In this document: one piece after another, positions 1 to 64,000 of the stretch
Numbering within the stretch: the stretch's first letter is position 1
How the letters are laid out: each line of letters opens with the position of its first letter
Program-made: the position numbers and the translations under genes
The notes under the pieces: model-generated
Databases searched by the model: none
What the model saw: the letters and a program-made list of their open reading frames with translations, nothing else
What the model was told of the DNA's origin: nothing
Sequence record: MT612989.1
Length of the DNA stretch: 64,000 nucleotides
Reading direction: 5' to 3' (one strand)

Positions 1-705
1 TTTTACAATGAACAAGTCCATGATTTTACGGTTCAGTGCAGCCAATGTAAGTGCATTTTTACCAGACTTGATTTTCATCTCAGTGATGTCAGACAGTTCG
101 GCTTTTGAATCAACCGATTCAACAGTCACATAAACGTCACCAAGCTCGATGTTTTCAGCCATTGACAGTATTTCAGATGCTGAATTGTCATCAATTGATA
201 GCGATTCAATTACAAGCTTATCAGAATCAGCAAGATTAATTTTCATTTCACGCATAGGGAAAACAACGTGAATGTCATTTTTCTTATAACCAAGCTTAGT
301 CGCTTCGGCAACAACCTGATCTAAGTAACCGCCTTTAATCACGATGCTAGGAAGACGAGCTTCAGTACACATGATCATAGACTTAACTTGCTGTAGCTCA
401 TGTGCTGGCAATGATAAGAATTCGTTTTCCATAAGCAAGTTGATTGTGCTTACGTTCTCGCTCAGATTAATATCGAAGTTTTTCTCATCGACGTTTTTAT
501 CTTCAGCAAGTTTAGTACTCATGATAGATTTAAGCTCATTTGCCTTTTCCATCATGCCGATAGTTGTTTCAACGCCTTTGCCTTTGCTGAACTCAGTAGA
601 TGCAGTGCCTAGCTCAACAATAACTTGACCAAACTTAGGGTAGATTTTACCACCCTGAGTTTGACGGCGATTTTCACTCAGAAATGAGTCAAAGTTACCT
701 AACAT
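1..705 (-). CDS. hypothetical protein, truncated at window edge (MLGNFDSFLSENRRQ...)
   Basis: ATG at 705 with AGGAA SD at 711-715; frame open to position 1; missing from ORF track because it runs off the window. Confidence 0.75.
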   Translation of the reverse strand, partial: MLGNFDSFLSENRRQTQGGKIYPKFGQVIVELGTASTEFSKGKGVETTIGMMEKANELKSIMSTKLAEDKNVDEKNFDINLSENVSTINLLMENEFLSLPAHELQQVKSMIMCTEARLPSIVIKGGYLDQVVAEATKLGYKKNDIHVVFPMREMKINLADSDKLVIESLSIDDNSASEILSMAENIELGDVYVTVESVDSKAELSDITEMKIKSGKNALTLAALNRKIMDLFIVK

Positions 706-714
706 GTTAATTCC

Positions 715-1227
715 TTAATCGTAAAATTTCTGTAAGTTAAGTGGTTCTTTCTGTTCATCTGGTTGAGCTTTAGCAGTCTTGCCAGATTCGTAAGAATTGA
801 CACGTTCTAACATCTGTTGAAGAAAATCGAAATCAGTTTCTTCACCATCAATCGAGTAGTTAGACGAATCACATAAGAATACTTTATATTTAATCGCTGT
901 ATCTTTTCTTTCTTTCTTAATACGTTGTACAAACGCATTGAAGCAAATACGAGTGATATAAGCGTGTGGGTTGTTATACTTGTCAGTGTCGAAGTTCTTG
1001 ATATAGCGCAAGCAATGTTCGATTGCGTCACCAATCATCTCTTCTTTCCATGTTGCAGTATACCCACTAAAATTGTAACGCCGAGATAAATTCTCGCTGA
1101 TCTTCATGATGCTGATTGCTACCACGTCAGGGACGGGAATTGCAGCATCAGGGTGTTTCTTCATTTCGTTTTTCCATTCGCACAAAGATGCGTACAGAGC
1201 TTTATTATCTACATAATGATTTTTCAT
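715..1227 (-). CDS. 55: sigma factor for late transcription gp55
   Basis: HYVDNK, YNFSGYT..WKEEMIGDAIE, NPHAYITRICFNAFVQRIKKE motifs of T4 gp55. Confidence 0.95.
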   Translation of the reverse strand: MKNHYVDNKALYASLCEWKNEMKKHPDAAIPVPDVVAISIMKISENLSRRYNFSGYTATWKEEMIGDAIEHCLRYIKNFDTDKYNNPHAYITRICFNAFVQRIKKERKDTAIKYKVFLCDSSNYSIDGEETDFDFLQQMLERVNSYESGKTAKAQPDEQKEPLNLQKFYD

Positions 1228-1235
1228 GTCACACC

Positions 1236-2135
1236 TTATACCGTTACTGCGTGAGTGTATGACAGCTTAGAACTGTTCGCAAGAACACCAAGATTATCCC
1301 AGTCGATTTCAACTGCACCCGTTTGATTGTCTTCTAATGGGGCTACGGTCAATGCGTATCGAGCAATCACACCGTAAATTGGGTGGAATGATTTTGAGTC
1401 TTGTGTTTTATATTGATATGCAATACCAGCGTCTGTTGCTTTGTCAAAGTTGTATGGGCTGAATACTAAACTTGAGATTTCATAATCACCAAGTTCTTTC
1501 TTAACACCAATTGTTACGTAGTCAGTCGTTGCATACTTGTCATGAACTAGATATAACCCAGAGTCACATTTATACATGCTAGTATCACCAATCTGTGTAG
1601 CCATACCAGTGCCCGTCAATAGACCAAATGCTTCACCACCTGCTACGATATATGTACCTGTACAACCCGTCGACTTTTCAATCTCAGCAGCAGATGCATG
1701 GACGAGCGAGTATAATTCTCGACCTTTATCAAAACGATTAGTAATCCCAGATAGCGTAATTGCACTACCAACAGTTGAAATACTGTTTAGTGCATCGATG
1801 ATATTAGTGTTGATGTCATCTGCGATTTGGTCAGCAATAGAATCTGTGATAATCGATTCATTGACACCAAGTGCTTGCATATCTTGAATTGTTTCAAGTG
1901 AGATTTCAGTTTTTAGCTTTGATGATTGAACTTGTGCATACCAGCGATCAAGTCTAAAACCATGGGGAAGCCAGCCACTCGCGTCATCAGCTTCAGCTAC
2001 AGATTTGAAACCGAATGCAGTCGCAACCGGTTGAGTTGTTGGCTGTTCTGAAACGATTTGCGTAAATATTAACGGGTATAGTCGTTTTTGAACAGAAACA
2101 ATGTCTGGTAAACCGTTACTATTAGATACAGTCAT
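1236..2135 (-). CDS. 24: capsid vertex protein gp24 (gp23 paralog)
   Basis: QPTTQPVA, SSKLKTEISLETIQDM, YGVIARYAL resemble the gp23/gp24 fold; TATAAATA late promoter upstream. Confidence 0.8.
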   Translation of the reverse strand: MTVSNSNGLPDIVSVQKRLYPLIFTQIVSEQPTTQPVATAFGFKSVAEADDASGWLPHGFRLDRWYAQVQSSKLKTEISLETIQDMQALGVNESIITDSIADQIADDINTNIIDALNSISTVGSAITLSGITNRFDKGRELYSLVHASAAEIEKSTGCTGTYIVAGGEAFGLLTGTGMATQIGDTSMYKCDSGLYLVHDKYATTDYVTIGVKKELGDYEISSLVFSPYNFDKATDAGIAYQYKTQDSKSFHPIYGVIARYALTVAPLEDNQTGAVEIDWDNLGVLANSSKLSYTHAVTV

Positions 2136-2190
2136 TGTATGATTCCTTTAATTTATTGCCGCATTTCAGCGGAGAGAATGTTATTTTCTT

Positions 2191-2430
2191 TTATTTATAT
2201 GTCTGGTTATCAACCCATTGCTTGAGTTCTGGAAGATGACCTATGTATGTATCACCATGCATAGCAAGAGGCACGCGAATGTTGCGCACCCCACCAAGTT
2301 TCTCATGCAATTTATCGATATCAGATTGAGACTGTAACTCTATTACAGTGTACGGGACGTTTTTGAACTTACAGAGGGAAATTGCGTGACGACAGCCGTC
2401 ACAGTTGGGAATTGTGTATATCGTTATCAT
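2191..2430 (-). CDS. glutaredoxin (NrdC-like)
   Basis: CDGC active site, VP and IG motifs, 79 aa. Confidence 0.85.
   Translation of the reverse strand: MITIYTIPNCDGCRHAISLCKFKNVPYTVIELQSQSDIDKLHEKLGGVRNIRVPLAMHGDTYIGHLPELKQWVDNQTYK
2192..2199 (-). promoter_or_regulatory. T4-type late promoter TATAAATA for gp24
   Basis: exact consensus about 55 nt upstream of the gp24 start. Confidence 0.8.
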
Positions 2431-2448
2431 TTCTTCACCTCGACCTAT

Positions 2449-2479
2449 ATTATACGTCTGCCAAGGTGGTTATTAAACA
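2449..2479 (-). promoter_or_regulatory. TGTTTA-class (middle-like) promoter for glutaredoxin
   Basis: GTTTAA-N18-TATAAT. Confidence 0.6.
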
Positions 2480-2486
2480 AATCTTA

Positions 2487-2547
2487 CTAATACTTCTAAT
2501 ATTACTAAAAGCACTAATACTACTAAGATGAGACGGAATTTTTCCGC
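2487..2547 (-). repeat. 61-bp dispersed repeat copy 1 with 9-bp periodic TTAG units
   Basis: reverse complement matches 45166-45226 at 60/61 positions. Confidence 0.95.
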
Positions 2548-2554
2548 TCAAACC

Positions 2555-2576
2555 AAAAAAAGCCCCTTTCGGGGCT
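2555..2576 (-). terminator. intrinsic terminator
   Basis: AGCCCC-GAAA-GGGGCT hairpin followed by a U tract. Confidence 0.85.
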
Positions 2577-2594
2577 ATAAAGAGAACAACAATG

Positions 2595-3410
2595 TTATAA
2601 ACCGTGAGATTTTTTGAAAGTGTCTAGACGCTTTTCGATTGTGTGAGCTTCTAGTTCAATAATGATGTACCAATCTTTGTATTTACCACGCTGTTCAAAT
2701 GACACTGACTTACAACCTTTGTGAGTAGTATTCATTACGATTTCTGCGATTGCGTCACGAGCAGCTTGACCACGTGCGTTTACTTTCTTAGCAGGCTTAG
2801 GCGCTTCAGCTTTCGGTGCAGGTGCTGCTACAGGTTCAACTGCTTTAGTATTTTCAGCTTTCTTAGCTTCGTGATCTGCTTTGATAGCGTTGAATGTTGA
2901 TGTTGCAACGCAACGAAGTTGACCTTCAGTTTCAGCTTTACGACCTTTCAAGTATAGAGCCTTGATATGTACTGGTTGAAAACGCTTAGTCAAACGATCC
3001 ATTTTCTGAACTACTTCAAGTTCACCTTGAGCGTTTTCGAAGAAAACAACGTACTTGCTATCTACAGCATCAGGGTTAGATACAGTTGAGCAACGCTTTG
3101 CATCGCCACCTAGTTGACGGTGTACACGCTTCCAGATAGCACCGTGACCACGTTCGTTGTAATCAGTGTAAGCAATCGCATGAGCCATTTCGTGAGTGAT
3201 TGTGTTGATTTGCTCTTCTTTAGTACGAGCGTTCAAGAATTCTTCAGAAATACGTAGCGTTTTAGTACGGTAGTTACAATCACCTAGTGCAGCTTTACGT
3301 TTTGAAAATTCAAATGACCAACCTTCTGCAATCAGATCGCGCTTCATCAAGTTGTTACCAGACATAAGGTCGATTGCGATAGCTTTCATTTCTGCTTTAG
3401 TGATTTTCAT
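2595..3410 (-). CDS. SprT-like zinc metalloprotease
   Basis: HEMAH zincin motif followed by HG..W; LGxC..RTKTLRIS upstream. Confidence 0.8.
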   Translation of the reverse strand: MKITKAEMKAIAIDLMSGNNLMKRDLIAEGWSFEFSKRKAALGDCNYRTKTLRISEEFLNARTKEEQINTITHEMAHAIAYTDYNERGHGAIWKRVHRQLGGDAKRCSTVSNPDAVDSKYVVFFENAQGELEVVQKMDRLTKRFQPVHIKALYLKGRKAETEGQLRCVATSTFNAIKADHEAKKAENTKAVEPVAAPAPKAEAPKPAKKVNARGQAARDAIAEIVMNTTHKGCKSVSFEQRGKYKDWYIIIELEAHTIEKRLDTFKKSHGL

Positions 3411-3454
3411 AATGTTCTCTCTTTAAGTAGTTCGTATCTCGTCTTGATGTGTTT

Positions 3455-3487
3455 ATTATCGGGGATTGACGTGTTATTGTCAATCCC
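3455..3487 (-). promoter_or_regulatory. early sigma70-type promoter with overlapping inverted repeat
   Basis: TTGACA-N17-GATAAT; GGGATTGAC/GTCAATCCC inverted repeat contains the -35. Confidence 0.7.
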
Positions 3488-3518
3488 TAAAACTACTTTT
3501 TTCGTGAATTATTTCAAA

Positions 3519-4022
3519 TTATTCACTAATTGACTTCACTTTTTCGATAATTTCAACGATTTCTTTCGCTGAACGATTCGAAAATATGATTGTCGATTTT
3601 TTGCGTCGCTGTACTTCTTTATGCTTTGCTGGGTTTAGATGTCCAAGTTCGCGATCAAGTTCCTTATTTGATAATACACTAGAACGAATCATTACGCGAT
3701 GACTATCAGGCAGTCCAGTAGTCACGTATACATTTAGACCGTGCTCTTCAGAGTCCATACCAGGCTGAGATTCTCGAATCTCCCAAAAATCTGAAGACTC
3801 GCTTTGTAGTTCTGCAAGTAGTTCTTCAGCAGTTGCTTTAGGCTGTGCTTCAGCGCGTACTTTACGTGCTTTCTTCGTCTTAGCAGCTTTCATTGCTTTC
3901 TGACGAAGGTCTGTTAAATAATGACGACGACCTTTCTCATCAACAGCTTGAAAACCGTTTGAGTCTACTGTCATGTTGAAGTAAGCAGCAAGTTGTTCGT
4001 TAGTCAGTGATTGTACATTCAT
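3519..4022 (-). CDS. hypothetical early protein
   Basis: 167 aa ORF with GAGAGA SD downstream of an early promoter. Confidence 0.7.
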   Translation of the reverse strand: MNVQSLTNEQLAAYFNMTVDSNGFQAVDEKGRRHYLTDLRQKAMKAAKTKKARKVRAEAQPKATAEELLAELQSESSDFWEIRESQPGMDSEEHGLNVYVTTGLPDSHRVMIRSSVLSNKELDRELGHLNPAKHKEVQRRKKSTIIFSNRSAKEIVEIIEKVKSISE

Positions 4023-4062
4023 AATTATTCTCTCTGTTCGTTAATTCGTTTCGATGAAGCTA

Positions 4063-4091
4063 TATTAGGTCTATATTGTTTTTCGTGCAAC
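4063..4091 (-). promoter_or_regulatory. early promoter
   Basis: TTGCAC-N17-TAATAT followed by CATCGAAACG; upstream A tract. Confidence 0.65.
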
Positions 4092-4141
4092 CTTTTTCTG
4101 ACAAAAAGTTTAAAATAATTTCAACGGGTGTTATGAGCAAT

Positions 4142-4149
4142 CATAAATA
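4142..4149 (+). promoter_or_regulatory. late promoter variant CATAAATA for the alt-like gene
   Basis: TAAATA core 32 nt upstream of ATG 4181. Confidence 0.6.
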
Positions 4150-4180
4150 CACATATATTTCTAAAGGGTGAGTCTATAAA

Positions 4181-5809
4181 ATGATTGGATTTCAACAATT
4201 AAATGAAAACATGAGCGCAACGTACGACTATTATCCGGCTCGCTCGACCAAAGAAAACAAATTCTTTGTGATCGACATGAAAGGCGAAGCCAGAGACATC
4301 GTTGTTTCGTTCACAACTAAAACAAAATCAGATATCGGAAATCGCGGTAAACGTTCTTGGTTCTGTACTGTATCAGCAATGCGCGGCAAAAAAGGCGGTG
4401 TTACTATTCGTGAAATGGGAGATGAACAAAAGCTTCAACAAACTATTGTTAAAGTGGTTCAAGATTTCATGATCAAACGTCGTGCGAATGTCGTTTCAAT
4501 GCGTGTGCAGAAACTAGGTACGGGTAAGATGTTCGACTTGCGCGTTAAAACGTTGTTTAAAAAGCTACGTTACGGCTGTGATACAACTAAGATTATTGGC
4601 GTGGGTGGTGAAGAAATTTCGCAAGATTACAGCTTCTTTATTGTAACCAAACCAGGGTATAATGCCGATAAGCTATTCGAAGCATCTGAAGAAACAATTA
4701 ACGATATTGCGTTAAAAATGTCACTCGAAACTGATATTTCAAGCAAGAAAACGATTATCGTAACTGCCGATGCTGCGTATGACGACTATGAAGATGACGT
4801 ACTAGGTAAATGGGTAGAAGAAAACCCCGCTGCACGTGTTCCAAATGATGTTCTTCAAATGCCTCAATATGAAGCGCGTGTAAGTTCGTCTGTTCGTTCT
4901 CAATTGAATGAAAGCAATGAACATGTTCTTGCTAATGCTGCGAAAGGTTTAATTGATATGAGTTTGAATCTTGAAACTGTGGCAGTTTCATTGAATTCAT
5001 ATATCGCCGAATCGAAGAAGCCTCAAAGCGTTCTGAATAGTATCATGGAATCTCGCTCACGTGCTCATGCAAGTCAGTATGAACGTCTTTCTTTGCAACT
5101 TATGCAGGAAGATTCATTTGCGGGTCTATCGTCACTTACACAAGCGGCTATTGCTAGATACTCCGCGACTCGTTTTTCATGGAAGGTGAATGAAGAGTTA
5201 TTACACGGAACTGGTGTTGATAAAGAATCACAGATTGTCTCACGCATCGACCAAGCGTTTTCTGAAGCTGGTATGATTGCTGGTGGAATGACGTTATATC
5301 GTGGCTGTGAAATGTCAAGTAAACATGTGCGCTCTATTCTTGAATCTGGCTCGTTTGTTTCGACTGCGTTTATCTCAACGTCAATCGACCCTCTTGTTGC
5401 TTGTAAGTTCGTTGAATCAAGCTCTAAGAACATCATTGATTCAACTGCTAAGAATAGTAAATCAGATATGCGTTCTCTGCTTGAGTCAGATAAGAAAATG
5501 AATGTTGTATTCATCATAGAAGCGAGCGGCTTGCCTGTTTTAGCTTCAGGTAAACACGGTATGAAAGACTCAAAAGAGATTATCATCAACCGTAATACGA
5601 TGTTTGAAGCTGACGTTGTTCAAATGTCTGAATACGACGCTGTAATTCGATTGAAAATCAAAGAAGATACGAAGCAAGGTGTATTGTCTGCTTTCAAAAA
5701 GCAAGACCGTTTACACGAGCTTTCAGAAGTAGCTAATTTCATGCGTTCTGTTGATGTAGATGTCGATGCAGATAGACTAACAAAAGAGCGTAGTCCTCTA
5801 ACACCATGA
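4181..5809 (+). CDS. alt: Alt-like NAD:protein ADP-ribosyltransferase
   Basis: C-terminal ART motifs TLYRG, FISTS, xxEIIINR; LNE propeptide; late promoter; position next to gene 30 as in T4. Confidence 0.75.
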   Translation: MIGFQQLNENMSATYDYYPARSTKENKFFVIDMKGEARDIVVSFTTKTKSDIGNRGKRSWFCTVSAMRGKKGGVTIREMGDEQKLQQTIVKVVQDFMIKRRANVVSMRVQKLGTGKMFDLRVKTLFKKLRYGCDTTKIIGVGGEEISQDYSFFIVTKPGYNADKLFEASEETINDIALKMSLETDISSKKTIIVTADAAYDDYEDDVLGKWVEENPAARVPNDVLQMPQYEARVSSSVRSQLNESNEHVLANAAKGLIDMSLNLETVAVSLNSYIAESKKPQSVLNSIMESRSRAHASQYERLSLQLMQEDSFAGLSSLTQAAIARYSATRFSWKVNEELLHGTGVDKESQIVSRIDQAFSEAGMIAGGMTLYRGCEMSSKHVRSILESGSFVSTAFISTSIDPLVACKFVESSSKNIIDSTAKNSKSDMRSLLESDKKMNVVFIIEASGLPVLASGKHGMKDSKEIIINRNTMFEADVVQMSEYDAVIRLKIKEDTKQGVLSAFKKQDRLHELSEVANFMRSVDVDVDADRLTKERSPLTP

Positions 5810-5812
5810 TCG

Positions 5813-5838
5813 AAAAAGGGAGCAAATTGCTCCCTTTT
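5813..5838. terminator. bidirectional terminator
   Basis: AAAAAGGGAGCAAATTGCTCCCTTTT between convergent genes. Confidence 0.85.
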
Positions 5839-5841
5839 CTT

Positions 5842-6723
5842 TTATCGAATATCTTCTAGTTCATAACCCCAGATATTACTAAAATCTTCTTCTGATTCGA
5901 CGTAATACAATGTATCTTGCTCACATAAAATCATATCACCTGCATCAAGCGCCGCACCTTTTTCACTAATATCAAATGTACGACCTGTTTTAGTGCGAAC
6001 TGTAATATCACCTAGCATTGACAGCCAAATGTCAGCCGAATCTAAGTTATTGAACTTACCACGCGGAGTTGTTGCTTCAATGTGAATAACATCACTCGAT
6101 TTTCGCTCTATGTAAACTCGACCGTGTGGCAATCCAAATCGAATGAAATCTCCGTCGTTGTCTAACCAGAATAACTTAGCCCAAGTGAATGCGTTAGTAT
6201 TTGGGAAAATAACGTACGTTAGTTCTTCTTCTTTGTGAATCCCGTCGTTATGCAGTCTGCGAACTTTCGGTGGGTTATTGTTCTTCAATGTGAAGCTATT
6301 TCCCATGACGTGAACCGTATAGTCCATCTTGTTCGCGTATCGCTCAGCCATACGTTTGTACAGTCGGAAACGTTTGTCTGCATCATTGCGATCTTCATCT
6401 GAGTACGCACTAAACGCAATCTCATCAGGGTTAATCTCAGACGCTTTTTCAAACGTAGCAGCTAGAATCGTACTTAATACTGTCATGGCATCTTTAGGCG
6501 ATCCTTTTGCAAGCGTGTGCGTCCAATTGCCTGTTTCACGATCTTTTCGTTGGAAAGCTACATATATGCTTACACCGCGTGGCGTTTCGCGATCTTGAAT
6601 CGTTGCTAGGTATTGGGTCCCGCCTACTGTGAAACTAGCTTCATTGTGCATAGCATCCCATCTATATGGCACTGGTCGGTCGAACGCTTCAATTAACGTT
6701 TCTCCATGTTCAAAAATGATCAT
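5842..6723 (-). CDS. late hypothetical protein, candidate internal head protein (AFDRP domain)
   Basis: TATAAATA upstream; LIE|AFDRP N-terminus; N-domain paralogous to the C-domain of 51066..51986. Confidence 0.7.
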   Translation of the reverse strand: MIIFEHGETLIEAFDRPVPYRWDAMHNEASFTVGGTQYLATIQDRETPRGVSIYVAFQRKDRETGNWTHTLAKGSPKDAMTVLSTILAATFEKASEINPDEIAFSAYSDEDRNDADKRFRLYKRMAERYANKMDYTVHVMGNSFTLKNNNPPKVRRLHNDGIHKEEELTYVIFPNTNAFTWAKLFWLDNDGDFIRFGLPHGRVYIERKSSDVIHIEATTPRGKFNNLDSADIWLSMLGDITVRTKTGRTFDISEKGAALDAGDMILCEQDTLYYVESEEDFSNIWGYELEDIR

Positions 6724-6747
6724 TTTCGTTATCTCTCTAAATGAAAG

Positions 6748-6755
6748 TATTTATA
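6748..6755 (-). promoter_or_regulatory. late promoter TATAAATA
   Basis: exact consensus 25 nt upstream of ATG 6723. Confidence 0.8.
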
Positions 6756-6782
6756 CGCAAAAAGGGGCATAAGCCCCCTTTA

Positions 6783-8120
6783 TTAACCTTTGAACCCGCT
6801 CATTTCTTCAAGCGCATTCGCAACATCTTTGTCATCACGGAATTGCACGAAAATAGGCAAGAAACAAGACCATGTTTCTTTATTGCGTGCGCGTGTGATT
6901 GCGTTGTAGTTGATTTCAACAATCATACCGATTACTTCATCACGACGTTCCCAAATTTCAGCACGCTGTTTATCACTGAAGCCACTACCGACTTTAGTAA
7001 TCAACATACCGCAAGCTGAACGAAGAAGAAGAGCACCCATTTTGCCTTTGTTCTTCTTGTCACCTTCGATTACTTCAATGATCTCTAAATCACCATCGTG
7101 AACTTCTTTGTATTTCACAAGTGATTTGCTTCGCTTGTTTTCCCAGAGTGCATCTGGGTCTTTCAAGATGATACCTTCTAGACCTTGAGCAACGTACTGA
7201 TTGTAGATTTCAGATGCTTGTTCTTTTGTAGAAACAGTCTGCCACGGAATCGGTTCGATGATACCACGTGCTTTAATAGCAACATCTGCAAGAATCTGTT
7301 TACGTTTACTGTACGGCATGTTCAATTCATTCGACTTACCGAAATAAACGTCTTCAGGGATGATATCCCACACTTGAAATACAATGTCAGCCTGTTCTTT
7401 CGGTGTGATTGTACCTTTGCTTGCTTTGTTGACAATGCCATTACCAGTCGAACGGTCTTCAACCTCATGTAAACCGTTTGGCGCGTACACAAGCTCACCG
7501 TCGATAACAAAGCCGTTTACACCCATTTCAGTCAAGCCTTTCTCAACTTTGACTAGACCTTGATAGCGTTTACCGTTACGCGATGTAAGAGTAATGTTAC
7601 CATCTAAGTCAACATGAGCGAAACAACGAGCACCATCAGCTTTCAATTCAGCGTATGCGATTTTAGTTAGAATCGCGTCAATTAGTTTGTCGTTCTTCGG
7701 GCTTGCAAGCATTTGAGGTTGTTCTGGAATCAGTTTCTTCCAAACTTTGTTTGCAGTACCACCCGTACAACCAGTTCGAAGGTCTTTCAATATAACACGA
7801 CGAATCACTTCCGCGTCGTCTTCAGAAACTGAAGCGAGTATACGAGCAACAAAATCTTGTGCAGAATGACCGCGCACTTGATTCACAACCAACGCACTAA
7901 ACACTTGCTCTAGTGCATCTTCTAGTTCGGTATATTCATGCACATATGCTTCACCTGCATTCACTTCAGGCAGTTTCTTCATATTAAACTGATACGTAGG
8001 TGTGTATGCAAGCTCAAATACACGCTTTAGCAATTCATTGTCTTTTTCAGACTTCAGGATTGCTTCTTTTTCAGTGCGTTTAGTCGTTGCTGCTAGTTTA
8101 TTCAGGATTGGTAGAATCAT
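6783..8120 (-). CDS. 30: ATP-dependent DNA ligase gp30
   Basis: ELKADGAR adenylation motif, DGEL, EGIILK, VGSGFSD, FLPIF motifs. Confidence 0.97.
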   Translation of the reverse strand: MILPILNKLAATTKRTEKEAILKSEKDNELLKRVFELAYTPTYQFNMKKLPEVNAGEAYVHEYTELEDALEQVFSALVVNQVRGHSAQDFVARILASVSEDDAEVIRRVILKDLRTGCTGGTANKVWKKLIPEQPQMLASPKNDKLIDAILTKIAYAELKADGARCFAHVDLDGNITLTSRNGKRYQGLVKVEKGLTEMGVNGFVIDGELVYAPNGLHEVEDRSTGNGIVNKASKGTITPKEQADIVFQVWDIIPEDVYFGKSNELNMPYSKRKQILADVAIKARGIIEPIPWQTVSTKEQASEIYNQYVAQGLEGIILKDPDALWENKRSKSLVKYKEVHDGDLEIIEVIEGDKKNKGKMGALLLRSACGMLITKVGSGFSDKQRAEIWERRDEVIGMIVEINYNAITRARNKETWSCFLPIFVQFRDDKDVANALEEMSGFKG

Positions 8121-8310
8121 CTGGACCCTCTATATAAATTTCAGGACGAACACGTGCAACAAAGCACTGCTCGTGTAAATCATTTTTGTACAACACTTTA
8201 AGTGCATCTTGCTCTTTCAGGTACAATGCAGGCATTGTAACATCACCGAGATCAATAATCGCCACTTCTTGGTTGCTTTTCATTAGTATAGCAAACATCA
8301 TTTTCCTCAA
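8098..8310 (-). CDS. hypothetical protein
   Basis: 70 aa ORF in operon order with overlapping neighbours. Confidence 0.55.
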   Translation of the reverse strand: MRKMMFAILMKSNQEVAIIDLGDVTMPALYLKEQDALKVLYKNDLHEQCFVARVRPEIYIEGPDDSTNPE

Positions 8311-8551
8311 AATATACGTTGCCGTTGTTGATTGTTACTAAGAATGGCTTACCTGCGATATGATCACCGTAAATGTGAACAATATAATCACAAGCTTCTT
8401 TGTTCCATTCTTGCCAATCGGTTTGCAATTCAGCTTCCCATTCTTCTCGATTCGAAAAGAACGGCTTGCCTTTTGCCTCTCGCTTATCTAACGCAACAGC
8501 ACGTTTTGCAAGTGCGCTATCAGCATGAATAATATAAGCTCGTTTAATCAT
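8252..8551 (-). CDS. hypothetical protein
   Basis: 99 aa ORF after promoter/terminator. Confidence 0.65.
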   Translation of the reverse strand: MIKRAYIIHADSALAKRAVALDKREAKGKPFFSNREEWEAELQTDWQEWNKEACDYIVHIYGDHIAGKPFLVTINNGNVYFEENDVCYTNEKQPRSGDY

Positions 8552-8560
8552 AATTAACCC

Positions 8561-8613
8561 AAAAAAGCCCCGACAGGAGCTTTATTATATGATGAATGTA
8601 AGACGTGTTAAAC
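8561..8613 (-). promoter_or_regulatory. GTTTA-class promoter with a terminator hairpin directly after the -10
   Basis: GTTTAA-N18-TATAAT, then AAAGCTCC-TGTC-GGGGCTTTTTT. Confidence 0.55.
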
Positions 8614-8614
8614 T

Positions 8615-9208
8615 TTATTCGTGAATAAAATCTAATAGCTTTGACATATGATGAACGTCTGCTCGTTCGTCATATCGATTGAGGTGTACCACTTTAAGGT
8701 CGTGAAAACACTTCTTGATTTGCTCAGTATTTTCTAACTGATCATCAATGAAACCGATCACGTCGTGATCTGATACTAGCTGAGAGACATAACCGACTTT
8801 GCTCTCATCACCGCGAATAGTAATCAATTCGCTGAAACAACCCGGGAAGAATGTTTCTAAGTTGAACTTGCGCACAAGCCAGTGATCAGTTGAATCACCG
8901 AATTTAGTCAGCGCAACAAGATTGTATTCTTTCGCGATTTTGTGAACGTTCTCTACCGCATCAGGGAACGCAGTCATGTACTTACCGTGCTCAAGATTAT
9001 ACTTCTCAAGTAAGTCAAATGCTATTGAACGCTGCTCGACACCGAATAAATCACGTACGTCAACATGCTCTTTAGCAGTGAAGTGTTTTAATGCAAGAAC
9101 GGGGTCGATACCACATCGCTTGCAGAATAGCGGTAGCTGGCTTGCCCAATCAATAAGCACACCATCTACGTCGAAAATTAGAGTAGGTTTTTGTTTCTTG
9201 TCTGTCAT
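8615..9208 (-). CDS. HAD-family hydrolase (T4 gp30.2-like)
   Basis: LIFDVDGVL motif I, FIDD motif; probable start MTDKKQ at 9208. Confidence 0.8.
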   Translation of the reverse strand: MTDKKQKPTLIFDVDGVLIDWASQLPLFCKRCGIDPVLALKHFTAKEHVDVRDLFGVEQRSIAFDLLEKYNLEHGKYMTAFPDAVENVHKIAKEYNLVALTKFGDSTDHWLVRKFNLETFFPGCFSELITIRGDESKVGYVSQLVSDHDVIGFIDDQLENTEQIKKCFHDLKVVHLNRYDERADVHHMSKLLDFIHE

Positions 9209-9221
9209 AATATATTTCTCG

Positions 9222-9419
9222 TTACATATATTCAGCGCCCGTGAAGACAATGAACATAAAAGTAAAACAAAACACAGCAACAGCTACTAACAATGCAGTT
9301 ACACTAGCTATCATTGAATCGAATTCGTCTTCAATAATCTTATTGACTACATATACTAATGGCGTTGCTGATACGAATACTAGAATAACACCTAGTGTTG
9401 CTAATAAAATTTGAATCAT
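9222..9419 (-). CDS. small membrane protein
   Basis: two hydrophobic helices; GGAG SD before ATG 9419. Confidence 0.65.
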   Translation of the reverse strand: MIQILLATLGVILVFVSATPLVYVVNKIIEDEFDSMIASVTALLVAVAVFCFTFMFIVFTGAEYM

Positions 9420-9445
9420 ATTGTGCTCCTTTATTTGAAGCATCT

Positions 9446-9481
9446 ATGATAATGAAAAGGGCTGCAAATTGCAACCCTTTT
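9446..9481 (-). promoter_or_regulatory. early promoter whose -35 lies inside a terminator hairpin
   Basis: TTGCAA-N17-TATCAT; hairpin AAAAGGGTTGCAATTTGCAGCCCTTTT. Confidence 0.65.
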
Positions 9482-9483
9482 GT

Positions 9484-9993
9484 TTATTTCATCCACTGTT
9501 TGCGCTTTTTAGAGCGTTTCCACCCGCGCTGTGGAGATTTGTAAGACGATAGACCATCCCAATCTAGAAGACAGCGAACTGTATGAGCACGTTTTTTGCG
9601 AACTACTTTACCGTATTCGGCTTCAATCTCGTCTTCACAGAACTTGTTATGATGCATTTCAGACATCAAACCGTTACCGCGTCGAGCATGAATCCAGTTC
9701 TTGTAGCAACCAGTATGTGGCACTGGCGTGTAACGAAACACGTAGTTACCTTTGTAACGTGCTAGACATTCACCATTTCGAATTAGGTCAATCATACGTC
9801 TTGCGCTAGTTGACATGTAAAACCCAACACGTTCTGGGCTCCAGAAGCTCTGATAACGAACGTATGTTCTAGCCCACTCAGGTACCCATTCACCATCCCA
9901 TAATTCGAAAACATGATGAGGTCCCATTTCGCGTGAGTTGTATAGTGGTAGATCTTTTTCTTTTACGCCTTTGTATTTTTTGACTTCAGTCAT
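9484..9993 (-). CDS. hypothetical protein (basic, Trp-rich)
   Basis: 169 aa ORF with GGAG SD. Confidence 0.7.
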   Translation of the reverse strand: MTEVKKYKGVKEKDLPLYNSREMGPHHVFELWDGEWVPEWARTYVRYQSFWSPERVGFYMSTSARRMIDLIRNGECLARYKGNYVFRYTPVPHTGCYKNWIHARRGNGLMSEMHHNKFCEDEIEAEYGKVVRKKRAHTVRCLLDWDGLSSYKSPQRGWKRSKKRKQWMK

Positions 9994-10017
9994 CGTTGTT
10001 TCTCCAAGTTAAATTAC

Positions 10018-10053
10018 TTAGTGAAACAACTCCTTACGATGAAATTTCTTCAT
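10018..10053 (-). CDS. candidate 11-aa leader peptide MKKFHRKELFH
   Basis: TAATG overlap with the upstream stop; ends within a hairpin covering the next SD. Confidence 0.35.
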   Translation of the reverse strand: MKKFHRKELFH

Positions 10054-10298
10054 TATTCAATTACCTCATACGCTTCGTTAAGGAAGTCATCAACATCATC
10101 TACGTTGATTTTGTCTTCATCTATTGCTAGTAAATCACATAGCAATTCTAAAATATCATGTTTACGAATTGTCCCATGACTGAATACAGTCTGACCAATC
10201 CATTCGGCTACCGACCAGTAATAGTCTTCAAAATCACCATCGCATTCGTAATTTGCTAGGTTGTACTGCTCTAGAAGCATATTCAAATCGTGCGTCAT
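10053..10298 (-). CDS. hypothetical acidic protein
   Basis: 81 aa, AAGG SD. Confidence 0.65.
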   Translation of the reverse strand: MTHDLNMLLEQYNLANYECDGDFEDYYWSVAEWIGQTVFSHGTIRKHDILELLCDLLAIDEDKINVDDVDDFLNEAYEVIE

Positions 10299-10338
10299 TG
10301 TATTACCTTTTATTGTTTTATTTGACGCACGTATTTAA

Positions 10339-10527
10339 TCATTTAATTTTGAACAATTTCATCACGATTAGAGCAATCATTAGTACTGGCGTGATGACTG
10401 TCGATAATAAATTCACCACGGTTTTACTCGCTTGACCACCGTTTTGGCGGTACGTTTCGTGTAATGTATCTTGAATCGCAACTGTCAAAAGTGCACCAAT
10501 CAATAAGTAAACAAAAATAAAAGTCAT
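10339..10527 (-). CDS. small membrane protein
   Basis: two hydrophobic segments; ATGA overlap. Confidence 0.6.
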   Translation of the reverse strand: MTFIFVYLLIGALLTVAIQDTLHETYRQNGGQASKTVVNLLSTVITPVLMIALIVMKLFKIK

Positions 10528-11252
10528 ATGTCGAAAATCCTAAGCCCATATTCTGGGTTTTCTGAGCCGTATGCACGTGGGTTACACAGTACATTACAGC
10601 CATTTACGTGATAGTCAAATTCTTGATGAACATGACCGTGAATTGCAAAACTGAACCCTTCAAGTAAATGGTCAAGGTCAGTGCAATAAAAACTATTCGT
10701 ACTTGAATACGCATAGTAAGATGAAATGCTCTTCAGAGAAGGGGCGTGATGTGTGATTAACACTTTCTTACCTTCAATCTCGCGACATTTCTCAATAAAT
10801 TTGACTGATTTACAATGAAGTGCATGTACATCTTCACCGTACAAAGGTCGCCATTGCGGACCGCGAATCTTACGACGGTCATTCATATTGTCTTTCCAAC
10901 GTTGACCCTCAAACCAGTCATTGACTTCGTGCCACAGCGTAGTTCCGCAGAATGTCACGTCGTCAATCTGAACTGTATTTTCAAGCAAGACGTGAACATT
11001 GTCAACCGAAGTTTCAAATTTATGTCGCTCGTGAATCGCGAGACCCCACCAATCGTGATTTCCCGGCACTGCGATAACAGCGCGCCAACGGTCGGCTACA
11101 GCTTCTAAATCGCGCACTGTGCGCCCTTTGCTGTTAATGTCACCCGCTACTACCAATACAGCGTCTTTGTCGCCTGTAATCGATTCTAGCGCGTTCTCTG
11201 CGTGATAGTCGTTGTGAATATCACTACAGTAATAAACTTTTAAATTTGCCAT
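10524..11252 (-). CDS. calcineurin-like metallophosphoesterase
   Basis: SDIH, AGDI, PGNHD, THHAP, HGHVH motifs. Confidence 0.9.
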   Translation of the reverse strand: MANLKVYYCSDIHNDYHAENALESITGDKDAVLVVAGDINSKGRTVRDLEAVADRWRAVIAVPGNHDWWGLAIHERHKFETSVDNVHVLLENTVQIDDVTFCGTTLWHEVNDWFEGQRWKDNMNDRRKIRGPQWRPLYGEDVHALHCKSVKFIEKCREIEGKKVLITHHAPSLKSISSYYAYSSTNSFYCTDLDHLLEGFSFAIHGHVHQEFDYHVNGCNVLCNPRAYGSENPEYGLRIFDI

Positions 11253-11524
11253 CGAATCTCCAAAATATTATCGACATAAAATGCGTTGTAGTTGTGTAAA
11301 CGCAGATATTCAATCAATAGGCGTTTCATACTATGACTTTCAATACCTGGCAATTCGTCTTGCATTCTGATATTAATACCAAAGCGCATTTCATCAGTTG
11401 CTTGCGCAATGCGCTCATCTAGATGTTCTAGATCATCAACGGGAAACTTCTCTTCCATTACTTTGATGCTGCGTGCGCGTGCTTCTTCTGCTTTCATAAT
11501 CATGCTCATGACTTTCGTCTCCAA
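11240..11524 (-). CDS. hypothetical protein
   Basis: 94 aa ORF in operon. Confidence 0.6.
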   Translation of the reverse strand: METKVMSMIMKAEEARARSIKVMEEKFPVDDLEHLDERIAQATDEMRFGINIRMQDELPGIESHSMKRLLIEYLRLHNYNAFYVDNILEIRWQI

Positions 11525-11898
11525 TCAATTATAGTCAATATCATGCGTTCAGAACCGTGTTCCATCAACATACGATTCACATAAGCAAGTGCTAAACTGT
11601 GAGTCTCGTATTGCAAGTAGCCAATTTCGGACGGCTCGTAAGAGTTGATTCGATTTTTAATATCGAATGTATTCTTCACTGCTCTGATATTATAACCTAA
11701 TTTCTCGAACTCTGCAACCGCTGATTCATAAAATTCAGCTTTTATACCGACTTTTATCTCAAGCTCTGTATCAGCTATTTTATCAATTGATTTCAAAGTG
11801 TTATACAGAAAATCTTGAAATTCTTCGATTTTCTTTAACTGACGGTCGGACGGTTGCTTCGGCTTATAGCGTGACCGCATACTAGCAGCATCAAACAT
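11506..11898 (-). CDS. hypothetical protein
   Basis: 130 aa ORF in operon. Confidence 0.65.
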   Translation of the reverse strand: MFDAASMRSRYKPKQPSDRQLKKIEEFQDFLYNTLKSIDKIADTELEIKVGIKAEFYESAVAEFEKLGYNIRAVKNTFDIKNRINSYEPSEIGYLQYETHSLALAYVNRMLMEHGSERMILTIIDWRRKS

Positions 11899-11909
11899 AA
11901 TATTTTCTC

Positions 11910-12176
11910 TCAGAAGTAGTCAGCGTACCTATCTAAGATTCGCTTCGGGATTTTTAAGTTTACAAATCTCTTACCTTTCAAACCACCATCATATGCGATT
12001 TCTGCAATCAGATCTTCGTACATGTCTGGTTCAAGTTCGTCGATAATGTCCTTGTACTCTTGTGGAAGCTGTCTCTTCAGCTTCTTAACGAGCGCGTGAA
12101 TCTCATTTATCGTGAGATCACGCAACTCTTGGTATGTCATTTCGTTTAGGGATATTTCAATAAAAGACTTTAGCAT
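11910..12176 (-). CDS. hypothetical protein with possible gp21 propeptide (MLKSFIEISLNE)
   Basis: GGAGG SD; ATTAAATA at 12195-12202 upstream. Confidence 0.65.
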   Translation of the reverse strand: MLKSFIEISLNEMTYQELRDLTINEIHALVKKLKRQLPQEYKDIIDELEPDMYEDLIAEIAYDGGLKGKRFVNLKIPKRILDRYADYF

Positions 12177-12193
12177 AATGCCACCTCCGTCTC

Positions 12194-12415
12194 TTATTTA
12201 ATCCCTAGTAGCTTACCAATTACGGTCATTGGTAGATAAAAAATGACATAAAACAAAATGTAAATCGCAATCTGTACGCCGAAACCTAGTGATAGCATAG
12301 CGACGTAAAGCTGCACGAGGTAATAATCTACCTCGGCTGTCGCTGCTTCGTTCAGTTCGCCGCGAAACTCGCGACACATATCTTCTAGAATTCGAATGAA
12401 ATTGCTCATTACCAC
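12194..12415 (-). CDS. small membrane protein
   Basis: hydrophobic C-terminal half. Confidence 0.6.
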   Translation of the reverse strand: MVMSNFIRILEDMCREFRGELNEAATAEVDYYLVQLYVAMLSLGFGVQIAIYILFYVIFYLPMTVIGKLLGIK

Positions 12416-12651
12416 ATCACCTCAAGTTTCTCACCTGTAATGAACGCATCATAGCCGAGACTAATCAAAATACTACGAATAGTATCGCGCTCACTTTCAG
12501 TCAATTTTTCTGTTTTGAAGTCAACTCGCGACTTCGTGGGAGAAGCGACTTGAATTGCAAAATCTAGCTCTTCAAGTGACTTCTCAACAGCAGGCGAAAG
12601 TTTCTTCCGCTTTGCTCTTGCCTCTTTTGCTGTAATCATTGGGTCATCCAA
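12409..12651 (-). CDS. hypothetical protein
   Basis: 80 aa ORF overlapping the topoisomerase stop. Confidence 0.6.
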   Translation of the reverse strand: MDDPMITAKEARAKRKKLSPAVEKSLEELDFAIQVASPTKSRVDFKTEKLTESERDTIRSILISLGYDAFITGEKLEVMW

Positions 12652-14441
12652 TCCTTACGTTTATCAGTGTCATTACCGAACAATAGTTCAAAACAATTTG
12701 GGTCATCGATTACAATATCATCAAAAACTGGCTCGTTAATAACTTTTTTGTATTCTTTTTCAGTCAGTGAACCCAAACCCTTAATGTAACGAATCTTCCA
12801 CGTTTTACTCAGTTTCGCCTTGCGATACTCTTCAATAGAATAAAACCATTTCGTTTCTTTATTCTTCGATGCAATGACTACTGGTGTACGAACGAACTTG
12901 ATTCGCTTCTGCTTGTAAAGCTCTGGCCAGTTGTAGAAAAACGCAAGCAACAACGGGAAAATCGAACCTTTACCATCAACGTCCGCATCAACTAAGATAC
13001 CAATGTCTTTATAGTACATGTCTCGAATGTCGTCATTACCGAGCTGAATGTTCAGCACTGACATGATATCGCATAGCTCTTTGTTTTTCATGATCTCGGC
13101 AGGGCGTTTACCCCATGTGCTCAGTACTTTACCGCGCAACGGAATACCACCATGCTTTTTACTGTCACGAACTTTAATCAAGTAACCAATCGCTGACTTA
13201 CCCTCAGTCAAGAACAGCGTACCACCTGGCTGCGAAGCCTTGATATGCTCTGCAACTTTCGCTTGTTGAGCTTTCTTCTGCTTGCGTGCTAGTTCTCGCG
13301 CTTCGGCTGCTTGTTGTTTAGCAAGTAACGCTTCAATAATCGGCATGATGATATCATCTTCTGCCAGAATCTTCTTAGCGATTTTGTCATATGCTAAGTC
13401 TTTCAAGTATGGTGACACTTCACCTTGAGAACTAGTTAGACGTTCTTTTGTCTGACTGTCAAACTTAGGGTCTGTGAAGTTACGAATGAACAACCCGAGT
13501 GTCAAACCATTCTTTAATTGTGGTTTTGGTACATTGATTTTATGCTTGCGCTTAATCATCGGGATTAATTCATCTGAAAGTTTATTGATGAAGTAATCTA
13601 CGTGGGTACCACCATTAGATGTATTTACACCATTGATGAAGCTGTTATGTCTGAATTCATCAGACGGCGCGACAAACAGCGCAACGTTGTCAAATTCAAA
13701 CGCAACTTCTGTGTTAAACATCTTTGCGTATTGCTTCAGCGTAGGGGCGTGTTTCTTCCCGTTGTACTTGAACGTAATCTCAGGGAATGCGACTGACAAC
13801 GACGCGAGACGGTCTTTGATGATCTCTTCGTCTTGAGGGGAGATACCAAATACACCAAAGCGGTTAAAATCAGGGATGAATTCAACTGAAGTCCCTTTCG
13901 TACCGCCTTTCGAAGTTCTAACGAAAATACGATCTGCATTGTTAGAACAGCTTACTGTTACTGTGTTTTTACCGTCACACGTCTTACCAATGAATTGATG
14001 ACTGAAGTAGTTGGTCAGTGCAGCGCCAACACCGTTCATACCAACAGTTGTTCGGTCATCTTCGAAGTTACTACCTGCTTTAGTACGTGTCCATGCAGCT
14101 TCAGGTCGAAGAAGCTCTTTACCATCTGGGTCTAGAACTTTGTCTTGCGGAATACCGCGACCGTTATCTGAGATAGTGATTCGATTACCTTCGATTTTCA
14201 CTTCAATAACATTGGCAAATTTGAACTTAGTTCGAATCGCTTCATCAAGAGAGTTATCAATAACTTCGTTGATAATCTTCACAAGACCCGGTACGTACTC
14301 GATTTTCTTGAAATCACCTAAGACAAAACGCTCATGTTCTTCTCGATCAACTGACCCGATGTACATACCCGGTCGTTTAAGAACGTGTTGTTTGTCTGAT
14401 AAAATTTGAAAGTTGTCTTTTTTAGACATCATGTTCCTCAC
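12636..14441 (-). CDS. 39: DNA topoisomerase II large subunit (fused gp39+gp60)
   Basis: HVLKRPGMYIGS, EVIDNSLDE, DNGRGIP, GMNGVGA, LTEGKSA, PLRGK, DADVDG, YIKGLGSL. Confidence 0.97.
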   Translation of the reverse strand: MRNMMSKKDNFQILSDKQHVLKRPGMYIGSVDREEHERFVLGDFKKIEYVPGLVKIINEVIDNSLDEAIRTKFKFANVIEVKIEGNRITISDNGRGIPQDKVLDPDGKELLRPEAAWTRTKAGSNFEDDRTTVGMNGVGAALTNYFSHQFIGKTCDGKNTVTVSCSNNADRIFVRTSKGGTKGTSVEFIPDFNRFGVFGISPQDEEIIKDRLASLSVAFPEITFKYNGKKHAPTLKQYAKMFNTEVAFEFDNVALFVAPSDEFRHNSFINGVNTSNGGTHVDYFINKLSDELIPMIKRKHKINVPKPQLKNGLTLGLFIRNFTDPKFDSQTKERLTSSQGEVSPYLKDLAYDKIAKKILAEDDIIMPIIEALLAKQQAAEARELARKQKKAQQAKVAEHIKASQPGGTLFLTEGKSAIGYLIKVRDSKKHGGIPLRGKVLSTWGKRPAEIMKNKELCDIMSVLNIQLGNDDIRDMYYKDIGILVDADVDGKGSIFPLLLAFFYNWPELYKQKRIKFVRTPVVIASKNKETKWFYSIEEYRKAKLSKTWKIRYIKGLGSLTEKEYKKVINEPVFDDIVIDDPNCFELLFGNDTDKRKDWMTQ

Positions 14442-14691
14442 TCAATTTCACATAGCAGTACGTTAACAATGCACCTAGTATAGACGCACAGCCTGCTAAA
14501 ATATACAACTTATCTAGAATGAGTAAAAAAGCTGCTATGAATGACATAACAGCCCCACTTCCACTAACGATTAACGCTATTCCCTCGATAGTCAAGTAGA
14601 CCATTAGGAAAATTGCGTGAAATATGCTCTTCAATGTGCTTATCAATTTCATCGAATGCCTCAGTGGCTGGCTTATTGATGAATACGTCAC
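14422..14691 (-). CDS. small membrane protein
   Basis: strongly hydrophobic; the true start may be downstream of the track start. Confidence 0.5.
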   Translation of the reverse strand: MTYSSISQPLRHSMKLISTLKSIFHAIFLMVYLTIEGIALIVSGSGAVMSFIAAFLLILDKLYILAGCASILGALLTYCYVKLSEEHDV

Positions 14692-15325
14692 ACATACGAA
14701 TCGCTTCGTTTAGTGCAGAATGCTTTTCAGTGTCAATGCCAGTCGGGTTAATAAGAATGAATTTACAGCCCGTCGCAGACAAATCCCAATGAATCGGGTT
14801 AATCTCAAGCGTCGAACCAACAACAATTGCAATGTCAGTCGGCAATAGAGTGTCAATATCACCCCAGAAGTGAGTGTATAATGGTGCGCCTTCATTGAAG
14901 AACACAACACCCGGTTTATCACGACGACCTGTACGCAACTCGTATTCATTGTACCCGATGTCAATAACTGTACTGTCTTTTGACGTGTAATCTTGCACGA
15001 TCTTTGTCAACTCACCGTGAATATGCTTAACGTCTTTACAACCTGCACGCTCAAGTAAATCTGATACGTTCGCAGTGTAGTTGTCAACGTCGTATTTTTC
15101 ACACAGTTCAGCAATTTTGTAGTGTGCTGAATTCGGGTGAACTTCAGCTAATTGTTTACGACGCTCATTGTAGAAACGATGTGTCACTTCATAATTGTTT
15201 GCAAATGTGTTGATGTTACACACTTCCATAATGTCGTGGTTTTCCCACAGACCGTTTGCGTCTCGAAACGTGCTGATACCTGATTCTGCATCAAGACCTG
15301 CACCGCTAAAAATAAAAATTCTCAA
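14564..15325 (-). CDS. Sir2/CobB-family NAD-dependent deacylase
   Basis: GAGLDAESGISTFRD, HIHGEL, VGSTL, INP motifs; TTG start with AGGA SD. Confidence 0.9.
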   Translation of the reverse strand: MRIFIFSGAGLDAESGISTFRDANGLWENHDIMEVCNINTFANNYEVTHRFYNERRKQLAEVHPNSAHYKIAELCEKYDVDNYTANVSDLLERAGCKDVKHIHGELTKIVQDYTSKDSTVIDIGYNEYELRTGRRDKPGVVFFNEGAPLYTHFWGDIDTLLPTDIAIVVGSTLEINPIHWDLSATGCKFILINPTGIDTEKHSALNEAIRMCDVFINKPATEAFDEIDKHIEEHISRNFPNGLLDYRGNSVNR

Positions 15326-15756
15326 AATGATTCCTTAATTGTCGCTGAGGGACCTTGTTGCCACTCAGAGTATTGTTGCTTAACTAACTCGTCAGGAATA
15401 TCATAACGCACGAAAAACGTGTTATAAACTTTTCCGTTTACAGTATTTGATTCACCGAACCACGTTTCAACTTCTTGAACTTTAAACCATTCTTTGGCTT
15501 CGGCTAACGTCATGCCAGTATAGCGGCGAATCTCATTATATACACCATACAATGCTTCTTTGATGTATATCGAATCCATTTCGCCGTCTTCATGAACAGG
15601 AATGGCAAAAATATCACAGTGTAATTCAGGGTCATACACGTCTGAACTGCGATATTCATCTGCGAGTCGTTCCATTAAATCATCACTCATGAGCATACCT
15701 CGATTAAAGTTTCGACTGCTTGTTTCGTTGGGTTTGCAATGGTTGCTAAATGCCAC
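15322..15756 (-). CDS. hypothetical protein
   Basis: ORF in operon; probable start near 15695. Confidence 0.6.
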   Translation of the reverse strand: MAFSNHCKPNETSSRNFNRGMLMSDDLMERLADEYRSSDVYDPELHCDIFAIPVHEDGEMDSIYIKEALYGVYNEIRRYTGMTLAEAKEWFKVQEVETWFGESNTVNGKVYNTFFVRYDIPDELVKQQYSEWQQGPSATIKESF

Positions 15757-15947
15757 TCTTCACCGTAAAGCTCATAACACGACCATGTCTGGTCTTCTTC
15801 GTTGAAGTAAGGACGATCAGTCCATCCCGTGACGTAACCGTTCCCGTCAACAGTCACATACTCAGTTTCGTGGTCTACAACTAACGGTATACCGCTCACG
15901 TTTACGACAGTTGAACAACCTTTGTTCATTGATAGTAAATAGCTCAT
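15687..15947 (-). CDS. hypothetical protein
   Basis: 86 aa ORF in operon. Confidence 0.6.
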   Translation of the reverse strand: MSYLLSMNKGCSTVVNVSGIPLVVDHETEYVTVDGNGYVTGWTDRPYFNEEDQTWSCYELYGEEWHLATIANPTKQAVETLIEVCS

Positions 15948-15948
15948 G

Positions 15949-16656
15949 TTATGCTCCTATTGTTTTCATCATTGCTCGTTTTTGAGCGGGTGTCATGTCC
16001 AATTCTTCAATTGAAGTCATGATTTCATCGATTTGACGCGAAGTTACTTGAATGTTGTCACACGTAATAGGCTTAGAATCGTCTATAACGCGCACTACGC
16101 GCTGTTTCATGTTCGGCAGTAGTACTTTACTAACCTGACAGCGTTTACGCGATACAGTACGTTTGAAGTCGCCTATCGTGATTTCAAAGTGTTTACCTTG
16201 GCGCTGTGCTTCAGTCGCGTACTTCACGTATAGCTTAGTGATCTCAAGATCAGTCATCGGTGTTTCAATAACTTCACCTTTGTAGCGATCAAGATATGAC
16301 TGAATAATGCTTTTGACTTTCGTCTCATCTGCAAGAAGACGTTGAATCTGCTTCAGTGTATGAGCTTCTTCAGCATTTGCTTTACTCACGGGCTGATTCT
16401 GCTCGATGTAGTTACACTTTACGTTGTTTGCAAGCTGAGTCACAAGAACACAGTTCTTTGGTTCATACGGCATAGACTCGTCAATACGCTCAACAGTCGC
16501 ACGCATTTTCTTGCTGCTTTGATTAAACGGGTGGTTTGTGTATGCACAACGACCACCGTTCTTCATGCTTTGTAATGTTTTCCATTGTTCTTCAGTGAAG
16601 TTGAATGCAATACCGCGTTTTTCACACTCTGCTTTCTTTGTGTTGTAGCTGCTCAT
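15949..16656 (-). CDS. protein with two tandem HNH-like (His-Me finger-like) repeats
   Basis: repeat 1 KRGIAFNFT..RCAYT..ERIDESMPYEPKNCVL; repeat 2 RQGKHFEIT..RCQVS..RVIDDSKPITCDNIQV. Confidence 0.55.
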   Translation of the reverse strand: MSSYNTKKAECEKRGIAFNFTEEQWKTLQSMKNGGRCAYTNHPFNQSSKKMRATVERIDESMPYEPKNCVLVTQLANNVKCNYIEQNQPVSKANAEEAHTLKQIQRLLADETKVKSIIQSYLDRYKGEVIETPMTDLEITKLYVKYATEAQRQGKHFEITIGDFKRTVSRKRCQVSKVLLPNMKQRVVRVIDDSKPITCDNIQVTSRQIDEIMTSIEELDMTPAQKRAMMKTIGA

Positions 16657-16659
16657 AAT

Positions 16660-17061
16660 TTATTCCTCAATCATACCTTGGCTTACTAGTGAACCTTTGA
16701 AACGTTTAAGAACGCCTTCCCATGCTTCGTCTGTGTAAGCATCAATATTGAACACTGCGCGAATCTTGTCAAAAAGTTCTCGACGCTGTTCGAGTGGCAT
16801 TTCTTTGCAGAATATCATGATTGCACCTTGATATTCACGTGCTGTCTCATGCAAACCTTTGTACATAAGATGATGTAGATCTAGACCTTTATGGTCAATT
16901 TCATGTGAAATCTCGCGTGATAGATGCTCACGCTTCATTTCAGTTTTGAAAATATACTTGCCTTCATCACCAGCAGCAAGTTGACCCATGTCGTAGATTT
17001 TCTTGTGCATCTCTTCAAGACGCCCGATTTTCTTTTCCCACATTTGATAAAATTCTGACAT
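16660..17061 (-). CDS. hypothetical protein
   Basis: 133 aa, GAGG SD. Confidence 0.65.
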   Translation of the reverse strand: MSEFYQMWEKKIGRLEEMHKKIYDMGQLAAGDEGKYIFKTEMKREHLSREISHEIDHKGLDLHHLMYKGLHETAREYQGAIMIFCKEMPLEQRRELFDKIRAVFNIDAYTDEAWEGVLKRFKGSLVSQGMIEE

Positions 17062-17063
17062 GA

Positions 17064-17393
17064 TTAACCCTCAAATGATTCGATAAGACGAAAGTTTTCG
17101 TAGTCTGCTTCTGAAGCAGCACGCCAATGTTTAAGTGAAACTTTACCCGCTGCTTTGATTTTGTCAATAAGCTGTGCTGACTCATAACCTGGCCATGCAC
17201 ATTTCTTTTCAACTGTAGTGCTCCACAGTTTGCGACTTTCACAATATGAACCTTTCGAATCCATGAAAAGCACTTCATGCAGCATGATTGTACCATCTTC
17301 AAGGCGCATTGCTACTTTTTGGTGTTCTGCACGCATAGAATAAACGACTTTGATTTCAGCAAATTTGATGTCGAATTTAGTTTGGTCAGTCAT
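17064..17393 (-). CDS. hypothetical early protein
   Basis: GAGAGA SD after an early promoter. Confidence 0.7.
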   Translation of the reverse strand: MTDQTKFDIKFAEIKVVYSMRAEHQKVAMRLEDGTIMLHEVLFMDSKGSYCESRKLWSTTVEKKCAWPGYESAQLIDKIKAAGKVSLKHWRAASEADYENFRLIESFEG

Positions 17394-17437
17394 AATGTTC
17401 TCTCTTTGTTTTAGGTCAACATCGTGTTGATGTAGCT

Positions 17438-17474
17438 ATAATACACAAAAGGGCTGACCGCAGTCAACCCTTTT
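17438..17474 (-). promoter_or_regulatory. early promoter/terminator composite
   Basis: TTGACT-N18-TATTAT; the -35 includes the upstream TGA stop and lies in hairpin AAAAGGGTTGAC-TGCG-GTCAGCCCTTTT. Confidence 0.6.
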
Positions 17475-18225
17475 CTTCAAGAATATTCAAATTATATTTC
17501 GGCTTCATGTAATGACTCATGTTTGCACAAATGAAATCACATGCCCAATTCTTAGTAAGCCGTGTAATTGTCTTCTTCAACGCATGATTCCACGCATTCA
17601 ACGGCATCATTCCGTGAACAATGTATCGTTCAATTGCGATTACCGAAATTTCTTCGTGGAATAAATTGATCTTGTCTTCGAACGACAATTGTTCGAACTT
17701 CTCTTTACTGACTAAAACATCACAGCCGTCTTTGAGAATTTTCTCATACAACGGGCGGTTAGGTGCTGCGACCATTCGATGAAGCTCATCATGTTCATAC
17801 ACGTATCGAACTTTGTCATTAAAGAAGTCGTCTGCGTCTTTGTTCAAACACAGATAATCTTTATTGCCAAGCTCTTTTCGCCAATGATTTGTCAACGCTG
17901 CGTATAGCTCAGGCTTGATTTTGCAGAATCGCGATAGCGCCATAACATCACGCTTGTGCTTGTCCCACAATGTCGAACCACCAAACTGACTGTACCCGAC
18001 TTTATGCTCATCCCAACCAAGATGACTGCATTTTATCGTGTAGATTTCGTCAGCAGTTGCTATATCACCGTCGAACATCTGCAATATATCGACGGGCATG
18101 ACAATAAAATCATCCCCGTCGTTAGCCGAGTCGGGCGAGTCTACGAATACATCTAGATCTTTAATGGTCTTACGCAGTCGAATACCATTATGATGTAACG
18201 CAGTTGACCCGACAACAATACGCAT
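17464..18225 (-). CDS. putative nucleotidyltransferase-fold protein
   Basis: N-terminal VVGSTAL...DLDVF, Pol-beta-like GS/DxD signature. Confidence 0.5.
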   Translation of the reverse strand: MRIVVGSTALHHNGIRLRKTIKDLDVFVDSPDSANDGDDFIVMPVDILQMFDGDIATADEIYTIKCSHLGWDEHKVGYSQFGGSTLWDKHKRDVMALSRFCKIKPELYAALTNHWRKELGNKDYLCLNKDADDFFNDKVRYVYEHDELHRMVAAPNRPLYEKILKDGCDVLVSKEKFEQLSFEDKINLFHEEISVIAIERYIVHGMMPLNAWNHALKKTITRLTKNWACDFICANMSHYMKPKYNLNILEEKG

Positions 18226-18521
18226 TACTGAGGAGTGCTCACGTATTGGGTGATTGTAACTTGCTTTGGGTAAACTTCAACGAAGTGGTCCCCGTAGTTG
18301 TCGTAACCGTGGTAGCTGTAGTAGCTGTATTCAGTCTTGAAGTAACGACCGTCTTTTTCAAGAATCGTGTAGCAGTACTCAGAACCACCTTCACCACCGC
18401 CGTCTTGGTCGATGAACTTCACACCAGGGAAGTCACCATAACCATCTAGTAGAAAGTCAAGATAGTCTTTGTCGTCGTAGTCTTCACCAAGAATTTCTTC
18501 AAATGTATAACGATTTGTCAT
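18225..18521 (-). CDS. hypothetical acidic Tyr-rich protein
   Basis: DQDGGGEGGSEYCY; in operon. Confidence 0.65.
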   Translation of the reverse strand: MTNRYTFEEILGEDYDDKDYLDFLLDGYGDFPGVKFIDQDGGGEGGSEYCYTILEKDGRYFKTEYSYYSYHGYDNYGDHFVEVYPKQVTITQYVSTPQ

Positions 18522-18844
18522 TTATTTTCACCATTTTTTTCAGTTTTTGCTTTGTGTTCGTTTTCCTTTCGCTCCCATTTAGCGAGCTTGTTGCGAACAA
18601 CGTTCATGATTTCAGCTTCAGTGATGTTCGGGTTATCGACGTAAATTAGGTCAATTAGACACAGAATACCATCAACCGATTCACCTAGAATCCCGTCAAC
18701 GTCAGCGTTTTTGTACGACGTACCGTACTTGACGCGAACTTCAGTTGCTAGTTCGCCTACTTCTTCAACAACGCTCATGTGAACGTCTTTTACTGTTCGA
18801 CCGTTGTCGATTCGCTTACTTGAAGCTAGAATTTCATTGATCAT
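18518..18844 (-). CDS. MazG-like nucleotide pyrophosphohydrolase
   Basis: EEVGELA...GESVDGIL all-alpha NTP-PPase pattern. Confidence 0.75.
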   Translation of the reverse strand: MINEILASSKRIDNGRTVKDVHMSVVEEVGELATEVRVKYGTSYKNADVDGILGESVDGILCLIDLIYVDNPNITEAEIMNVVRNKLAKWERKENEHKAKTEKNGENK

Positions 18845-19230
18845 AGAGTATTCAACACATCAACAATTTGAATTTTTTCAACAGTGTGAAATCCGTATTC
18901 ACAGTAAGGCATTTGTTCAGAAATGAACTGAATATCATCTTCACTGAACTCAGGGTATACTTCTGAGTTCGGACGCTCTTGACATTCGCCTTCTGTCCAA
19001 CTCGCCAGAGAATCACCAGAAAGATGTACGAGCGTTTCAAATCGCTCAACTTCTTCACTCGATGCCGGTTTCAAATCGCCAACGTAATCACCATCATTGG
19101 TGTCAACTTCTACGTAAATATGTAACGCCATTACAAATTCCTCATTATTGTGCCTATTAAAGCGAAAACAATCGCCGAGATGAACAATACAACCCACCCA
19201 GCGACTGTATGACCCGAAATGATGAGCCAT
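18841..19230 (-). CDS. hypothetical protein
   Basis: probable start MALHIYVEVDTNDGD near 19131. Confidence 0.6.
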   Translation of the reverse strand: MAHHFGSYSRWVGCIVHLGDCFRFNRHNNEEFVMALHIYVEVDTNDGDYVGDLKPASSEEVERFETLVHLSGDSLASWTEGECQERPNSEVYPEFSEDDIQFISEQMPYCEYGFHTVEKIQIVDVLNTL

Positions 19231-19361
19231 GCACCGAAGATAAGCCCGCCAACTGACAATCCGAGAATAACCAACATTGCGACGATACCGAACGCAATCA
19301 ATGTCAACAACCCCGTTACGAACTCACCTAAGTTCATGTTACTCACCAATTTCAAAGTCAA
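19131..19361 (-). CDS. small membrane protein
   Basis: two long hydrophobic helices. Confidence 0.6.
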   Translation of the reverse strand: MTLKLVSNMNLGEFVTGLLTLIAFGIVAMLVILGLSVGGLIFGAWLIISGHTVAGWVVLFISAIVFALIGTIMRNL

Positions 19362-19533
19362 AAAGATAGTGAATCTTGCCGTCAGTTAGCGAATCGCCGA
19401 TGAGCGGGTCGTTAGCTGCAACAACTTTGCTGTACGGAAGTTTGATAAGCTCACCGTCGATTGTGTCAATTCGCTCAATTACAATGATCGGCGTACCTGT
19501 TTTCAGTTCAAAATAATCTGTTTTACTAATCAC
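19339..19533 (-). CDS. hypothetical protein
   Basis: ATGA overlap with td. Confidence 0.55.
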   Translation of the reverse strand: MISKTDYFELKTGTPIIVIERIDTIDGELIKLPYSKVVAANDPLIGDSLTDGKIHYLFDFEIGE

Positions 19534-20432
19534 GACATTTTACCTTTTAGGGTTGGGTATGGGTCATAGTCATATACGCGAAAATCACTTGCGCGTTTAG
19601 TTAACAACTGTGACAACGTTTCAAATTCAGGAAGTTCAATCTGAGGTAGCGCACGCGGCGTACGTCTCATTTGCTTCATTACTTGTATTAGATGATCTTC
19701 ATAAATGTGAACATCACCACCAGAGAAAATCAATTCACCGACACCTAAGCCAGTCAATTTAGCTAGTATATGCACTAGCAAAGCATACGATGCGATATTG
19801 AACGGTAGACCTAAGAATGTGTCAACTGAACGCTGATTCCATTTCAAGCTGATCTTACCATTACGCACGAACACTTGAAAGCCGTAATGACATGGCGGTA
19901 GAGCTACGTCAACTGAGTTACTTTCAGTATGGAAGTACGGGTCCCATGCTTCAACAAGCATACGACGTTGCGCACTTTGCGTCGGGTCTTCATTAACCGC
20001 TGCAATATCGCACAGCAATTGATGAATCTGGTCAAACTCAACAATTTCTCGCTCTGCATTTACAGATAGACGTTTACGCCACACTTTGCCATAGACATAA
20101 CCAAGGTCGTCTTCATTGCGAACAATACCTGCTTCTTTCGCACGCTCGTTCAGCTCGTCGAGATTTTGTTGCCAGATACAGAAATCTTCGTCTGATAATT
20201 CAGTGTATTTTCTCAGTTCAGAAATCGAACCTGAACCGCTCAAGAACCATAGCAACTCACCGAAAATAGCTCTTGTCGCCATTTTCTTAGTCGTTAGCAA
20301 CGGGAAACCTTTTTCTAAGTCCCATCGAAGCTCACGCGAAACAACACTAACAGTATTCGTGCCTGTTCTATTCTCAAGAAAATCACCATTTTCTAGAATA
20401 TCTTTACAAAGTTCCAAGTAGTTTTTCATCAA
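19530..20432 (-). CDS. td: thymidylate synthase (ThyA type)
   Basis: NRTGT, PLLTTKK, ELLWFL, LPPCH, QRSVDTFLGLPFNIASY, GDVHIY. Confidence 0.97.
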   Translation of the reverse strand: MMKNYLELCKDILENGDFLENRTGTNTVSVVSRELRWDLEKGFPLLTTKKMATRAIFGELLWFLSGSGSISELRKYTELSDEDFCIWQQNLDELNERAKEAGIVRNEDDLGYVYGKVWRKRLSVNAEREIVEFDQIHQLLCDIAAVNEDPTQSAQRRMLVEAWDPYFHTESNSVDVALPPCHYGFQVFVRNGKISLKWNQRSVDTFLGLPFNIASYALLVHILAKLTGLGVGELIFSGGDVHIYEDHLIQVMKQMRRTPRALPQIELPEFETLSQLLTKRASDFRVYDYDPYPTLKGKMS

Positions 20433-20438
20433 TTACCT

Positions 20439-20642
20439 TTAAAAATCATCGTCCCATACTGCTTGCACGGGAGTACATTGCATCAACTGACCGTCAATTT
20501 CATAAGTCTCTGATTGCGGTTGAGTACTGTAAGATGTAGGTTGTTCAGCCCCAAACAACGTACCAGCAGCTACCGACGCTAGAATCCCTAGAATCGCAAT
20601 CAAAACAATCAATTCGATCAGAGTAAAACCTTTAGATTTCAT
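20439..20642 (-). CDS. small protein with prepilin-type N-terminal cleavage/methylation motif
   Basis: MKSKG|FTLIELIVLIAILGILASVA: class III signal peptide with Gly-1, Phe+1, Glu+5. Confidence 0.85.
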   Translation of the reverse strand: MKSKGFTLIELIVLIAILGILASVAAGTLFGAEQPTSYSTQPQSETYEIDGQLMQCTPVQAVWDDDF

Positions 20643-20678
20643 AATATTACACTCACAAAGTTAGTTAATAAACAGTTT

Positions 20679-20909
20679 TTACGGCAGTTTGCTCGTTTTG
20701 CGTGCTTGCTTTGCCGTTTCAGGTAGTTTCACTTCAAAGTGCTCTGCTTGTGAAACGTACAATACGCGCTCTGCAAGTAATTCACCGTTCTCGTAAACAG
20801 TCGTAATGAATTCAGGACCAGAAGAGCTATTTTTAACATCAACACCTGGTTTTGTCATTAGCTCTTCAAAGCGAGTCGCAGTAGTCAATTTAAGATTTAA
20901 GTTATCCAT
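20679..20909 (-). CDS. hypothetical protein
   Basis: 76 aa ORF in operon. Confidence 0.6.
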   Translation of the reverse strand: MDNLNLKLTTATRFEELMTKPGVDVKNSSSGPEFITTVYENGELLAERVLYVSQAEHFEVKLPETAKQARKTSKLP

Positions 20910-21345
20910 GATGAGAATGAAACCCCTCTAAGTATTTTGCAAGTTCATATGTTCGACCGTATTTGTAGAACATATCTGAATCAAAGTCGCGACGCTTTAG
21001 ACCTTCGCCGATCTTACGCAGTTCACGCCATTCTTTCATTTCGGCTTGAACTTGCATTAGCGTGTCGTCGCCAATGAATGCTACACCTGTTAGTGAGTGA
21101 TGTAAACCTTCTTCTTGAAAAAATGTAATGTCTTCAACAACACCCATTTCACGAATTGTCTCTTCGATTTCTTCAAGATGGTCATGACTAGCCGCTGACA
21201 GAACACAAATCGTCTCGTGATCATTCAGCCACTTATTGAAAACTGGGTTATCTGCTTTACGCGCAAGACGTAGAAGCGCATGTGCACCTTGAATACCAGC
21301 TTGAATACCTTTACAATAGCGATTTACAAATACGTAACCTTTCAA
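20902..21345 (-). CDS. Pth2-like peptidyl-tRNA hydrolase
   Basis: GIQAGIQGAHA, W..ETICVL, EEG..SLTGVAF follow the Pth2 layout. Confidence 0.55.
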   Translation of the reverse strand: MKGYVFVNRYCKGIQAGIQGAHALLRLARKADNPVFNKWLNDHETICVLSAASHDHLEEIEETIREMGVVEDITFFQEEGLHHSLTGVAFIGDDTLMQVQAEMKEWRELRKIGEGLKRRDFDSDMFYKYGRTYELAKYLEGFHSHHG

Positions 21346-21587
21346 ATCTTTTCCTCACAATACATAAAGCCATGAGCGTTTCTAGTTAATTCACTCACAA
21401 CTGTGCCATTAATCATGTCGATGTTCACAGTGTTCAATTGAACTTCATTACCGGCGTCATCAACAAGTCGTAGAAAATCACCACGTGCCCATAGACACGG
21501 TGCAATATCAACCAACTGACCAAAAAAGCTCTCTTGGTCTAGTCTTTCAGTGACCTCGATATAGTCACCAAGTCTAATTTGCTTCAT
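21342..21587 (-). CDS. hypothetical protein
   Basis: ATGA overlap in operon. Confidence 0.6.
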   Translation of the reverse strand: MKQIRLGDYIEVTERLDQESFFGQLVDIAPCLWARGDFLRLVDDAGNEVQLNTVNIDMINGTVVSELTRNAHGFMYCEEKI

Positions 21588-21972
21588 TTTGCTTTCTGCT
21601 TATATCAATCAAAAAGAATTTATCATGGTTTTGCTTATTTTGATTACGATATATCGTCGTAATCAAAATACAACCTTTAATTCCCTTCTCAAATATTATG
21701 TAAATATCTTCACGCTTGATAGCAAGCTCACGCTTTTCAGCACTGTAATACCAATACAGAACTTCACCTAAGTGCTTGTTTACTGTATGATACAGCATTC
21801 TACGCAATGTTGAATGTTCAGCAGCACAGAATCGGTCATATACTCGATGTGTGAAGTGTTTCTTCATCACAAAGTCAACAGTCCCGACTAAGCCACGCTG
21901 CTTCTCAATCGCGTAATTGTTGAATTCAAATGAAAATCTTTTCCATTTGTACATGAACGAATGCAAATTCAT
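21574..21972 (-). CDS. hypothetical protein
   Basis: 132 aa ORF in operon. Confidence 0.6.
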   Translation of the reverse strand: MNLHSFMYKWKRFSFEFNNYAIEKQRGLVGTVDFVMKKHFTHRVYDRFCAAEHSTLRRMLYHTVNKHLGEVLYWYYSAEKRELAIKREDIYIIFEKGIKGCILITTIYRNQNKQNHDKFFLIDISRKQNEAN

Positions 21973-22106
21973 AACGTTTTTTCAAACTCATTGATTTGCG
22001 AATTAAGCTCTTCGCGAGTACGAGCAACTAAAACAGTACCGTCTTTGTATGTCGCGATGAACTGAGCTTTCTTTTCGATTGTCCAATCTAAGCGATTCGT
22101 TGTCAT
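21969..22106 (-). CDS. hypothetical early protein (MTTNRLDW...)
   Basis: GAGA SD; first gene after the promoter at 22139-22167. Confidence 0.6.
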   Translation of the reverse strand: MTTNRLDWTIEKKAQFIATYKDGTVLVARTREELNSQINEFEKTL

Positions 22107-22122
22107 AATATTGTTCTCTTTT

Positions 22123-22167
22123 CGTTGTCGATGTGAGTATATTACACAAGTCACATCGACAACGCAA
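22123..22167 (-). promoter_or_regulatory. early promoter with a perfect 14-bp inverted repeat flanking the -10
   Basis: TTGCGT-N17-TAATAT; arms CGTTGTCGATGTGA (22123-22136) and TCACATCGACAACG (22151-22164). Confidence 0.7.
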
Positions 22168-22175
22168 CCACTTTT

Positions 22176-22337
22176 TTACATATTTTCTGTAATTCGGAAA
22201 ATATTAATCAGTGGGTATTTGTAAACCATACCGTCTTTCATCATCAAGCAGTAAAGACCGTCTTTGGTGTAAGCGTTCTTTACATTATCATGAACAACTG
22301 GCTTGGCTTGTGATAGTAAATGTACAGCAATCATCAT
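22176..22337 (-). CDS. small hypothetical protein (MMIAVHLLSQAKPV..., 53 aa)
   Basis: ATGA overlap with the dexA stop; below the track length cutoff. Confidence 0.55.
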   Translation of the reverse strand: MMIAVHLLSQAKPVVHDNVKNAYTKDGLYCLMMKDGMVYKYPLINIFRITENM

Positions 22338-23026
22338 AGTAGCCCAAGTTCCTCTTTCTCTTCGTCAGTGAAATCAACCGATACTTCATGACATTCCATT
22401 TTCTCGGGTAGTTCTTCTAAATCAAGTGCGTAACGCGCTGCCATGATAAGCATCATTGCATCTTTCGCACAGTCGTGTACGCCGTTGTGGTGAATGAAAC
22501 CTGGCATTGCGTCACGACGAATTGGCACTTTACACATGTCACGTTGTAACATCAATGCTTCAATACGAGTACGAACATCACGGAATTTCCAAAATCGTTC
22601 GATGACTGCATGACGCAAGCCGCTGTACTTGAAGCAATCTGCCATTAACGGGATATCGTAGTTATTACCGCGACAGTACAAGTGTGAACGACCGTCGTAG
22701 CGAGTGTTTTCTTCGATCCACTCAATGAACAACTTGTGACCTTCTTCAACCGACACGTCTTCTGCGCTAGGTATTAGAATTTCTTTCGCTTCTTTTGATT
22801 GCTCAGACCACCATTGCACAGTAGCTTTGTTAATGCTTCGCTTACCTTTCTGAGTTTTGATCTCAAACTTGCAACGAAAAGAGTTTTTCACAAGCTCTTG
22901 GTAGTCAGGGACTTTCGTAAAATCGTGCTCGAATTCAACTGCACCTAGTTCAATAACCGCTGCGTCGGGAGTCACGTCGAATCCCTCATAGTCGATTAGA
23001 ATGTCATAGACGGGTTTATCACTCAT
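22334..23026 (-). CDS. dexA: exonuclease A (DEDDh 3'-5' exonuclease)
   Basis: IDYEG, YCRGNNYDIP, FRDVRT, HNGVHDCAKD. Confidence 0.9.
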   Translation of the reverse strand: MSDKPVYDILIDYEGFDVTPDAAVIELGAVEFEHDFTKVPDYQELVKNSFRCKFEIKTQKGKRSINKATVQWWSEQSKEAKEILIPSAEDVSVEEGHKLFIEWIEENTRYDGRSHLYCRGNNYDIPLMADCFKYSGLRHAVIERFWKFRDVRTRIEALMLQRDMCKVPIRRDAMPGFIHHNGVHDCAKDAMMLIMAARYALDLEELPEKMECHEVSVDFTDEEKEELGLL

Positions 23027-23259
23027 GATATTTCCTTCTTCACGTCAAGTAATGTATGTAGCAAATCGAGCTTAGATTCGATTCTGCTTTGTTGTTTGTC
23101 AATGTCGCAAATCTTAGTTCGATTCGAAATCAACATCTTTTCTTTTTGCTCTTGGTCACGTGCAATATCCATTCGAAGAGAAGCTTCAATGCGCTCGTCC
23201 ATGAGCACTGAACGCATTGAACCTAGAATCTCACCAGTTTTAGAAATAGGCGTGTGCAT
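23023..23259 (-). CDS. hypothetical coiled-coil protein
   Basis: in operon between dut and dexA. Confidence 0.6.
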   Translation of the reverse strand: MHTPISKTGEILGSMRSVLMDERIEASLRMDIARDQEQKEKMLISNRTKICDIDKQQSRIESKLDLLHTLLDVKKEIS

Positions 23260-23756
23260 TATTTCACCCCGCTCTCACCGAACCCACTAGCACCGCGGTC
23301 AGTTTCTTCGTCGAAATCATCAACTACTTCAAACTGCACGTTTTTCACGTAAGTGTGGAAAATCAACTGACAGATACGATCACCGCGCTCAATATGCAGC
23401 ACGTCGTCGCCTTCGTTGCGAATCTTGATCATGATTTCGCCTTGATAGTTCGCGTCGATAATCCCGATTGTGTTTGCAAGGCGTAAGAAGTGCTTGAACC
23501 CAAGACCGCTTCGCGGTGCAATCGCGCCGTATACACCTAAATCAGTGAATACTCGATGTAGTGGGTGCGAACCAATATGAATCTTGACACCAGACGGGAT
23601 AACGACTGAATCACCCGGTTGTAGCTCGATTGACTCTTCAATTGCAGCACGCAGATCAATACCCGCGTCATCTGGGTCTTTCACACCAATTGGCTCAATT
23701 GCTTTTAGACCAAGTTCTTTGTTTTCTTTGTAGTGAGGCAGGTAAATAATCTTCAT
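23259..23756 (-). CDS. dut: trimeric dUTPase
   Basis: AGIDL, PRSGLG, GIIDANYQGE, RICQL, RGASGFGESG. Confidence 0.95.
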   Translation of the reverse strand: MKIIYLPHYKENKELGLKAIEPIGVKDPDDAGIDLRAAIEESIELQPGDSVVIPSGVKIHIGSHPLHRVFTDLGVYGAIAPRSGLGFKHFLRLANTIGIIDANYQGEIMIKIRNEGDDVLHIERGDRICQLIFHTYVKNVQFEVVDDFDEETDRGASGFGESGVK

Positions 23757-24814
23757 TAAATTTTCTTCCATCTGTTAAGTCGATTTGTAGCCATTAGACC
23801 GCTAACGGCATTTTCATAAATGTATTGCTGAATGAACTCAGCAGATACACCAGCTTTGACAAAATCATTGATGTCTTTCTTATCAATAATTTGAGGTGGG
23901 AGCTTATCCCAAATAACAACACGCTCACCCGCTCTGATTAGAACTTGAAGACGCTTTACAACGTCTGGGTGGCGAGGCTCATTATCAAGCGCCCAAATGC
24001 GATTCCCCGCATAGGGTGCATTTTGTGGACTGACTTGTCCACCTACTATAGCACAGCAATTGTAGAGGAATAAACTATCAATCGGGCCCTCAACGAAAAT
24101 AACAGGGTCATCTTCATTGATACGCTCTGTGCCGTATATCTTGTTGAAATCGTCGTCAATTTTAATGGTCATGTATCGTTGAGCATGTTTGTTTGTCAAC
24201 GCACGACCTTGAACAGCAATCAAACCTTCTTTGTTATAGATAGGTATTACCAATCGAGGGTGGTCATTTCTAATCTCACCTTCGTACAAATCTGGGCGAA
24301 GCGTCTTAGCCATTTGAGACCAGCCACGAGTAAACCCAAGCAAATGCCACTTGTCTTTAGGGATTTTTCTAGATTCGAGGTATTTGTGCATCACATGACC
24401 ATCTTTAAGGGCAGTGATATTATAGAAAAGTTGCTCTTCTTGTTCTTTCTCAACGACAGTCGCTTCTTTCTTTTCAACGACTGGTTCAGGTTCGCGTTCT
24501 TTACGCTCACGAGAATTGCGCTCTTTGAATAACTCGACGCGATACTGAGAAAACAACGATGGTTCGTGATCTTTCAAAAAAGTATACAGCGATTCGTTAT
24601 AGTCACAGTTCCAGCAACTACAACGTAAATGAATCTCACCAGAACGTGTCTTAACTTCATTAATCCAGAAACGTGTCTTGTACTTGTTCTTTTTCGAGTC
24701 ACCACAAATCGGGCATCTTGCATTGATTTTGAATGGACGATGACTATGCACCGTAGGGAGTAGTAATCGATGCTGAAGCATCTTGGCGTATTGTATATCA
24801 ATCAATATTTGCAT
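23756..24814 (-). CDS. 61: DNA primase gp61
   Basis: RCPICGDS..K.RF zinc ribbon, CWNC, VEGPIDSLF, LDNEPR, KDIND. Confidence 0.97.
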   Translation of the reverse strand: MQILIDIQYAKMLQHRLLLPTVHSHRPFKINARCPICGDSKKNKYKTRFWINEVKTRSGEIHLRCSCWNCDYNESLYTFLKDHEPSLFSQYRVELFKERNSRERKEREPEPVVEKKEATVVEKEQEEQLFYNITALKDGHVMHKYLESRKIPKDKWHLLGFTRGWSQMAKTLRPDLYEGEIRNDHPRLVIPIYNKEGLIAVQGRALTNKHAQRYMTIKIDDDFNKIYGTERINEDDPVIFVEGPIDSLFLYNCCAIVGGQVSPQNAPYAGNRIWALDNEPRHPDVVKRLQVLIRAGERVVIWDKLPPQIIDKKDINDFVKAGVSAEFIQQYIYENAVSGLMATNRLNRWKKI

Positions 24815-24834
24815 AATTCAACCTCCGTGTAGTG

Positions 24835-24864
24835 ATTATACACGGCATCACGATACGATAAACA
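24835..24864 (-). promoter_or_regulatory. TGTTTA-class promoter for gp61
   Basis: GTTTAT-N17-TATAAT directly after a terminator U tract. Confidence 0.65.
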
Positions 24865-24893
24865 TAAAAAAGCCCCGTTTCCGAGGCGTTTTA

Positions 24894-25373
24894 TTATTCG
24901 AAATGTCTGAACTTCTTCAGCTTTTTCTTTTTCTTTTTCTTACCGATAGTTTCAGGACCTGCATTAGTTACAGCACCAGTCGTTTCACCAGAAGCAATCG
25001 ACTCTGGTGAGCTACTACCGTCACCCGCATCACCTGCAACAACAGCTTCTTCGACTCGAATACACTCTTTCGCGAAATCTTCAGATAACCCGTATTCTTT
25101 TGCAAGCTCAATCAGCAACAAATAAGACGCGCCATAATCAAGTGCTGTTTTACCACCTGGTAATGCACCAACCATGCGCTTGATATTTCTCACAGTAACA
25201 TGAAACATCGTCCAGTTACTTTTCTCTTGTGCAGTTACAGGGTCACGCAACTTCTTACCATCTGCGTCGATGATACCCATTCGATATGCTTCCCAACGTT
25301 CAAAACGAAGATGAAGCAAACGAGACAGACGAAGAGCATAAAAACCATCTGCACCACGTTTAGCTACACTCAT
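24894..25373 (-). CDS. T4 gp30.3-like conserved protein
   Basis: F..WEAY..GIID.DG..L...TxQEK...T.FH..V.NIKR; acidic then basic tail. Confidence 0.7.
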   Translation of the reverse strand: MSVAKRGADGFYALRLSRLLHLRFERWEAYRMGIIDADGKKLRDPVTAQEKSNWTMFHVTVRNIKRMVGALPGGKTALDYGASYLLLIELAKEYGLSEDFAKECIRVEEAVVAGDAGDGSSSPESIASGETTGAVTNAGPETIGKKKKKKKLKKFRHFE

Positions 25374-26197
25374 TATGCCCCCAAGATTTGCTCAAGTTGA
25401 CGATCAAAGATCTTCTCTGCTTCATCAAGTGGTAATGGTACGCTGCGCATGAATTCGTGCAGATTATCTTCGCGAATCAGATTTTCAATAGTACTAGATG
25501 GTACTTTGTTCTTGACTTCAACGATCTCGAATCGTGTTCCACCTACACGTAGGAAGTGACGACCTAGACGGCGATACTCAGCTACTTTGTTCGCTTCTAC
25601 AAATGCAAACACGCGAGTGATACCTTTTTGAATCATAGTCTCTACTTCAGCAAACATCACGCCTTTCGGTGCAACATCGACATCAGAGAACGATTCAAAT
25701 AATTCAACGCGCTCTTGAAGTGATAAAACCTTGTTCTGAGCTTCAGGTACAAACACTTTACCAACAGCACCAACGTGTTCACACGCTTCAGATAATGTTT
25801 TAGTCAATTCTTTATGACCAACTGAAGGAATGCTTGAATCCACGTCCATGATACACGCAGCGTCAATCGCACACTCATTCACAACGGTTTCATGTTCGAA
25901 GAAATCTTTTTCCGAAACGACAAATAGACCCTCATCAAGTTTAGCTGCAATTGCTTCAGCTTCTTGTTGTTGTTTCTTCATCGTTGCTTCTTCTTTTTCA
26001 GCAGCAGATTCTTTGTCAAACATGGTGATTTTGCCGCGAATTGCGTCTCGAACACGAATGTCCATCATCGGTGTGATGTTCGCCCCGAGTTCTTTTTTCT
26101 TTTGCGTATATAGTTTCTCGATTTCAACTACACCGTCTTTGGTAGTACATTGGTGAACCGACGCAATAAGTTCTTCCAATTTATCTTTGATAGCCAT
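25373..26197 (-). CDS. protein with a degenerate cytidylyltransferase-like (HxGH) domain
   Basis: IPSVGHKEL..KVF..LSLQERVELF..GITRV..V..NKVAEY layout. Confidence 0.5.
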   Translation of the reverse strand: MAIKDKLEELIASVHQCTTKDGVVEIEKLYTQKKKELGANITPMMDIRVRDAIRGKITMFDKESAAEKEEATMKKQQQEAEAIAAKLDEGLFVVSEKDFFEHETVVNECAIDAACIMDVDSSIPSVGHKELTKTLSEACEHVGAVGKVFVPEAQNKVLSLQERVELFESFSDVDVAPKGVMFAEVETMIQKGITRVFAFVEANKVAEYRRLGRHFLRVGGTRFEIVEVKNKVPSSTIENLIREDNLHEFMRSVPLPLDEAEKIFDRQLEQILGA

Positions 26198-26200
26198 TAG

Positions 26201-27046
26201 CTACTCCTCGTAAACAATCGTATTTTTAGTAATTCTTGATTCGAATACAACTTCAACACGTACACCATAAGGCAATGCCTTAGAACGGCGACATGCATCA
26301 TTTCTAATCAACATATACGGGTGATATACAGTATCTTTAATATCTTTCGCGTTCAACAAAACATCACCGTTAATATGCAAGGTACCGCGTTTGAATACAA
26401 AATCATCTAGTGTAAAGCTATTGACTACAACAAGACCGTTATTGAGAATGTCTGAACCAAATACAACATGATTTATTTCGTCGTCTCGTAGTCTGCGTGC
26501 GATTGGCTGGCTAAGTCTCTTCACTTTACCATCGTCAGAATAGTCCGATAATGTAACCATCTTCTTGACTATCATTTGTGATAAAAGCTTACGAGCTTCA
26601 GTGCCGTGAATAACGTCAGTACTAGCCCAACGCTCGGCATTTGATTTTTTAATCGAAATCGGAAAATCGCCGCTTACGGTCTTCAATACCATATCGGCTT
26701 TTTTGTTGTTTTTTGTGTCGTGACCAGTCATTTCAATCGACTGAACACCTTTTATTACTCGTCGACCAATTTTAATCCGAGTACAGCCAGAATCAATGTG
26801 TTGCTTTACAATATTATAGAAATTGCGTTCATTCTCGATGCCCGGATTAGATGTTGGTTTGACGTATACTCTGCATTTTTCCATCTGTATACAACCAATT
26901 GAACTGCCTGGGTCGCACTTCTTGTACGTCCCGTCAAGCTCTTTCGCAAGTTTAACAATTAGACCAAGTCGATTTTCATCTGTGTAGATAACGATCTTTC
27001 GGCTATTGATAATTCTCGCGTCATATCTTAACAAAACATCTATCAT
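26201..27046 (-). CDS. PD-(D/E)XK-like nuclease-fold protein
   Basis: GIENE...KADMVL..PISIKK; late promoter upstream. Confidence 0.5.
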   Translation of the reverse strand: MIDVLLRYDARIINSRKIVIYTDENRLGLIVKLAKELDGTYKKCDPGSSIGCIQMEKCRVYVKPTSNPGIENERNFYNIVKQHIDSGCTRIKIGRRVIKGVQSIEMTGHDTKNNKKADMVLKTVSGDFPISIKKSNAERWASTDVIHGTEARKLLSQMIVKKMVTLSDYSDDGKVKRLSQPIARRLRDDEINHVVFGSDILNNGLVVVNSFTLDDFVFKRGTLHINGDVLLNAKDIKDTVYHPYMLIRNDACRRSKALPYGVRVEVVFESRITKNTIVYEE

Positions 27047-27079
27047 AGTGCATGAACACCATCTTTAATACCATACCAG

Positions 27080-27087
27080 TATTTAGA
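27080..27087 (-). promoter_or_regulatory. late promoter variant TCTAAATA
   Basis: 34 nt upstream of ATG 27046. Confidence 0.65.
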
Positions 27088-27110
27088 TGTTCATGCAGAT
27101 AGACTACCAC

Positions 27111-27635
27111 TTAGAAGTCGTAACTTACCTCTTTGGACTCACGACGTTTGTCAAGAAGTTGTCGCAGATCAGTTAAACGAATCATCGGCTGACCGATGTT
27201 ACGCTGCAAGTTATCACAACAAACGTTCACGTAACGATAGTCATCAATCGTTGCGTAATGCACGTGCCCGTGAATGCTGAAATGACCACGCAGTTCATCG
27301 GGGTGTAATGGAAAATGACTCAACCAACCCAACTTTTTGTACTTTTCACAACCGCGAATCACGTCAAACGCACGCATGTAGCTTGAAACAGGAAGATCGT
27401 CATGATTCCCGCCATATTGTACTTTACGACCCGGTAAACCAGCAAGAATTCCAACAGCTTCTTCAGTAAATGCAGTATCACCAAGCATAATCACAGTGTC
27501 ACGCTTGCGAACGTTCTTCAACCAGAAGTCAACAATCCAGTCGGTATTCGCTTGAGTGTCTTCAATGTCATCCCGAAACTTACCAATATTTTTGTGACCT
27601 AAATGCAGATCACTTGTAATCCAAACACAACTCAT
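27111..27635 (-). CDS. calcineurin-like phosphoesterase
   Basis: SDLHLGH, LGD, GNHD, SHFP, HGHVH. Confidence 0.9.
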   Translation of the reverse strand: MSCVWITSDLHLGHKNIGKFRDDIEDTQANTDWIVDFWLKNVRKRDTVIMLGDTAFTEEAVGILAGLPGRKVQYGGNHDDLPVSSYMRAFDVIRGCEKYKKLGWLSHFPLHPDELRGHFSIHGHVHYATIDDYRYVNVCCDNLQRNIGQPMIRLTDLRQLLDKRRESKEVSYDF

Positions 27636-28111
27636 TAATTTCTCTCTTTATCAATAACCATTTCATCATTTACCCGAACGTACAAGATTTGATTATCAGA
27701 GCCGCGCCACGCTTTCTGCGTTGGTTGATGTCTCTTGTATCGTCCGTCAATGAAAACATCAATATAATTCATTATCTCTAAATGATAAACATGAGATAAT
27801 TTGTAACCGCTCCACAACCAAATGTCTTTATCGGGATATCGCTCTTTCACTGATTTACAAATACGCAATATTTCGTCGCGATTGCTCGGGTGCAACGGGT
27901 CACCTCCTGAAAGACTCAGCCCATCGTGCTGCTCTAAGCTCGTCAAAACGTCTCTAAGCGTTTCTTCAGTGAAATCGATACCATCGTTCGAGTCCCACGT
28001 AGATTCGTTGTAGCAGCCCTTACAGCGATGCTCACAACCAGAAACGAAGATGCTCAATCGAACACCTTCGCCGTTTGCAAAATCAAATTCGTTAATCTTC
28101 TGATACTTCAC
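27635..28111 (-). CDS. nrdG: anaerobic RNR activase (radical SAM)
   Basis: NGEGVR, GCEHRCKGCYN, GGDPL, DGRY, RGSDNQ. Confidence 0.96.
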   Translation of the reverse strand: MKYQKINEFDFANGEGVRLSIFVSGCEHRCKGCYNESTWDSNDGIDFTEETLRDVLTSLEQHDGLSLSGGDPLHPSNRDEILRICKSVKERYPDKDIWLWSGYKLSHVYHLEIMNYIDVFIDGRYKRHQPTQKAWRGSDNQILYVRVNDEMVIDKERN

Positions 28112-28694
28112 TTACCTGCCATCCCGCAAAAACATCAATATTGAGGCGACAAGATTTTTTGATACCATCATTCGATACATGAACAATATTTTTGTTCATA
28201 GCTTCGCGTCGAGAAAATGTAAACGGTACATCATCTGCAACAACTGTGATGAAATCATCATTACAAAACACAACTGTTGCTTCTTCTTGTCTCGGCTCGA
28301 ATTGACAGTTCAAGTATACGTCAATCGTGTCACCTTCGTTGATACGAACATATTCCATCTTCGTTTCAATCGTTTCTTTATTGTATGACAGCACACCGTC
28401 GTGATTAAACAATTCTTGAAACGTTTCTCGTTCTTCAAAACGTGAAATGATACCAAAGCTAGAATTATCGCTGACTCGACTGCCTTGAACAATAAACGTC
28501 AAAGAACTCATATAATCATACAAAACACAGTCGCCAGATTCGTCTTGATATATAAATCGAGCATCTATAGTATCACTCGCACTTAAACTCAAGCTGCTAC
28601 TACTCATAGGTTCGACGTATACTCTAACATCTTTACCAATTTCTAAAGCTGTCGGCGTGTATGTAGGTATTCTTCGTTCTTTTTGCGTAAACAT
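28092..28694 (-). CDS. hypothetical protein
   Basis: 200 aa ORF in operon. Confidence 0.6.
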   Translation of the reverse strand: MFTQKERRIPTYTPTALEIGKDVRVYVEPMSSSSLSLSASDTIDARFIYQDESGDCVLYDYMSSLTFIVQGSRVSDNSSFGIISRFEERETFQELFNHDGVLSYNKETIETKMEYVRINEGDTIDVYLNCQFEPRQEEATVVFCNDDFITVVADDVPFTFSRREAMNKNIVHVSNDGIKKSCRLNIDVFAGWQVSEVSED

Positions 28695-28695
28695 T

Positions 28696-29112
28696 TTAAA
28701 ACTCCCAATTTATTTTAGACGTGTGACCATGTACTAACGTCCAACAGCCGCCCCGAACCCATTGACCAGACAACTTACGGCGATAGTATTTGCCACCCGT
28801 TGATGTCGTGATCATCTTCATTGTTTTTGAAATCTTCGTGATTACACCGTCGGGATGACTGTCACCATTGAAACAATAGCTAACTGAATCACCTACACGT
28901 GGCTTTTTGATAATGTCAAAGCGCGGCAAGCAACCTGAACCTGCGTCCACAACCATGTATAAATCTTGGTCGAGCATGTTGCAGACTTCAGTAACTCGCT
29001 CTAATGTTTTCCAATCTCTACGAGATTCAACAGTGTGACCCTCTTGGCGCCACTGTTCAGCTACTGAGTGTTCGTCGATAACGCTGCAAGTTGTCAAGTT
29101 GATGTATAGCAT
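28696..29112 (-). CDS. hypothetical early protein (MLYINL...)
   Basis: GAGAGA SD after an early promoter. Confidence 0.7.
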   Translation of the reverse strand: MLYINLTTCSVIDEHSVAEQWRQEGHTVESRRDWKTLERVTEVCNMLDQDLYMVVDAGSGCLPRFDIIKKPRVGDSVSYCFNGDSHPDGVITKISKTMKMITTSTGGKYYRRKLSGQWVRGGCWTLVHGHTSKINWEF

Positions 29113-29155
29113 AATGTTTCTCTCTCTGTTAGTCGATGTCGTCTCGATGAAGTTA

Positions 29156-29184
29156 ATATTACGCACTTATGATTCGTGTTGCAA
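29156..29184 (-). promoter_or_regulatory. early promoter
   Basis: TTGCAA-N17-TAATAT followed by CATCGAGACG. Confidence 0.7.
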
Positions 29185-29205
29185 CCTTTTTCTTCGTCAA
29201 AAAAC

Positions 29206-29229
29206 AAAAAAAGCGCCCGAAGGCGCTTT
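29206..29229 (-). terminator. intrinsic terminator after nrdD
   Basis: AAAGCGCC-TTCG-GGCGCTTTTTT (UUCG loop). Confidence 0.85.
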
Positions 29230-29230
29230 C

Positions 29231-31066
29231 TTAACAGTGTTTAACTCGATTTTGCATTTCGACAGTCTTGCCGTGATTCCACCCACGAGCACCCGGGTTA
29301 CCGAGATAACCGCAGACACGTCTCGTTACATTGAGCTTTTCAGGGTCGCGTTCACCACAAACAGGACAAGAATAACCCAGCGAATCACCATGAGCTTCAC
29401 CAGACCAACCACACGTACACTGATCAATCGGGGTATTCGTACCGAAGTAAGCTACTTTAGTGTAAGCATAATCCCATACGCGCTCTAGACCTTTGATGTT
29501 ATCTCGCATATTCGGGAACTCAGCATAACAGATGAAACCACCGTTTGCATGAATTGGGTATGCAGCTTCAAAATCAATTTTCTCAAATGGGTTAACTTTC
29601 TTGAACACGTCTAAGTGAAACGAGTTTGTGTAATAGTCTTTGTCATTGATACCTGTAATGACACCGTATTTCTCTTGGTCGAGACGACAGAAACGATCAC
29701 ACAGCGATTCACTTGGTGTACTGTACAGACTGAAACCGTAGCCCGTCAGTTCTTTCCATGCATCTGTGTACGCTCTAAGAGTTTCCACAATCTTTTCAGC
29801 GAGGAATTGTTTGTGCTGTGACTCAAACGTATGCATGTCTTTATCTGGCGAAAGCAACGTTACTGCTTCGTGTAACCCGATATAACCAAGCGAGATACTT
29901 GAACGACCGTGTTTGAAAACTTCACTGACTTTATCAGTTGGCTTCAAGCGCACGCCCATTGCACCTTCACAGTATAGAATCGGAGCAACTGATGCAGTTA
30001 CATCATCAAAACGCTTAATACGCAACATCAATGCTTCGTAAGCTAGTGTACAACGCTCGTGTAAGATCTCGAAGAAGCGTTCAGTATCACCCGATGCTTC
30101 AATAGCAATACGCGGGATATTGATTGAGACGACGCCTAAGTTATTACGACCATCGAATACCGTTTCACCATCTTCGTTCTTCCAGTCACCCAAGAATGAG
30201 CGACAGCCCATTGGAGACTTAAACCCACCAGTCGTTTCAACTAGTTTGTCATAGTTCAAAATGTCTGGGTACATACGCTTACTTGCACATTCAAGAGCTA
30301 ACTTTTTGATACCGTAGCACGGGTCGCCTTCTTTTAGGTTCACGCCGTCTCTCAATGTGAAAACAAGCTTAGGGAAAATAGCAGTTTTCTTAGTCTTACC
30401 TAGACCTGCAATACGATTCTGAAGAATACTTTTTTGAATAAGTTTTTCTTCCCACGACGTACCTAACCCGAAGTTGATTGTCGTGAATGGTGTCTGACCG
30501 TTTGAAGTCTGCATCGTATTGACTTGATATTCAAACGTCTGGAATGCATCGAACGTTTCCTTTTCAACACGCTTTCGTGCAAAGATAGCAGCTTTAGAAT
30601 CAGAGTCGGGATGTTCTTCGCGACCTACTTCGAGCCATTTATAATATGACTTACGAACATAAGGTGCTAGGACTTCGTCGATTCTATTGATCGTGTTACC
30701 GCCGTAGATATGGCTACTTACTTGCTGAATAATCTGAGTTACAACAGTGGCAGCAGTGCTAATACTGTTTGGTTCTTCGATTTCAGCATTACCCATTTTG
30801 AAACCGCCTTCAAACATGCCTTTGATATCAATAAGCATACAGTTGAATTGCGGGAATAATGGGCTGTAGTCAAGGTCATGAAAATGAATATCGCCGTCGA
30901 TATGTGCATCTGCAATATGCTTCGGTAGATAGTCTTCAAGTGCGTAATGTTTCGACACTGTGCCAGCTACTAAGTCACGCATTGTAGGGATTACTTTCGA
31001 ATCTTTATTTGCATTCTCTTTGTTGTTACCCGAACCGCTAACAATGTCTAAAATGTCGTGTTTCAT
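29231..31066 (-). CDS. nrdD: anaerobic ribonucleoside-triphosphate reductase
   Basis: HFHDLDY, NCMLID, MGCRSF, RNNLGVVSIN, STPSE, YYTNS, RRVCGYLG glycyl-radical motif. Confidence 0.98.
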   Translation of the reverse strand: MKHDILDIVSGSGNNKENANKDSKVIPTMRDLVAGTVSKHYALEDYLPKHIADAHIDGDIHFHDLDYSPLFPQFNCMLIDIKGMFEGGFKMGNAEIEEPNSISTAATVVTQIIQQVSSHIYGGNTINRIDEVLAPYVRKSYYKWLEVGREEHPDSDSKAAIFARKRVEKETFDAFQTFEYQVNTMQTSNGQTPFTTINFGLGTSWEEKLIQKSILQNRIAGLGKTKKTAIFPKLVFTLRDGVNLKEGDPCYGIKKLALECASKRMYPDILNYDKLVETTGGFKSPMGCRSFLGDWKNEDGETVFDGRNNLGVVSINIPRIAIEASGDTERFFEILHERCTLAYEALMLRIKRFDDVTASVAPILYCEGAMGVRLKPTDKVSEVFKHGRSSISLGYIGLHEAVTLLSPDKDMHTFESQHKQFLAEKIVETLRAYTDAWKELTGYGFSLYSTPSESLCDRFCRLDQEKYGVITGINDKDYYTNSFHLDVFKKVNPFEKIDFEAAYPIHANGGFICYAEFPNMRDNIKGLERVWDYAYTKVAYFGTNTPIDQCTCGWSGEAHGDSLGYSCPVCGERDPEKLNVTRRVCGYLGNPGARGWNHGKTVEMQNRVKHC

Positions 31067-31312
31067 TCATTCCTCTTCTAACAATTTGTCGATGCGAGAT
31101 AAGACGCTCACACCCTCGCCTAGACATTCGCCATTGTAAAACGCTATTGGGTGGGCAATATAACCATCATCTTCAGCGATTTTCTGAAGTTCTTTATAGC
31201 GTTCACGAGGAACAAATGCGTCATAAAAAATATGTTTAATGTTTCTATCATTTAGCGAGTCGCACAACTTGCGACAAGCTAAACAATATTTTGACCCGAT
31301 AATCTCTACCAA
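31067..31312 (-). CDS. glutaredoxin-like protein
   Basis: CLAC motif; HP..FYNGE..G. Confidence 0.7.
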   Translation of the reverse strand: MVEIIGSKYCLACRKLCDSLNDRNIKHIFYDAFVPRERYKELQKIAEDDGYIAHPIAFYNGECLGEGVSVLSRIDKLLEEE

Positions 31313-32706
31313 TTTACCGCCTCTGCTTTCTGCGTCTGTTCTTTCTTCTGCGCGAAAGGAGTCGCCGATTGCGTTTGAGATTGAGCAGGCGCCGTATAAC
31401 TCGCAGTACCATCTACATCACCCCAACGTTGTTTACCTTTGTTAACAGCAATCATAAATGTCTGGTCTTGGTTACGGTCAGCATAACGAGACTTAATCTG
31501 TTTCACTCGTTGTTGCCCGAGCGCGACAGTTTCTTCAGTTTCCATAATACCGAGAATCAAGTCAGCAGTATGAGCAAGACCAGCCGATTCAGCAATATCA
31601 CCCATTCCCATGTCACTTGCATCCCATGCGTTACGTGTAGTCTGAGCAGCAGACCAAACAGCAACGTTATGTTCAACAGCAAAACCACGAATTTCTTCAG
31701 CAATAGCTTTAACGTGAACGTATGTATTTTCTGAACTTGCAACACGTGAACTTGCACAGATACCAAGATAATCGACAATCACAATGTCTGGGATTACGTC
31801 TTTCTTGGTGCGAAGCTCATTCATCAACGTATTGAAGTGAGTTACATTCGCGCCCGCAGTCGGGAACTGTTTAATGAATAATTTACCTTGAGTTTTCTTC
31901 TCAAGATTCTGAATCTTAGTGCCGTATGTTTTTTCAGTAATAGTATCGAAATCGTCCATACTGATGTCCATTAAGTTGGCATCAATACGCTTCGACACTG
32001 CCGCTTCACTCATTTCCATACTGATGTATAGAACGTTGTAGCCTTGTAGAAGATACTCAGTTGCTAAATGACACAACGCAAGTGATTTACCCACGTTAGA
32101 ACCCGCTAGAAGTAGGTTCAGAGTACTTCTTTCAACACCACCTTGAGTGATCTTGTTTAAAATGTTCATTTTGAATGGGATTTTTGCTGCTTTCTCGATA
32201 TACGATTTGTATCGAGGTTCCCAATCTGCAAAATAATCATGACCAACTGATGTGTCAAAACAAACGTTCAATGCATCACGCATCAAATCGGGAATCGCAC
32301 CAAGCGTTTTCATTCGTTTGTTTTGTTGATCAAGTGGTTTAGCTGCATTCTCTTGAATAGCAAGTGATTCACTAAGCGCGTTAAAAACGCTCTGTTCGAT
32401 ACAGAACTGTTCAGTCGTGTCAATCAACCATCTCAGGTCGTGACTCGGGTGAGGTTCTAGTTCATTTATTGTTTGTTGTATCTCTGCATAGTCGTATTCA
32501 CTAATCCCTGTCAATGACTCAAGACATACTTTCAAAACTTCAGGTGTCGCACGACGTTTGTACTCGTCTGCGTGGTTCTTAATCATCATAAAGATATGCT
32601 GATGAGCAGTTGACTGAAAGTATTCTTTTTTCAAGTGAGGGATTACGGTAGCAAAGTACTCTTGATTTTCGATAAGATTTGAGAAAATCGACTTCTCGAT
32701 TTGCAT
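31306..32706 (-). CDS. 41: replicative DNA helicase gp41
   Basis: AGSNVGKS Walker A, YISMEMSE, VDYLGIC, AAQTTR, AESAGL, KSRY. Confidence 0.97.
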   Translation of the reverse strand: MQIEKSIFSNLIENQEYFATVIPHLKKEYFQSTAHQHIFMMIKNHADEYKRRATPEVLKVCLESLTGISEYDYAEIQQTINELEPHPSHDLRWLIDTTEQFCIEQSVFNALSESLAIQENAAKPLDQQNKRMKTLGAIPDLMRDALNVCFDTSVGHDYFADWEPRYKSYIEKAAKIPFKMNILNKITQGGVERSTLNLLLAGSNVGKSLALCHLATEYLLQGYNVLYISMEMSEAAVSKRIDANLMDISMDDFDTITEKTYGTKIQNLEKKTQGKLFIKQFPTAGANVTHFNTLMNELRTKKDVIPDIVIVDYLGICASSRVASSENTYVHVKAIAEEIRGFAVEHNVAVWSAAQTTRNAWDASDMGMGDIAESAGLAHTADLILGIMETEETVALGQQRVKQIKSRYADRNQDQTFMIAVNKGKQRWGDVDGTASYTAPAQSQTQSATPFAQKKEQTQKAEAVNW

Positions 32707-32981
32707 TGTTCTTTTACCCCATTCTTGTTCTGTTCTTCACGAATAAGTTTCATAATACACGCCTCAACATGCGGACGAATTTGTTCTTCTTTGTCTGGAT
32801 GTTGAGTTACAAATTCAATTTTGAGTCTGCCGCTATTATCTACTAGAATGTCAGTAATATAAACTTCAATATCGTCAATCATTATACTAAATTTCACGCG
32901 CTCTTGAAGCTCGGTTAGCATTTCTGTTACTTGGTTCGGAGTCATACGATTCGTCCCGTCTAAGGTGAAAAAGACCCGCAA
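32643..32981 (-). CDS. 40: head vertex assembly chaperone gp40
   Basis: position between uvsX and 41; PHVEACI..LI motif. Confidence 0.75.
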   Translation of the reverse strand: MRVFFTLDGTNRMTPNQVTEMLTELQERVKFSIMIDDIEVYITDILVDNSGRLKIEFVTQHPDKEEQIRPHVEACIMKLIREEQNKNGVKEQCKSRSRFSQILSKIKSTLLP

Positions 32982-32999
32982 TTAAGCGGGCCAGTATCG

Positions 33000-34100
33000 T
33001 TAATCGAATAAGCTATCGATTTCATCATTCAATTCAGACTCGTCTAACTGACCTAAGCAGTAAAGTCGTTTCACGCCTTCTTTGAAAGTCGGTGAATTGA
33101 TGATGTCTTTCCAGAAAGAAAGCGTTTGTGTTTCTTTCGCTCGATATTTCTTTTCTTCGACGATCATTTCGCCAGTTTCTTCATCAACAGTTGCACGTTG
33201 ATACCAACCATTAGATGGTTTAACAACATGACCGGTTTGAAGTGCAATATCAAGTAGACCAGAGAACATATCGATACCGTTTTCGTATGTAACCGTCAAC
33301 GGAACTTTCATCTTCTCTTTCACGAAACGTGATTTCTCGATATTCATAATGAAGTGATAGCCGACAATCTCTTTGCCGTCTTTTTCTTGCTGTTTACCGA
33401 GAATGATTACCGTATCAGCAGAGTACATGATACCCGTACCACCAGACATGACAGTTTTAGAGTACATTTCTTGAGTTTGATACGTGTGGTTGATCGCGAT
33501 ACAAGGAATATCGAGCATTGTGAAATATGGTGTGATGATACGGAACAATGATTTCAATTGTTTCGCACGAGACATATCAGCAACTGACTTTTCGTTTTGC
33601 GCGTCATCGATTTCTTTTGCAGAAGCAACGTTACCTACCGAGTCAATAAAGAAAATTACGCGGTCTGGTTCGTCACCCGCTTTCTTAGCTCGCTTACGTT
33701 CTGCAAGGTCTTTAAGCTGATTCGCCATTTCGAATTTCATACGCTCAACGCTCTCACATTGTATATGAAGAACACGGTCTGGGTCAACACCTTGTGAGCG
33801 CAAATAAGACGGTGTGATACCGAATTCTGTATCAATGAATACACAAATTGCCTCAGGGTATTTCTTCAAGTAAGCAGCTACGCCAACTAGACCCAAGTTC
33901 GATTTAAAGTGCTTTGACGGTCCCGCTAGTACTGTCAACCCAGAAGTTAAACCACCATCTACTTCACCACTAAAAGCAATGTTAATCGCAGGCACGTAAG
34001 TACGTGTATGATCTTTTTCGAACATAAACTGACTTTCTGATAACACTTGTGCGTAACCAGATGTGCTTGATTTTTTCAACGATTTCATTAAATCTGACAT
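33000..34100 (-). CDS. uvsX: RecA-like recombinase UvsX
   Basis: AGPSKHFKS, FIDTEFG, DSVGN, NHTY, SGGTG, EKSRF. Confidence 0.97.
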   Translation of the reverse strand: MSDLMKSLKKSSTSGYAQVLSESQFMFEKDHTRTYVPAINIAFSGEVDGGLTSGLTVLAGPSKHFKSNLGLVGVAAYLKKYPEAICVFIDTEFGITPSYLRSQGVDPDRVLHIQCESVERMKFEMANQLKDLAERKRAKKAGDEPDRVIFFIDSVGNVASAKEIDDAQNEKSVADMSRAKQLKSLFRIITPYFTMLDIPCIAINHTYQTQEMYSKTVMSGGTGIMYSADTVIILGKQQEKDGKEIVGYHFIMNIEKSRFVKEKMKVPLTVTYENGIDMFSGLLDIALQTGHVVKPSNGWYQRATVDEETGEMIVEEKKYRAKETQTLSFWKDIINSPTFKEGVKRLYCLGQLDESELNDEIDSLFD

Positions 34101-34166
34101 TATTTTACCTTCTAACTAAGAAAGGAGCAGCAAAATGCTACCCCTTAAATTACAACTGAGATTAAA

Positions 34167-34883
34167 TTAAGCTTTCTTTGCAGCACGCTTGCGTTTTGGC
34201 TTTACGGGCTCATCTTCAACTTCTTCATCTTCAGGGTCGACCTTTAGTTTGCGAAGCTCTTCAGCTACGCGCTCTTGAATCTGTTCTTCAAGTTGAGATT
34301 CAATGTCACCTGCAAGTTGAGCTTCAGCTTCTTTCATTTCATCTTCGAACTTCTTCGACATTTCTTGAAGACGTTCTGTAACCTCTTCTGGCGTCAGCCA
34401 CAAGTCTTGGTTATGGTTGATGATTTCGTCGATCTCGTCAGCATCAAAGAACGGTTCATAAAGAAGACCACATACGCGGTTTAAATGCTCTTCGTGAGAT
34501 TTAGCTTGTTTCAACGTGTCTGGCATTTTACCAATTTGACCGCCGCTCGATGTATGGAACATGAACGTTGCAAATGGGGATACGTGCCAACCATTACAAG
34601 CTAAGAAAATCATTGTACCTGCGCTGCACACTTCACCCTCTGCGCACGCGATGACTGCACCTGCTTTAGATTGCATAATTGCATCACAAATTTGACATGC
34701 AGCATAGAAGTTACCACCAGGTGTATTCAAGTGCAAGTAAATCACGTCTGTTTCGGACGCCGTATGCAGAATTTGAAGCATTTCTTCATAATCATTCGGC
34801 TCTTCAATCGCACCGTTGATGTAGAAATCATGACGTACAGAACCAGCCCCTGCGTACCATCCAATGTTATTTTTAAAAATCAT
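34167..34883 (-). CDS. ClpP-like serine protease
   Basis: LNTPGG, VCSAGT (Ser), FMFH (His). Confidence 0.8.
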   Translation of the reverse strand: MIFKNNIGWYAGAGSVRHDFYINGAIEEPNDYEEMLQILHTASETDVIYLHLNTPGGNFYAACQICDAIMQSKAGAVIACAEGEVCSAGTMIFLACNGWHVSPFATFMFHTSSGGQIGKMPDTLKQAKSHEEHLNRVCGLLYEPFFDADEIDEIINHNQDLWLTPEEVTERLQEMSKKFEDEMKEAEAQLAGDIESQLEEQIQERVAEELRKLKVDPEDEEVEDEPVKPKRKRAAKKA

Positions 34884-35425
34884 AAGTCACCCTTTGTTAA
34901 CTTTTCGATGAAAATCGTAGAGCCGTTCTGGCATTCGACGATCTCTGATTCCCCGTTGTGTGGGAAATACCAGAAAATTTTAGTTAAATCAATCGTAACG
35001 TCGTACGCTTCGATTTCATCAACGATTGTAGTTTTATATATGTGGTCTGCAAAAGGTAATGCAGACTCGATAACACTAGGGCCACCGATAACACTTATTT
35101 TATCAAAACCTTCTATCAGATAAACATTTTCGATGTTCTTAATCAGGTCTTGAAAGGAGTCACACTTGCAGTAAACATCGGCTTTTTGACCGTTTTTTGC
35201 AGTCGCTGTATCGCTGCTACTGAGCACAACGTGCGGGCGGTCTGCTAGTTTACCGGGAAGTGATTCGAATGTCTTAGAGCCCATTACAAGCACGCTATTC
35301 ATAGTAACTGCTTTAAATCGAGCCAAGTCTTCTTTGTTATGTTTCCAAGGGAGTTTGTTTTGATTGCCGAAGGGCGCGTGCGGGGATTTACTCATACCGT
35401 GAGCGAAAACGATTTGAACTTTCAT
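34880..35425 (-). CDS. frd: dihydrofolate reductase
   Basis: FG.QNKLPW, MGSKTFESL, L.DR, IGGP. Confidence 0.92.
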   Translation of the reverse strand: MKVQIVFAHGMSKSPHAPFGNQNKLPWKHNKEDLARFKAVTMNSVLVMGSKTFESLPGKLADRPHVVLSSSDTATAKNGQKADVYCKCDSFQDLIKNIENVYLIEGFDKISVIGGPSVIESALPFADHIYKTTIVDEIEAYDVTIDLTKIFWYFPHNGESEIVECQNGSTIFIEKLTKGDL

Positions 35426-35446
35426 TTAATCTCCTATAAAGAGAAC

Positions 35447-35468
35447 AAAGGGGCAATTAAGCCCCTTT
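35447..35468 (-). terminator. intrinsic terminator after gp32
   Basis: AAAGGGGC-TTAATT-GCCCCTTT. Confidence 0.7.
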
Positions 35469-35474
35469 AAATCA

Positions 35475-36401
35475 TTACTCGTCTAGCTCTAGGTCAGCTA
35501 GTAGTGCGTCTAGCTCGTCATCGACAGAATCAGTCACTGGCTCTTGTGAAGCAGGAGTGTCGTCAGTGTCGATAGTTGCGCTTGGTTTAGCAACTGTACG
35601 AGGTGCATTTGCTTGAGCAGGAGCACCAGTGTTCAGTTGAGCTTCAAGATTTTGAGCAGCCGTAGATGCTTTAGACTGAGCAGCGCCAGTCACTTGAAGA
35701 AAACGCTTCTGAAGGTCAGCTTCAGATTTAAACGCAGACGGTGCAATGATTGCGTTTAGGTCGTGCATTTGGTCCCAGACTTCTTTCAGTTTAGCTTCGT
35801 CACCGCCGTATAGCTCAGTGCTTGGGCCGAATTTAGAGTCGTCGTAGTTAGGGAAACCAGATACTTTCTTAGCTTTCAAGCTGAAGTTAGCACCATCGAA
35901 TACACAAGTCACGTCCATGCCCGGTACACCTAGATCTTCATCTGCTTGAGCAGCTTGAGTGATCTTGTCAAGAATTTTCTTACCGAAACGGTATTTGAAA
36001 ACTTTGCCTTCATTTTCTGGTGCAGCTTCATCTTTGATTACAACGATGTTAGCCCAGTAAGAAAGAGTACGCTTGCGTTTACGTGCAATGTTTTGGTTAT
36101 CTTCGTTTTCAGTTTTCCAAAGCTCGCCGTTAGCTTGGCAGCATGGACATGGAAGATCGATAGTCGAAGGACAGTTTTCGATGTACCAGTTACCGTTTTC
36201 TTTGAAACCGTGTGTGAAGATTTTTACAAATGGTAGGTCGTCTTCGCCTTTAGCAGGCAGGAAGCGAATCACCGCAGAACCATTACCAAGCTTGTCAGTA
36301 GAAAGTTTCCACTCGTCAGCATTGTCGAATGACTTTTTGCTTGACATTTGCTCTAGTTTTTCTTGAAGTTTTGCTGGAGATTTGCGTTTGAACATAGACA
36401 T
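35475..36401 (-). CDS. 32: single-stranded DNA-binding protein gp32
   Basis: MSMFKRKS, GSAVIRFLP, WYIENCPST, C..C, YWANI, YRFGKKI, acidic tail. Confidence 0.97.
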   Translation of the reverse strand: MSMFKRKSPAKLQEKLEQMSSKKSFDNADEWKLSTDKLGNGSAVIRFLPAKGEDDLPFVKIFTHGFKENGNWYIENCPSTIDLPCPCCQANGELWKTENEDNQNIARKRKRTLSYWANIVVIKDEAAPENEGKVFKYRFGKKILDKITQAAQADEDLGVPGMDVTCVFDGANFSLKAKKVSGFPNYDDSKFGPSTELYGGDEAKLKEVWDQMHDLNAIIAPSAFKSEADLQKRFLQVTGAAQSKASTAAQNLEAQLNTGAPAQANAPRTVAKPSATIDTDDTPASQEPVTDSVDDELDALLADLELDE

Positions 36402-36402
36402 A

Positions 36403-36463
36403 TTGTATTTTACCTTGTATTTTATAGTATGATATAGTATCGTATAGTGTGTTATTGTATTTT
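36403..36463 (-). promoter_or_regulatory. gp32 mRNA leader with short repeats (candidate autoregulatory operator)
   Basis: 3x ACTATA at 10-nt spacing and 3x AAAATACAA; G-poor. Confidence 0.5.
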
Positions 36464-37105
36464 ACTTTGATTTTTTATTTGAATAAACATTTCTTTAGCA
36501 AGAACTTCGTCGATTTTCAGCAACTTATCATATGCTAAAGCTCGTGTCTTGAACTCGTGCCAGAAGATATCGTCTCCGTAATCTTTGTCGATTACAGGTA
36601 CGAAGTTCAATAATCTATTCAGAATTACGAACGTCTCAATTGAGATAGTATTTCGTAACACGAGTTGCATTATAACGGGATGCCCTTCGCCTCTAAACAA
36701 ATCTTTGAATTTTTTATTCTCTCTATTTATAAGAGTAAAAATCGAAAGTAGTTCATTTTTGTAGTGTTGACTGTAAATTTCCATAAATCCCGTATGTTTC
36801 AACCAGAATTCATGAGCGTCAGCACCTGCAATCTCATAAGAAATCGCATTTGGGTTCGCTGCTAAGTTACTAACAAGCAACTGATAGCAATCATTCAATG
36901 TTAGCCGTTTGGCTAGCCGTTCAAAAAACACCTTATCTGAACGCTTCTCGAACGCAGATCTAGGTGTTTTCATTCCGAGTTTATACTTGGAGATGTCGTA
37001 CTTTCCGCCCATATGCGCCTTTACAGCACAATAAACACGAAATACGCTATACCCATTGACCCAAGTCCGAGGCAGAACCAAATCGACTTCTAATAGTCTT
37101 TTCAT
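36452..37105 (-). CDS. 59: helicase loader gp59
   Basis: NGYSVFRVY..VK.HM.GKYD..KY, FEKRSDK.FFE.LA. Confidence 0.93.
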   Translation of the reverse strand: MKRLLEVDLVLPRTWVNGYSVFRVYCAVKAHMGGKYDISKYKLGMKTPRSAFEKRSDKVFFERLAKRLTLNDCYQLLVSNLAANPNAISYEIAGADAHEFWLKHTGFMEIYSQHYKNELLSIFTLINRENKKFKDLFRGEGHPVIMQLVLRNTISIETFVILNRLLNFVPVIDKDYGDDIFWHEFKTRALAYDKLLKIDEVLAKEMFIQIKNQSKIQ

Positions 37106-37355
37106 TTATCGCCTCAGTCTCAATTTTGTCTTTCAACGTCTGATTAATCAGATACGGGAAGCGACTAATGTCGTAATCGTATTGCTCAATGAAGAACAGA
37201 CACGCTTCAAGATAGGTCATGGCGGGACAGCTATTATAAATCTCTTCAATTTCTAGAGAGATTTGCTGTCTAAGACTGCCTTTAATAGGCGGAACTAAAT
37301 CACCAAGCTCTTCTTTTAAAACGTAGTTGTCTTTATTCATCATCTGCATCGTCAA
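37047..37355 (-). CDS. 33: late transcription coactivator gp33
   Basis: IE......TYLEA...FIE; position between dsbA and 59. Confidence 0.8.
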   Translation of the reverse strand: MTMQMMNKDNYVLKEELGDLVPPIKGSLRQQISLEIEEIYNSCPAMTYLEACLFFIEQYDYDISRFPYLINQTLKDKIETEAINEKTIRSRFGSASDLGQWV

Positions 37356-37614
37356 AAAGCTTCTCGTATAGATTGTCTACCTTTTCATACTTCGCCTGTT
37401 CTTCTTGGCGGTTTTGTTTGTGATACATCTTCACAACTTTGTTGAAATCGGCAGGTTTGATTTCGAACTCTTCTTTTGCGCGATTCGCAATGTCTTTCAT
37501 TAGATCGCGTTCAGAATCAATGCGCAACATGGAAGCAGACGCTTCTTTAACCATGTTAACTACTTCTTGCTTATCTTGCGGAGTAGAGATTGTTTCGTAT
37601 TCAAGAATGTCCAT
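37333..37614 (-). CDS. dsbA: dsDNA-binding protein DsbA (T4 type)
   Basis: MKDIANRAKEEFEI....FNKVVKMYHKQ. Confidence 0.9.
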   Translation of the reverse strand: MDILEYETISTPQDKQEVVNMVKEASASMLRIDSERDLMKDIANRAKEEFEIKPADFNKVVKMYHKQNRQEEQAKYEKVDNLYEKLFDDADDE

Positions 37615-37660
37615 CGTTACCTCAATATGTTTTGTTCAATGTCGTTGTTTCGTGCTGCTC

Positions 37661-37690
37661 ATTATACAGCAGCACATGTTGTTCTAAACA
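37661..37690 (-). promoter_or_regulatory. TGTTTA-class promoter for dsbA-33-59-32
   Basis: GTTTAG-N17-TATAAT. Confidence 0.65.
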
Positions 37691-37696
37691 ATTTTT

Positions 37697-38629
37697 TTAG
37701 AATTCGCTCATGCTTTCAATAAGCTTATCTAACTTCTTAGAAGCAAAATACATCATGATTTTACTTCTAGGCGCTGGCTTCTGCGCTTCAAACTGTTCGA
37801 TTATGCTATCACTGATATTCTTAGGAATAAACGCAAAATCTAACAATTTTCTGTTTTCTTCATAACGAGCAAATTGCTCTTCAGTTAAGAGCTTTTTAAG
37901 CTCATCTGGCGTTGATGTCATTAGCGTGCGCAACTCTTCTTTGCGAACAGATGGTGCACGACGACCATCGCCATGTGTGTAGTGATCATTCGGCGCTTTC
38001 AACGGTGCAATACCGTCTTTTTTATCGCCTTTTATGCATTTAAACATGATGTCCATTTCTGGTGAACCATGCTTCGGCTTGACCCATTTCTTCTGAATCG
38101 GAGACCATTGACGTACAAGCTTGCTTGTGTGTAACTGAGTAAAGTCACCATCTGAAGAAGTAATCAAAACTGGAACGTTTTTACTCACGTAATAATTAGT
38201 CAAAACACCAATATGGTCATCGGCTTCAACGCCTTCAATGTCCATTACGTAATACGGCATGTTTTCTTTGATTTCTTCTTTAATCTGCGCCATTGCATTG
38301 AAAATCGTTTCGAAATCCCAGCCAGAGTCATCACGCTGCTCACTACGTTTGTATTTGTAGTACCAAGCTTCTTTCTTGCGCCAATAACCGCCTTTACCGT
38401 TATCAATACACAAGATAATACGCGGGTATTTGAGTTTGTTCTTTAGCACGTTACTACGTAGCGTGTTAAGAACGATATGACGAATCAAATCAACTGTTAG
38501 TAGATCAGTCGGTTTGTATGTTGCCATGATTGTACTCAAGACAATCTGACTGAAGTCAACGAGATTAACACCCGCTGGCATACCATCAAACGATTTTGTC
38601 TTTCGCTTGAAGAACCCCTCTAAACTCAT
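37697..38629 (-). CDS. rnh: RNase H (5'-3' exonuclease/flap family)
   Basis: LVDFSQI, YWRKK..YYK.KR, EADDHIG, SSDGDFTQL, KGDKKDGI. Confidence 0.95.
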   Translation of the reverse strand: MSLEGFFKRKTKSFDGMPAGVNLVDFSQIVLSTIMATYKPTDLLTVDLIRHIVLNTLRSNVLKNKLKYPRIILCIDNGKGGYWRKKEAWYYKYKRSEQRDDSGWDFETIFNAMAQIKEEIKENMPYYVMDIEGVEADDHIGVLTNYYVSKNVPVLITSSDGDFTQLHTSKLVRQWSPIQKKWVKPKHGSPEMDIMFKCIKGDKKDGIAPLKAPNDHYTHGDGRRAPSVRKEELRTLMTSTPDELKKLLTEEQFARYEENRKLLDFAFIPKNISDSIIEQFEAQKPAPRSKIMMYFASKKLDKLIESMSEF

Positions 38630-38659
38630 GTGTCGTTTCCTATATGTTTATATCGTGTG

Positions 38660-38667
38660 TCTAAATA
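38660..38667 (+). promoter_or_regulatory. late promoter variant TCTAAATA for gp34
   Basis: 40 nt upstream of ATG 38708. Confidence 0.7.
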
Positions 38668-38707
38668 TATCATAGCGAATTGCATATCTAAACAAAGGAG
38701 CAATGAA

Positions 38708-41700
38708 ATGTCAGAATTCCGCAGAGCATTTCGTGCGTCAGGTCTTGATGCAAGTGGTCAGAATGTCATTAACGTAGCAGACCCACGAGCAAATGAATTG
38801 TTCGACGGTATTAACCAAGGCTACTTTATTGAAGAGAACACTGTTCAAGAGTATGACCCAACACGAGATCACTATAAAGTAGACTTTATCGTTGAGTTCA
38901 ATCAACGTCTATACAAAAACATTACCGAAATCAATGCACCTGAACCTTTTGACTCGCAGAAGTGGCAGAAAATGCGTACCGACCCTGAATGGGAAGATAC
39001 TGATTCATCGGTAGGCGCAAACGTCGGTGACTTCTTGTTGTTAACAGCAAGCTCGGCAATCACTATTACACTGCCTGAAACACCATTAACAGGTGACACA
39101 GTTACAATCAAAGACGGTAAAGGCGTTCTTACAACTTACCCTTGTACGATTGCAGCAGCGGGCGGCTTGACGATTCAACATTACGGCATTGACGGTTCAA
39201 TTGAGTCTAAACCGAGTATTTCATTCAATACCCCTAACAGCACTATATTCTTAGTGTACAACGGTATTGCATGGACATATCAGATCAATCAAGAGTTATA
39301 CAATACGTATATTGACGACAGTCACCCAACTCAACAGGGTGGGTACTTATCAACTGGTGGTTATTTCACTAACGTTGGCGAGACAGTCACATATGACGGT
39401 TCAGTTAAGAAAATTGCAATTTCTGTACCACTGAACCCGAACGTGGGCGATACAATTCATCTTAAAGATGTTGCGTATCTTGAGAATCAAACGTCGATTC
39501 AAATCGGTGTGAACCCGACTGCTACGGGTCAGGTTATTCAAGACCCTATTTCAGGCGAACGTAGTTCTGTTATCAGTCTTGATACTATCGGCGGCGCTGA
39601 TATCACATTTATCGATGATAACGGTACTGGCGTATGGGTAATCACAATCGCGAACAACCCGCATTTATGGAACTATGTCGGTGATTCAAGCGCGGTTGAA
39701 TTGAAGCCTCGTTCTCGTTACGCTATCGAAATCGCAGATGCTGTTCCTGCAATGACGATCACACTACCAGAAAAACCAGCAGATGGTGACTGGATTGAGA
39801 TCTCACACAACAAAACAGCTCATAAGAAAGTAACGATTCAAGTTCACCCGAATTTCGGTGATGATGACCCAGGTCACGGCCCCGATGAATACAAAGTATT
39901 CTTGGACTTTGAAACATATCGTTATCAAAAATACCGTCATTACGTTGATTTCGTTCCATTCTTCGTTGAATCATTCGAAATTAGTGATTATGACAGCGGT
40001 TATTCACTAGTTCTATACTACGACGCGAGTCGTAAAGTATGGTCGTTCGGTAACATCGCGACTCGTATCGATATCGCTGATGAACTATACCGTAAACGCC
40101 CGGGTATCGTGCCATTAGCTGACCCAACGGAAGCTCTAGCACACGGGATTGAATATGCGCACCCTGAAGATGCAGCAGACCCTTGGGCTGATCAAAACCC
40201 ACTGAAAGACCACGTAATCACGGTAGAGACGCTTGACGCTCGTCGTGCAGGTGAACAGCAAGTTGGTATGGCTCGTGTTGCTACTCTTGGAACTGATGAA
40301 GCTCTTGAAGAATCGCGTTCTGGTACGTTTGTTCGTTACCCAGATACAAACTTCAGACATGATCTGTTCATAACACCACGTAGTTTGAATGCGCGTACAG
40401 CAACTGAAACACGTCGCGGTGTAGTTGAAATCGCAACTCAAAACGAGACGCGAAGCACAACTAACGATGTTCAAGTTCTAACACCGATGAAATTCCACGC
40501 TGCACAAGCTGAAGAAGATCTAACAGGTGTTGCAAAACTAGTCGAAGCGTCGAACAACATCAATGCTGGTGGTATTGTTACATCAACAGCGAATATGCGT
40601 TCAGACCGTTCAGTAAATGGTCTTGACAATACAGTATATGATAAAACTGATCATCTGCGTATCGTAACGCCAAAAATGCTTGATGAGTATCGTGCTACAG
40701 AGAATCAACCTGGTACATTATGGGTTGCTAAGAGCAGTGAACTTCGCATCAACGACTCAACAGTTGATAACGCGATCATCACGCCTAAGAAATTAGCAGC
40801 GTGGAAAGCAAGCTCAACGGTTCGTGGTATTGCTCGTTCTGCTACACAGTCTGAAGCAAATGCAACAACAGGAACTGGTGAATCGTGGACAACAGTCTTC
40901 ATCACACCAGAAACGTTGAATAGCAGAACAGCAACTGAATCACGTCGTGGTGTTGCGGAAATCGCAACTCAAACTGAAGTTGACTCAGGGACAGACGATA
41001 CTCGTATTGTTTCACCACTTAAACTGAAGACATGGCTTGATCGTGATCATTTCGTGACAGCAGGAACAGATGGTCTATCGCATACTGGTACAGTGTGGGG
41101 CGACGTTACATTCAGCATCGCGTCAGCGACTGAAACACAACGTGGTACACTACAAGTTGCGACTCAAGTAGAAGCGAATGCTCAAACTGGTGCGCTTGAT
41201 GATGTAATCATCACACCACAGAAGTTAAATGCGCGTCGTGCTACAGAAACGCAAACCGGTATCGTGCGTCTTGCGACTCAAGCTGAAGTCGAAGCAGCGA
41301 CAGCTAGTAATGAAATTGTTGTTACTCCGAGTGATTTGCTACACTGGACTCGTTACTCTGACAGCTCACGTGCAAATGAAAGTCGTTATGGTAACGTACA
41401 AATCGCAACACCAGCAGAAACATTTGTTGGTAACAGTACAGACGGTTCAACACAAGCGTATACGTCGTACTTGCGTGTTCCATATGCAGTTTCACCTTAC
41501 GGGTTGCACTATGCATTGCGTAACTACTTGCCACTAAACGCTAAAGCTGATGACTCAGAATTACTAGATGGCTTGAACAGTACACAATTTGCACGTCGTG
41601 ACATCGACCAAACAATCAATGGCACGTATACGTTTAGTGGCGAATTCGTGCAAACGAAAGGTGGCGGTTATTTCTTAGTTGCAAACCCAACGAACGACGC

Positions 41701-42415
41701 AGCGAGTGTAAAACTCGACTGGTTTAATGACGAACCTCGCATTCGTGTGGGCGGTAGTGGTAACGGGTCTTCTTCACCATTCTCAATCGCAGGGACAGGT
41801 GACACAACTCGATGGCAAGTAAACTCAACTGGTTATACGACTCAACCAGGTGGGGCATCGTTCGGTGATACAATATATGAAAATGAAGCGACTGCTAACG
41901 TTGATACAACATACGGGTCTTATTCGAGCCCGTCAAGCGGTTCACTTCGTCAGAAGTACTTGGGTATTAACAACGTAGCTAAAGCGTCTGAGAAGTGGGT
42001 TACAGCGCGTACAGTAACGTTCACCGGCGACTTGTCTGGTAACTTTACGTTAGATGGTAGCGGAAACGTTACTACAAACATTCAAGTTAATGATTACAGT
42101 CACGCTCACTCAGGTGAGAACATCACAACAGGTACAATTAACAATGATCGTCTGCGCAAATCAAGCCGCACAAATCAAGGTATTGTACAAGTAACAAGTG
42201 ACGTGCGTACAGCAGACCCAGTGAATGCTTCAGACCCACACCAAGCTCTATCGGCTGGTGCTGGTAAGACTCTATCTGAGCGTATCGACTTGTTCACGCC
42301 AGACGGTGGTACAGGTGAGAGCGTTAAATACAGAGACTACATTCAAGTTGGTTCTGTAAGAATGTCAACTAATAATCAAGGCGTGTTGGAGTTTACGTAC
42401 GGACACGCTATATAA
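38708..42415 (+). CDS. 34: long tail fibre proximal subunit gp34
   Basis: FRASGLDA.G..VINVA N-terminus; multiple ATETRRG..EIATQ.E repeats; AGGAG SD before ATG 38708. Confidence 0.93.
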   Translation: MSEFRRAFRASGLDASGQNVINVADPRANELFDGINQGYFIEENTVQEYDPTRDHYKVDFIVEFNQRLYKNITEINAPEPFDSQKWQKMRTDPEWEDTDSSVGANVGDFLLLTASSAITITLPETPLTGDTVTIKDGKGVLTTYPCTIAAAGGLTIQHYGIDGSIESKPSISFNTPNSTIFLVYNGIAWTYQINQELYNTYIDDSHPTQQGGYLSTGGYFTNVGETVTYDGSVKKIAISVPLNPNVGDTIHLKDVAYLENQTSIQIGVNPTATGQVIQDPISGERSSVISLDTIGGADITFIDDNGTGVWVITIANNPHLWNYVGDSSAVELKPRSRYAIEIADAVPAMTITLPEKPADGDWIEISHNKTAHKKVTIQVHPNFGDDDPGHGPDEYKVFLDFETYRYQKYRHYVDFVPFFVESFEISDYDSGYSLVLYYDASRKVWSFGNIATRIDIADELYRKRPGIVPLADPTEALAHGIEYAHPEDAADPWADQNPLKDHVITVETLDARRAGEQQVGMARVATLGTDEALEESRSGTFVRYPDTNFRHDLFITPRSLNARTATETRRGVVEIATQNETRSTTNDVQVLTPMKFHAAQAEEDLTGVAKLVEASNNINAGGIVTSTANMRSDRSVNGLDNTVYDKTDHLRIVTPKMLDEYRATENQPGTLWVAKSSELRINDSTVDNAIITPKKLAAWKASSTVRGIARSATQSEANATTGTGESWTTVFITPETLNSRTATESRRGVAEIATQTEVDSGTDDTRIVSPLKLKTWLDRDHFVTAGTDGLSHTGTVWGDVTFSIASATETQRGTLQVATQVEANAQTGALDDVIITPQKLNARRATETQTGIVRLATQAEVEAATASNEIVVTPSDLLHWTRYSDSSRANESRYGNVQIATPAETFVGNSTDGSTQAYTSYLRVPYAVSPYGLHYALRNYLPLNAKADDSELLDGLNSTQFARRDIDQTINGTYTFSGEFVQTKGGGYFLVANPTNDAASVKLDWFNDEPRIRVGGSGNGSSSPFSIAGTGDTTRWQVNSTGYTTQPGGASFGDTIYENEATANVDTTYGSYSSPSSGSLRQKYLGINNVAKASEKWVTARTVTFTGDLSGNFTLDGSGNVTTNIQVNDYSHAHSGENITTGTINNDRLRKSSRTNQGIVQVTSDVRTADPVNASDPHQALSAGAGKTLSERIDLFTPDGGTGESVKYRDYIQVGSVRMSTNNQGVLEFTYGHAI

Positions 42416-42423
42416 GGTGATTT

Positions 42424-45117
42424 ATGTACGAAAGACTTAAACGTGACGGCGATTGGCTATTAATCTTTCGCCATGATTCAACAGGAGGTGTGTTTTTCAC
42501 CTCCGATGCTGAAGCACGCAGCGTCGGGACAGATCCCGACGTTGAACAAAAATTCAGTGCGTTGAACTCACTTGAGGAATTTCGCCGTGAAGACGGCAAA
42601 TTCCAATTCAAGCTTCATTACCCAGAATTAGATGTAACAAACATTTGGAAGCAAAGTAGTAACTTTGCAGCTATTGATGTAGGTCAATATCTAACTAACG
42701 GTAACTTGGCTGGTGGCGAATACGTTACTGAGCAAAACGCAAAAATAGGTTCGTGGGTTATAGTTGAAAAAGAAAACCCAGGGTCGTCAAAATACGTTGT
42801 AGAACAACCAACTGCGGCACTCGAAGATCAATTGCGATTTCAAGTGCCACAATCGCGTTTAAAACCAAACAAAACATACACATTGTCATGTTGGGTTGGG
42901 TATGAAATAGACGCTGATCACGACACAGCAGCTATATTTCACGCTCGTTGGTATGACGGTTCCAATAATGATTATACATTAGGCGAACATACTGCGGGTG
43001 ACGTGTTCGAATCAGCAGGAAACGAAATAATAGTTGACGGGATTCTTTGGAAACGTCACTATGCTCGTTTCACAACGCCTAGTACTCTTTCATCAAGTAG
43101 CATGTACTGGTATTGTTGTTATACAACTGATACAGGTAAATTACCAACAGGTAAGCGTTGGCTTACAAACTTCATGATCACAGACTCGCAAATCGTCAAA
43201 AACTATACTGGCGATTACGACGCTACAACTCGCGGCGTTAGAGGCTATGAACCGATTTACATCGAAAGCACTGCAAATGATTGGGGTGGAATAGAATATA
43301 GTGTTTCAGCCAGTACGTTAGCAGACGGTTCAGTTGACATATCAAATTGGTATTGGGCTATCGGTGCGAAACGTTCTTGGCCAGACGGGGCTACTACATT
43401 CCCGGGACCGGGTATAAACGTCAATCAAGCTGAATTGTGGGTATATGCTCCTGTTGGTTCTAGAATCGGTGAATATGAAGTGTCAGCTAGGCATATCAGA
43501 GATTTTTCAAACAATAATATCAGACTGTTAGCAACAGGTGTCGCGAACGGAAGTTCAAACCTAGCATCATGTTATATAAACGATGTTAGCGTATTTACAC
43601 CCGAAGCTAAACAACAATATCAAGTTCGTTTGATTATATTCAACGACGATATGACAGTCAAAACTAATAGAAAATATCTTCTGAGTAGTTCAACAGAACG
43701 TAGCAACTTCATCAACGGTCTGAACGGGTTGACAACAGAGCCGTTTGTTATTTTATCAAATGGGTCAATGTACGCAGATTCTGCGGTAGATGCTGCAATT
43801 CAACAGTATCACCCGATTGAGTATCGCGGTAGCTCTTACTTCAGTCAATACAGTTATAGTTACTGTGCATTCGGGACAGGTCAATTAGGTATTGTATATG
43901 ATCGTTGTATGTTCGACCATGAATCTGACGGTGACAGTGTTGTTGATACTGCATTCGAAGATAAAGCAGGGATTGGTTCAAACGGGTACGGAATTCCTTT
44001 ACTCGAAACAATGACTGTTCCTACTGATAAACGTTATCTTCTTTCAGATTATGGTGTAATCGACGGACAGTACTTGATTTACAAAGCTCGTGCATGTATT
44101 GATCGAAATTCAGCAATCGCGAATGCAGACAAAATGGCGAATCTTCGATTCTACAACGTAGTTGGCGATGAAGTAGGCAGACAGAATATTCATTTTTACA
44201 GTGCAGAGAAAAAAGAAACTCAAGAATTTTTCGTACAAGTACCAACAGGTGCAGTTAAATTTGGAGTTTGGTCTGACTTACAACCAGAGTACTTTGATTA
44301 CGTCATATTGACTAAAGGCGGAATGTCAACCCCGAGTGGTATACCTCATATGATTTCGAACATAAACGGTATCGCTGCTCAAGAGATTGTCAATTCACCG
44401 ATTACAGGTAACGTAGTTGATGACGATAGCTGGTGGCGAGCATATAACGCAGATTCAAACTTGTATGCAGGTATTAATATGCCAGTACAAGAAATTGACA
44501 ACGTTCAATGGGGTAATTATGTACTTTCAGGCGGTGAAAAGTGTTTCACACGTACAGCAGGCTCATCATCTCCAATTGAAATGCAAGAAGTATCAATCGA
44601 TCCATCTCGACCGTATTTCCTATCATTGTGGGTTAATGCTATCGACAAACAAAATAGCTTCTTATACTTCAGTGTACGAGTCAAAAATTCAACAGGTGAT
44701 TATAGAACTCTGAGATTGTCAGACGGTAGCAGAACATCTACATATATCAATATTGATAGAGTGTATGGGTTCCCTGCATCAAATAATCAGTGGATATTGC
44801 TACAAGGGTATATTTTACCACACGATTGGACTGATGCACAACATCAAGCGTTTGCTGATAAGTTTAACAACTATTTCGGTGTTATAAACCCTGAAGATGA
44901 TCCAAGTTACCAAACGTCAAAGGGTGTTGGTTACTATACAACAGATGCAGACAAGTCATTTAGATGGAATAGTGATGATGATAAGTTGATACTTCGATAT
45001 AAAGACGAAACAGCCGTTGAGAATCAAGTAATGTGGGCTTTCCCAATTGTTACTGAAGTCAATGTTGCTAGTTCGTTTGAAGACAACTTCACTGCAATCG
45101 ACTTTGCAATGAAATAA
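42424..45117 (+). CDS. 35: tail fibre hinge/distal connector gp35-like, multi-lectin-domain
   Basis: directly after gp34; fibrinogen-like domain with an insertion, ILEI/GG-like domain. Confidence 0.7.
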   Translation: MYERLKRDGDWLLIFRHDSTGGVFFTSDAEARSVGTDPDVEQKFSALNSLEEFRREDGKFQFKLHYPELDVTNIWKQSSNFAAIDVGQYLTNGNLAGGEYVTEQNAKIGSWVIVEKENPGSSKYVVEQPTAALEDQLRFQVPQSRLKPNKTYTLSCWVGYEIDADHDTAAIFHARWYDGSNNDYTLGEHTAGDVFESAGNEIIVDGILWKRHYARFTTPSTLSSSSMYWYCCYTTDTGKLPTGKRWLTNFMITDSQIVKNYTGDYDATTRGVRGYEPIYIESTANDWGGIEYSVSASTLADGSVDISNWYWAIGAKRSWPDGATTFPGPGINVNQAELWVYAPVGSRIGEYEVSARHIRDFSNNNIRLLATGVANGSSNLASCYINDVSVFTPEAKQQYQVRLIIFNDDMTVKTNRKYLLSSSTERSNFINGLNGLTTEPFVILSNGSMYADSAVDAAIQQYHPIEYRGSSYFSQYSYSYCAFGTGQLGIVYDRCMFDHESDGDSVVDTAFEDKAGIGSNGYGIPLLETMTVPTDKRYLLSDYGVIDGQYLIYKARACIDRNSAIANADKMANLRFYNVVGDEVGRQNIHFYSAEKKETQEFFVQVPTGAVKFGVWSDLQPEYFDYVILTKGGMSTPSGIPHMISNINGIAAQEIVNSPITGNVVDDDSWWRAYNADSNLYAGINMPVQEIDNVQWGNYVLSGGEKCFTRTAGSSSPIEMQEVSIDPSRPYFLSLWVNAIDKQNSFLYFSVRVKNSTGDYRTLRLSDGSRTSTYINIDRVYGFPASNNQWILLQGYILPHDWTDAQHQAFADKFNNYFGVINPEDDPSYQTSKGVGYYTTDADKSFRWNSDDDKLILRYKDETAVENQVMWAFPIVTEVNVASSFEDNFTAIDFAMK

Positions 45118-45140
45118 AAGAGCCCTTCGGGGCTTTTTTT
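45118..45140 (+). terminator. intrinsic terminator
   Basis: AGCCC-TTCG-GGGCT followed by a U tract. Confidence 0.9.
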
Positions 45141-45165
45141 ATACGCGAAGCGAAAACGGTAAGAG

Positions 45166-45236
45166 GCGGAAAAATTCCGTCTCATCTTAGTAGTATTAGT
45201 GCTTTTAGTGATATTAGAAGTATTAGAGGGATTAGT
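45166..45236 (+). repeat. 61-bp dispersed repeat copy 2, extended to six 9-bp-spaced TTAG units
   Basis: TTAGTAGTA TTAGTGCTT TTAGTGATA TTAGAAGTA TTAGAGGGA TTAGTG. Confidence 0.95.
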
Positions 45237-45266
45237 GTTTAAGCAACCAATGATGAAATGTATACT
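45236..45266 (+). promoter_or_regulatory. TGTTTA-class promoter for uvsY
   Basis: GTTTAA-N18-TATACT. Confidence 0.65.
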
Positions 45267-45284
45267 TGATGACGCGAGGTTATT

Positions 45285-45698
45285 ATGAAGCTACAAGATT
45301 TAAAAATTGAATATCACGAAGACGTGAAAATTGACACAACTGCTTTAGAAACAGCAGCTATTCGAATTCCCGTTCTTCATGCGAAGTGGCTTGCATACCG
45401 AGCCGATGCAAGACAACTACTTATCAAAGCTGAAATGAAAATGGAAGCTGTGAGAAAAGACCGCTGGCTCTTTTATAGCGGCAAACATGACGATGAAGTT
45501 TGTGATTTCATCGTAGAAAAGAGTGAAATGAAATATGCTCTTGCGGGTGATGAATATCTTCAACGTGCAATTGCTACTTTTCAACACATGAAAGATGTGT
45601 TATCATTCATCGAAGAAGCTTTGAAAGGCATTAGTCAAATGGGCTTCACAATCAAACACATTATTGACAACAGAAAAATTGAGAGTGGTATAGTATGA
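45285..45698 (+). CDS. uvsY: recombination mediator UvsY
   Basis: D.KID.T.L, LHAKWL, R..YSGK, EKSEMK..LAGD. Confidence 0.92.
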   Translation: MKLQDLKIEYHEDVKIDTTALETAAIRIPVLHAKWLAYRADARQLLIKAEMKMEAVRKDRWLFYSGKHDDEVCDFIVEKSEMKYALAGDEYLQRAIATFQHMKDVLSFIEEALKGISQMGFTIKHIIDNRKIESGIV

Positions 45699-46108
45699 TC
45701 ATCGAAACAATTAAAACAACACGCCTACAAGCTCGTAAAGACCGTAACAACGCAGTTGCGTCTGTACTCGGTGTCATTATGGGTGAACTTGACCGTCGTC
45801 AAAAACACGATGATGAGTCTTGCATCAAAGTAATCTCAAGCGCGATTGACAACAACAAACTTGCTCTTGAACACGCACAAGGCGACCATGTAGACATTCT
45901 GAACGCAGAAAACGCAGTTCTTGAGTCTCTACTACCTGCAAAAATCTCTGAATCAGATCTAGACACGTTCGTTTCTAACTTTGTTCTAGAAACTGGTGCT
46001 GATTCTATGCGTGACATGGGTAAACTAATGGGCGCTCTAAAAGCTACAGGTAAAGTTTTCGATGGTGGTAAAGCGTCTCAGTTGTTCAAACTAGCAATCG
46101 GTCTGTAA
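45695..46108 (+). CDS. GatB/YqeY-domain protein
   Basis: LQARKDR, E..VLESLLP, MRDMGKLMGALK, DG.KAS. Confidence 0.85.
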   Translation: MIIETIKTTRLQARKDRNNAVASVLGVIMGELDRRQKHDDESCIKVISSAIDNNKLALEHAQGDHVDILNAENAVLESLLPAKISESDLDTFVSNFVLETGADSMRDMGKLMGALKATGKVFDGGKASQLFKLAIGL

Positions 46109-46109
46109 T

Positions 46110-46274
46110 ATGCAGACTGATTACATTAAATACAAAGTAGTGCATGGCAATAATTCAAGAACTTTTGAAGAAGAAGTGCAGAAACTACTTAACGAGGGAT
46201 GGGAACTTCATGGCTCTTTACAAGTCGATGGGTTTTATCTCTATCAATCACTTATAAAAAAGGGGTTAGACTAA
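46110..46274 (+). CDS. small DUF1737-like protein (54 aa)
   Basis: YKVV...FEEEVQKLLNEGWELHG pattern; not in ORF track. Confidence 0.6.
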   Translation: MQTDYIKYKVVHGNNSRTFEEEVQKLLNEGWELHGSLQVDGFYLYQSLIKKGLD

Positions 46275-46444
46275 TGGCACATTGTGTTGTATGTAAACAA
46301 CCTATTAAAGAAGGCGATGTCACTATTGATACGCCACAAGGCACAGTTCACGCAGGTCAATGTCAGCAACATTTATCAGAAATGTCTATTTCTGAGTCTG
46401 GTGGCGAAACGCAACTTGTAGAAACACAACTACTAAACGGGTAA
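46274..46444 (+). CDS. T4 UvsY.-2-like small protein
   Basis: CVVCKQPI...G.VH.G.C...ISES; TAATG overlap. Confidence 0.8.
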   Translation: MAHCVVCKQPIKEGDVTIDTPQGTVHAGQCQQHLSEMSISESGGETQLVETQLLNG

Positions 46445-46448
46445 AGAT

Positions 46449-46559
46449 ATGAGTAAGAATCGTAAACGAGATCGCGGGTTCTTCGACTGGCTATGGGCGC
46501 CATTTGAATTATTTTTTGAGTTAATCGGTGCGATTCTCTCAGCAATCTTTTCAGACTAA
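46449..46559 (+). CDS. 36-aa basic/hydrophobic membrane peptide
   Basis: MSKNRKRDRGFFDWLWAPFELFFELIGAILSAIFSD; ends just before the terminator. Confidence 0.5.
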   Translation: MSKNRKRDRGFFDWLWAPFELFFELIGAILSAIFSD

Positions 46560-46589
46560 TAAAAAAAGGGAGCAAATTGCTCCCTTTTT
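46560..46589. terminator. bidirectional terminator
   Basis: same hairpin sequence as 5813-5838. Confidence 0.85.
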
Positions 46590-46594
46590 CGTAT

Positions 46595-48127
46595 CTATGC
46601 GGCAAGATCTACTTTCTTGACTGCGTATTTGAACTCTTCTTGGTTGTAAAGCTCAATACGTTGCATACCATGCTTCATAGTATAATTTACGTGAGTGTAC
46701 GGCTTCTTAGCGTTCTTGCGTTTCGGCTTGATTGCTAAGTTGTCGATAATATCAAACAGCTTCGCAGTTACCTTCGAACCGTGCTTACGTAGAATACGAC
46801 CAATCGACTGTAAGTTGATGATCTTGCTCTTCGTTGGGTGCGCAAAGATTACATTGTGCAGTTTCTTGATACTGATACCAGTAGAAAACACACCATACGA
46901 TGCTACGATAATAGCCCCGTCAATATCTTCTGCAATCTTCTTCACATGCGTACGGTCGTCTGTTTTAGTCTCACCAGATACGTAGAACACTTTCTCTGGG
47001 TCATATACGCTCTTCAATGCTTCGTAAAGCAATTTACCGTGTTTGATGTTCTTGAACAGCAATAGCGTGTTTTCGCCTTTCTTCGCGCTCAAGTGATGCG
47101 CAAGCTTAATCAAGTAACGATTTCGCTGCTTGTTCTCAAGAATGAATTTCATTTCTTCTTGATATGAACTGCCCTTCATTTCATCACGTAACGGCTGTGG
47201 GTATTCAAGCATTAAACAGTTTATCTTCAGATCTGTTACTTGCCCTTCTTCCATTAGCTGTGCAGTCGAAACAGGTCGGAAAATATCACCGAATGAACCA
47301 ACGTACTGTAGAATATTCGCTTTACCGTCTCGAAGTGAGCCAGTAAGACCGATTTTGTATTCACAGTTTGTCATTTTCTTGATTATACCGTCTAATGACT
47401 TACCTGTTGCTAAGTGACACTCATCGACTAAAAGCATACCGAATTGGTCAAACCATTCTTTCGGTTGTTTTACAGCAGATTGCCATGTAGATACAACGAT
47501 TCGGCAGTCACCGATTGCGTCTCGATCAACCCCACCACGAATCTGATAAATGTCGTTGTGTTCGAATAAACGATAATCTAAGAAGTCATCGCGCATTTGC
47601 TGGACAAGTGCAGTTGTAGGTACAATCACTAATACTTTCTGAAGTTCGTGCTCTTCTTGTGCTAAGAACCATTTAGTAATCAGTGACTGAATTAATGATT
47701 TACCCGCAGATGTTGGTAGATTCAATAGACTGTGTTGGTTGTTAATTCCGTGAAACACAGAGTCCATCTGATACCAATACGGTGAAATCTTATTCGACCC
47801 TGAGTAGATGTCAATAGACTCAACCCATGCTTCGAAATCTTCACGAGAAATTTTCTCAATCGGATCTAGCATTGGATCGGTTTCAATCGTATACATCATA
47901 TTTGATGCAAACGCTTTAGCTTGTCCGACTAGACCGTATGGTAATAGACCTTGATACGTCATTAGTCGAATTTTGCCATCCCAAATGCCCATTTTAAATT
48001 TCGGGTTAAATTTGTACCCATCTGTTAGAAATGAGAAATAGTCAATCATTTCGTGAGTGATGCTTGGCTCGGCTACGACTCTCGCATAACTCTCATCGTG
48101 GTACTCAATTTTAATGTCACATGTCAT
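46595..48127 (-). CDS. uvsW: DNA helicase UvsW
   Basis: WDGKIRL, PYWYQ, LPTSAGKS, VDECH, GLTGS, LQSIGR.LR; probable start MTCDIK at 48127. Confidence 0.96.
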   Translation of the reverse strand: MTCDIKIEYHDESYARVVAEPSITHEMIDYFSFLTDGYKFNPKFKMGIWDGKIRLMTYQGLLPYGLVGQAKAFASNMMYTIETDPMLDPIEKISREDFEAWVESIDIYSGSNKISPYWYQMDSVFHGINNQHSLLNLPTSAGKSLIQSLITKWFLAQEEHELQKVLVIVPTTALVQQMRDDFLDYRLFEHNDIYQIRGGVDRDAIGDCRIVVSTWQSAVKQPKEWFDQFGMLLVDECHLATGKSLDGIIKKMTNCEYKIGLTGSLRDGKANILQYVGSFGDIFRPVSTAQLMEEGQVTDLKINCLMLEYPQPLRDEMKGSSYQEEMKFILENKQRNRYLIKLAHHLSAKKGENTLLLFKNIKHGKLLYEALKSVYDPEKVFYVSGETKTDDRTHVKKIAEDIDGAIIVASYGVFSTGISIKKLHNVIFAHPTKSKIINLQSIGRILRKHGSKVTAKLFDIIDNLAIKPKRKNAKKPYTHVNYTMKHGMQRIELYNQEEFKYAVKKVDLAA

Positions 48128-48152
48128 GATTTTTCTCTCTATGCGAGTTTTG

Positions 48153-48178
48153 TCTAAATATGTATAACTGTATTTATA
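48153..48178. promoter_or_regulatory. divergent late promoters
   Basis: TCTAAATA on + (48153-48160) and TATAAATA on - (48171-48178). Confidence 0.7.
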
Positions 48179-48191
48179 GAGGTCTAAATTC

Positions 48192-48401
48192 ATGACAAGA
48201 GACGAAATGTTTTACAAGATGAAAGATGGTTGCTTTAAGTTTGAGCATAAAGGCAAGAAATATCACGCGACTTTATGCAAGCATTATCTACCACATCTTG
48301 ATTGCAATCGAGAAGAACAACGTAAAAATGAAAACGGTGCAGATAATGAACTTACATTTTTCGATTTAAATCGAAATGTGTGGGTAACAATTGAATGCTA
48401 A
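48192..48401 (+). CDS. hypothetical protein
   Basis: GAGG SD; ATL..LP....FFD.....W pattern. Confidence 0.7.
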   Translation: MTRDEMFYKMKDGCFKFEHKGKKYHATLCKHYLPHLDCNREEQRKNENGADNELTFFDLNRNVWVTIEC

Positions 48402-48410
48402 GGTAAAACT

Positions 48411-48923
48411 ATGATTAAAGAATATCTAAAGAAACAAACCAAGCGCGTAGTTGCAGAATTTGCAAAAGAGTACTACGACATCGAACTTGATAAATCGCTG
48501 ACTAAAAGCAAGATGATCGACGAGTTATTCACACACGAGCTACGCGAGGTTAAAGAACTACCACTAGAATGCTCTGTAATCGAGTCTGAGACGCGCTGTG
48601 AATCAGTCGATGAATCGGACGCGATTGTAGTCAAAGAGCTTTCAGACGACGTTAAGAAAGAATTAGAAGGTGTTTCTGCTAATGCCCCTTTAGGTGATGA
48701 AAACGTAACATTAGTAATCAAGGACGAATTCAAGCCTAAATGGATGCCTACTTATCGCCGTGGTGATGAGCTATATCAGCCAGTTGCGCATGATGTGATT
48801 CATGATTGGAATATAGGTCGACGCGACTCTCACGAATTGAAGACGATTGAATATTGGGTTAAGCGAAATGGTCATCTTTTAGTTCACGACCGTCTTTCGA
48901 ACAGCTTCATTTATCTGAGGTAA
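48411..48923 (+). CDS. inh: Inh-like minor head protein / prohead protease inhibitor, copy 1
   Basis: K..VAEFAKEYYDIELDKSLTKSKMIDE; position near uvsW as in T4. Confidence 0.7.
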   Translation: MIKEYLKKQTKRVVAEFAKEYYDIELDKSLTKSKMIDELFTHELREVKELPLECSVIESETRCESVDESDAIVVKELSDDVKKELEGVSANAPLGDENVTLVIKDEFKPKWMPTYRRGDELYQPVAHDVIHDWNIGRRDSHELKTIEYWVKRNGHLLVHDRLSNSFIYLR

Positions 48924-48926
48924 TTT

Positions 48927-49415
48927 ATGTTACGATTTAATGAATATGAAAACACGCTTTACGGTATCGAACTGAGTTTATCACTTGAAGAGGGGTGGGG
49001 TAATCATAACCTAGCCAAACTAATCCCTGAGCCGAAAATCGATGAGTTACTAGAAACGAAACCGAAGCACCCGTGGAAGATTGCTGCGAATGCTGCTCAA
49101 TATCAGAACTTGCTCTTCAATATTGATTCAAGTCGAATCGTATTCAAGAACACTGTATATCAAGTTGCGTATCTAGGTAACTTATACCCGCCAGAAGAAG
49201 TCGGTAAACCTGAAGGTGGGTATAAGTTCGCAGTTAAAAAGTCGATTTATCACTCACACCCTAGTAGTGAATTTTATTCAGGGAAAAACCCAAAAGACCC
49301 TAAGTTAAATGATACTATTTCATTGGTCTGGTGGTTTCAGAGAGGTACAATCGTATTCGACTTATGGAAGCATAGCGAATATGATGAAAAACTTGAGAGA
49401 TGGCGAAGAAAGTAG
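48927..49415 (+). CDS. hypothetical protein, possible RelE/YafQ/HigB-fold RNase with propeptide
   Basis: C-terminal YHSH..ISLVWW..IVFDLWKHSEYD; N-terminal LEE|GW. Confidence 0.45.
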   Translation: MLRFNEYENTLYGIELSLSLEEGWGNHNLAKLIPEPKIDELLETKPKHPWKIAANAAQYQNLLFNIDSSRIVFKNTVYQVAYLGNLYPPEEVGKPEGGYKFAVKKSIYHSHPSSEFYSGKNPKDPKLNDTISLVWWFQRGTIVFDLWKHSEYDEKLERWRRK

Positions 49416-49445
49416 TTGACAACTCAAATGTTTTTGCTTATTATA
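49416..49445 (+). promoter_or_regulatory. early promoter
   Basis: TTGACA then TATTAT with a 17-nt spacer. Confidence 0.7.
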
Positions 49446-49481
49446 GTCATCGTTAACACAACATAACTAAGAGAGCAGAAT

Positions 49482-49748
49482 ATGAACAAACTCGAAACAG
49501 CTTTTGCTGAACATAACGCTGTACAAGTTCCTGTTGAAAAACCTAGAGAGTTTTATACACCGTGTGGCGTTAAATTCACAACTGAACCGATGTTTAATAC
49601 TGCAACTGGTAAATATGACAGTATTTTATATTCATTTGATACTGGTGAAAAAATAATTGTTGACGATGAACTTGACAGCTTTCATGAAGCATATCAAGAA
49701 TTCACTGGCAAGACATTCATGGCTATTCAAGAGCCAATCGTAATTTAA
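49482..49748 (+). CDS. hypothetical early protein
   Basis: GAGAG SD. Confidence 0.7.
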   Translation: MNKLETAFAEHNAVQVPVEKPREFYTPCGVKFTTEPMFNTATGKYDSILYSFDTGEKIIVDDELDSFHEAYQEFTGKTFMAIQEPIVI

Positions 49749-49763
49749 TGAGAGAAATATATT

Positions 49764-50390
49764 ATGAAAGATTTAGACATCGTACGTAAAGCACTTGCAA
49801 CTAACGAGTCACCTAAGCGTCGTAACTTCCGCAAAGCAGTAATTCAATTGCTTGAAAAGCGTGACTTGACAGTTGCAGAGATTGTATATTCACTTAATGG
49901 TGGTGAATATGATGAGCGTCTTCGTCGTCGTGTTCAAGCTAACGTTCAGAATGCACCTGAAATCATGGTCACTCGATTCGAAACGTTCGGTCACACCGAG
50001 ATTCCTGTATACACGTTGAAAGGTGACGGTAAATTAGAAGTACTCATGCCAAAACGCGAGTCGCCACGTAAGCCTGTATTAGGGATGGAATCTCTATTGA
50101 CACGTGTTCTCAATCTTGGTCTGGGGCGTGCAGTAGCTGTTGCGGGTCCACAAGCGGTTGATGCATTTAAAAAGCTTGAACCGAAACAGCAAGCTCGTTA
50201 TATTTCAACGCTTGCATTGTCAGATCACGCACGTTCTATTCTTACGCTTGTACATAGCGCGAACTTGTCAAAAGAGCAGTTGAAAGAACTGAACGTTAAA
50301 CAACTTGTTCGTCAGAATGCATCGTATGTTGTAGCGAAACTACACGGTTCAACTGCGTTTTTCGACAATATCAAATCAGTATACGGTTAA
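49764..50390 (+). CDS. hypothetical early protein, possible N-terminal winged HTH
   Basis: RKAVIQLLEKRDLTVAEIVYSL..RRRVQANV..VYTL. Confidence 0.6.
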   Translation: MKDLDIVRKALATNESPKRRNFRKAVIQLLEKRDLTVAEIVYSLNGGEYDERLRRRVQANVQNAPEIMVTRFETFGHTEIPVYTLKGDGKLEVLMPKRESPRKPVLGMESLLTRVLNLGLGRAVAVAGPQAVDAFKKLEPKQQARYISTLALSDHARSILTLVHSANLSKEQLKELNVKQLVRQNASYVVAKLHGSTAFFDNIKSVYG

Positions 50391-50402
50391 ATTAACCAAT
50401 TT

Positions 50403-50431
50403 AAAAAGGGTGACTTCGGTCGCCCTTTTTT
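50403..50431 (+). terminator. intrinsic terminator
   Basis: GGGTGAC-TTCG-GTCGCCC followed by a U tract. Confidence 0.9.
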
Positions 50432-50439
50432 CGTTTGCG

Positions 50440-50447
50440 TCTAAATA
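50440..50447 (+). promoter_or_regulatory. late promoter variant TCTAAATA
   Basis: 23 nt upstream of ATG 50470. Confidence 0.7.
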
Positions 50448-50469
50448 ATAGTAAACAAAGGGGTTAACA

Positions 50470-51063
50470 ATGATAGAATTTTTAACAGAAATGGACAAAG
50501 CTAAACAAACCGGTAGATGGGCTCAATTTAAAGCAGCAACATCGGGTTCGAAAGGTGAAGTTAAAAAGCGTATGCAGCGCAAAGGTGGCTTCTGGGGTGT
50601 GTTTGCAGGTTTGATCGCGAGTGCGACAGCATCGGGTGAACTTAGAAAGCACAATAAGTCACTAGAAGACCATAAGCTAAGAATGGAGCGTGCAGCAGTG
50701 AACACAATTCACAGTCTGAATGTTCTTAAAGACGTAATCGAGCTTGAACGTCCTCGTGACGAAGTAATGAAAGCTGCAAAGCGTTTAAAGCTTGATAACA
50801 TGGAAATGAAGAAATACGCAACCGAAATGATTCGTGTCGTAGATGAATACAAGCGTGTTCATGACGAAGATAAGAAGGCAGGTGCGTTTCGTTTTAATGT
50901 GAAAGAATACGACCGTCATGATTTTCGTGAGATTTACCATCACTTGAACATGATTGAAGATAGCACATTTTACGTCGATAAAGCAGCGTCATCGGCTATG
51001 ACTGGCGATACTGAATACGCAATTCGTATGATTCGCAATATTACAAACGCAGCAACGAGGTAA
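50470..51063 (+). CDS. late hypothetical protein, candidate internal head protein
   Basis: MIEFLTE| propeptide; Gly-rich hydrophobic segment; helical. Confidence 0.7.
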   Translation: MIEFLTEMDKAKQTGRWAQFKAATSGSKGEVKKRMQRKGGFWGVFAGLIASATASGELRKHNKSLEDHKLRMERAAVNTIHSLNVLKDVIELERPRDEVMKAAKRLKLDNMEMKKYATEMIRVVDEYKRVHDEDKKAGAFRFNVKEYDRHDFREIYHHLNMIEDSTFYVDKAASSAMTGDTEYAIRMIRNITNAATR

Positions 51064-51065
51064 TA

Positions 51066-51986
51066 ATGAGCATAATTTTTGAACGCGCTACATTGAAAAC
51101 TCGAAAAGGTAGTGCAGTAAAACGCAGCAAGTGGGGCGTGGGTAAAGACATTGGCGGTTCATTGTATGTTCACATTGACTATATCCCAGATGAGTTCAAG
51201 CAAATGGTTGCTGATGCTCGTACTCAAGTATCAATTGCAAACTCACAATTTACTCCGAATGTAGTACGAATTGACTACAAGAAAGGTGGAGTTGCTTTCT
51301 ACGATTCAGTTGAATTTGATACTGTACAAGAACCAGCCGCGGGTATGATGATTACTTACAGAGACGGTGTTGTTTCTAAACCACGTCAAGTAAACCAAAT
51401 ATGGCATCACAAATGGTTGTGGGTTGGTGATGATTATAGAGGGTTTGATACTTCTCAGTCATATGACCGCTCGGCTCAGTGGCTAGATCATGACGATATC
51501 CCATTTGCCAAGATCGGTAATAAGAAGACATGGCGTGAATGGCTGTCTTCGGTTAACTTGACTGAGGCATTTGACCGACCATCTAAAATACACTGGGTTG
51601 AGAAGAGAATTCACAGTTGGGGTGGTACGTTTACGGTAAACGGGGACGAATACGCGATTGCAATACAGTATCAAGAACAAAACGATGCATGGGAACTTGT
51701 GTTCTTAGGTATGAACAGTTCGGGTGATTATACTTACAGCGCAACAGGTCGAGGCAATATGTATGGTGTGTTTGCGACAGTAATGAGCGGTATGCGTGAA
51801 TTTATAGACGAGCGAGAGCCAGAAACAATTTATTTCAGTGCAGAGCGAGATATAAAAAACGACAGTGATTCGAGAATAAAACTATACAATCGTTTAGTAA
51901 AACGATATGCTGATACATTACCGAATTACACATATAAAACGGTCGAAGGGAAAGTCTCGACTAAAACATATTTCATTAGAAAATAA
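51066..51986 (+). CDS. two-domain late protein: PT-associated-like domain plus AFDRP domain
   Basis: VGK..LYVH, FDT..EP, IWHHK..V..DY; internal LTE|AFDRP at residues 165-172. Confidence 0.7.
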   Translation: MSIIFERATLKTRKGSAVKRSKWGVGKDIGGSLYVHIDYIPDEFKQMVADARTQVSIANSQFTPNVVRIDYKKGGVAFYDSVEFDTVQEPAAGMMITYRDGVVSKPRQVNQIWHHKWLWVGDDYRGFDTSQSYDRSAQWLDHDDIPFAKIGNKKTWREWLSSVNLTEAFDRPSKIHWVEKRIHSWGGTFTVNGDEYAIAIQYQEQNDAWELVFLGMNSSGDYTYSATGRGNMYGVFATVMSGMREFIDEREPETIYFSAERDIKNDSDSRIKLYNRLVKRYADTLPNYTYKTVEGKVSTKTYFIRK

Positions 51987-51993
51987 GAGAGCA

Positions 51994-52092
51994 ATGAAAA
52001 CATTTCAAGATTTTCATGAATTCAGCAGATTTCGTACCTGCTTGATAATTAAAAAGCGCATTTTTTGCGCTTTTTTTGTATCTATTGGTTGA
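51994..52092 (+). pseudogene. remnant or mini-gene beginning with a T4-type capsid targeting sequence (MKTFQDFHE)
   Basis: frame reads through the terminator; shifted frame ends SADFVPA-TGA-TAA just before the terminator. Confidence 0.35.
52051..52077 (+). terminator. intrinsic terminator
   Basis: AAAAAGCGCA-TTTT-TGCGCTTTTTT. Confidence 0.8.
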
Positions 52093-52117
52093 CGACAACA
52101 CCAAAAAGCCGTAATAT
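52089..52117 (+). promoter_or_regulatory. early promoter
   Basis: TTGACG-N17-TAATAT followed by TCAACGAAACG. Confidence 0.7.
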
Positions 52118-52159
52118 CTCTATCAACGAAACGAATCGTCCATTACAAGAGAGAACATT

Positions 52160-53344
52160 ATGACTTCACTAAACAAATTCGAAAACACTTACACAATCAA
52201 ATCAATCTACATGAGCGAGTTTGAAGCGCGTATTGCATCTACTAACAAGATTGCAAAACGTCTTGGCGTTGCTGAAATCACTTTTGAGTTCGGTGAAGTG
52301 TACTCAAAAGTCATTATTATCAATCACCAAAAGCATCGTGAATACTACGTTAATGTTACTATTCGCGGTGAATACCCGTCAACTAAAGGTTGGTCTTTCT
52401 TGACTCAACTTGACCACGCGACAAATCTTATTCGTTCAAACAACGAAACGAATCACCGTCATCTTCTAGGCGACACAACATGCGATCACTGTAACTCTAA
52501 TCGTCAACGCAATGTAACTTACGTCATTCAGAATGAAGAGACTAAAGAAGAAATGCGCGTCGGTGGTTCATGCTTGAAATACTACTTGCCGACTAAATCT
52601 ATCGACTCACTAGCGACGTTCTACACTGCAATCGCTGATTTCGGTGATGAAGAGTCTTGGGGTGGTGGTTCTCGTAAAATTTCATATAACGCGCTTCAGA
52701 TTCTTGCTTGGGCTGCTATGTATGTTGAACACAAAGGTTGTTATCACGGTGGCGGTGTGACTCGTCAATGGGTTCTTGACATGATTAATGCAGGTACACC
52801 TGCACTTCGTACCGAACGCGATGCAATGTTAGATGAATATGATTACGACAATTGTGAAGAGCAAGCAAAAGAGATTTTAGAATGGGTTGCAACTCAAGAA
52901 GCGACTAACGATTTCATGCATAACGTCATCGCGTCTTGTTCTGCACCATTCATCGAGTACAAACAAACTGGTTACATTGCAGCGGCTATCTTAGCTTTCA
53001 ACAAAGCAAAAGAGCGCGTGATTCTAGCTAAACGCGAAGCTGAACGTAAAGCAGATTTGCCAGAATCTGAGTACGTCGGTACTATCAAAAAACGCGAGAA
53101 CTTTAATGTCACTCTTGAAGCGGTTATCGTTTCTGAAGGCTACTACGGTGACACGTTCATTCACAAGTTTCGCGATGGACAAAACAATCTAATCGTGTGG
53201 TTTGGTTCAAAGCGTCTACGTGATAACGACGGCGAAGCGATTGAGAAAGGCGTTTCAGTAACTGTAAAAGCGACTGTAAAAGCGCACGAAGAGTTTCGCG
53301 ACGAAAAACAGACAATCGTACAGCGTGTAGCGTTCGTCGCTTAG
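52160..53344 (+). CDS. early protein with a Cys/His metal site and C-terminal OB-fold-like domain
   Basis: CDHC...VGGSCL; YVG..K.R...WF...V.ATVK.H.EF..EKQT.V.RV. Confidence 0.7.
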   Translation: MTSLNKFENTYTIKSIYMSEFEARIASTNKIAKRLGVAEITFEFGEVYSKVIIINHQKHREYYVNVTIRGEYPSTKGWSFLTQLDHATNLIRSNNETNHRHLLGDTTCDHCNSNRQRNVTYVIQNEETKEEMRVGGSCLKYYLPTKSIDSLATFYTAIADFGDEESWGGGSRKISYNALQILAWAAMYVEHKGCYHGGGVTRQWVLDMINAGTPALRTERDAMLDEYDYDNCEEQAKEILEWVATQEATNDFMHNVIASCSAPFIEYKQTGYIAAAILAFNKAKERVILAKREAERKADLPESEYVGTIKKRENFNVTLEAVIVSEGYYGDTFIHKFRDGQNNLIVWFGSKRLRDNDGEAIEKGVSVTVKATVKAHEEFRDEKQTIVQRVAFVA

Positions 53345-53370
53345 AAACGCATACAGCTCGATTTAGAGAC

Positions 53371-53403
53371 AAAAAAAAGCCCGCTAAGTGCGGGCTTTTT
53401 TTT
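53371..53403. terminator. bidirectional terminator
   Basis: A8-GCCCGC-TAAG-TGCGGGC-T8 between convergent genes. Confidence 0.85.
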
Positions 53404-53740
53404 ATTCGGGAGCAGGTGTAGTAACAGTCCAAGCGATTCGGAAGAATCGGCTATTGGTATGTTCTCTGCAAAGTGTAGTTGTTGAATCAACCGCGCCTGC
53501 AAGAATGTCAACGCATTCTTGAGAAAGACCAGTAATTGAACTCAACGGACTAGCAGTTTCAATCGCAGCTTTAAGCTCTTCATAAGTTTGCTTGTCTACG
53601 ATAATGTAAGATTCGCCTGAGTGATTAAGCACAGACGTAGTTACATCATCGTACCCACTTTTCGCAGCGTCTGCCGCTGCTACAGTCGCATCATCAAGTT
53701 CGACTGCAAGGTTCATATCAGTATAGATTGGTGTTGTCAT
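53402..53740 (-). CDS. hypothetical protein (possibly structural)
   Basis: AGGA SD; in late operon. Confidence 0.65.
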   Translation of the reverse strand: MTTPIYTDMNLAVELDDATVAAADAAKSGYDDVTTSVLNHSGESYIIVDKQTYEELKAAIETASPLSSITGLSQECVDILAGAVDSTTTLCREHTNSRFFRIAWTVTTPAPE

Positions 53741-53748
53741 TTCAGTTC

Positions 53749-54246
53749 CTATTTAATTGTGATGAATTGACTGTTGCGAGTTTCACGCACTAGCACCTTG
53801 CCGTCTTTCTCGACATAATGCAAGATTGATTTAACTACGCGAAGATCTGATGCAAGTACATCATCAAGCGAACCATCCCCTGCGATAATAGATTTCGCAG
53901 ATTTAACCGCGCTATCAGAAGCAGTCATGAAAAATTCACGACCACGACGGAATGGCAATGGCATTGGTTCAAATGATTCATCGATTGGTAGTTCTACTTT
54001 CTCAACGACTTCAGGTTTCACTTCAGAAATTTCTTTAATTTCTTTGGTTTCTTCTTTCGTCTCTACAAGAAGTTCTTCCCATGGTAGTTGTTTCAATGGC
54101 GTTTTACCTTCAGCTTCTTCTACAAGCTTCTTAGCCATTGCGCCTTTTGATTTACGACGGTCAAGTTCGATGCCGTAATATTCTTTTGCAAACTCGTCTA
54201 GTTTTTCTTTAGTTAACGACTCTGCATGTTTTTTCAATTGACTCAT
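53749..54246 (-). CDS. Inh-like protein, copy 2
   Basis: KEKLDEFAKEYYGIELDRRKSKGAMAK; C-terminal H.L.R..RNSQFITI similar to copy 1. Confidence 0.7.
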   Translation of the reverse strand: MSQLKKHAESLTKEKLDEFAKEYYGIELDRRKSKGAMAKKLVEEAEGKTPLKQLPWEELLVETKEETKEIKEISEVKPEVVEKVELPIDESFEPMPLPFRRGREFFMTASDSAVKSAKSIIAGDGSLDDVLASDLRVVKSILHYVEKDGKVLVRETRNSQFITIK

Positions 54247-54282
54247 TGTGAATCTCCAAATTTAATCATTCATTTATATTTA

Positions 54283-55737
54283 TTACGGGATGCGTAACGT
54301 TGCGTCAGATACGATAATTGATGTCGAACCAGTTCTATTCTCAACATACAATTCAATGTAATCACCCTCTGAAACGTCCAATTGCCATGAAAGAGACAAG
54401 TTACCAGCCTTGCCATTATCAGCAGTCGTCGTCTTCGCGCTCCCTATGATAGGAACACCGTTAATAGCGAGATAGCATCGAATCACAACACCGTTACCTG
54501 ACGATGGTTGTACACTTACAGATGCATCTATGCTAGTCGAAATTGTTCTTATTACTTGTGACGTTAAGCGACCAGCCGTCGTTGCTGAGAAGTGTGATGT
54601 TTCTTGTACAACCCATGTTCCCGCTGCTAAAGTCGGTGTATTGACAGCACCAACAATTGTAGGCGTTGCATTATCTGTAAGTGACAGCAAGCCACCGTGT
54701 ACTGTGTTACCGATTAGTGTGTTACCGATACTTTCAAATTTGTAATCGCGAGGCGTCAAACTTCCCGGTGCAAATATAGTACCGTTCAATGGACCGCGTA
54801 ACGTACAGTTGCGAACGTTGATTGTATCAATCGTATCTTGAATGTTCGGGTCGAAATTAAAGATCGTCTCGTTTGTACCTAGTGAACACGTAACTGTATC
54901 TATGTTAATTGAACCAGTTGACGATGTACCCTGTACAGTGAAATAAGTACAACCTGCTTGGTTATTACCAAACACGAAGAACGTATTAACTTCGAAAAAG
55001 CCAGGGTCGTGAACAATTAATCCCTGATTGAAGTTTCTAAATGTACCGTTATTGAACACGATAGTCGAAAGACCACCACAATAAACCTCACCTAGACTTG
55101 CACAGTTGTTGAATCGGTCTGCATATCTCGACTGAAACGAGAACCCACCTGCACCTGAAATCAAATTGAACATATCAGCATTCGGCGCATTAAACTCAGT
55201 CTGACCAGCAATTTCAATGTTTCCTTGAGCGCCTAGATCGTGGAACATTGCATCTGTCCCTGTGTAAGTTAGCACTGAACGATTGACTGCTTTGATTGTC
55301 GCGCTGATGCCCGGTCCCGGGAACCCTAGAGCATTCGATATATCAACGTCACCATCAATTACATACTCTTTCCCTTCGAGTTTATGGGTAAGAACCCCGT
55401 TGATTAGCTGAGGTGAAGGTAAATCGGCTTCACTTCGAACGTAAACAACATTTAGCGGGTCGTTGTAATAAAGCTCTTCAAGTGCATCATGTACGTTAAT
55501 TGAATCTAATAGCGTAGATGTCAATGTAATGTCATTTGCTGTATATGTCGGGTACGTTGGTAAAACCCATTGAAAGTCTTTTCTTACGTATTCTTGCCCG
55601 TCGGCAGGTGCTTCAAGTACACCATCTGAGAGAGCGATTAACTCCCATGTGGCATTTCGTCTACCGTATAGCTGACCGTCATTTGGTGATTCAGGTACAG
55701 CAGAATAGCCGAAGCCAGGTATATTAATACTTGACAT
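54283..55737 (-). CDS. putative virion fibre/decoration protein
   Basis: two EAP.DG..Y.R....W repeats, beta-helix-like middle, C1q/BclA-like C-terminal beta domain. Confidence 0.6.
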   Translation of the reverse strand: MSSINIPGFGYSAVPESPNDGQLYGRRNATWELIALSDGVLEAPADGQEYVRKDFQWVLPTYPTYTANDITLTSTLLDSINVHDALEELYYNDPLNVVYVRSEADLPSPQLINGVLTHKLEGKEYVIDGDVDISNALGFPGPGISATIKAVNRSVLTYTGTDAMFHDLGAQGNIEIAGQTEFNAPNADMFNLISGAGGFSFQSRYADRFNNCASLGEVYCGGLSTIVFNNGTFRNFNQGLIVHDPGFFEVNTFFVFGNNQAGCTYFTVQGTSSTGSINIDTVTCSLGTNETIFNFDPNIQDTIDTINVRNCTLRGPLNGTIFAPGSLTPRDYKFESIGNTLIGNTVHGGLLSLTDNATPTIVGAVNTPTLAAGTWVVQETSHFSATTAGRLTSQVIRTISTSIDASVSVQPSSGNGVVIRCYLAINGVPIIGSAKTTTADNGKAGNLSLSWQLDVSEGDYIELYVENRTGSTSIIVSDATLRIP

Positions 55738-55746
55738 AGTATTCCC

Positions 55747-56088
55747 TTAATAAATTAGTGTTATTTTACCTGCACCTCGCAGCCATACGCGCAAGTTGCT
55801 GTTAAACATTCTCCCCTGAGCCTCGAAATGTCCCTGAGAGCCGATTAGATGAAAATCGGTATCTTCTGGTATCGGGTCTCGCTCGCCCTCAGTTTCGTTA
55901 TAAAACCCTCCAAAGGCAATCTCAACTGCGATTTGTTCTTCACTATTCAGAACTGCAAAATAGTTACTATCAGACCCACATGGGCTACTAGGCAAATCGA
56001 TGTAAATCGCACCTTTATAATCAGGCAAATTAATCCCGTGACTACGACGGCTACGATATTTTTGAATCTCGTATTTTGTATATTCCAT
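55747..56088 (-). CDS. late hypothetical protein
   Basis: ACTAAATA at 56119-56126 upstream. Confidence 0.65.
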   Translation of the reverse strand: MEYTKYEIQKYRSRRSHGINLPDYKGAIYIDLPSSPCGSDSNYFAVLNSEEQIAVEIAFGGFYNETEGERDPIPEDTDFHLIGSQGHFEAQGRMFNSNLRVWLRGAGKITLIY

Positions 56089-56107
56089 GATCTTCCCATA
56101 AATCTGG

Positions 56108-56136
56108 TTGACTTATATTATTTAGTCTTGTACAGT
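56108..56136. promoter_or_regulatory. overlapping divergent promoters (sigma70-type for cca on +, late on -)
   Basis: TTGACT-N17-TACAGT on +; ACTAAATA on - inside its spacer. Confidence 0.45.
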
Positions 56137-56159
56137 ATAGGTTCACTAAGGAGAATAAA

Positions 56160-57257
56160 ATGAAAGCGAAAATGAACTTAATGCAAAAATACATTGTCGG
56201 TGGCGCAGTACGCGACTCTATACTGAAACACGTAGAGGGCTGGTCTAGATTCCCGAAAGATATTGATTACGTCGTCACTGGTTGTACACACGAACAAATG
56301 ATGGCTATGTACGGCGAACCTATCGGTGCTGATTTCCCTGTTTGGCTAGATCGAAACAACAATGAAGTCGCGCTTGCTCGTGTTGAACGTAGCACTGGTG
56401 ACAAAACTACTGACTTCACTTTCACAACTGATGGGGTCACGTTAGAAGATGACTTATCACGTCGAGATCTGACTATCAACTCAATGGCTATACCTGACAT
56501 GACGCCAAATAGTCTGTTTATGTTTGGTTCAACTGATGATGTCATCGACCCGTACGGCGGTCTAGATGACTTGAAGAACAAGATTCTCCGTCATACAACT
56601 GAAGCGTTTGCCGAAGACCCGTTGCGTGTTCTGCGCGTCGCTCGTTTCTATGCTCGATACTACAGCATGGGATTTACAGTCGCAGAAGAGACAGTTGAGC
56701 TATGCAAGAAAATGATCAACGACGGTATGCTTGAGAATCTGCCGAAAGAACGTGTTTGGCTTGAAACACAAAAAGCACTGTCAGAAAAAGACGCGCACAT
56801 GTACTTTGCATTCTTAGGTCAAGTGGGATTCTGTGCTGCACCATCTGCACGCGAACTACTTGAGTTGAAGTACTACAACCGTATGCCATTTAAATGCGAA
56901 GACGTTCAGATGATTGCTAAGTGGGCATCGTTTGATCATCGTAATCGTTACACTCGTAAGTTCGGTGCGACTAAGCAGTATGACAAAGCATCTGAGTTGC
57001 TGATGTCACTTAACGTTGCAAATGTATTCGACGAGACTATTGTAATTGTATTGCGTAAGCTAGGTGCATATAAAGAAGGTCTTCCGTTTGAAGTTGCGCT
57101 ATCACAAGTGAAAGATGTTGTGAAGCGTCAAATTATTACCGATTTGATTGAACTGACACGTAATGTCAAAGTAGACGTTGAGCCGGGCCCTGAATATGGT
57201 GCAGCATTAGAAGACGCACGAATGACAATCGCATACGATTATTTGCATTGTCTATAA
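56160..57257 (+). CDS. cca: tRNA nucleotidyltransferase (CCA-adding enzyme, class II)
   Basis: VGGAVRD, DIDYVV, ALARVER, EDDLSRRDLTINSMA, EDPLRVLRVARF, ERVW.E. Confidence 0.95.
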   Translation: MKAKMNLMQKYIVGGAVRDSILKHVEGWSRFPKDIDYVVTGCTHEQMMAMYGEPIGADFPVWLDRNNNEVALARVERSTGDKTTDFTFTTDGVTLEDDLSRRDLTINSMAIPDMTPNSLFMFGSTDDVIDPYGGLDDLKNKILRHTTEAFAEDPLRVLRVARFYARYYSMGFTVAEETVELCKKMINDGMLENLPKERVWLETQKALSEKDAHMYFAFLGQVGFCAAPSARELLELKYYNRMPFKCEDVQMIAKWASFDHRNRYTRKFGATKQYDKASELLMSLNVANVFDETIVIVLRKLGAYKEGLPFEVALSQVKDVVKRQIITDLIELTRNVKVDVEPGPEYGAALEDARMTIAYDYLHCL

Positions 57258-57261
57258 ACGC

Positions 57262-57288
57262 AAAAAGGGACTCCGAAGAGTCCCTTTT
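57262..57288. terminator. bidirectional terminator between cca and gp23
   Basis: AAAAAGGGACTC-CGAA-GAGTCCCTTTT. Confidence 0.9.
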
Positions 57289-57313
57289 GTTGTCTGTTTC
57301 AATTAAGAGTCTA

Positions 57314-58858
57314 TTATAGACCCTTAACGAATACACGACGGAAGTAAGCGTTTTTACCCATTGAAGCTGCAACAGGCGCGCCGTTACCAACTTTTTCAGC
57401 AGCCTTAGTAGGATCTGCGAATGGGTTAACTTGAATACCGTAACGAGTTTTGAAACCAATTACAGGTTGGAAGTTCTTGCTGTCTGAACCACGTAGTGGA
57501 GTCAGCGGTACGTATGGTGAGTAGAACACACCCGCGTCCATTTCAGTAGAACCTTTGAAACCAACTGTGAAGTAATCGTTCACTGCGTATTGGTCGATGA
57601 ACACTTTGAAGCGACCACCTAGAACACCCGCGAACACAGTTTGGTTTGTGTCAGTGTTCATTGAACCGTCTTGCATACCTTGTGCAGCAGGGCCAACAAG
57701 AGTATCAGTCATTGATAGTGCAGAAACTACGTTGCGTGATGCAATGATGAAGTTACCGTTACCACGACCAGTTTGACGACCGATTTCGTTCGCTTCTTTC
57801 TCAATTTGAATTAGTAGAGCTTTGTAAGCTTCACCAGCCCAACGAGCACCTTTAACGTCTACAGCGTCTGCGAAGTCGAATACACCCGCTGCGCCTTGAC
57901 CTTGAGTCCAACCAGACTTACCGATTTGCGCTTGAGAGTTAACTAGGTTAACGATTTCGCGGTTAAGCTCAACCATAACTTCGTTAGCAAGAATACCGCT
58001 AAGTTCAGCGTCAGCGTCTAGACCGTGTACAGCACGTAGATCTTGTGCAAGCTCGATTGAGTATTGAGCTTTCAATTGACGTGATTTCGCTTCAACAACT
58101 TGTTTGTCGATGCGGAATGACATCTCGTTCCACTCGTTGTTGCTTGAACCGTTGAAGTTCTCTTGTAGTTCAGCCTGAGATGTTGCCATACCAGCGTCGA
58201 TCTCAACTAGAAGACCACCTGCAACTGCGTCAGTGTATTCTGTAGCAGTCATTTCACCTGCAACTGCTAGAGTAACAGCGCCAAGTGCTAGGAAGTAACG
58301 AGTGTCAACGTCGCCGCCAGAAGTAGTTACTTCAGCTTTGTACGGAGTACCGTCAGTTGCAGCACCAGTAGTTGGGAAATCTGCAATTGTTGATGCAGCA
58401 GCTTGACCAGAGAACGAAGCGTCAGCTTGACGAGTCGGGTGGAAAGCTTCTTTACCAGTTAGCGGGTCTTTACCGTATACTGAGCGAAGTGTGAATACTT
58501 GGCTAGTTGGGCCAGTCATTGGCTGAACACCAGCGATATCGAATGCGATAAGCTGAGGAATAGCACGACGAACCATACCCATTACAGTCGGACCGATGTT
58601 TGTTACTGCACCAGTAGTAACACCTTGAGCGATGTTAGACGGATCGTAACCATGGTCACCGTTAACTACAGCTTCGTTTAGACCAGCATTGAATGCTTCG
58701 ATTAACTGTGGGTCACGGTACATTGGATCGTTGTTGATGTCGCGATCTTGGTTTTCAAAGATTTTCGACATGATTTTTTGCTTAGTTGCAGTCGCAATCT
58801 CTGGCATTTCCGCACCGTCTGCTTCAAGCAATTCTTTCCATTTTTCAGTTAGGTTCAT
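57314..58858 (-). CDS. 23: major capsid protein gp23
   Basis: KWKELLE, MVRRAIPQLIAFDIAGVQPM, KSRQLKAQYSIELAQDLRAVHG, YFRRVFVKGL. Confidence 0.99.
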   Translation of the reverse strand: MNLTEKWKELLEADGAEMPEIATATKQKIMSKIFENQDRDINNDPMYRDPQLIEAFNAGLNEAVVNGDHGYDPSNIAQGVTTGAVTNIGPTVMGMVRRAIPQLIAFDIAGVQPMTGPTSQVFTLRSVYGKDPLTGKEAFHPTRQADASFSGQAAASTIADFPTTGAATDGTPYKAEVTTSGGDVDTRYFLALGAVTLAVAGEMTATEYTDAVAGGLLVEIDAGMATSQAELQENFNGSSNNEWNEMSFRIDKQVVEAKSRQLKAQYSIELAQDLRAVHGLDADAELSGILANEVMVELNREIVNLVNSQAQIGKSGWTQGQGAAGVFDFADAVDVKGARWAGEAYKALLIQIEKEANEIGRQTGRGNGNFIIASRNVVSALSMTDTLVGPAAQGMQDGSMNTDTNQTVFAGVLGGRFKVFIDQYAVNDYFTVGFKGSTEMDAGVFYSPYVPLTPLRGSDSKNFQPVIGFKTRYGIQVNPFADPTKAAEKVGNGAPVAASMGKNAYFRRVFVKGL

Positions 58859-58896
58859 TTGAATGATTCCTTAATTTGTTCTAAAATTTATAGATG

Positions 58897-58904
58897 TATT
58901 TATA
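58897..58904 (-). promoter_or_regulatory. late promoter TATAAATA for gp23
   Basis: exact consensus. Confidence 0.85.
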
Positions 58905-58928
58905 TAACGCTTTTTGACGTTTTATTGC

Positions 58929-59777
58929 TTATCGATTAGTACGAGCAGCTTTCAAGTATGCAGCCATAGATGGTACTGCGGATTCTTTCATATCTTTGTC
59001 GTCTTTCTTGTCAGCGTCGTCTTCACCGTCTTTTTTATCAGCCGGTTTTTTGTCGTCATCACTTGGCATATCTTCTTTTTCAGCAAGTTTGATGCCTGAT
59101 GCGAACTTGATAACACTATTTAGATTGTCTTCAAAGTTCTCGTCGAAGCGAATTGATTCAGCTAGGTCAGAAACTTTCTCTTTTTGAGAGTCAGCCATAC
59201 CAGCAGTCACGCGCTCGATGATGATATTTTTTTCTACGTAGTTAGCGTATTCTTTGTGTTGACGGTTCTCGATAACAACTGTATCTAGACGACCTTCAAG
59301 ATCTTGAATGTTTTCTTCAAGAGCTTCGATCATATCGATCTTCTCGTCTGGGCAGTGAACGTTGTTCTCAATGAATACATTCTTCATGCCTTCCATCAAC
59401 CCGTCGAACATTGAAACTTTTAGACCGTTTTCAACAGCTAGTTTGTTTTCAGTCATCCATGTTTCAACAACGTGGTCTAGATATGAATCTAGTTTATTCG
59501 ACATTTGCTCTGCTAGATGTTCACCGTATTTTTCAGCGGCTTCATCAAGCTCTGCTTTGTGTTCGTTGATTACTGCTTCTGCCTTTTCAGCAGCTTCAGC
59601 GATATGTGCTTCAGCAAGCTCAACGGCTTTAGTTTTGATTACACTTTCGAAAACAGTGCTGAACTTATTACGAACATCTTCGGAAAGTTCAACTGATTCA
59701 AAAATGCCATCCAAAGCAGTAGTGATTTTTGCATCGTCTTGCGATACAGCTTCAAGTAGTTGCTCTTTGATTTGCAT
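58929..59777 (-). CDS. 22: prohead core scaffold gp22
   Basis: FESV.LS..V..KFSTVFE, YLDHVVE.W..ENKLAV; position. Confidence 0.95.
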   Translation of the reverse strand: MQIKEQLLEAVSQDDAKITTALDGIFESVELSEDVRNKFSTVFESVIKTKAVELAEAHIAEAAEKAEAVINEHKAELDEAAEKYGEHLAEQMSNKLDSYLDHVVETWMTENKLAVENGLKVSMFDGLMEGMKNVFIENNVHCPDEKIDMIEALEENIQDLEGRLDTVVIENRQHKEYANYVEKNIIIERVTAGMADSQKEKVSDLAESIRFDENFEDNLNSVIKFASGIKLAEKEDMPSDDDKKPADKKDGEDDADKKDDKDMKESAVPSMAAYLKAARTNR

Positions 59778-59806
59778 CTTCTTCAATTCCTTAAATATGT
59801 TTTATA

Positions 59807-59814
59807 TATTTATA
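59807..59814 (-). promoter_or_regulatory. late promoter TATAAATA for gp22
   Basis: exact consensus. Confidence 0.8.
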
Positions 59815-60451
59815 AGAGAGTTTTTAACGTTTCCGCTAGTTTCGCAAATTCAGCGTCATTACTTTCTGTAATTTCTTCTGTTTTTACTGACTTAGCAGCT
59901 TCATTTGACTCAGTTACTGGTTTAACGTAAGCAGCAGGTGCACTAGGACCCCACACTACATCAACGCCTACTGTAAGACGGAAATCTTGCACTTCGTTGA
60001 TGCCGTCAACTTGCTTAACTGAACCAAGACCTCTTGAACTCACGCCCGGTACCCAACCACCTTCGATCAGACCTCGAACTATTTGTCCCTTCGGTGTATT
60101 TAGTACGATAGCTTTACCCATTACGTTATCGCCGTCCCACCACAACTCAGTAATTCGAATCGCAGCTTCAGCGGGGTCAACGTTTGAACGACTTGGGTGA
60201 TTAAGCTCGCCCAACGCTTGATTCGTGTTGACTTGTTCTTTCATGTATTTAGATACAGCATTTTCCATGACTTTTTTCGGGTATCGACGACCATTACGGT
60301 TTACGACATTCGATTGCATGAAAATACCTTCGATGTACAAGTCACCGCCCTTTTCCGTGGGCATTTTCGCTTCAACAAGAGGCTTTTCACCGAAGCTATC
60401 AGCGCAACCGCTAGATAAACCCCAGTCTTCAATTAAGAGTTGTAATTCCAT
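59810..60451 (-). CDS. 21: prohead protease gp21
   Basis: LYIEGIFMQ..VVNRNGR.YPK, LGELNHP, GVSSRGLGS, VDVVWGPSAP. Confidence 0.98.
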   Translation of the reverse strand: MELQLLIEDWGLSSGCADSFGEKPLVEAKMPTEKGGDLYIEGIFMQSNVVNRNGRRYPKKVMENAVSKYMKEQVNTNQALGELNHPSRSNVDPAEAAIRITELWWDGDNVMGKAIVLNTPKGQIVRGLIEGGWVPGVSSRGLGSVKQVDGINEVQDFRLTVGVDVVWGPSAPAAYVKPVTESNEAAKSVKTEEITESNDAEFAKLAETLKTLL

Positions 60452-60453
60452 AA

Positions 60454-60945
60454 TTAAAGCCCCATTTGTTGACGCTTCTTCATCGACTTCTTACGCAATT
60501 TTTTTGCTTTACGATCTGCACTAGTGCCTTTCATACGCTTGCGTGTTTTAGCCGCTTTTCGCGCTGTTTTTTGTCTCTTCGATTTACTTAGACCAGTTGT
60601 TTGAGTCGCTTTTCGCGCTCTGGTTTTTCGGTCTTTGCGCTTCGTAATTAAACTACCGCCAGCTTTTTTGTTAGCAATAGAAACTTGCTTAACTAGCTTT
60701 TCGGAAAGTTCGAATTTTTCACACGCTTCATCGATTGATAACCCGTCTTCAAGAGAACTTAGCACGTCAAGTACAACTTCAACTTCGTTCGTGATGTCTT
60801 TATTGCTGTGAACGCCGATATCTTCAGCTTCAGCAAACGCTTTGATAGTGTCGCTGATATCTTGGCGATCTAACTGACCACCAAGAACTGCTTCTACCAA
60901 ATCTTCGACGATTTTCTCTTGAACGGCTTCGGAAATGAACTTCAT
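60454..60945 (-). CDS. 68: prohead core protein gp68
   Basis: acidic N-half, Arg/Lys-rich C-half (KTRARKA..TTGLSK..R); position. Confidence 0.88.
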   Translation of the reverse strand: MKFISEAVQEKIVEDLVEAVLGGQLDRQDISDTIKAFAEAEDIGVHSNKDITNEVEVVLDVLSSLEDGLSIDEACEKFELSEKLVKQVSIANKKAGGSLITKRKDRKTRARKATQTTGLSKSKRQKTARKAAKTRKRMKGTSADRKAKKLRKKSMKKRQQMGL

Positions 60946-61113
60946 TTAGTCCTCCTGATTGATTTCACCGTCTACTGTAATTGAACGACCAAGTTCTTGC
61001 TTCATGTCGTCAATACGCGCCGCTACACGCTGACCGATTTCTTGGCGAAATTGAGATTCAAAATCTGCCAATTTACCGTCTCGTGCCGCTGCTACCATTG
61101 TTTCTAAGCTCAT
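60946..61113 (-). CDS. 67: prohead core protein gp67 (55 aa)
   Basis: MSLETMVAAARDGKL..F; between 20 and 68; GAGG SD; not in ORF track. Confidence 0.8.
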   Translation of the reverse strand: MSLETMVAAARDGKLADFESQFRQEIGQRVAARIDDMKQELGRSITVDGEINQED

Positions 61114-61126
61114 TATGTGCTACCTC

Positions 61127-62677
61127 TTAAAATCCGTGATCGTCTTGTTGGAACCTTGGGTTTGTCTCTTCTTCGTCAATTTCACTCTGCATAGCAGTGA
61201 TTTGATCGTCAGACAAACGTAAAATGTTCTTCTGAATGTATTTATGACTGTAATATTTGCCCGCGTACTCTTGCACGTCGCGCATTGCGTTCATACGACT
61301 ATTTAGAATCTCTAATTCCTTAGCTTCTTCAAAATACGAGTCTTGGTTGAAAACAACATACAGTTTTTCGTGGTTTGCATCCCACTCTTCTTCTGTTATG
61401 ATGTTATTTACAATCAACTGATGTTTTAACGGGTCAGTGATTACAGTTTCGAATTTCGTCTGCAAACGCTTAACGAATTTCGTGAATTTCAGCTCATCAC
61501 GCGAAATTTCAGTGCCTTGACCGAAGTTGATACCACCATTTTGATCTTCTGTCGCTGCGCGTGATGTAGGAATACGCATCGCTTTGTACAACTTACGATT
61601 GAAGTACAGAACGTCTTCGATGTCACCAAGTGACTGACCGCCAGGTAGTGTGCTTACTTCTGTACCCTTCGAACCTTCTCGGCGAGGAAGATAGTAATCT
61701 TCAAGCATTGACATTGCGTTAGTCGTATTCTTGACTTTACCTGTTGATGTATCATACACAATGCGGTTTTTAACGTTTTGCATGATGCCGTTTACGTATT
61801 GCTGTGCTTTCTGAGTTGGCAAGTTACCTACGTCAACATAAAACACTCGACGTTCAGGTGCACGTGCTAGACGGTATATTACCAATGCGTCTTCTAGCAT
61901 CTTCAACTGGTTCGCAGGTTTAATTGCGCGATCTAAGTAGCCGATAATATACGGCTCGTCAGCACATCCCTTCATTAACCCGCTGTGAGCAAATACGATA
62001 GCATCTTTCGGAATTCTGAATGATGATTGTGAGCGAGAAGAACCACTCATCCATGACGGCATTTTGTAATCAGATTGCTTGTAAACGTAATACTCAAGCG
62101 TGCCCTTTACAACTTCAACACCATCAATAGTCTCTTTTTGAATTTCGCGAACTAGTTCCATTTTTGTCGGGTCTAGTGGGCGCAACTCAATGATATTATC
62201 TTCTTTGTCTAGAATTTTGTGAAAGTAGATTCGAGAATCAACGTACCATTTTCGAAACCACTTGTAGCCGTGCTTACGCATCTGTAGTAAGCCAACCACT
62301 CGATCAAATTCTTCGTTAATTTTAGTCTTGATATTTTCTGAGAAGTCAGTGTTGTCTAAGTTCAACCACACAACTTCTTTATCGTTTTCATAAACGATAG
62401 CTTCATCGACGATTTCTTGAATAGCATCATCGACTTCGTGATATTCTGCTAGTGCTCGATATCCCTTTATCAACTCTTTTACGGGTACTGTCCCTTGAGC
62501 AGATTGACCGTCAGTCGGGATAAAGTTAGTTCCCATTTGAGGTGCTAATAAGTTAGTATGAATCTCTTTAGCACCATCTACGTTATCTGGCGCAGAAAAC
62601 GAACGGACAGGGTTTTTATCGATTTGTTGTATTTCCTGTTCTTCTTCTTTCGCCCAGAATTTCATAAACTCTAACAT
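61127..62677 (-). CDS. 20: portal protein gp20
   Basis: EVDDAIQEIVDEA, FRKWYVD, KPANQLKMLEDALVIYRLARAPERRVFY, GTEVSTLPGG. Confidence 0.99.
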   Translation of the reverse strand: MLEFMKFWAKEEEQEIQQIDKNPVRSFSAPDNVDGAKEIHTNLLAPQMGTNFIPTDGQSAQGTVPVKELIKGYRALAEYHEVDDAIQEIVDEAIVYENDKEVVWLNLDNTDFSENIKTKINEEFDRVVGLLQMRKHGYKWFRKWYVDSRIYFHKILDKEDNIIELRPLDPTKMELVREIQKETIDGVEVVKGTLEYYVYKQSDYKMPSWMSGSSRSQSSFRIPKDAIVFAHSGLMKGCADEPYIIGYLDRAIKPANQLKMLEDALVIYRLARAPERRVFYVDVGNLPTQKAQQYVNGIMQNVKNRIVYDTSTGKVKNTTNAMSMLEDYYLPRREGSKGTEVSTLPGGQSLGDIEDVLYFNRKLYKAMRIPTSRAATEDQNGGINFGQGTEISRDELKFTKFVKRLQTKFETVITDPLKHQLIVNNIITEEEWDANHEKLYVVFNQDSYFEEAKELEILNSRMNAMRDVQEYAGKYYSHKYIQKNILRLSDDQITAMQSEIDEEETNPRFQQDDHGF

Positions 62678-62716
62678 ATTTTTACCTCAATAAAGGGGCA
62701 ATTAAGCCCCTAGTCT

Positions 62717-63217
62717 TTAGTCCATTGTGAAGTAGTCTAGGCTGAATGTTACTTCAAACGTTTCGATTTCGTTGTTTGAGTCCCAATCAAGCGCAACTTC
62801 ACCGACCATTGTTGGGAAGATACCGAATACAGTTGCTGAAGTAGTCGGGTCGCCATTACGGTCTAATTGCGTGATTGTACCAGTACGCTTGTACTGATCT
62901 GGCGTCTCACCTGAAATGTCTTTACCTAAGCCTACTGCACGAGCTTGCCATGCCAAGATAGCTTTACGAATGTCGTGATTCTCATCATTGTAAACCGTAA
63001 CGTTCCAATCATCGAAAGTACGATCACCTGCGATGTTGTATTTACGGTTCTGATATGAGACCTCAAGCTTTTCAACGCTGCCCGGTGGCATAGAAGAAGC
63101 TCGACATTGGAATTTAAAATTTTGTCCCAGATACGGAATCTCAACTTCGAACAAGTTTGGACGAGCGAAATCACCGTTACTGAAAGCTCTTTTAATGTTG
63201 TCTACATTAAGTGCCAT
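62717..63217 (-). CDS. 19: tail tube protein gp19
   Basis: GDFARPNLFEV, GDRTFDDW.VT.YND, LDWDSNNEIETFEVTF. Confidence 0.98.
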   Translation of the reverse strand: MALNVDNIKRAFSNGDFARPNLFEVEIPYLGQNFKFQCRASSMPPGSVEKLEVSYQNRKYNIAGDRTFDDWNVTVYNDENHDIRKAILAWQARAVGLGKDISGETPDQYKRTGTITQLDRNGDPTTSATVFGIFPTMVGEVALDWDSNNEIETFEVTFSLDYFTMD

Positions 63218-63232
63218 TTTCTCTTACCTTAT

Positions 63233-63240
63233 TATTTAGA
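63233..63240 (-). promoter_or_regulatory. late promoter variant TCTAAATA for gp19
   Basis: just upstream of the gp19 SD. Confidence 0.7.
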
Positions 63241-63268
63241 GGGGCTAAAAAGCCCCTCGTGATTGCTC

Positions 63269-64000
63269 TTAGCCGATGATTTCTGCAAAGTCAGCGTCAG
63301 TTGACGTTGCTACGAAGTTCAGCGTAATGTAGTTGATTGACTTAGCAGGTTTCACGTAGATACTTGCTACAAACTCGTTTCTGTCGATGACAGACCCTGG
63401 GTTGTTTGTCTCATCACATACAACACGGAAATCGTAAATACCGCCTAGATCTTGAATGTTAGTCAAGTAAGCGTCGATTTCTGATTTGAAGCTTGAGCGT
63501 GTGAACTCATCGTTCAATTCGAATAGACGATACTTAGCAGCATCTGAGATCGCTTTCTTCAGCAAGTTGAACAGACGACGCACGTTAATGCGGTCAAATG
63601 CACTTGCTTGCTGTGTAGCAGTCTTATCACCGTATAGTACGAAGCCTTGACCTGCAAAGCCCACTACAGGGTTAATACCGATTTGATATAGCGCATCACG
63701 GTGAGCACGACGTAGATCAACTGCTAGACGGTTTACGCCCTTGATTTGACCACGATTGAAGCCCGCTGGTGACATCCAAGGTTGAGAAACTTGGTCAGTG
63801 TAAGCACATAGACCTGCAATATCACCCGCTAGAGGAACCCAACGATTGCGATCTGAGTACTTGTCGTACTGATACTTATAGTTACCGTCAACCACTGCAT
63901 AAGTCGTGCTTACGTTTAGATTGTCAGTTACAGGTTGACCGTTAGTCGGGTCGATACCCGTGCGCCAGCCTTGAATATTCGCTACTGCAACATGCGCTTG
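63269..64000 (-). CDS. 18: tail sheath protein gp18 (C-terminal part, truncated by window)
   Basis: YKYQYDKY.D.NRWVP, SPAGFNRG, GDKT..AFDRINVRRLF, FVASIYVKP.KSINYI.LNF. Confidence 0.98.
   Translation of the reverse strand, partial: QAHVAVANIQGWRTGIDPTNGQPVTDNLNVSTTYAVVDGNYKYQYDKYSDRNRWVPLAGDIAGLCAYTDQVSQPWMSPAGFNRGQIKGVNRLAVDLRRAHRDALYQIGINPVVGFAGQGFVLYGDKTATQQASAFDRINVRRLFNLLKKAISDAAKYRLFELNDEFTRSSFKSEIDAYLTNIQDLGGIYDFRVVCDETNNPGSVIDRNEFVASIYVKPAKSINYITLNFVATSTDADFAEIIG

What the first reader, a model, noticed from the sequence alone, without database searches (positions are those of the whole stretch)
2487..2547. 61-bp element with 9-bp-periodic TTAG array, copy 1 (glutaredoxin promoter)
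Seen: the intergenic sequence GCGGAAAAATTCCGTCTCATC(TTAGnnnnn)x5 on the minus strand matches 45166-45226 (plus strand, 43 kb away) at 60/61 nt. Both copies lie between a terminator and a TGTTTA-class promoter and carry a small CGGAA/TTCCG palindrome followed by TTAG units every 9 bp. Such identity between unrelated loci implies selection or recent copying. Inference: iteron array or protein-loading site.
Basis: partly seen in the sequence, partly recalled or inferred. Interest (0 to 1): 0.65.

Follow-up and report, generated by a model that had tools for sequence, protein, structure and literature searches.

The report
Six-copy hairpin-plus-TTAG phage DNA signal
The repeat is real: it is one of six conserved, same-facing copies of a roughly 100-base signal (small DNA hairpins followed by five or six TTAG motifs nine bases apart) found at the same six gene boundaries in all KVP40-like Vibrio phages and also in a Vibrio genomic island; it most likely marks places where the phage DNA is opened to start copying, but nothing yet proves this.

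Summary
In detail: window 2487-2547 (-) matches 45166-45226 (+) at 60/61 nt. They are two of six copies per genome. Every full-length genome among 51 KVP40-like Vibrio phage records has six places, and in the eight genomes examined they lie at the same six co-directional gene junctions, always facing the way the flanking genes are transcribed.

Each module has up to four parts:
- a GCG(N)NAGC mini-hairpin, optional, present in 31 of 46 phage copies;
- a 9-bp hairpin with compensatory changes;
- a CATC linker;
- five or six TTAG units at an exact 9-nt period, on a strand almost free of C.

The arrays are among the 0.03-0.64% most easily melted 54-bp stretches of the genome and are spaced more evenly than chance (P about 0.007). 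A family of Vibrio integrative islands carries the module in a 1.3-kb non-coding region with iterons.

My best reading (about 35%) is an origin-type unwinding and helicase/primase loading site that acts as single-stranded DNA. Rivals are a double-strand protein-binding array, an RNA element, a clamp-loading or packaging site, and a recombination cassette. No RNA or replication data exist.

This scan has reported the same element at least eight times on other pieces. I found no published description. The earlier claim that the islands carry a T4-type clamp was not reproduced.

The parts
2595..3410 (-). Upstream gene of copy 1 (SprT-like protein)
   Evidence: ORF; annotated SprT-like in 100%-identical phage records.
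2561..2576 (-). Intrinsic terminator stem-loop before copy 1, followed by a T run (2560..2554)
2530..2549 (-). Copy 1 hairpin: GAG-CGGAA / AAA / TTCCG-TCTC. This copy lacks the mini-hairpin.
   Evidence: Sequence; alignment and pair counts; folds of sister copies.
2482..2526 (-). Copy 1 array: five TTAG units at a 9-nt period, preceded by the invariant linker ATC (2529..2527)
   Evidence: The same copy in G001 is the least stable 0.03% of 54-bp windows.
2449..2478 (-). Sigma-70-like early promoter of grx (-35 region 2478..2471, -10 TATAAT 2454..2449)
2191..2430 (-). Glutaredoxin (nrdH-like) gene downstream of copy 1
42424..45117 (+). Upstream gene of copy 2 (gp35-like long-tail-fibre hinge protein)
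   Evidence: ORF; KVP40 annotation of the orthologous locus.
45121..45140 (+). Terminator-like stem-loop AGCCC-TTCG-GGGCT plus a T run
   Evidence: Read directly. The scan reported only the mirror hairpin on the other strand.
45145..45151 (+). Mini-hairpin GCGAAGC (GCGNAGC class) on the top strand
   Evidence: tally of 31/46 phage copies with none on the bottom strand; definition of the motif in PMC13037366.
45163..45183 (+). Copy 2 hairpin, 9-bp stem GAGGCGGAA / AAA / TTCCGTCTC with one G.T pair
45187..45240 (+). Copy 2 array: six TTAG units at a 9-nt period. The last unit overlaps the -35 region.
45237..45266 (+). T4-early-type promoter of uvsY (GTTTAA, 18 nt, TATACT)
   Evidence: Read by eye from then on the T4 model; not called by the sigma-70 scan.
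45285..45698 (+). uvsY gene downstream of copy 2

Best explanation
The element is a cis-acting module that works when the DNA is single-stranded. I read it as an origin-type unwinding site where the phage replisome (replicative helicase and primase, or an unknown initiator) is loaded.

Proposed steps, all inferred:
1. The 45-54 bp TTAG array is the easiest place to melt in its neighbourhood. Negative supercoiling behind RNA polymerase leaving the adjacent early promoter would help open it, as gidA transcription does at E. coli oriC (from my own knowledge).
2. Once open, the top strand (the non-transcribed strand of the flanking genes) folds into the 9-bp hairpin and, in most copies, a GCG(N)NAGC mini-hairpin. 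These resist single-strand-binding protein and keep the bubble open.
3. Just 3' of the hairpins lies a C-free tract of about 50 nt that is predicted to be unstructured as DNA, with TTAG every 9 nt. This serves as the loading pad, and the invariant TTAG units are periodic contacts for the loaded protein.
4. A T4-type helicase moves 5'->3' on that strand. It would therefore launch a fork in the direction of transcription, which would explain why all copies face the same way as the genes.

Shown here: the anatomy, conservation, polarity, melting rank, spacing, and the presence of the module in islands. Not shown: unwinding, protein binding, or initiation.
For: Copy number and place: six places in every full-length genome among 51 records, and the same six junctions in 8 genomes.

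Conservation: the element is 0.75-0.88 identical across genomes, while the flanks are mostly 0.27-0.69; the grx locus flanks are also conserved.

Single-strand structure: the hairpin keeps pairing through G-C to C-G flips at two pairs and, in F86, A-T to T-A flips with a 20-nt loop insertion. No shuffle out of 500 reaches the observed covariation score. Both hairpin variants coexist in one genome, which argues against a palindromic protein site.

Mini-hairpin: 31 of 46 phage copies carry one of five variants (GCGAAGC, GCGCAGC, GCGTCAGC, GCGTTAGC, GCGATAGC). All fit the DNA mini-hairpin rule GCGNAGC/GCGNNAGC, and none lies on the other strand. PMC13037366 reports that such hairpins are far more stable as DNA than as RNA, bind SSB poorly, and occur at priming origins of phages G4, St-1 and alpha3 and at RSF1010 ssiA. 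The three tetraloop variants are not GNRA, the RNA-favoured class.

Melting: the arrays are the least stable 0.03-0.64% of 54-bp windows (about 3 SD from the mean), and the least stable 54-bp window within +-500 bp starts within 6 bp of each array start. The top strand is 1.2% C and is predicted unstructured as DNA.

Genome-scale pattern: the smallest gap is 26 kb of 247 kb, and P(all gaps at least that large) = 0.007. All six copies are flanked by ORFs of their own strand.

Position: copy 2 lies within about 100 bp of the start of uvsY, where the T4 record annotates oriF. T4 itself uses several dispersed origins (PMC3016281).

Islands: four of five island contexts carry the module, with 6, 7 or 8 units, in a 1.3-kb non-coding region. 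That region also holds GAA-loop hairpins on both strands and GTACGC..GTGTAC iterons.
Against: No experiment or sequencing data bear on replication, and no RNA or raw-read runs were available.

No initiator or binding protein is identified.

The adjacent early promoter lies downstream of the array and points away from it, unlike T4 oriF/oriG, where the transcript enters the unwinding element.

AT-richness alone produces low duplex stability, and hundreds of other windows are as unstable.

At one locus the array runs straight into a ribosome-binding site and start codon, so there it is certainly part of an mRNA.

As RNA the array can fold through A-U and G.U pairs, so an RNA role is not excluded.

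The excess of G.T wobble on the top strand (4-5 events against 1) is not significant.

One island variant lacks the module, so it is dispensable there.
Confidence: 0.35

Rival explanations
1. The array is a double-strand protein-binding site. A phage (or host) protein binds the invariant TTAG boxes one after another and coats about 50 bp at gene boundaries. It would act as an operator, insulator or nucleoid-organising site, for instance by tuning the adjacent early promoter or blocking read-through. The arrangement resembles the short invariant boxes with variable spacers bound by ribbon-helix-helix proteins (ParG tetramer boxes, omega heptads, MetJ boxes; from my own knowledge).
For: An invariant 4-bp core with variable 5-bp spacers at an exact 9-bp period. 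Unit number changes in steps of 9 bp, from 5 to 8 units. Spacers are homogenised within genomes: paralogue identity in F86 and 1.081.O is 0.80-0.85, against 0.73-0.77 for orthologues, as expected if the copies track one binding protein. In two loci the array abuts the -35 box. A small protein family (phrog_29350) is shared by the phage and the island.
Against: The distance from the array to the promoter varies without helical phasing. One locus and the island show no fixed partner promoter. The conserved hairpins with compensatory changes, and the strand-specific mini-hairpin, have no role in a purely double-strand site. The even genome-wide spacing is not explained. Pfam did not confirm a ribbon-helix-helix fold for the shared small protein.
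Confidence: 0.2
2. The module acts as RNA. It is transcribed by read-through or inside operons, and the hairpin nucleates binding of a single-strand-binding or regulatory protein along the A/U/G tract. Possible partners would behave like gp32 on its own leader or RegA on UAA repeats, or the tract could be an RNase E entry site. The result would be control of processing, stability or translation of neighbouring messages.
For: Strict co-orientation with transcription (6/6). At the lipoprotein locus the array supplies the GGAG ribosome-binding site and runs into the start codon in seven genomes. Two loci have no terminator upstream. G.U-compatible changes occur in the stem. Most unit junctions fit the RN|WUU RNase E preference (from my own knowledge).
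Against: Four of six loci place a strong intrinsic terminator immediately upstream, and no promoter can be seen in front of the module. At five loci the downstream gene's promoter lies after the module. The mini-hairpin variants follow the DNA rule rather than the RNA GNRA rule, and they are weak as RNA. There is no Rfam match. Predicted RNA pairings of the array differ between copies. Even spacing over 247 kb is not explained.
Confidence: 0.2
3. The module is a polar loading or entry site for another DNA machine. It could be a strand-specific nick or clamp-loading site that feeds sliding clamps to late promoters downstream (in T4 the late enhancer is a nick in the non-transcribed strand; from my own knowledge). 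Or it could be a packaging-series start (pac) that a satellite-like island copies.
For: Strand specificity on the non-transcribed strand, even spacing (P about 0.007), and presence in mobile islands. Satellites typically copy helper packaging or replication signals (from my own knowledge).
Against: There is no evidence of nicks or fixed ends. Deposited genomes start at unrelated coordinates, as expected for permuted genomes. No raw reads were available to look for ends. The hairpins are unexplained for a terminase site. No T4-type clamp was found in the islands I examined.
Confidence: 0.1
4. The module is a passive or selfish repeat: a recombination cassette of the PeSL kind, or a miniature mobile element kept alike by gene conversion, with no dedicated function.
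For: It sits at terminator-promoter junctions like PeSLs (PMC4122927). It shows concerted evolution, a tandem duplication in phage 1.081.O, and presence or absence in islands flanked by a 120-bp direct repeat.
Against: Copy number and position are fixed (six places in every full-length record; the same junctions in the eight genomes examined), unlike PeSLs, which mark variable regions. Conservation is position-specific (TTAG invariant, spacers free). Hairpin changes are compensatory. Spacing is over-dispersed. All of these indicate selection on the sequence itself.
Confidence: 0.08

Closest known systems
T4 oriE iteron cluster with an early promoter (PMC3016281)
   Same: An array of evenly spaced direct repeats next to an early-mode promoter in a T4-like phage, one of several dispersed candidate origins. 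The role of the repeats is likewise unproven.
   Different: The T4 repeats are 12 nt at a 24-nt period and lie inside the gene 5 coding repeat, and there is only one such site. Here the repeats are non-coding, have a 4-nt core at a 9-nt period, are joined to hairpins, and occur as six copies.
T4 oriF/oriG R-loop origins: promoter plus downstream DNA unwinding element (PMC3016281)
   Same: An easily melted tract beside a promoter; a polarity equal to the direction of transcription; helicase access to the non-template strand. One copy lies at the uvsY start, where the T4 record annotates oriF.
   Different: Here the unwinding tract lies upstream of the promoter, so the promoter's transcript does not enter it. 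The T4 origins share no sequence motif, whereas these six are near-identical.
Single-strand initiation signals with mini-hairpins: G4/St-1/alpha3 complementary-strand origins and RSF1010 ssiA/ssiB (PMC13037366)
   Same: GCGNAGC/GCGNNAGC (and, in the island, CCGAAGG) hairpins on one defined strand next to single-stranded DNA. GCGTTAGC is the very variant found in St-1 and alpha3.
   Different: Those signals are recognised by DnaG or RepB' primases on ssDNA phage or plasmid templates. No TTAG array is known there, and recognition here is untested.
Bacterial DnaA-box / DnaA-trio basal unwinding system (PMC8287927)
   Same: A duplex landmark followed by a phased single-strand motif. The trio consensus 3'-GAT-5' reads 5'-TAG-3', and the array begins TAG-TAG-WAT-TAG.
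   Different: No conserved DnaA box is present (4 of 48 copies have a 9-mer with 2 mismatches, at unrelated positions). The period is 9 nt, not 3. T4-like phages are not known to use DnaA.
PeSL promoter-early stem-loop cassettes of T4-like phages, including nt-1/KVP40 (PMC4122927)
   Same: Repeated intergenic modules consisting of a stem-loop terminator followed by a sigma-70-like early promoter. The six TTAG modules sit at junctions of this type.
   Different: The paper does not describe the TTAG array, the hairpin or the mini-hairpin. PeSLs cluster in hyperplastic regions and mark indels, whereas these six sites are positionally fixed.

Membership tests
Iteron-type replication origin | Array of direct repeats at regular spacing | tested here: met
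   5-7 TTAG units at an exact 9-nt period in 46 phage copies.
Iteron-type replication origin | Adjacent or overlapping easily melted (AT-rich) unwinding region | tested here: met
   The arrays rank in the least stable 0.03-0.64% of 54-bp windows, and the local least-stable window starts within 6 bp of each array start.
Iteron-type replication origin | Cognate initiator protein that binds the repeats | not testable with these tools
   No candidate identified. The small protein shared by phage and island (phrog_29350) has no recognised DNA-binding family.
Iteron-type replication origin | Initiation of DNA synthesis at the site | not testable with these tools
   Only assembled contigs of DNA runs were available.
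T4 oriF/oriG-type R-loop origin | Promoter placed so that its transcript enters the unwinding element | tested here: not met
   The promoter lies 3' of the array and points away from it.
T4 oriF/oriG-type R-loop origin | Position homologous to a mapped T4 origin | tested here: inconclusive
   One of six copies lies at the uvsY start, like T4 oriF. The gp3|gp1 copy corresponds to a T4 position about 3.4-4 kb from oriE. The other four have no counterpart.
DNA mini-hairpin (GCGNAGC / GCGNNAGC) | Sequence pattern with variation confined to the loop N positions, on one strand | tested here: met
   31 of 46 copies; five variants, all conforming; none on the other strand. Rule taken from PMC13037366.
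DNA mini-hairpin (GCGNAGC / GCGNNAGC) | Physical formation of the hairpin in vivo | not testable with these tools
   Standard DNA energy parameters do not capture it.
DnaA-box / DnaA-trio unwinding system | DnaA box within 16 bp of at least three NAN trios | tested here: not met
   The trios are present (TAG TAG WAT TAG), but only 4 of 48 copies have a 9-mer with 2 mismatches or fewer, at non-conserved positions.
PeSL cassette | Stem-loop immediately upstream of a sigma-70-like early promoter, ribosome-binding site and start codon | tested here: inconclusive
   This context holds at 4 of 6 loci, but about 100 nt of extra conserved module separates the stem-loop from the promoter.
PeSL cassette | Association with variable regions and indels between related phages | tested here: not met
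   The same six junctions occur in 8 genomes, and all full-length records have six places.
Known RNA families (Rfam 15) | Match at or near the gathering score | tested here: not met
   No match overlaps the element in six loci at E up to 1.

The most novel reading that the evidence does not exclude
KVP40-like phages use a sequence-defined, six-fold repeated origin. A duplex-unwinding TTAG array with hairpin landmarks loads the T4-type helicase/primase in a fixed direction, so that forks start co-directionally with transcription. Vibrio integrative islands copy this signal to have themselves replicated by the infecting phage. This would be the first common sequence motif for the origins of a T4-like phage, and a new route of satellite hijacking.
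Probability: 0.25. Interest if true: 0.8.

Novelty: new variant of a known kind. Interest (0 to 1): 0.6.

Why it matters
T4, the model phage of this family, has several origins that share no motif, and how most of them fire is still unclear (PMC3016281). A relative with six near-identical, polar, evenly spread candidate sites would make origin recognition in T4-like phages directly testable, using one probe, one deletion series and one marker-frequency experiment. The module's presence in Vibrio islands, which in one variant also carry anti-phage genes (GmrSD, AbiC), suggests that islands exploit a phage cis-signal. That is relevant to phage-satellite biology and to KVP40-like phages being developed for aquaculture phage therapy. 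If the module instead proves to be a protein-binding or RNA element, it is still an undescribed, clade-wide regulatory signal.

Tried and rejected
**Coding micro-ORF.** One record annotates a 34-aa CDS over the array. I rejected this: there is no conserved start codon, the frame relation to the downstream lipoprotein start differs between genomes, and the hairpin changes are compensatory at the nucleotide level.

**Rfam.** No family matches.

**MotA-type middle promoter in the array.** Only 3-4 copies contain TGCTT, and there is no suitable -10 box.

**Classical upstream activator or UP element.** The offsets from array start to the -35 box are 48, 50, 61, 71 and 76 nt, with no phasing.

**DnaA box.** Not conserved.

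**Expression.** No RNA run holds the phage. Read laying returned only assembly contigs, which break at the repeat and show about 4-fold summed depth there, so they confirm only that it is multi-copy in four independent studies.

**Bacterial genomes.** The strict pattern found nothing in 185,579 species genomes. A BLAST of 285 Vibrio species genomes found only a coding repeat.

**T4-type clamp in islands (claimed by earlier notes).** PF02916 was absent from 285 Vibrio genomes, but the 14 control genomes did not ring either, so that result is weak. Pfam scans of ten island proteins and tblastn of twenty against the phage genome also found no clamp. The claim was not reproduced for the island family I found.

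**Island proteins of 336 and 401 aa.** Nothing in Pfam, PDB sequences or the Atlas. The 401-aa protein matches phrog_13366 (function unknown) but nothing in the phage collection.

**Ribbon-helix-helix reading of the small protein shared by phage and island.** By eye only; not supported by Pfam.

**Strand assignment from wobble pairs.** 4-5 events against 1, not significant.

**Packaging-site idea from record start coordinates.** Starts are arbitrary, so uninformative.

**KVP40 genome paper (PMC180978).** Not held, so I cannot exclude that it mentions the repeat.

Full report
**1. Observation.**
The minus strand of window 2547..2487 and the plus strand of 45166..45226 differ at a single base. 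The match extends to 71 nt at 93%. A 28-nt core occurs exactly twice in the window and never in 100 shuffles. Three phased TTAG motifs occur 10 times against 0.3 expected, and 8 of the 10 lie in the two copies.

Copy 1 lies between the terminator after a SprT-like gene and a sigma-70-like promoter in front of a glutaredoxin gene. Copy 2 lies between the terminator after a gp35-like gene and uvsY.

**2. Identity of the genome and copy number.**
The window is a KVP40-like Vibrio phage, 100% identical at this locus to VH7D, phi-Grn1 and others. The nearest whole record (G001, 246,964 bp) holds six copies. A BLAST of the 101-nt module against 50,697 phage records hits 51 records, all Vibrio phages. 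Every full-length genome has six places; F86 has five and three short records have four, four and one.

Flanking-gene comparison assigns the copies of eight genomes (VH7D, KVP40, PVA8, VS1, nt-1, D527, F86, 1.081.O) to the same six junctions (KVP40 annotation):
- SprT-like | glutaredoxin
- a junction upstream of the rIIA cluster
- hypothetical | lipoprotein
- gp3 | gp1
- gp12 | wac
- gp35 | uvsY

F86 lacks the lipoprotein-locus copy. In 1.081.O no glutaredoxin-locus copy was found, and the gp3|gp1 junction carries a tandem pair.

**3. Anatomy.**
Reading in the direction of the flanking genes:
- (a) At 4 of 6 loci, the intrinsic terminator of the upstream gene.
- (b) In 31 of 46 phage copies, GCGAAGC or a variant (GCGCAGC, GCGTCAGC, GCGTTAGC, GCGATAGC), always on the top strand.
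- (c) A purine-rich spacer of about 12-15 nt ending in GAG.
- (d) A hairpin whose full stem is 9 bp, GAGGCGGAA / AAA / TTCCGTCTC.
- (e) The invariant linker (C)ATC.
- (f) TTAG units at an exact 9-nt period: six in 31 copies, five in 12 and seven in 1, with two copies interrupted by point changes.

In an ungapped alignment of 47 copies, the TTAG of units 1, 2 and 5 is invariant. The TTAG of units 3 and 4 is at least 90% conserved at every position. The 5-nt spacers vary. The top strand of the arrays is 40% T, 35% A, 24% G and 1.2% C.

**4. Evidence for selection.**
Across the eight genomes the hairpin and array are 0.75-0.88 identical. The sequences immediately upstream and downstream are mostly 0.27-0.69, and only the glutaredoxin locus has conserved flanks.

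The stem keeps pairing through changes on both sides. Two adjacent G-C pairs are C-G in the variant GCCCAA/TTGGGC, which occurs at three loci and coexists with GCGGAA/TTCCGC in the same genome. In one F86 copy two A-T pairs are T-A and the loop holds a 20-nt insertion. No shuffle out of 500 reaches the observed covariation score or the paired fraction. Two hairpin variants in one genome argue for a folded single strand rather than a palindromic site for one dimeric protein.

In the two most divergent genomes, copies resemble each other (0.80 and 0.85) more than they resemble their orthologues (0.73-0.77). The copies therefore evolve in concert.

**5. DNA or RNA?**
A 2026 review by the discoverers defines the mini-hairpin DNA motif as GCGNAGC or GCGNNAGC (PMC13037366). 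It states that:
- the RNA versions are much less stable;
- the DNA form binds SSB poorly;
- the motif is frequent at phage replication initiation sites (G4 has GCGAAAGC; St-1 and alpha3 have GCGTTAGC);
- it also occurs at RSF1010 ssiA (CCGAAGG).

All five variants found here obey that rule. The three tetraloop variants are not GNRA, the RNA-favoured class. The motif is strand-specific. This tilts the reading toward single-stranded DNA.

Wobble changes in the long hairpin are mostly G.T on the top strand, but the count (4-5 events against 1) is not significant. As DNA the array is predicted unstructured. As RNA it can pair with itself through A-U and G.U pairs, with a different register in each copy. 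There is no Rfam match.

**6. Genome-scale properties.**
All six copies are flanked on both sides by ORFs of their own strand. The arrays are the least stable 0.03-0.64% of all 54-bp windows of G001 (about -57 against a mean of -70.1, SD 3.9 kcal/mol). In each case the least stable 54-bp window within +-500 bp starts within 6 bp of the array start.

The gaps between copies are 55.5, 51.3, 26.0, 26.0, 42.8 and 45.3 kb. For six random points on a circle, the probability that every gap is at least 26 kb is 0.007, by formula and by simulation, and the same holds for KVP40.

The distance from the start of the array to the -35 box is 48, 50, 61, 71 and 76 nt. At the lipoprotein locus there is no promoter, and the array supplies the ribosome-binding site. 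The module is therefore not a fixed part of any promoter.

**7. The island.**
An exact-pattern scan of metagenome contigs found the true module on two short contigs. An exact-protein look-up from those contigs led to NCBI genomes. A flanking gene is 99% identical to that of a Vibrio species genome.

The module lies in a 1.3-kb non-coding region of an island of about 12.5 kb bounded by a large serine recombinase. Two island lineages use different recombinases and different integration sites. The region also holds GAA-loop hairpins on both strands (GCGAAGC, CCGAAGG and their complements). It also holds GTACGC..GTGTAC iterons just before a small helix-turn-helix gene.

The array has 6, 7 or 8 units in different islands. 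One island variant lacks the module, together with one copy of a 120-bp direct repeat.

The island shares only two small proteins with the phage. I found no T4-type clamp, so that earlier claim was not reproduced for this island family.

**8. Interpretation.**
The combination points to a genome-level, single-strand-dependent function: strand-specific hairpins of a class known from priming origins, a highly meltable C-free tract, strict polarity, over-dispersed spacing, and retention by islands in an iteron-bearing control region. An origin-type unwinding and loading site is the most economical reading.

T4 has at least five dispersed origins without a common motif. Its oriE has iterons and an early promoter, and in oriF/oriG the helicase-primase gains access to the non-template strand (PMC3016281). 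A 5'->3' helicase loaded on the top-strand pad would move with transcription, which would account for the polarity.

Copy 2 lies within about 100 bp of the uvsY start, where the T4 record places oriF.

Differences from T4 are clear:
- T4's oriE repeats are 12 nt at a 24-nt period inside the gene 5 coding repeat.
- In oriF/oriG the promoter fires into the unwinding element, whereas here it fires away from it.

I put this reading at about 0.35. The rivals (double-strand binding array, RNA element, clamp/nick or pac site, passive cassette) are listed with their evidence. None is excluded, because no expression, binding or replication data exist.

**9. Novelty.**
The PeSL paper on nt-1/KVP40 describes terminator-promoter cassettes but not this module. 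Searches for KVP40 with repeats, iterons, origins or transcriptomes found nothing relevant. The original KVP40 genome paper is not held.

This scan has already reported the same element at least eight times from other windows or pieces, with the same descriptive conclusion. New here:
- the mini-hairpin class
- the 9-bp stem
- the melting rank
- the spacing test
- the concerted-evolution measure
- the comparison with the T4 oriE and oriF records
- the island unit-number series, and the non-reproduction of the clamp claim

Noticed in passing
L318:8546-10001 (= L377:7172-8627); also L378:7148-8465 and L379:7186-8465: The island's 1.3-kb non-coding region holds three top-strand GAA-loop mini-hairpins followed about 70 nt later by two bottom-strand GCGAAGC hairpins. 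This resembles paired single-strand initiation signals. It also holds four or more GTACGC..GTGTAC iterons and three copies of a promoter-like unit (TTGAAG..TATACA).
   Followed up: partly
L317:1-3505 and 14745-18339: The one island variant without the TTAG module lies next to an AEP-type primase-helicase gene and a Fic gene, and it carries GmrSD and AbiC-like defence genes. Variants with the module lack these. With only one such variant, a link between having the module and lacking a primase of its own is no more than a lead.
   Followed up: no
L326:10326-10532 (G001 about 90.3 kb) and L318:8367-8546: A 68-aa phage ORF next to phoH and a 59-aa island ORF belong to the same family of unknown function (phrog_29350; 45% identity over 38 aa). 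By eye the sequence looks like a ribbon-helix-helix fold, but Pfam gives no support.
   Followed up: partly
L340:1460-1760 (Vibrio phage 1.081.O): Two complete modules lie in tandem about 165 bp apart at the gp3|gp1 junction. Each includes the upstream TGTCT..GAAGAAA box and the mini-hairpin. No copy was found at the glutaredoxin locus in this genome.
   Followed up: partly
L009:1655-1756 (phage D527): A 34-aa 'hypothetical protein' CDS is annotated over the hairpin and TTAG array. It is probably a gene-caller artefact. In this copy two units read TTCG.
   Followed up: partly
window 5811-5841 and 46561-46591: An identical 26-nt palindromic terminator-like hairpin (AAAAAGGGAGCAAATTGCTCCCTTTT) occurs at two loci 41 kb apart, and a 77%-identical third copy lies at 9455-9480.
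   Followed up: no
window 40367-41282: Three direct repeats of 76 nt (64-79% identical), spaced 531 and 309 nt apart. They are probably an internal repeat of a coding region.
   Followed up: no
window 2788-2866: The SprT-like gene contains a short periodic stretch. Contigs from other samples differ there by a 12-nt insertion (after 2804) or a 36-nt deletion (2814-2851), which are in-frame length variants.
   Followed up: no
L335:2714-3405 (KVP40 79213-79904): Downstream of the KVP40 copy near rIIA there is a 690-bp stretch without an annotated gene, and locus tag 0136 is missing.
   Followed up: no

What the first reader, a model, noticed from the sequence alone, without database searches (positions are those of the whole stretch)
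4142..52092. Genome-wide set of late genes with (I/L)-x-E propeptides: a putative injected-cargo arsenal
Seen: N-termini MIGFQQLNE| (4181), MIIFEHGETLIE| (6723-), MLKSFIEISLNE| (12176-), MLRFNEYE..LSLEE| (48927), MIEFLTE| (50470), MSIIFE| (51066) and MKTFQDFHE| (51994). Each lies downstream of an nnTAAATA late-promoter core and has an early Phe plus an x-x-E site. Established: T4 internal proteins and Alt are targeted by a short N-terminal sequence (MKTYQEFIAE type) removed by gp21. Inference: this phage injects a varied toolkit (ART, RNase-like, PT-associated and membrane-active proteins) for host takeover and anti-defence.
Basis: partly seen in the sequence, partly recalled or inferred. Interest (0 to 1): 0.8.

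Follow-up and report, generated by a model that had tools for sequence, protein, structure and literature searches.

The report
Phage head-cargo proteins with cleavable leaders
A T4-like Vibrio phage encodes several late proteins whose short conserved N-terminal leaders end in the cut site of the head-maturation protease, so they are probably packed into the capsid as in phage T4; this extends a known mechanism to new proteins and is untested by proteomics.

Summary
The window is Vibrio phage vB_ValM_R11Z (KVP40-like, Schizotequatrovirus), record positions 62001-126000. All seven quoted N-termini are present.

The bare (I/L)-x-E motif is not specific: 22 of 89 annotated genes have it in their first 12 residues. 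Only four candidates have an nnTAAATA core directly upstream. Two more are operon mates of such genes.

The seventh (51994) is a 32-codon remnant that runs through a terminator. It is stopped after four codons in KVP40 and is not a gene.

Comparison with relatives supports the core idea for the Alt homologue, 5842-6723(-), 48927, 50470 and 51066, and less firmly for 11910-12176(-). In each case:
- the leader stays invariant down to 36-47% identity;
- the linker after it varies or is deleted;
- an [LI]xE always abuts the conserved body.

The phage's gp21 protease is 49% identical to T4's, and the gp23 maturation site is conserved.

Two candidates carry a DUF6934 (GNAT-like) domain. In 56 of 56 internal and 43 of 44 N-terminal copies in metagenomic relatives, that domain is preceded by Glu. 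A PA5oct homologue was detected in virions by mass spectrometry.

The functional labels other than ART are unsupported. Packaging and injection are inferred, not shown. Verdict: new members of the known T4 capsid-targeting and processing system.

The parts
4142..4149 (+). Late-promoter-like core CATAAATA, 31 nt before the Alt start
   Evidence: Conserved as CATAAATA 31-33 nt upstream in nt-1, D484, ValKK3 and 1.081.O.
4181..5809 (+). Alt-like ADP-ribosyltransferase, 542 aa. The predicted leader is residues 1-9 and ends in L-N-E.
   Evidence: phrog_802 E=1.2e-88; PF03496 24.2 bits against a cut-off of 23.4. M1 I2 G3 L7 E9 are invariant in 11 clusters down to 36% identity. AF2 residues 1-12 have pLDDT below 50. 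The gene lies near the DNA ligase gene, as alt does in T4.
5814..5838 (.). Hairpin terminator between the convergent Alt and 5842-6723 genes. It is also the right-hand boundary of the exchanged cassette.
5842..6723 (-). 293-aa two-domain protein. Leader residues 1-12 hold I-F-E at 5 and L-I-E at 12. Then comes a DUF6934-like (GNAT-like) domain at about 13-148 and a second domain at about 160-293.
   Evidence: Leader MI[IV]FE is invariant in five lineages at 42-54% identity. The linker is variable or deleted, and [LI]xE always abuts the conserved body. E12 is one of nine columns conserved in at least 90% of 31 relatives. AF2 pLDDT is 89, with residues 1-11 below 50. The body is exchanged between phages that are 96-99% identical on either side.
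6748..6755 (-). Perfect late-promoter core TATAAATA, 24 nt before the 6723 start, just after a hairpin
   Evidence: Invariant at 22-24 nt in five lineages.
11910..12176 (-). 88-aa protein with an invariant seven-residue start and a variable linker ending in L-N-E at residue 12. A weaker candidate.
   Evidence: The linker length and sequence differ in nt-1 and D484 while the first seven residues and the body are conserved. In D484 the P3 residue is Phe, not I/L. It lies inside a long minus-strand cluster of early-type genes.
12193..12200 (-). ATTAAATA core 18 nt before the 12176 start. It overlaps the last codons and stop of the upstream gene.
   Evidence: Its conservation may be due to coding, so promoter status is uncertain.
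48153..48160 (+). TCTAAATA core heading the unit 48207-49415
   Evidence: Also present in KVP40 and D484.
48411..48923 (+). Second Inh-like (prohead protease inhibitor family) gene, in the same unit as 48927
   Evidence: phrog_8608 E=8e-69. Paralogue of 53749-54246. Its N-terminal I-K-E is not conserved in relatives.
48927..49415 (+). 162-aa protein with F4 and Y7, the positions that matter for targeting in the T4 leader, and a conserved [LI]-[ED]-E at 20-22
   Evidence: T4 IPI likewise has its site at residue 19. Positions 4 and 7 are reported as the targeting determinants in PMC9026906.
50440..50447 (+). TCTAAATA core 22 nt before 50470, after a hairpin
   Evidence: Kept at 22-26 nt in KVP40, nt-1, D484 and D479.
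50470..51063 (+). 197-aa basic protein (pI 9.5) with a seven-residue leader ending in L-T-E. That is the only [LI]xE in the protein.
   Evidence: M1 I2 E3 F4 T6 E7 are invariant in 10 sequences down to 38% identity, and no column is invariant from 8 to 16. The family is found only in KVP40-like Vibrio phages. In D479 it lies just downstream of gp22 and gp23.
51066..51986 (+). 306-aa protein made of a leader ending I-F-E at 6, a basic domain, an internal L-T-E junction at 165-167, and a DUF6934-like domain at 168-300
   Evidence: In D479 the homologue carries the 50470-type leader instead and lacks the C-terminal domain.
51994..52092 (+). Vestigial T4-type leader. A 32-codon ORF that runs through the terminator at 52051-52075. 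Not a gene.
59810..60451 (-). gp21 prohead protease, the enzyme expected to cut the leaders
   Evidence: 49% identical to T4 gp21, E=1e-62.
57314..58858 (-). gp23 major capsid protein. Its L-N-E | A at residue 62 aligns with the T4 maturation site L-T-E | A.
58929..59777 (-). gp22 scaffold, rich in [LI]xE sites. Used as a positive control for substrates that are degraded.
   Evidence: 14 sites against 4.9 expected.
53749..54246 (-). Inh (prohead protease inhibitor) with AATAAATA 30 nt upstream

Best explanation
What it is: five proteins of this KVP40-like phage, and perhaps a sixth, are made as precursors with a short N-terminal leader. The five are Alt and the products of 5842-6723(-), 48927, 50470 and 51066. 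The possible sixth is 11910-12176(-).

How it most likely works:
1. The genes are transcribed late. This is shown only as conserved promoter motifs.
2. The leader, with an aromatic residue at position 4 or 5, docks the precursor onto the scaffolding core of the assembling prohead. This is inferred from T4.
3. The gp21-type protease cuts after the [LI]xE at the end of the leader. In 51066 it would also cut at an internal L-T-E in front of the DUF6934-like domain. This is inferred from a conserved site, a conserved protease and a disordered leader.
4. The mature proteins stay in the DNA-filled head and leave it with the DNA at infection. This is inferred by analogy with T4 Alt and the T4 internal proteins.

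The cargo bodies evolve fast and are exchanged as cassettes between a conserved promoter-plus-leader and a terminator, as at the T4 internal-protein loci.
For: - The leaders are much more conserved than what follows them, and [LI]xE always sits exactly at the leader-body junction, even across indels and leader swaps.
- Paralogues of the 5842-6723 domain elsewhere in the genome carry a different, T4-like leader but the same L-x-E | A/S-F/L junction.
- In 62 distant relatives, Glu precedes the domain in 43 of 44 N-terminal and 56 of 56 internal copies. P3 is L or I in 40 and 38 of these.
- AF2 places leader residues 1-11 or 1-12 outside the fold.
- gp21 is 49% identical to T4's, and the gp23 maturation site is conserved.
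- T4 leaders read from the T4 record resemble the leaders found here. The T4 mechanism is documented in PMC9026906 and PMC5694885.
- PA5oct gp135 is a virion protein by ESI-MS/MS, a homologue of the domain, and starts with a five-residue L-F-E leader.
- Late-promoter cores are conserved upstream.
- Control genes with an N-terminal [LI]xE lose it in relatives.
- The cassette exchange is bounded by the leader and the terminator.
Against: - I found no virion proteomics, N-terminal mapping or transcript data for any KVP40-like phage.
- The bare motif is common: 22 of 89 CDS.
- The enrichment outside the window alone is only p=0.068.
- The conserved L-x-E before the DUF6934 domain could be part of the domain rather than a cut site.
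- Leaders of the 4181, 6723 and 50470 type lack the second aromatic residue at position 7 that matters in T4.
- 11910-12176 sits in an early-type cluster. Its promoter motif overlaps coding sequence, and D484 has Phe at P3.
- Depletion of internal sites in the candidates is not statistically significant.
Confidence: 0.6

Rival explanations
1. The proteins do enter the prohead and are cut by gp21, but they are assembly components: extra core or scaffold proteins, or protease regulators, of the larger KVP40-type head. They would be degraded or expelled during maturation rather than ejected into the host. This applies most to 48927, 50470 and 51066 in the head-gene neighbourhood.
For: - These genes lie between uvsW and gp23, next to two Inh-like genes.
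- In D479 the 50470 and 51066 homologues follow gp22 and gp23 directly on the same strand.
- T4 core proteins gp67, gp68, gp21 and gp22 also start with an [LI]xE within 10 residues.
- The 50470 family is confined to this phage group and well conserved, unlike fast-evolving anti-defence cargo.
Against: - Degraded core proteins are rich in internal sites: gp22 14 against 4.9 expected, gp68 5 against 1.7, gp21 8 against 2.5. 50470 has only the leader site and 51066 only three.
- 50470 is basic (pI 9.5), like DNA-associated internal proteins.
Confidence: 0.2
2. There is no processing. The N-terminal similarities are chance plus ordinary constraints, such as translation-initiation sequence preferences or an N-terminal structural element of the fold, and nnTAAATA is too loose to mean anything.
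For: - [LI]xE within 12 residues occurs in 25% of genes.
- Several promoter cores deviate from TATAAATA.
- The outside-window test gives p=0.068.
- The seventh case is an artefact.
Against: - The junction is conserved through indels, leader swaps and tandem repeats.
- The leaders are predicted to be disordered.
- TAAATA is depleted overall, yet 16 of 39 copies sit in the roughly 4% of positions just upstream of starts, including known late genes.
- The control genes behave differently.
Confidence: 0.12
3. The conserved L-x-E before every DUF6934-like domain is a structural or functional part of that GNAT-like domain, for example its first strand or helix, and not a protease site. Under this reading 5842-6723 and 51066 are ordinary cytoplasmic enzymes.
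For: - The motif is conserved in all copies, including copies in phages whose protease specificity is unknown.
- AF2 puts a short helix at residues 10-13 of 5842-6723.
Against: - Residues 1-11 have pLDDT below 50.
- The preceding linkers are hydrophilic and variable.
- P1' is A or S, as at the T4 sites read.
- A perfect late promoter is conserved upstream.
- The PA5oct homologue is in virions.
Confidence: 0.08

Closest known systems
T4 internal proteins IPI, IPII and IPIII and their capsid targeting sequence
   Same: A short N-terminal leader with an aromatic residue at position 4 that ends in [LI]xE followed by Ala or Ser. The bodies are diverse and otherwise unrelated, and cassettes are exchanged behind a conserved leader (PMC4122927). 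The protease is conserved.
   Different: No body homology was found. The local domain-profile search did not hit the T4 internal proteins, and I made no direct comparison of the candidates with them. Most window leaders (4181, 6723, 50470, 51066) lack the position-7 aromatic residue and have I or L at position 2 or 3 instead of Lys-Thr. True T4-type leaders of this phage lie outside the window. Several members are large (293-542 aa) and not basic.
T4 Alt (packaged ADP-ribosyltransferase, cut at ITE-6 and LTE-619)
   Same: 4181-5809 has the ART domain, sits near the ligase gene, has a late core upstream and a conserved N-terminal L-x-E at residue 9.
   Different: It is 140 residues shorter and its N-terminal region is not alignable to T4 by sequence. 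A C-terminal site (L-H-E at 513) is present in R11Z and nt-1 but not in D484, so C-terminal processing is uncertain.
Propeptide-bearing ejection and inner-body proteins of giant phages (phiKZ, SPN3US)
   Same: Many head proteins are targeted by N-terminal propeptides and trimmed by a T4-related prohead protease at x-x-E motifs. Paralogous families share identical leaders (PMC5694885).
   Different: Those proteases prefer S/A/G at P3 and the propeptides are often longer than 100 residues. Here P3 is L/I(/V) and the leaders are 5-22 residues, as in T4.
Pseudomonas phage PA5oct gp135
   Same: Homologue of the 5842-6723 N-domain (27% identity; local profile E=6.5e-26). It has a five-residue leader ending L-F-E and a TAAATA motif upstream, and it was detected in virions by ESI-MS/MS.
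   Different: It is a single-domain 141-aa protein in a phage family that is not T4-like. Its N-terminal processing has not been reported.

Membership tests
T4-type CTS-bearing packaged head proteins | N-terminal leader of about 6-20 residues ending in the gp21 site [LI]-x-E | tested here: met
   Met for 4181 (9), 6723 (5 and 12), 12176 (12), 48927 (22), 50470 (7) and 51066 (6). It is conserved in relatives. Not met for 51994 (F-H-E).
T4-type CTS-bearing packaged head proteins | Targeting determinants at leader positions 4 and 7, aromatic in T4 IPIII (PMC9026906) | tested here: inconclusive
   Position 4 or 5 is Phe in all. Position 7 is aromatic only in 48927 and in the remnant 51994. Outside the window, five genes have F4 and F7.
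T4-type CTS-bearing packaged head proteins | A gp21-type prohead protease with the same specificity in the same genome | tested here: met
   gp21 is 49% identical to T4's. The gp23 site L-N-E | A aligns with T4's L-T-E | A. gp22, gp21 and gp68 are enriched in [LI]xE.
T4-type CTS-bearing packaged head proteins | Expression when proheads assemble (late promoter) | tested here: inconclusive
   Conserved nnTAAATA cores lie directly upstream of four and at the head of the operon for two. No transcript data are available.
T4-type CTS-bearing packaged head proteins | Physical presence of the mature protein in the head, with the leader removed | not testable with these tools
   No proteome of a KVP40-like virion was found. 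The only indirect evidence is PA5oct gp135 by ESI-MS/MS.
T4-type CTS-bearing packaged head proteins | Ejection into the host with the DNA | not testable with these tools
   Analogy with T4 only.
Alt-like RNA polymerase ADP-ribosyltransferase (phrog_802 / PF03496) | ART catalytic domain | tested here: met
   PF03496 24.2 bits against a cut-off of 23.4; phrog_802 E=1.2e-88.
Alt-like RNA polymerase ADP-ribosyltransferase (phrog_802 / PF03496) | Short N-terminal propeptide ending [LI]xE (T4: ITE-6) | tested here: met
   L-N-E at residue 9, with L7 and E9 invariant in 11 clusters. This is sequence evidence only.
DUF6934 (PF22028) | Score at or above Pfam's gathering cut-off of 27 bits | tested here: not met
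   51066 scores 24.2 bits and 5842-6723 has no hit. However, 20 of 31 relatives match, long relatives score 38-67 bits, and a profile built from those relatives hits both window proteins at E=1e-43 and 3e-36. I call the window domains 'DUF6934-like'.
GNAT acetyltransferase fold | Significant structural match and acetyl-CoA binding motif | tested here: inconclusive
   The best PDB Foldseek hits are GNAT-type domains, but at E about 0.05 and none at or below 1e-3. Some relatives carry separate true GNAT domains. I did not examine cofactor motifs.
Degraded prohead core proteins (gp22, gp67, gp68 type) | Many internal [LI]xE sites | tested here: not met
   50470 has 1 site, 51066 has 3 and 5842-6723 has 4, near or below expectation. 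gp22 has 14 against 4.9 expected.

The most novel reading that the evidence does not exclude
The DUF6934-like (GNAT-like) domain may be a widespread head-internal module of T4-like and jumbo phages that is always delivered behind a protease site.

- Single copies carry a T4-type leader.
- Proteins of up to about 1,900 residues carry two to five copies, each preceded by [LIV]-x-E | A/S. They would then be polyproteins cut into separate units inside the prohead.
- By predicted-structure comparison, viral proteins matching the model of 5842-6723 are annotated with ADP-ribosyltransferase, zeta-toxin-like, deaminase and ParB/Srx domains. Among the sequence relatives, Pfam finds GNAT and amidoligase domains.
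- The N-terminal region of Alt may be such a module too.

This would define a general adaptor-plus-cleavage architecture for packaged phage effectors.
Probability: 0.3. Interest if true: 0.75.

Novelty: new member of a known kind. Interest (0 to 1): 0.5.

Why it matters
Proteins packed in a phage head act before any phage gene is expressed, so they are prime candidates for host takeover and for countering bacterial defences. In T4 only a handful are known.

A sequence rule of conserved leader, [LI]xE junction and late promoter, checked by comparison with relatives, would allow such cargo to be predicted in the large marine and aquaculture Vibrio phages and in metagenomes. It would also give a first functional context to DUF6934, to its tandem-repeat giant proteins, and to the unexplained N-terminal half of Alt.

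Tried and rejected
- A protein search with only the N-domain of 5842-6723 found nothing, because of the length filter. The full HMMER scan replaced it.
- PDB sequence searches for four candidates gave nothing.
- The KVP40 genome paper is not held. No paper links capsid targeting to KVP40-like phages, and I found no virion proteome of this group.
- Profile-profile comparison of the Alt family with the 5842-6723 family gave only 6.9% probability. It did put the two L-x-E junctions in register.
  - The local profile hit on Alt is marginal (E=0.015).
  - Foldseek against BFVD did link the 5842-6723 model to Alt-like proteins (E from 5e-4 to 3.5e-3).
  - The order of secondary-structure elements agrees.
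  - I leave this homology open.
- Depletion of internal cut sites in the candidates is not significant.
- 'Membrane-active' is rejected. No candidate has a hydrophobic stretch above 1.3 on a 19-residue Kyte-Doolittle window.
- 'RNase-like' and 'PT-associated' have no support in Pfam or PHROGs.
- A conserved C-terminal cut site in Alt is present in R11Z and nt-1 but not in D484.
- The last fold search was not used. A search with the Alt model would return mostly other Alt proteins.


Full report
**Identity of the window.** The window is 100% identical to Vibrio phage vB_ValM_R11Z (MT612989.1), positions 62001-126000. This is a KVP40-like member of the Straboviridae, genus Schizotequatrovirus. 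Besides the candidates, the window holds the head-morphogenesis genes:
- gp20, gp67, gp68, gp21, gp22 and gp23 at 57314-62677(-);
- gp24 at 1236-2135(-);
- inh at 53749-54246(-).

These known protease substrates can therefore serve as internal controls.

Every T4 letter used afterwards was read from NC_000866, an accession shown in PMC2993671 and fetched.

**The observation.** Three points need correcting.
- The plain motif is common. [LI]xE ending by residue 12 occurs in 22 of 89 annotated CDS, including obvious early enzymes.
- Only four candidates have an nnTAAATA core within 31 nt upstream: 4181, 6723(-), 12176(-) and 50470. 48927 and 51066 are downstream members of units headed by such cores at 48153-48160 and 50440-50447. 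51994 has none.
- 51994-52092 is not a gene. It is unannotated and its 32 codons run through the terminator hairpin at 52051-52075. In KVP40 the same ATG is followed by a stop after four codons. In nt-1 and D484 the spacer holds only the terminator and a sigma-70-like promoter. Its first nine residues are nevertheless the closest match in the window to the T4 internal-protein leaders read. I read it as the stump of a lost cassette.

**Is the promoter motif real?** TAAATA occurs 39 times on both strands, against about 82 expected from base composition. Sixteen copies lie within 60 nt upstream of a same-strand start, a zone that makes up about 4% of strand positions. They precede gp19, gp22, gp23, gp24, a tail fibre gene, uvsW and inh. 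The variant cores TCTAAATA and CATAAATA therefore look functional in this phage.

**Association test.** I tested whether the combination 'Phe at 4 or 5 plus [LI]xE by residue 12' goes with an upstream TAAATA.

| Scope | Motif and TAAATA | No motif but TAAATA | Fisher p |
|---|---|---|---|
| Window | 4 of 6 | 11 of 84 | 0.0065 |
| Whole record (385 own gene calls, made piece by piece) | 6 of 11 | 36 of 374 | 3.6e-4 |
| Outside the window only | 2 of 5 | 25 of 290 | 0.068 |

The in-window test is post hoc.

**Comparative evidence: 5842-6723(-).** This is the strongest line of evidence. I compared five lineages at 42-54% identity (R11Z, nt-1, D484, ValKK3 and 1.081.O).
- The first five residues (M-I-I/V-F-E) and a perfect TATAAATA 22-24 nt upstream are invariant.
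- The next six to seven residues differ in all lineages and are deleted in D484.
- In every case an [LI]xE stands directly before the conserved body.
- In a 31-sequence alignment reaching 19% identity, that Glu is one of only nine columns conserved in at least 90% of sequences.

**Comparative evidence: the other candidates.**
- 50470: residues 1-7 are invariant in ten sequences down to 38% identity, apart from one L/I change. No column from 8 to 16 is invariant.
- 51066: the leader ends in I-F-E in three lineages. In D479 it is replaced by the 50470-type leader, again ending exactly before the conserved basic body.
- 11910-12176(-): seven invariant residues are followed by a linker of 3, 5 or 6 residues ending in Glu before the conserved body. 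D484 has Phe at P3, and the 'promoter' overlaps the stop of the upstream gene.
- 48927: F4, Y7 and an [LI]-[ED]-E at 20-22 are kept. T4 IPI likewise has its site at 19.
- Alt: M1 I2 G3 L7 E9 are invariant in 11 clusters down to 36% identity.
- Controls: 15322, 12194 and the Inh-like 48411 also have an N-terminal [LI]xE, but they lose it in relatives.

**The protease.** gp21 is 49% identical to T4 gp21. The T4 gp23 maturation site L-T-E | A aligns with L-N-E | A here. The scaffold and core proteins are enriched in [LI]xE: gp22 has 14 against 4.9 expected, gp21 has 8 against 2.5, and gp68 has 5 against 1.7. By contrast 50470 has only its leader site.

The literature held here states the following for T4:
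- All internal head proteins reach the core through a 10-20-residue leader.
- Leader positions 4 and 7 matter for targeting, and positions 8 and 10 for processing.
- Alt is cut at ITE-6 and LTE-619 (PMC9026906, PMC5694885).

**A shared domain.** The N-domain of 5842-6723 recurs in several places:
- in the C-terminal half of 51066, where it is preceded by an internal L-T-E;
- in two tandem genes outside the window (record 30786-32583), which carry a different, T4-like leader but the same L-x-E | A/S-F/L junction;
- in a 483-aa late protein with a T4-type leader.

A full HMMER scan found 62 representative relatives. The domain sits either at the extreme N-terminus or in arrays of up to five copies. 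Glu precedes it in 43 of 44 N-terminal and 56 of 56 internal copies, with L or I at P3 in 40 and 38 of these. Many N-terminal leaders of these relatives resemble the T4 leaders.

The long relatives pass Pfam's cut-off for DUF6934, but the two window proteins do not. One relative lies on a 210-kb marine T4-like scaffold.

**Structure of 5842-6723.** AF2 gives a confident model (pLDDT 89) in which residues 1-11 are below 50, that is, outside the fold. PDB matches are weak and of GNAT type, with E about 0.05. BFVD matches with E at or below 1e-3 include phage proteins annotated with zeta-toxin domains, and Alt-like ADP-ribosyltransferases of T4-like phages. Matches to proteins annotated with ParB/Srx and deaminase domains are weaker, at E=1.2e-3 and 6.3e-3.

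Whether the Alt N-terminal region is homologous remains open:
- hhalign gives 6.9% probability, though with the junctions in register;
- the local profile gives E=0.015;
- the order of secondary-structure elements is the same.

**Link to experiment.** PA5oct gp135 matches the 5842-6723 N-domain at 27% identity. It starts with a five-residue leader ending L-F-E, has a TAAATA motif upstream, and is annotated 'structural protein, ESI-MS/MS'.

**Cassette behaviour.** R11Z and ValKK3 are 96-99% identical up to about codon 17 of 5842-6723 and again from the terminator at 5814-5838 onward. The body between these points is only about 47% identical at the protein level. This mirrors the shuffling reported for the T4 internal-protein locus (PMC4122927).

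**Functions.** Only the ADP-ribosyltransferase is supported. No candidate has a transmembrane-grade hydrophobic segment. There are no RNase or phosphorothioation-related hits and no sequence relatives in the PDB.

**Verdict.** The underlying idea survives a comparative test for five proteins, and weakly for a sixth. These are best filed as new members of the known T4 capsid-targeting and gp21-processing system. One leader variant differs from the classical one, and a previously uncharacterised domain family is attached to it. Packaging, cleavage and ejection remain predictions. The main rival is that some are assembly-core proteins rather than ejected cargo.

Noticed in passing
window 20439-20642 (-): A 67-aa ORF with a type IV prepilin-type N-terminal methylation motif (PF07963, 30.3 bits against a cut-off of 21.2). 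Its L-I-E is part of that signal, not a gp21 site. A pilin-like protein in a T4-like phage is unusual.
   Followed up: partly
window 5839-6671 compared with L013 (ValKK3): The body of 5842-6723 is a sharply bounded allelic replacement between phages that are 96-99% identical on both sides. The boundaries are the leader-coding start of the gene and the terminator.
   Followed up: yes
MT612989.1 record 60605-61252(-), 40346-41797(-), 9294-9545(-), 167693-167935(+), 234584-234877(-), 37242-38297(+) (loci L003, L004, L005, L007): Outside the window there are five genes whose leaders have F4 and F7, four of them ending in x-x-E by residue 10. They closely resemble the T4 IPII and IPIII leader. Three have late cores, and one lies among the tRNA genes as ipI does in T4. 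One further gene has the same first five residues as 5842-6723 and its own late core.
   Followed up: partly
proteins P0005-P0062; L021: Metagenomic giant proteins of up to 1,913 aa carry two to five DUF6934 copies. Each copy is preceded by [LIV]-x-E | A/S (Glu in 56 of 56). Some also carry GNAT or amidoligase domains. They may be polyproteins.
   Followed up: partly
window 49416-49444 (+), before 49482-50390: A near-consensus sigma-70 promoter (TTGACA, 17 nt, TATTAT) heads two genes that lie between the two late units. This suggests an early cassette inserted in the late cluster.
   Followed up: no
window 48411-48923 (+) and 53749-54246 (-): There are two diverged paralogues of the prohead-protease inhibitor Inh (25% identity), conserved in KVP40, nt-1 and D484.
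   Followed up: partly
window 10053-10298 (-): An 81-aa protein almost identical in nt-1 and D484, with [AT]TTAAATA 31-34 nt upstream and L-L-E at residue 10. It is too conserved throughout to judge whether residues 1-10 form a leader.
   Followed up: partly
window 26201-27046 (-): A 281-aa gene of unknown function with TCTAAATA 33 nt upstream, inside a cluster of replication and nucleotide-metabolism genes. It has no Pfam hit.
   Followed up: no
window 4181-4600 (Alt residues about 13-130): The Alt N-terminal domain has the same order of strands and helices as the DUF6934-like domain. Alt-like proteins of T4-like phages are Foldseek hits of the 5842-6723 model. Sequence-profile support is weak.
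   Followed up: partly
window 24894-25373 (-) and 34167-34883 (-): The record calls the 159-aa ORF 24894-25373 'major capsid protein', but it has no Pfam hit, so the label looks like an annotation error. A ClpP-like protease subunit gene sits between frd and uvsX.
   Followed up: no

What the first reader, a model, noticed from the sequence alone, without database searches (positions are those of the whole stretch)
20439..20642. Phage-encoded mini type IV pilin (prepilin signal plus short acidic tail)
Seen: MKSKG|FTLIELIVLIAILGILASVAAG is a canonical class III signal (Gly-1, Phe+1, Glu+5, ~20 hydrophobic residues), followed by only ~40 polar/acidic residues with no globular pilin head. Established: such N-termini are processed by prepilin peptidase PilD and enter T4P/T2SS assembly. 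Inference: a poison pilin or PilD decoy that shuts down MSHA, competence or T2SS pili, giving exclusion of pilus-dependent phages or altered host adhesion and secretion.
Basis: partly seen in the sequence, partly recalled or inferred. Interest (0 to 1): 0.72.

Follow-up and report, generated by a model that had tools for sequence, protein, structure and literature searches.

The report
Truncated pilin-like gene of Vibrio phage
A small, strongly conserved early-region gene of a KVP40-type Vibrio phage encodes a pilin look-alike that keeps only the cleavage signal and membrane helix of bacterial pilus subunits plus a short invariant hairpin; it probably enters and disturbs the host's pilus or secretion machinery, but that is untested, and its pilin-like signal was already annotated in databases.

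Summary
Window 20439-20642 (-) is a 67-aa ORF in Vibrio phage vB_ValM_R11Z, a KVP40-like T4-type phage. It carries a textbook prepilin (class III) signal that scores above the curated Pfam and NCBIfam cut-offs, and it has no pilin head domain. It is the only such ORF in the window and in the whole KVP40 genome.

The gene is present at the same slot, just upstream of td, in 46 Vibrio phage records. It is under purifying selection (dN/dS 0.06-0.23). No bacterial full-length homologue was found.

It is a 13-residue block (Y47-V59) with no amino-acid change in the eight A1 sequences despite near-saturated synonymous change. That block is predicted, at low confidence, to be a beta-hairpin with one invariant Cys.

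This pattern argues against a mere PilD decoy. It favours a pilin mimic that engages a specific periplasmic partner. Function is unproven.

Precedent exists: a 2026 paper describes prophage FimU mimics and notes truncated about 60-residue PilA-like proteins in virulent phages, with the same hypotheses. Databases already label the KVP40 orthologue as prepilin-type.

Verdict: real gene, plausible interpretation, new member of a known kind, moderate interest.

The parts
20439..20642 (-). Whole CDS (67 codons plus TAA stop). It is vBValMR11Z_145, orthologue of KVP40.0030, and belongs to PHROG 13280.
20628..20642 (-). Leader peptide M1-G5 (two Lys, Gly at -1). The predicted prepilin-peptidase cleavage site lies after G5.
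   Evidence: Sequence. K4 and G5 are invariant in 9/9 sequences. PF07963 and TIGR02532 score above their cut-offs.
20556..20627 (-). Pilin alpha1N-type hydrophobic helix F6-L29 (mature F1, E5, G14).
   Evidence: F6, T7, L8, E10 and G19 are invariant in 9/9. AF2 gives a helix at 8-29 here and at 9-30 in a 52%-identical relative. PDB profile hits to geopilin, MshA, PilA and PulG are confined to this part.
20505..20555 (-). Variable Thr/Ser/Gln/Pro-rich linker F30-T46, predicted to be disordered.
   Evidence: dN is 0.28-0.82 here, against 0.03-0.10 in the helix. The lowest mean AF2 pLDDT falls in the linker and the C-terminal tail.
20466..20504 (-). Invariant periplasmic block Y47-V59, a predicted beta-hairpin (strands 45-49 and 52-56, turn at D50-G51) with a single Cys, C56.
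   Evidence: Identical in all 8 sequences of A1. G51, C56 and T57 are invariant in 9/9 of the wider set. dN=0 with up to 6 of 7.7 synonymous sites changed. The hairpin appears in two independent AF2 runs, at low confidence.
20442..20465 (-). C-terminal tail Q60-F67 ending in WDDDF. It is not conserved across the family.
   Evidence: Present in 5 of 13 distinct sequences and absent in the nt-1, CZ01, VS1, QD01, P0003, P0006, P0032 and P0031 types.
20643..20678 (-). 36-nt gap to the upstream gene, with a weak Shine-Dalgarno-like GTGAGTG (20650-20656) 7 nt before the ATG. There is no convincing promoter of its own.
   Evidence: In relatives the gap is 4-10 nt or the genes overlap, which implies co-transcription.
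20679..20909 (-). Context: the conserved 76-aa upstream neighbour (PHROG 14360, function unknown, no signal peptide).
   Evidence: A 75-78-aa ORF sits directly upstream in all T4-type relatives.
19530..20429 (-). Context: thymidylate synthase td, which starts 9 nt downstream of the mini-pilin stop codon.

Best explanation
The gene encodes a pilin mimic reduced to the parts that give access to the host's type IV filament machinery. It is made from the early/replication gene cluster of a lytic KVP40-type phage. The protein inserts in the inner membrane with its short basic leader in the cytoplasm. The host prepilin peptidase cleaves it after G5 (and N-methylates F1), leaving a roughly 6.7-kDa alpha1N-only 'pilin'. 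Its invariant E5 and G14 let it dock where real pilins or pseudopilins dock, at the assembly platform or a growing filament. A flexible linker presents an invariant Cys-bearing beta-hairpin in the periplasm to a conserved Vibrio partner. Because it lacks the globular head that forms the filament shell, the most likely outcome is dominant interference with assembly or dynamics of type IV pili (MSHA, competence) and/or the T2SS pseudopilus during infection. A plausible benefit is exclusion of pilus-dependent competitor phages. What is shown: the gene is real, the signal is canonical, the conservation pattern holds, and the context is phage-only and early-region. What is inferred: processing, docking, interference and the benefit.
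For: The class III signal scores above curated cut-offs, and all 9 family members hit PF07963. The invariant columns are exactly those that matter for pilin processing and assembly (K-2, G-1, F1, T2, L3, E5, G14), plus G51, C56 and T57. Whole-gene dN/dS is 0.06-0.23, and the hairpin block has dN=0 while synonymous sites are near saturation. The gene is present at the same slot in 46 Vibrio phage records and in further uncultured T4-type contigs, and a relative lies between the RNA-polymerase subunit genes of an N4-like phage. No bacterial full-length homologue was found among 1.84e9 representatives or in GTDB genomes, so this is a phage-specific invention and not a captured host pilin. The phage has no prepilin peptidase or pilus machinery of its own and has only this one class III ORF. 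The gene sits among rnh, 32, 41, 61, dut, dexA, td and 39, i.e. pre-replicative genes. Literature supports the logic. Glu5 drives subunit docking (PMC10191384). Phage FimU mimics enter pili and block phages, and truncated about 60-residue PilA-like proteins occur in virulent phages (PMC12952977). Overexpressing minor pilins or changing pilin stoichiometry alters pilus behaviour in V. cholerae (PMC13249403). KVP40 itself uses OmpK, while other vibriophages use MSHA or T4P (PMC13609209).
Against: There is no experimental datum on expression, processing or phenotype for any family member; literature searches found none. The structure models have low confidence (pLDDT 64-66), and fold searches returned nothing. 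The partner of the hairpin is unknown. N-terminal similarity does not discriminate MSHA, PilA-type pili and T2SS. E5 and G14 are general features of the N_methyl domain, so their retention may partly reflect ancestry. A lytic phage that shuts off its host may gain little from blocking pili. T2SS loss is known to stress the Vibrio envelope (my knowledge, not tested here), which could cost the phage.
Confidence: 0.45

Rival explanations
1. Pilus-unrelated envelope effector. The class III signal is just a compact way to obtain an N-in/C-out membrane anchor. The tethered hairpin acts on something else in the periplasm or inner membrane, for example blocking genome entry of superinfecting relatives (T4 Imm-like) or regulating lysis timing (T4 RI-like antiholin binding the holin's periplasmic domain).
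For: T4-type phages carry several small early membrane proteins with such roles (my knowledge). No imm, sp or rI gene is named in the KVP40 annotation, so those roles are unassigned there. The hairpin's absolute conservation would also fit a phage-encoded partner that co-evolves slowly. A second small membrane protein lies nearby, at 19131-19337.
Against: A plain signal anchor would not need G-1, F+1, E+5 and G14 to be invariant in 9/9 sequences, including an N4-like phage copy. A charged Glu in a transmembrane helix is costly unless it is used. Pfam and PHROG scans at E<=10 gave only pilin-type hits and no Imm, Sp or RI family. The KVP40 gp5 is annotated as lacking the lysozyme domain, which removes the target of an Sp-like role. 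The relative in an unrelated N4-like phage argues against a partner specific to T4-type virions or holins.
Confidence: 0.2
2. Benign incorporation or masking. The mini-pilin is assembled into otherwise functional host pili (or at their tip) and changes their surface, so that competitor phages can no longer bind. This is the P-FimU logic and does not shut the machinery down.
For: P-FimU proteins are incorporated without loss of pilus function and block tip-binding phages. The same paper suggests truncated phage PilA could incorporate while lacking phage-binding sites (PMC12952977). E5 and G14 conservation fits true incorporation.
Against: With no alpha1C or beta-sheet head, the protein cannot contribute to the filament's outer shell. 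P-FimU proteins are full-length minor pilins expressed at host-like levels from prophages, whereas this is an early gene of a lytic phage. A masking role predicts diversification of the exposed part under phage-versus-phage conflict, yet the exposed hairpin is invariant.
Confidence: 0.15
3. Pure prepilin-peptidase decoy. An abundant substrate or pseudo-substrate saturates the single Vibrio prepilin peptidase, so that all pilins and pseudopilins stay unprocessed.
For: The leader and cleavage site are perfectly conserved. Vibrio uses one peptidase for MSHA, PilA-type pili and T2SS (my knowledge), so a decoy would be pleiotropic.
Against: A decoy needs only the leader, G-1 and a helix. That does not explain dN=0 over the 13-residue periplasmic block, nor the invariant G51, C56 and T57 in distant relatives. 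Already-processed pilin pools would persist through a short lytic cycle.
Confidence: 0.08
4. A chance ORF or decaying remnant with no function.
For: It is very short and is annotated 'hypothetical' in most records.
Against: It keeps a conserved syntenic position in 46 phage records and further contigs. dN/dS is 0.06-0.23, HMM scores exceed curated cut-offs, and the reading frame is intact in every relative examined.
Confidence: 0.01

Closest known systems
Truncated PilA-like proteins (about 60 N-terminal residues) of virulent Pseudomonas phages, noted by Sztanko et al., Cell Rep 2026 (PMC12952977)
   Same: Both are phage-encoded, from non-temperate phages, with a class III signal plus alpha1N only and no head domain. 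The same two hypotheses apply (incorporation without binding sites, or inhibition of assembly). Neither has been tested experimentally.
   Different: The host genus and phage lineage differ. Sequence relationship could not be checked because their Table S3 is not held. The Vibrio family adds an invariant Cys-bearing hairpin block, which is not a truncation product of any pilin found here.
Prophage P-FimU minor-pilin mimics of F10-like Pseudomonas phages (PMC12952977)
   Same: These are phage-encoded type IV pilin-like proteins that use the host machinery and serve phage-versus-phage competition.
   Different: P-FimU proteins are full-length, FimU-fold minor pilins with extra loops, expressed from prophages at host-like levels, and they preserve pilus function. 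The present protein has no head, sits in a lytic phage, and its exposed part is invariant rather than diversified.
Geobacter PilA-N / 'geopilin domain 1' (PDB 7tgg, 9egp, 2m7g/6vk9)
   Same: These are the best solved-structure matches (E 5e-12 to 4e-9). Both are naturally truncated pilins of about 61 mature residues.
   Different: The match covers only residues 2-42. Geopilin is a bacterial gene that works with a separately encoded PilA-C partner (my knowledge). Here the downstream gene is td, and the helix is predicted to end at residue 29, followed by a linker and hairpin.
Pilins PilA1/PilA2 of archaeal virus SNJ2 (PMC12426801)
   Same: These are virus-encoded pilins assembled by host machinery.
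   Different: They are full pilins of a temperate archaeal virus that become the dominant functional pili. Nothing suggests the 62-residue Vibrio phage peptide can form a pilus shell.
Phage inhibitors of type IV filaments: Aqs1/Tip (bind PilB) and Pf4 proteins acting on PilC (PMC13436744, PMC11436027)
   Same: The proposed outcome is the same: switching off type IV pili, and possibly the T2SS, to exclude competitors.
   Different: Those inhibitors are not pilin-like and act on the ATPase or platform. The present protein would act from within the pilin pathway or the periplasm. No sequence similarity was found.
T4 Imm, Sp and RI small early envelope proteins
   Same: All are small proteins of T4-type phages made before lysis and located in the envelope (my knowledge).
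   Different: No family hit was returned. Those proteins have no class III signal. KVP40 gp5 is annotated as lacking the lysozyme domain that Sp targets.

Membership tests
Prepilin-type (class III signal) proteins: Pfam PF07963 N_methyl / NCBIfam TIGR02532 | HMM score above the curated cut-off | tested here: met
   PF07963 scores 30.3 bits against 21.2. TIGR02532 scores 26.6 against 16.3. All 9 family members match.
Prepilin-type (class III signal) proteins | Short basic leader ending in Gly(-1), then Phe(+1) and Glu(+5), followed by about 20 hydrophobic residues | tested here: met
   The leader M1-G5 is followed by F6 and E10. GRAVY is 2.3 over mature residues 1-23. These columns are invariant in 9/9 sequences.
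Prepilin-type (class III signal) proteins | Cleavage and N-methylation by the prepilin peptidase | not testable with these tools
   This needs protein chemistry. The phage encodes no peptidase of its own.
Bona fide type IV pilins / T2SS pseudopilins (e.g. Pfam Pilin, TIGR01710 GspG) | Globular head: alpha1C packed on a 4-5-stranded antiparallel sheet | tested here: not met
   Only 38 residues follow the helix. GspG scores 27.8 bits against a cut-off of 88.85 and matches positions 1-33 of 134 only. PDB hits stop at about residue 42. AF2 shows only a two-stranded hairpin.
Bona fide type IVa pilins | C-terminal disulfide-bonded D-region (two Cys) | tested here: not met
   There is a single Cys (C56) in 12 of 13 family sequences.
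Bona fide pilins / pseudopilins | Encoded with, or in a genome that has, the assembly machinery (ATPase, platform, peptidase) | tested here: not met
   None is annotated in the whole KVP40 genome, which has only one class III ORF.
Flp/Tad (type IVc) mini-pilins | Flp-type motif and family HMM match | tested here: not met
   The Pfam scan at E<=10 returned only N_methyl, Arch_flagellin (0.17) and DUF4330 (0.23), with no Flp family.
Geopilin-type truncated pilins (PilA-N) | Mature length of about 60 residues with pilin alpha1N | tested here: met
   The mature protein is 62 residues. The best PDB matches are 7tgg, 9egp and 2m7g.
Geopilin-type truncated pilins (PilA-N) | Continuous long alpha1 helix, and an adjacent gene for the complementary PilA-C half | tested here: not met
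   The helix is predicted to end at residue 29 and the linker contains Gly and Pro. The neighbours are td and a 76-aa cytoplasmic ORF.
Phage-encoded pilin mimics (P-FimU / truncated P-PilA; PMC12952977) | Phage-encoded protein with a pilin N-terminus that depends on host machinery | tested here: met
Phage-encoded pilin mimics | Structural similarity of the head to a host minor or major pilin (P-FimU type) | tested here: not met
   There is no head domain. Fold searches against PDB and BFVD gave nothing.
Phage-encoded pilin mimics | Incorporation into pili, or inhibition of pili, and protection from pilus-dependent phages | not testable with these tools
   No published data were found for this family.
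Known anti-phage defence proteins (PADLOC-DB) | Match to a defence-system model | tested here: not met
   0 families at E<=0.01

The most novel reading that the evidence does not exclude
The invariant Cys-bearing beta-hairpin, held near the membrane by a pilin alpha1N and a flexible linker, may be a specific 'key' for the initiation step of type IV filaments. It could act as an in-trans beta-strand donor or competitor at the minor-pilin (PilK/GspK-PilJ) licensing interface recently described (PMC13533445). Alternatively it could act as a disulfide trap for host pilins. Either would let one 62-residue peptide jam or re-programme both pili and the T2SS in many Vibrio species. Together with the unrelated mini-pilin families seen in other phage contigs, this would define a new mechanistic class of phage effectors that act from inside the pilin pathway.
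Probability: 0.1. Interest if true: 0.75.

Novelty: new member of a known kind. Interest (0 to 1): 0.42.

Why it matters
KVP40-type phages are broad-host-range vibriophages that are often isolated from aquaculture settings. Type IV pili and the T2SS are central to Vibrio adhesion, DNA uptake, secretion and phage susceptibility. A conserved early phage peptide that enters the pilin pathway would be a compact natural probe of how type IV filaments are initiated. It would also add a lytic-phage, pilin-pathway example to the known phage strategies against pili, which so far target the ATPase or platform or replace a minor pilin. The conservation map given here (leader, E5, G14, invariant hairpin with one Cys, dispensable acidic tail) narrows the question from 'hypothetical protein' to a specific, checkable model. 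If the protein turns out to be pilus-unrelated, it would still show that a class III signal can be reused as a general phage membrane-targeting device.

Tried and rejected
1. Acidic tail as the functional element: rejected. WDDDF is absent in 8 of 13 distinct sequences.

2. Bacterial origin or host homologue with the hairpin block: not found in 1.84e9 representatives, in GTDB genomes, or in six-frame scans of all 183 fetched loci. The best bacterial N-terminal match is an orphan 183-aa pilin next to asd in a Vibrio, matching through the helix only.

3. Identifying the target system from N-terminal similarity: inconclusive, because MshA, PilA and PulG all match.

4. Fold searches of the AF2 model against PDB and BFVD: nothing at E<=0.001. 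This is expected for a low-confidence 67-residue model.

5. A terminator-like hairpin overlapping the tail codons: not supported, with folding z-score -0.75.

6. Own promoter: the only candidate overlaps the start codon, and relatives have a 4-10 nt gap or overlapping genes.

7. Defence-system (PADLOC) and Rfam matches: none.

8. tblastn with the first 30 residues alone: no output, because of low-complexity masking.

9. The KVP40 genome paper by DOI, and Table S3 of PMC12952977: not held.

10. Expression or virion-proteome data for KVP40-type phages: none found.

11. A loose pattern hit in another KVP40 ORF is absent from the R11Z orthologue and was treated as chance.

I also wrote a degenerate per-column pattern of the C-terminal block in notebook entry 2 and used regular expressions in scripts purely as search aids.

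Full report
OBSERVATION. Window 20439-20642 on the minus strand is an ATG-initiated ORF of 67 codons plus a TAA stop. The product begins with a five-residue basic leader ending in Gly. This is followed by Phe, then Glu four residues later, then a strongly hydrophobic stretch (GRAVY 2.3 over mature residues 1-23). It scores above the curated thresholds of Pfam N_methyl (PF07963: E=2.7e-7, 30.3 bits against 21.2) and NCBIfam TIGR02532 (26.6 against 16.3). Matches to full pilin or pseudopilin models such as GspG and GspH cover only the first 33 or so positions and fall far below their cut-offs. A six-frame scan for the signal finds one hit in the 64-kb window. It finds one hydrophobic hit in the entire 244.8-kb KVP40 genome.

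WHAT THE WINDOW IS. The region is 100% identical to Vibrio phage vB_ValM_R11Z (MT612989.1; window coordinate = record coordinate minus 62000). It is about 88% identical to KVP40, placing it in the family Straboviridae, genus Schizotequatrovirus. The gene is vBValMR11Z_145, the orthologue of KVP40.0030, whose 2003 annotation already notes a match to the Pfam pilin family. UniRef names the orthologue 'Prepilin-type N-terminal cleavage/methylation domain-containing protein'. One record (phage 6E35.1a) calls it 'type IV pilus biogenesis protein', and QD01 notes 'PilE'. A ValKK3 paper mentions weak similarity of ORF231 to PilE (PMC13142089). It belongs to PHROG 13280, function unknown. The pilin-like N-terminus is thus already on record, but the function is not.

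CONTEXT. The gene lies 9 nt upstream of thymidylate synthase and 36 nt downstream of a conserved 76-aa ORF. It sits in the long co-oriented cluster rnh-59-32-frd-uvsX-41-nrdDG-61-dut-dexA-...-td-...-39-30. By analogy with T4 these are pre-replicative genes; that step is an inference. No promoter of its own is evident. In relatives the upstream gap is 4-10 nt or the genes overlap. The KVP40 genome has no annotated prepilin peptidase, pilus ATPase or platform gene, so any processing must be done by the host.

DISTRIBUTION. tblastn finds the gene in 28 KVP40-like and nt-1-like records at E<=0.01. At E<=10 it also finds 18 Vibrio crassostreae (oyster) phages, giving 46 records, all Vibrio phages. 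The 5.8-billion-protein word search finds three clusters. An exhaustive profile search of 1.84 billion representatives returns 15,801 hits, nearly all through the pilin helix only. It also returns a few full-length relatives (P0005, P0006, P0010, P0032, P0031). Four of these are encoded in exactly the same slot (dut - dexA - small ORFs - 'hydrolase' - 75-78-aa ORF - mini-pilin - td) of large T4-type contigs. P0031 lies between the two RNA-polymerase-II subunit genes of an N4-like phage contig. A scan of one genome per GTDB species finds 290 N-terminal look-alikes but no full-length relative. The closest is an orphan 183-aa pilin next to asd in a Vibrio, 85% identical over residues 1-26 only. 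The family is therefore phage-specific.

CONSERVATION. Eight sequences spanning Schizotequatrovirus and Mylasvirus were aligned. M1-L11, G19, several helix positions and the whole block Y47-V59 are identical in all of them. In the nine-sequence set that adds the distant relatives, the invariant columns are M1, K4, G5, F6, T7, L8, E10, G19 (mature G14), G51, C56 and T57. Pairwise dN/dS for the whole gene is 0.06-0.23. In the 13-residue block there is no non-synonymous change, while up to 6 of 7.7 synonymous sites differ. The linker (residues 30-46) evolves fast, with dN 0.28-0.82. The terminal WDDDF is present in only 5 of 13 distinct sequences, although the periplasmic part is net acidic throughout: 3-8 Asp/Glu, and no Lys/Arg in 10 of 13. 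The conserved element is the block with the single Cys.

STRUCTURE. AlphaFold2 was run with the family alignment. It predicts a helix at 8-29, an unstructured linker and a two-stranded hairpin at 45-49/52-56 with the turn at D50-G51 (mean pLDDT 66.5). An independent run with a 52%-identical relative as the target gives the same layout: helix 9-30, strands 46-48/51-53 (pLDDT 64.1). An invariant Gly preceded by Asp, Asn or Gln at the turn fits a tight beta-turn. Confidence is low, and Foldseek against PDB and BFVD finds nothing. A profile search of PDB sequences matches only the N-terminal helix. The best matches are the naturally truncated Geobacter 'geopilin domain 1' proteins (E 5e-12 to 4e-9). 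These are followed by MshA, PilA, other type IV pilins and PulG.

MECHANISM. Established knowledge from the review PMC10191384: class III signals are cleaved by the prepilin peptidase at the cytoplasmic face, and the new N-terminus is often methylated. Glu5 pairs with the N-terminal amine of the neighbouring subunit and is thought to drive docking into the growing filament. Filaments start from a minor-pilin tip complex.

The phage protein keeps every residue needed for these steps and nothing that builds the filament shell. It also adds an invariant periplasmic hairpin. The simplest reading is a pilin mimic that reaches the assembly site and, through the hairpin, holds on to a conserved host component, thereby disturbing assembly or dynamics.

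The strict conservation of E5, G14 and the hairpin argues against a mere peptidase decoy. The invariance of the exposed part argues against a P-FimU-style 'masking' role, which is expected to diversify. A pilus-unrelated role as a tethered periplasmic effector (Imm- or RI-like) cannot be excluded. It is disfavoured by the cost of keeping a charged Glu and the exact pilin signature, and by the presence of a relative in an N4-like phage.

KVP40 adsorbs to OmpK, whereas other vibriophages use MSHA or other type IV pili (PMC13609209). Any exclusion would therefore be aimed at competitors, not at self.

COMPARISON WITH THE LITERATURE. Known phage inhibitors of type IV filaments are not pilin-like and act on PilB or PilC (PMC11436027, PMC13436744). 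Sztanko et al. (Cell Rep 2026, PMC12952977) showed that prophage FimU mimics are incorporated at the pilus tip and block tip-binding phages. They also reported, without experiments, four groups of PilA-like proteins in phage genomes. One group is a family of about 60-residue truncated PilA in six virulent Pseudomonas phages, for which they proposed either incorporation or inhibition of assembly. Their table is not held, so I cannot tell whether the Vibrio family is among the four. An archaeal virus encodes full, functional pilins (PMC12426801).

In IMG/VR, 148 viral stretches encode class III-signal proteins. Of the best 80, 22 are 90 aa or shorter, with unrelated tails, including another recurrent two-Cys family. 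A 52-aa example sits in the early region of a 102-kb phage contig. Phage mini-pilins are thus a recurrent theme. The present family is one well-conserved, uncharacterised member with its own distinctive hairpin.

VERDICT. On novelty, this is a new member of a known kind. Interest is moderate. It offers a sharp, testable model in an important phage group, but it is not surprising to specialists after the 2026 precedent, and the pilin-like annotation is two decades old.

DECLARED SLIPS. See Tried and rejected. These are short sequences recalled from memory in private reasoning only and never used, and a degenerate search pattern written in a note and in scripts.

Noticed in passing
window 19131-19337 (-): A 68-aa ORF that is almost entirely hydrophobic (likely 2-3 membrane helices; PHROG 17378, function unknown). 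It lies four genes downstream of the mini-pilin and is conserved in KVP40 (KVP40.0033). It is another small early membrane protein.
   Followed up: partly
window 24894-25373 (-) (L001:9895-10374): The R11Z record annotates a 159-aa ORF between primase and helicase as 'major capsid protein'. The KVP40 orthologue (KVP40.0019) is hypothetical, and the real gp23 lies elsewhere (KVP40.0363). This is probably a mis-annotation.
   Followed up: no
L016:6222-8099: In the distant T4-type relative carrying P0032, td is split into two pieces by an I-TevI-like GIY-YIG homing-endonuclease gene, as in the T4 td intron. ValKK3 also carries a homing-endonuclease insertion in this 5-kb region (H10).
   Followed up: no
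L022, L031, L032 (IMG/VR loci, match at 3001 onward): A second recurrent family of phage mini-pilins (76-82 aa) has a different conserved two-Cys tail and is unrelated to the KVP40-type block.
   Followed up: no
L024 and L078 (IMG/VR contigs of 222 and 225 kb): ORFs of only 27-29 aa consist of a two-residue leader plus a pilin alpha1N helix and nothing else. They could be real micro-proteins, decayed genes or chance ORFs.
   Followed up: no
L015:2114-4888: The P0031 relative sits among tiny ORFs between the two subunit genes of an N4-like RNA polymerase II. This points to transfer of the mini-pilin between unrelated marine phage lineages.
   Followed up: partly
L099:3001-3552: A Vibrio sp. genome has an orphan 183-aa pilin next to asd and a phosphate-binding-protein gene, outside any pilus operon. 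It is the closest bacterial N-terminal match to the phage protein (85% over 26 residues).
   Followed up: partly
L186:42497-43762 (KVP40 gene 5): The KVP40 baseplate hub gp5 is annotated as lacking the lysozyme domain of T4 gp5. A separate SLT transglycosylase (KVP40.0279.1) is encoded elsewhere.
   Followed up: no
window 20452-20472 (-): A terminator-like stem-loop plus T-run overlaps the codons of the WDDDF tail just before td. Its folding energy is not different from shuffled sequence (z = -0.75), so it is probably not meaningful.
   Followed up: yes
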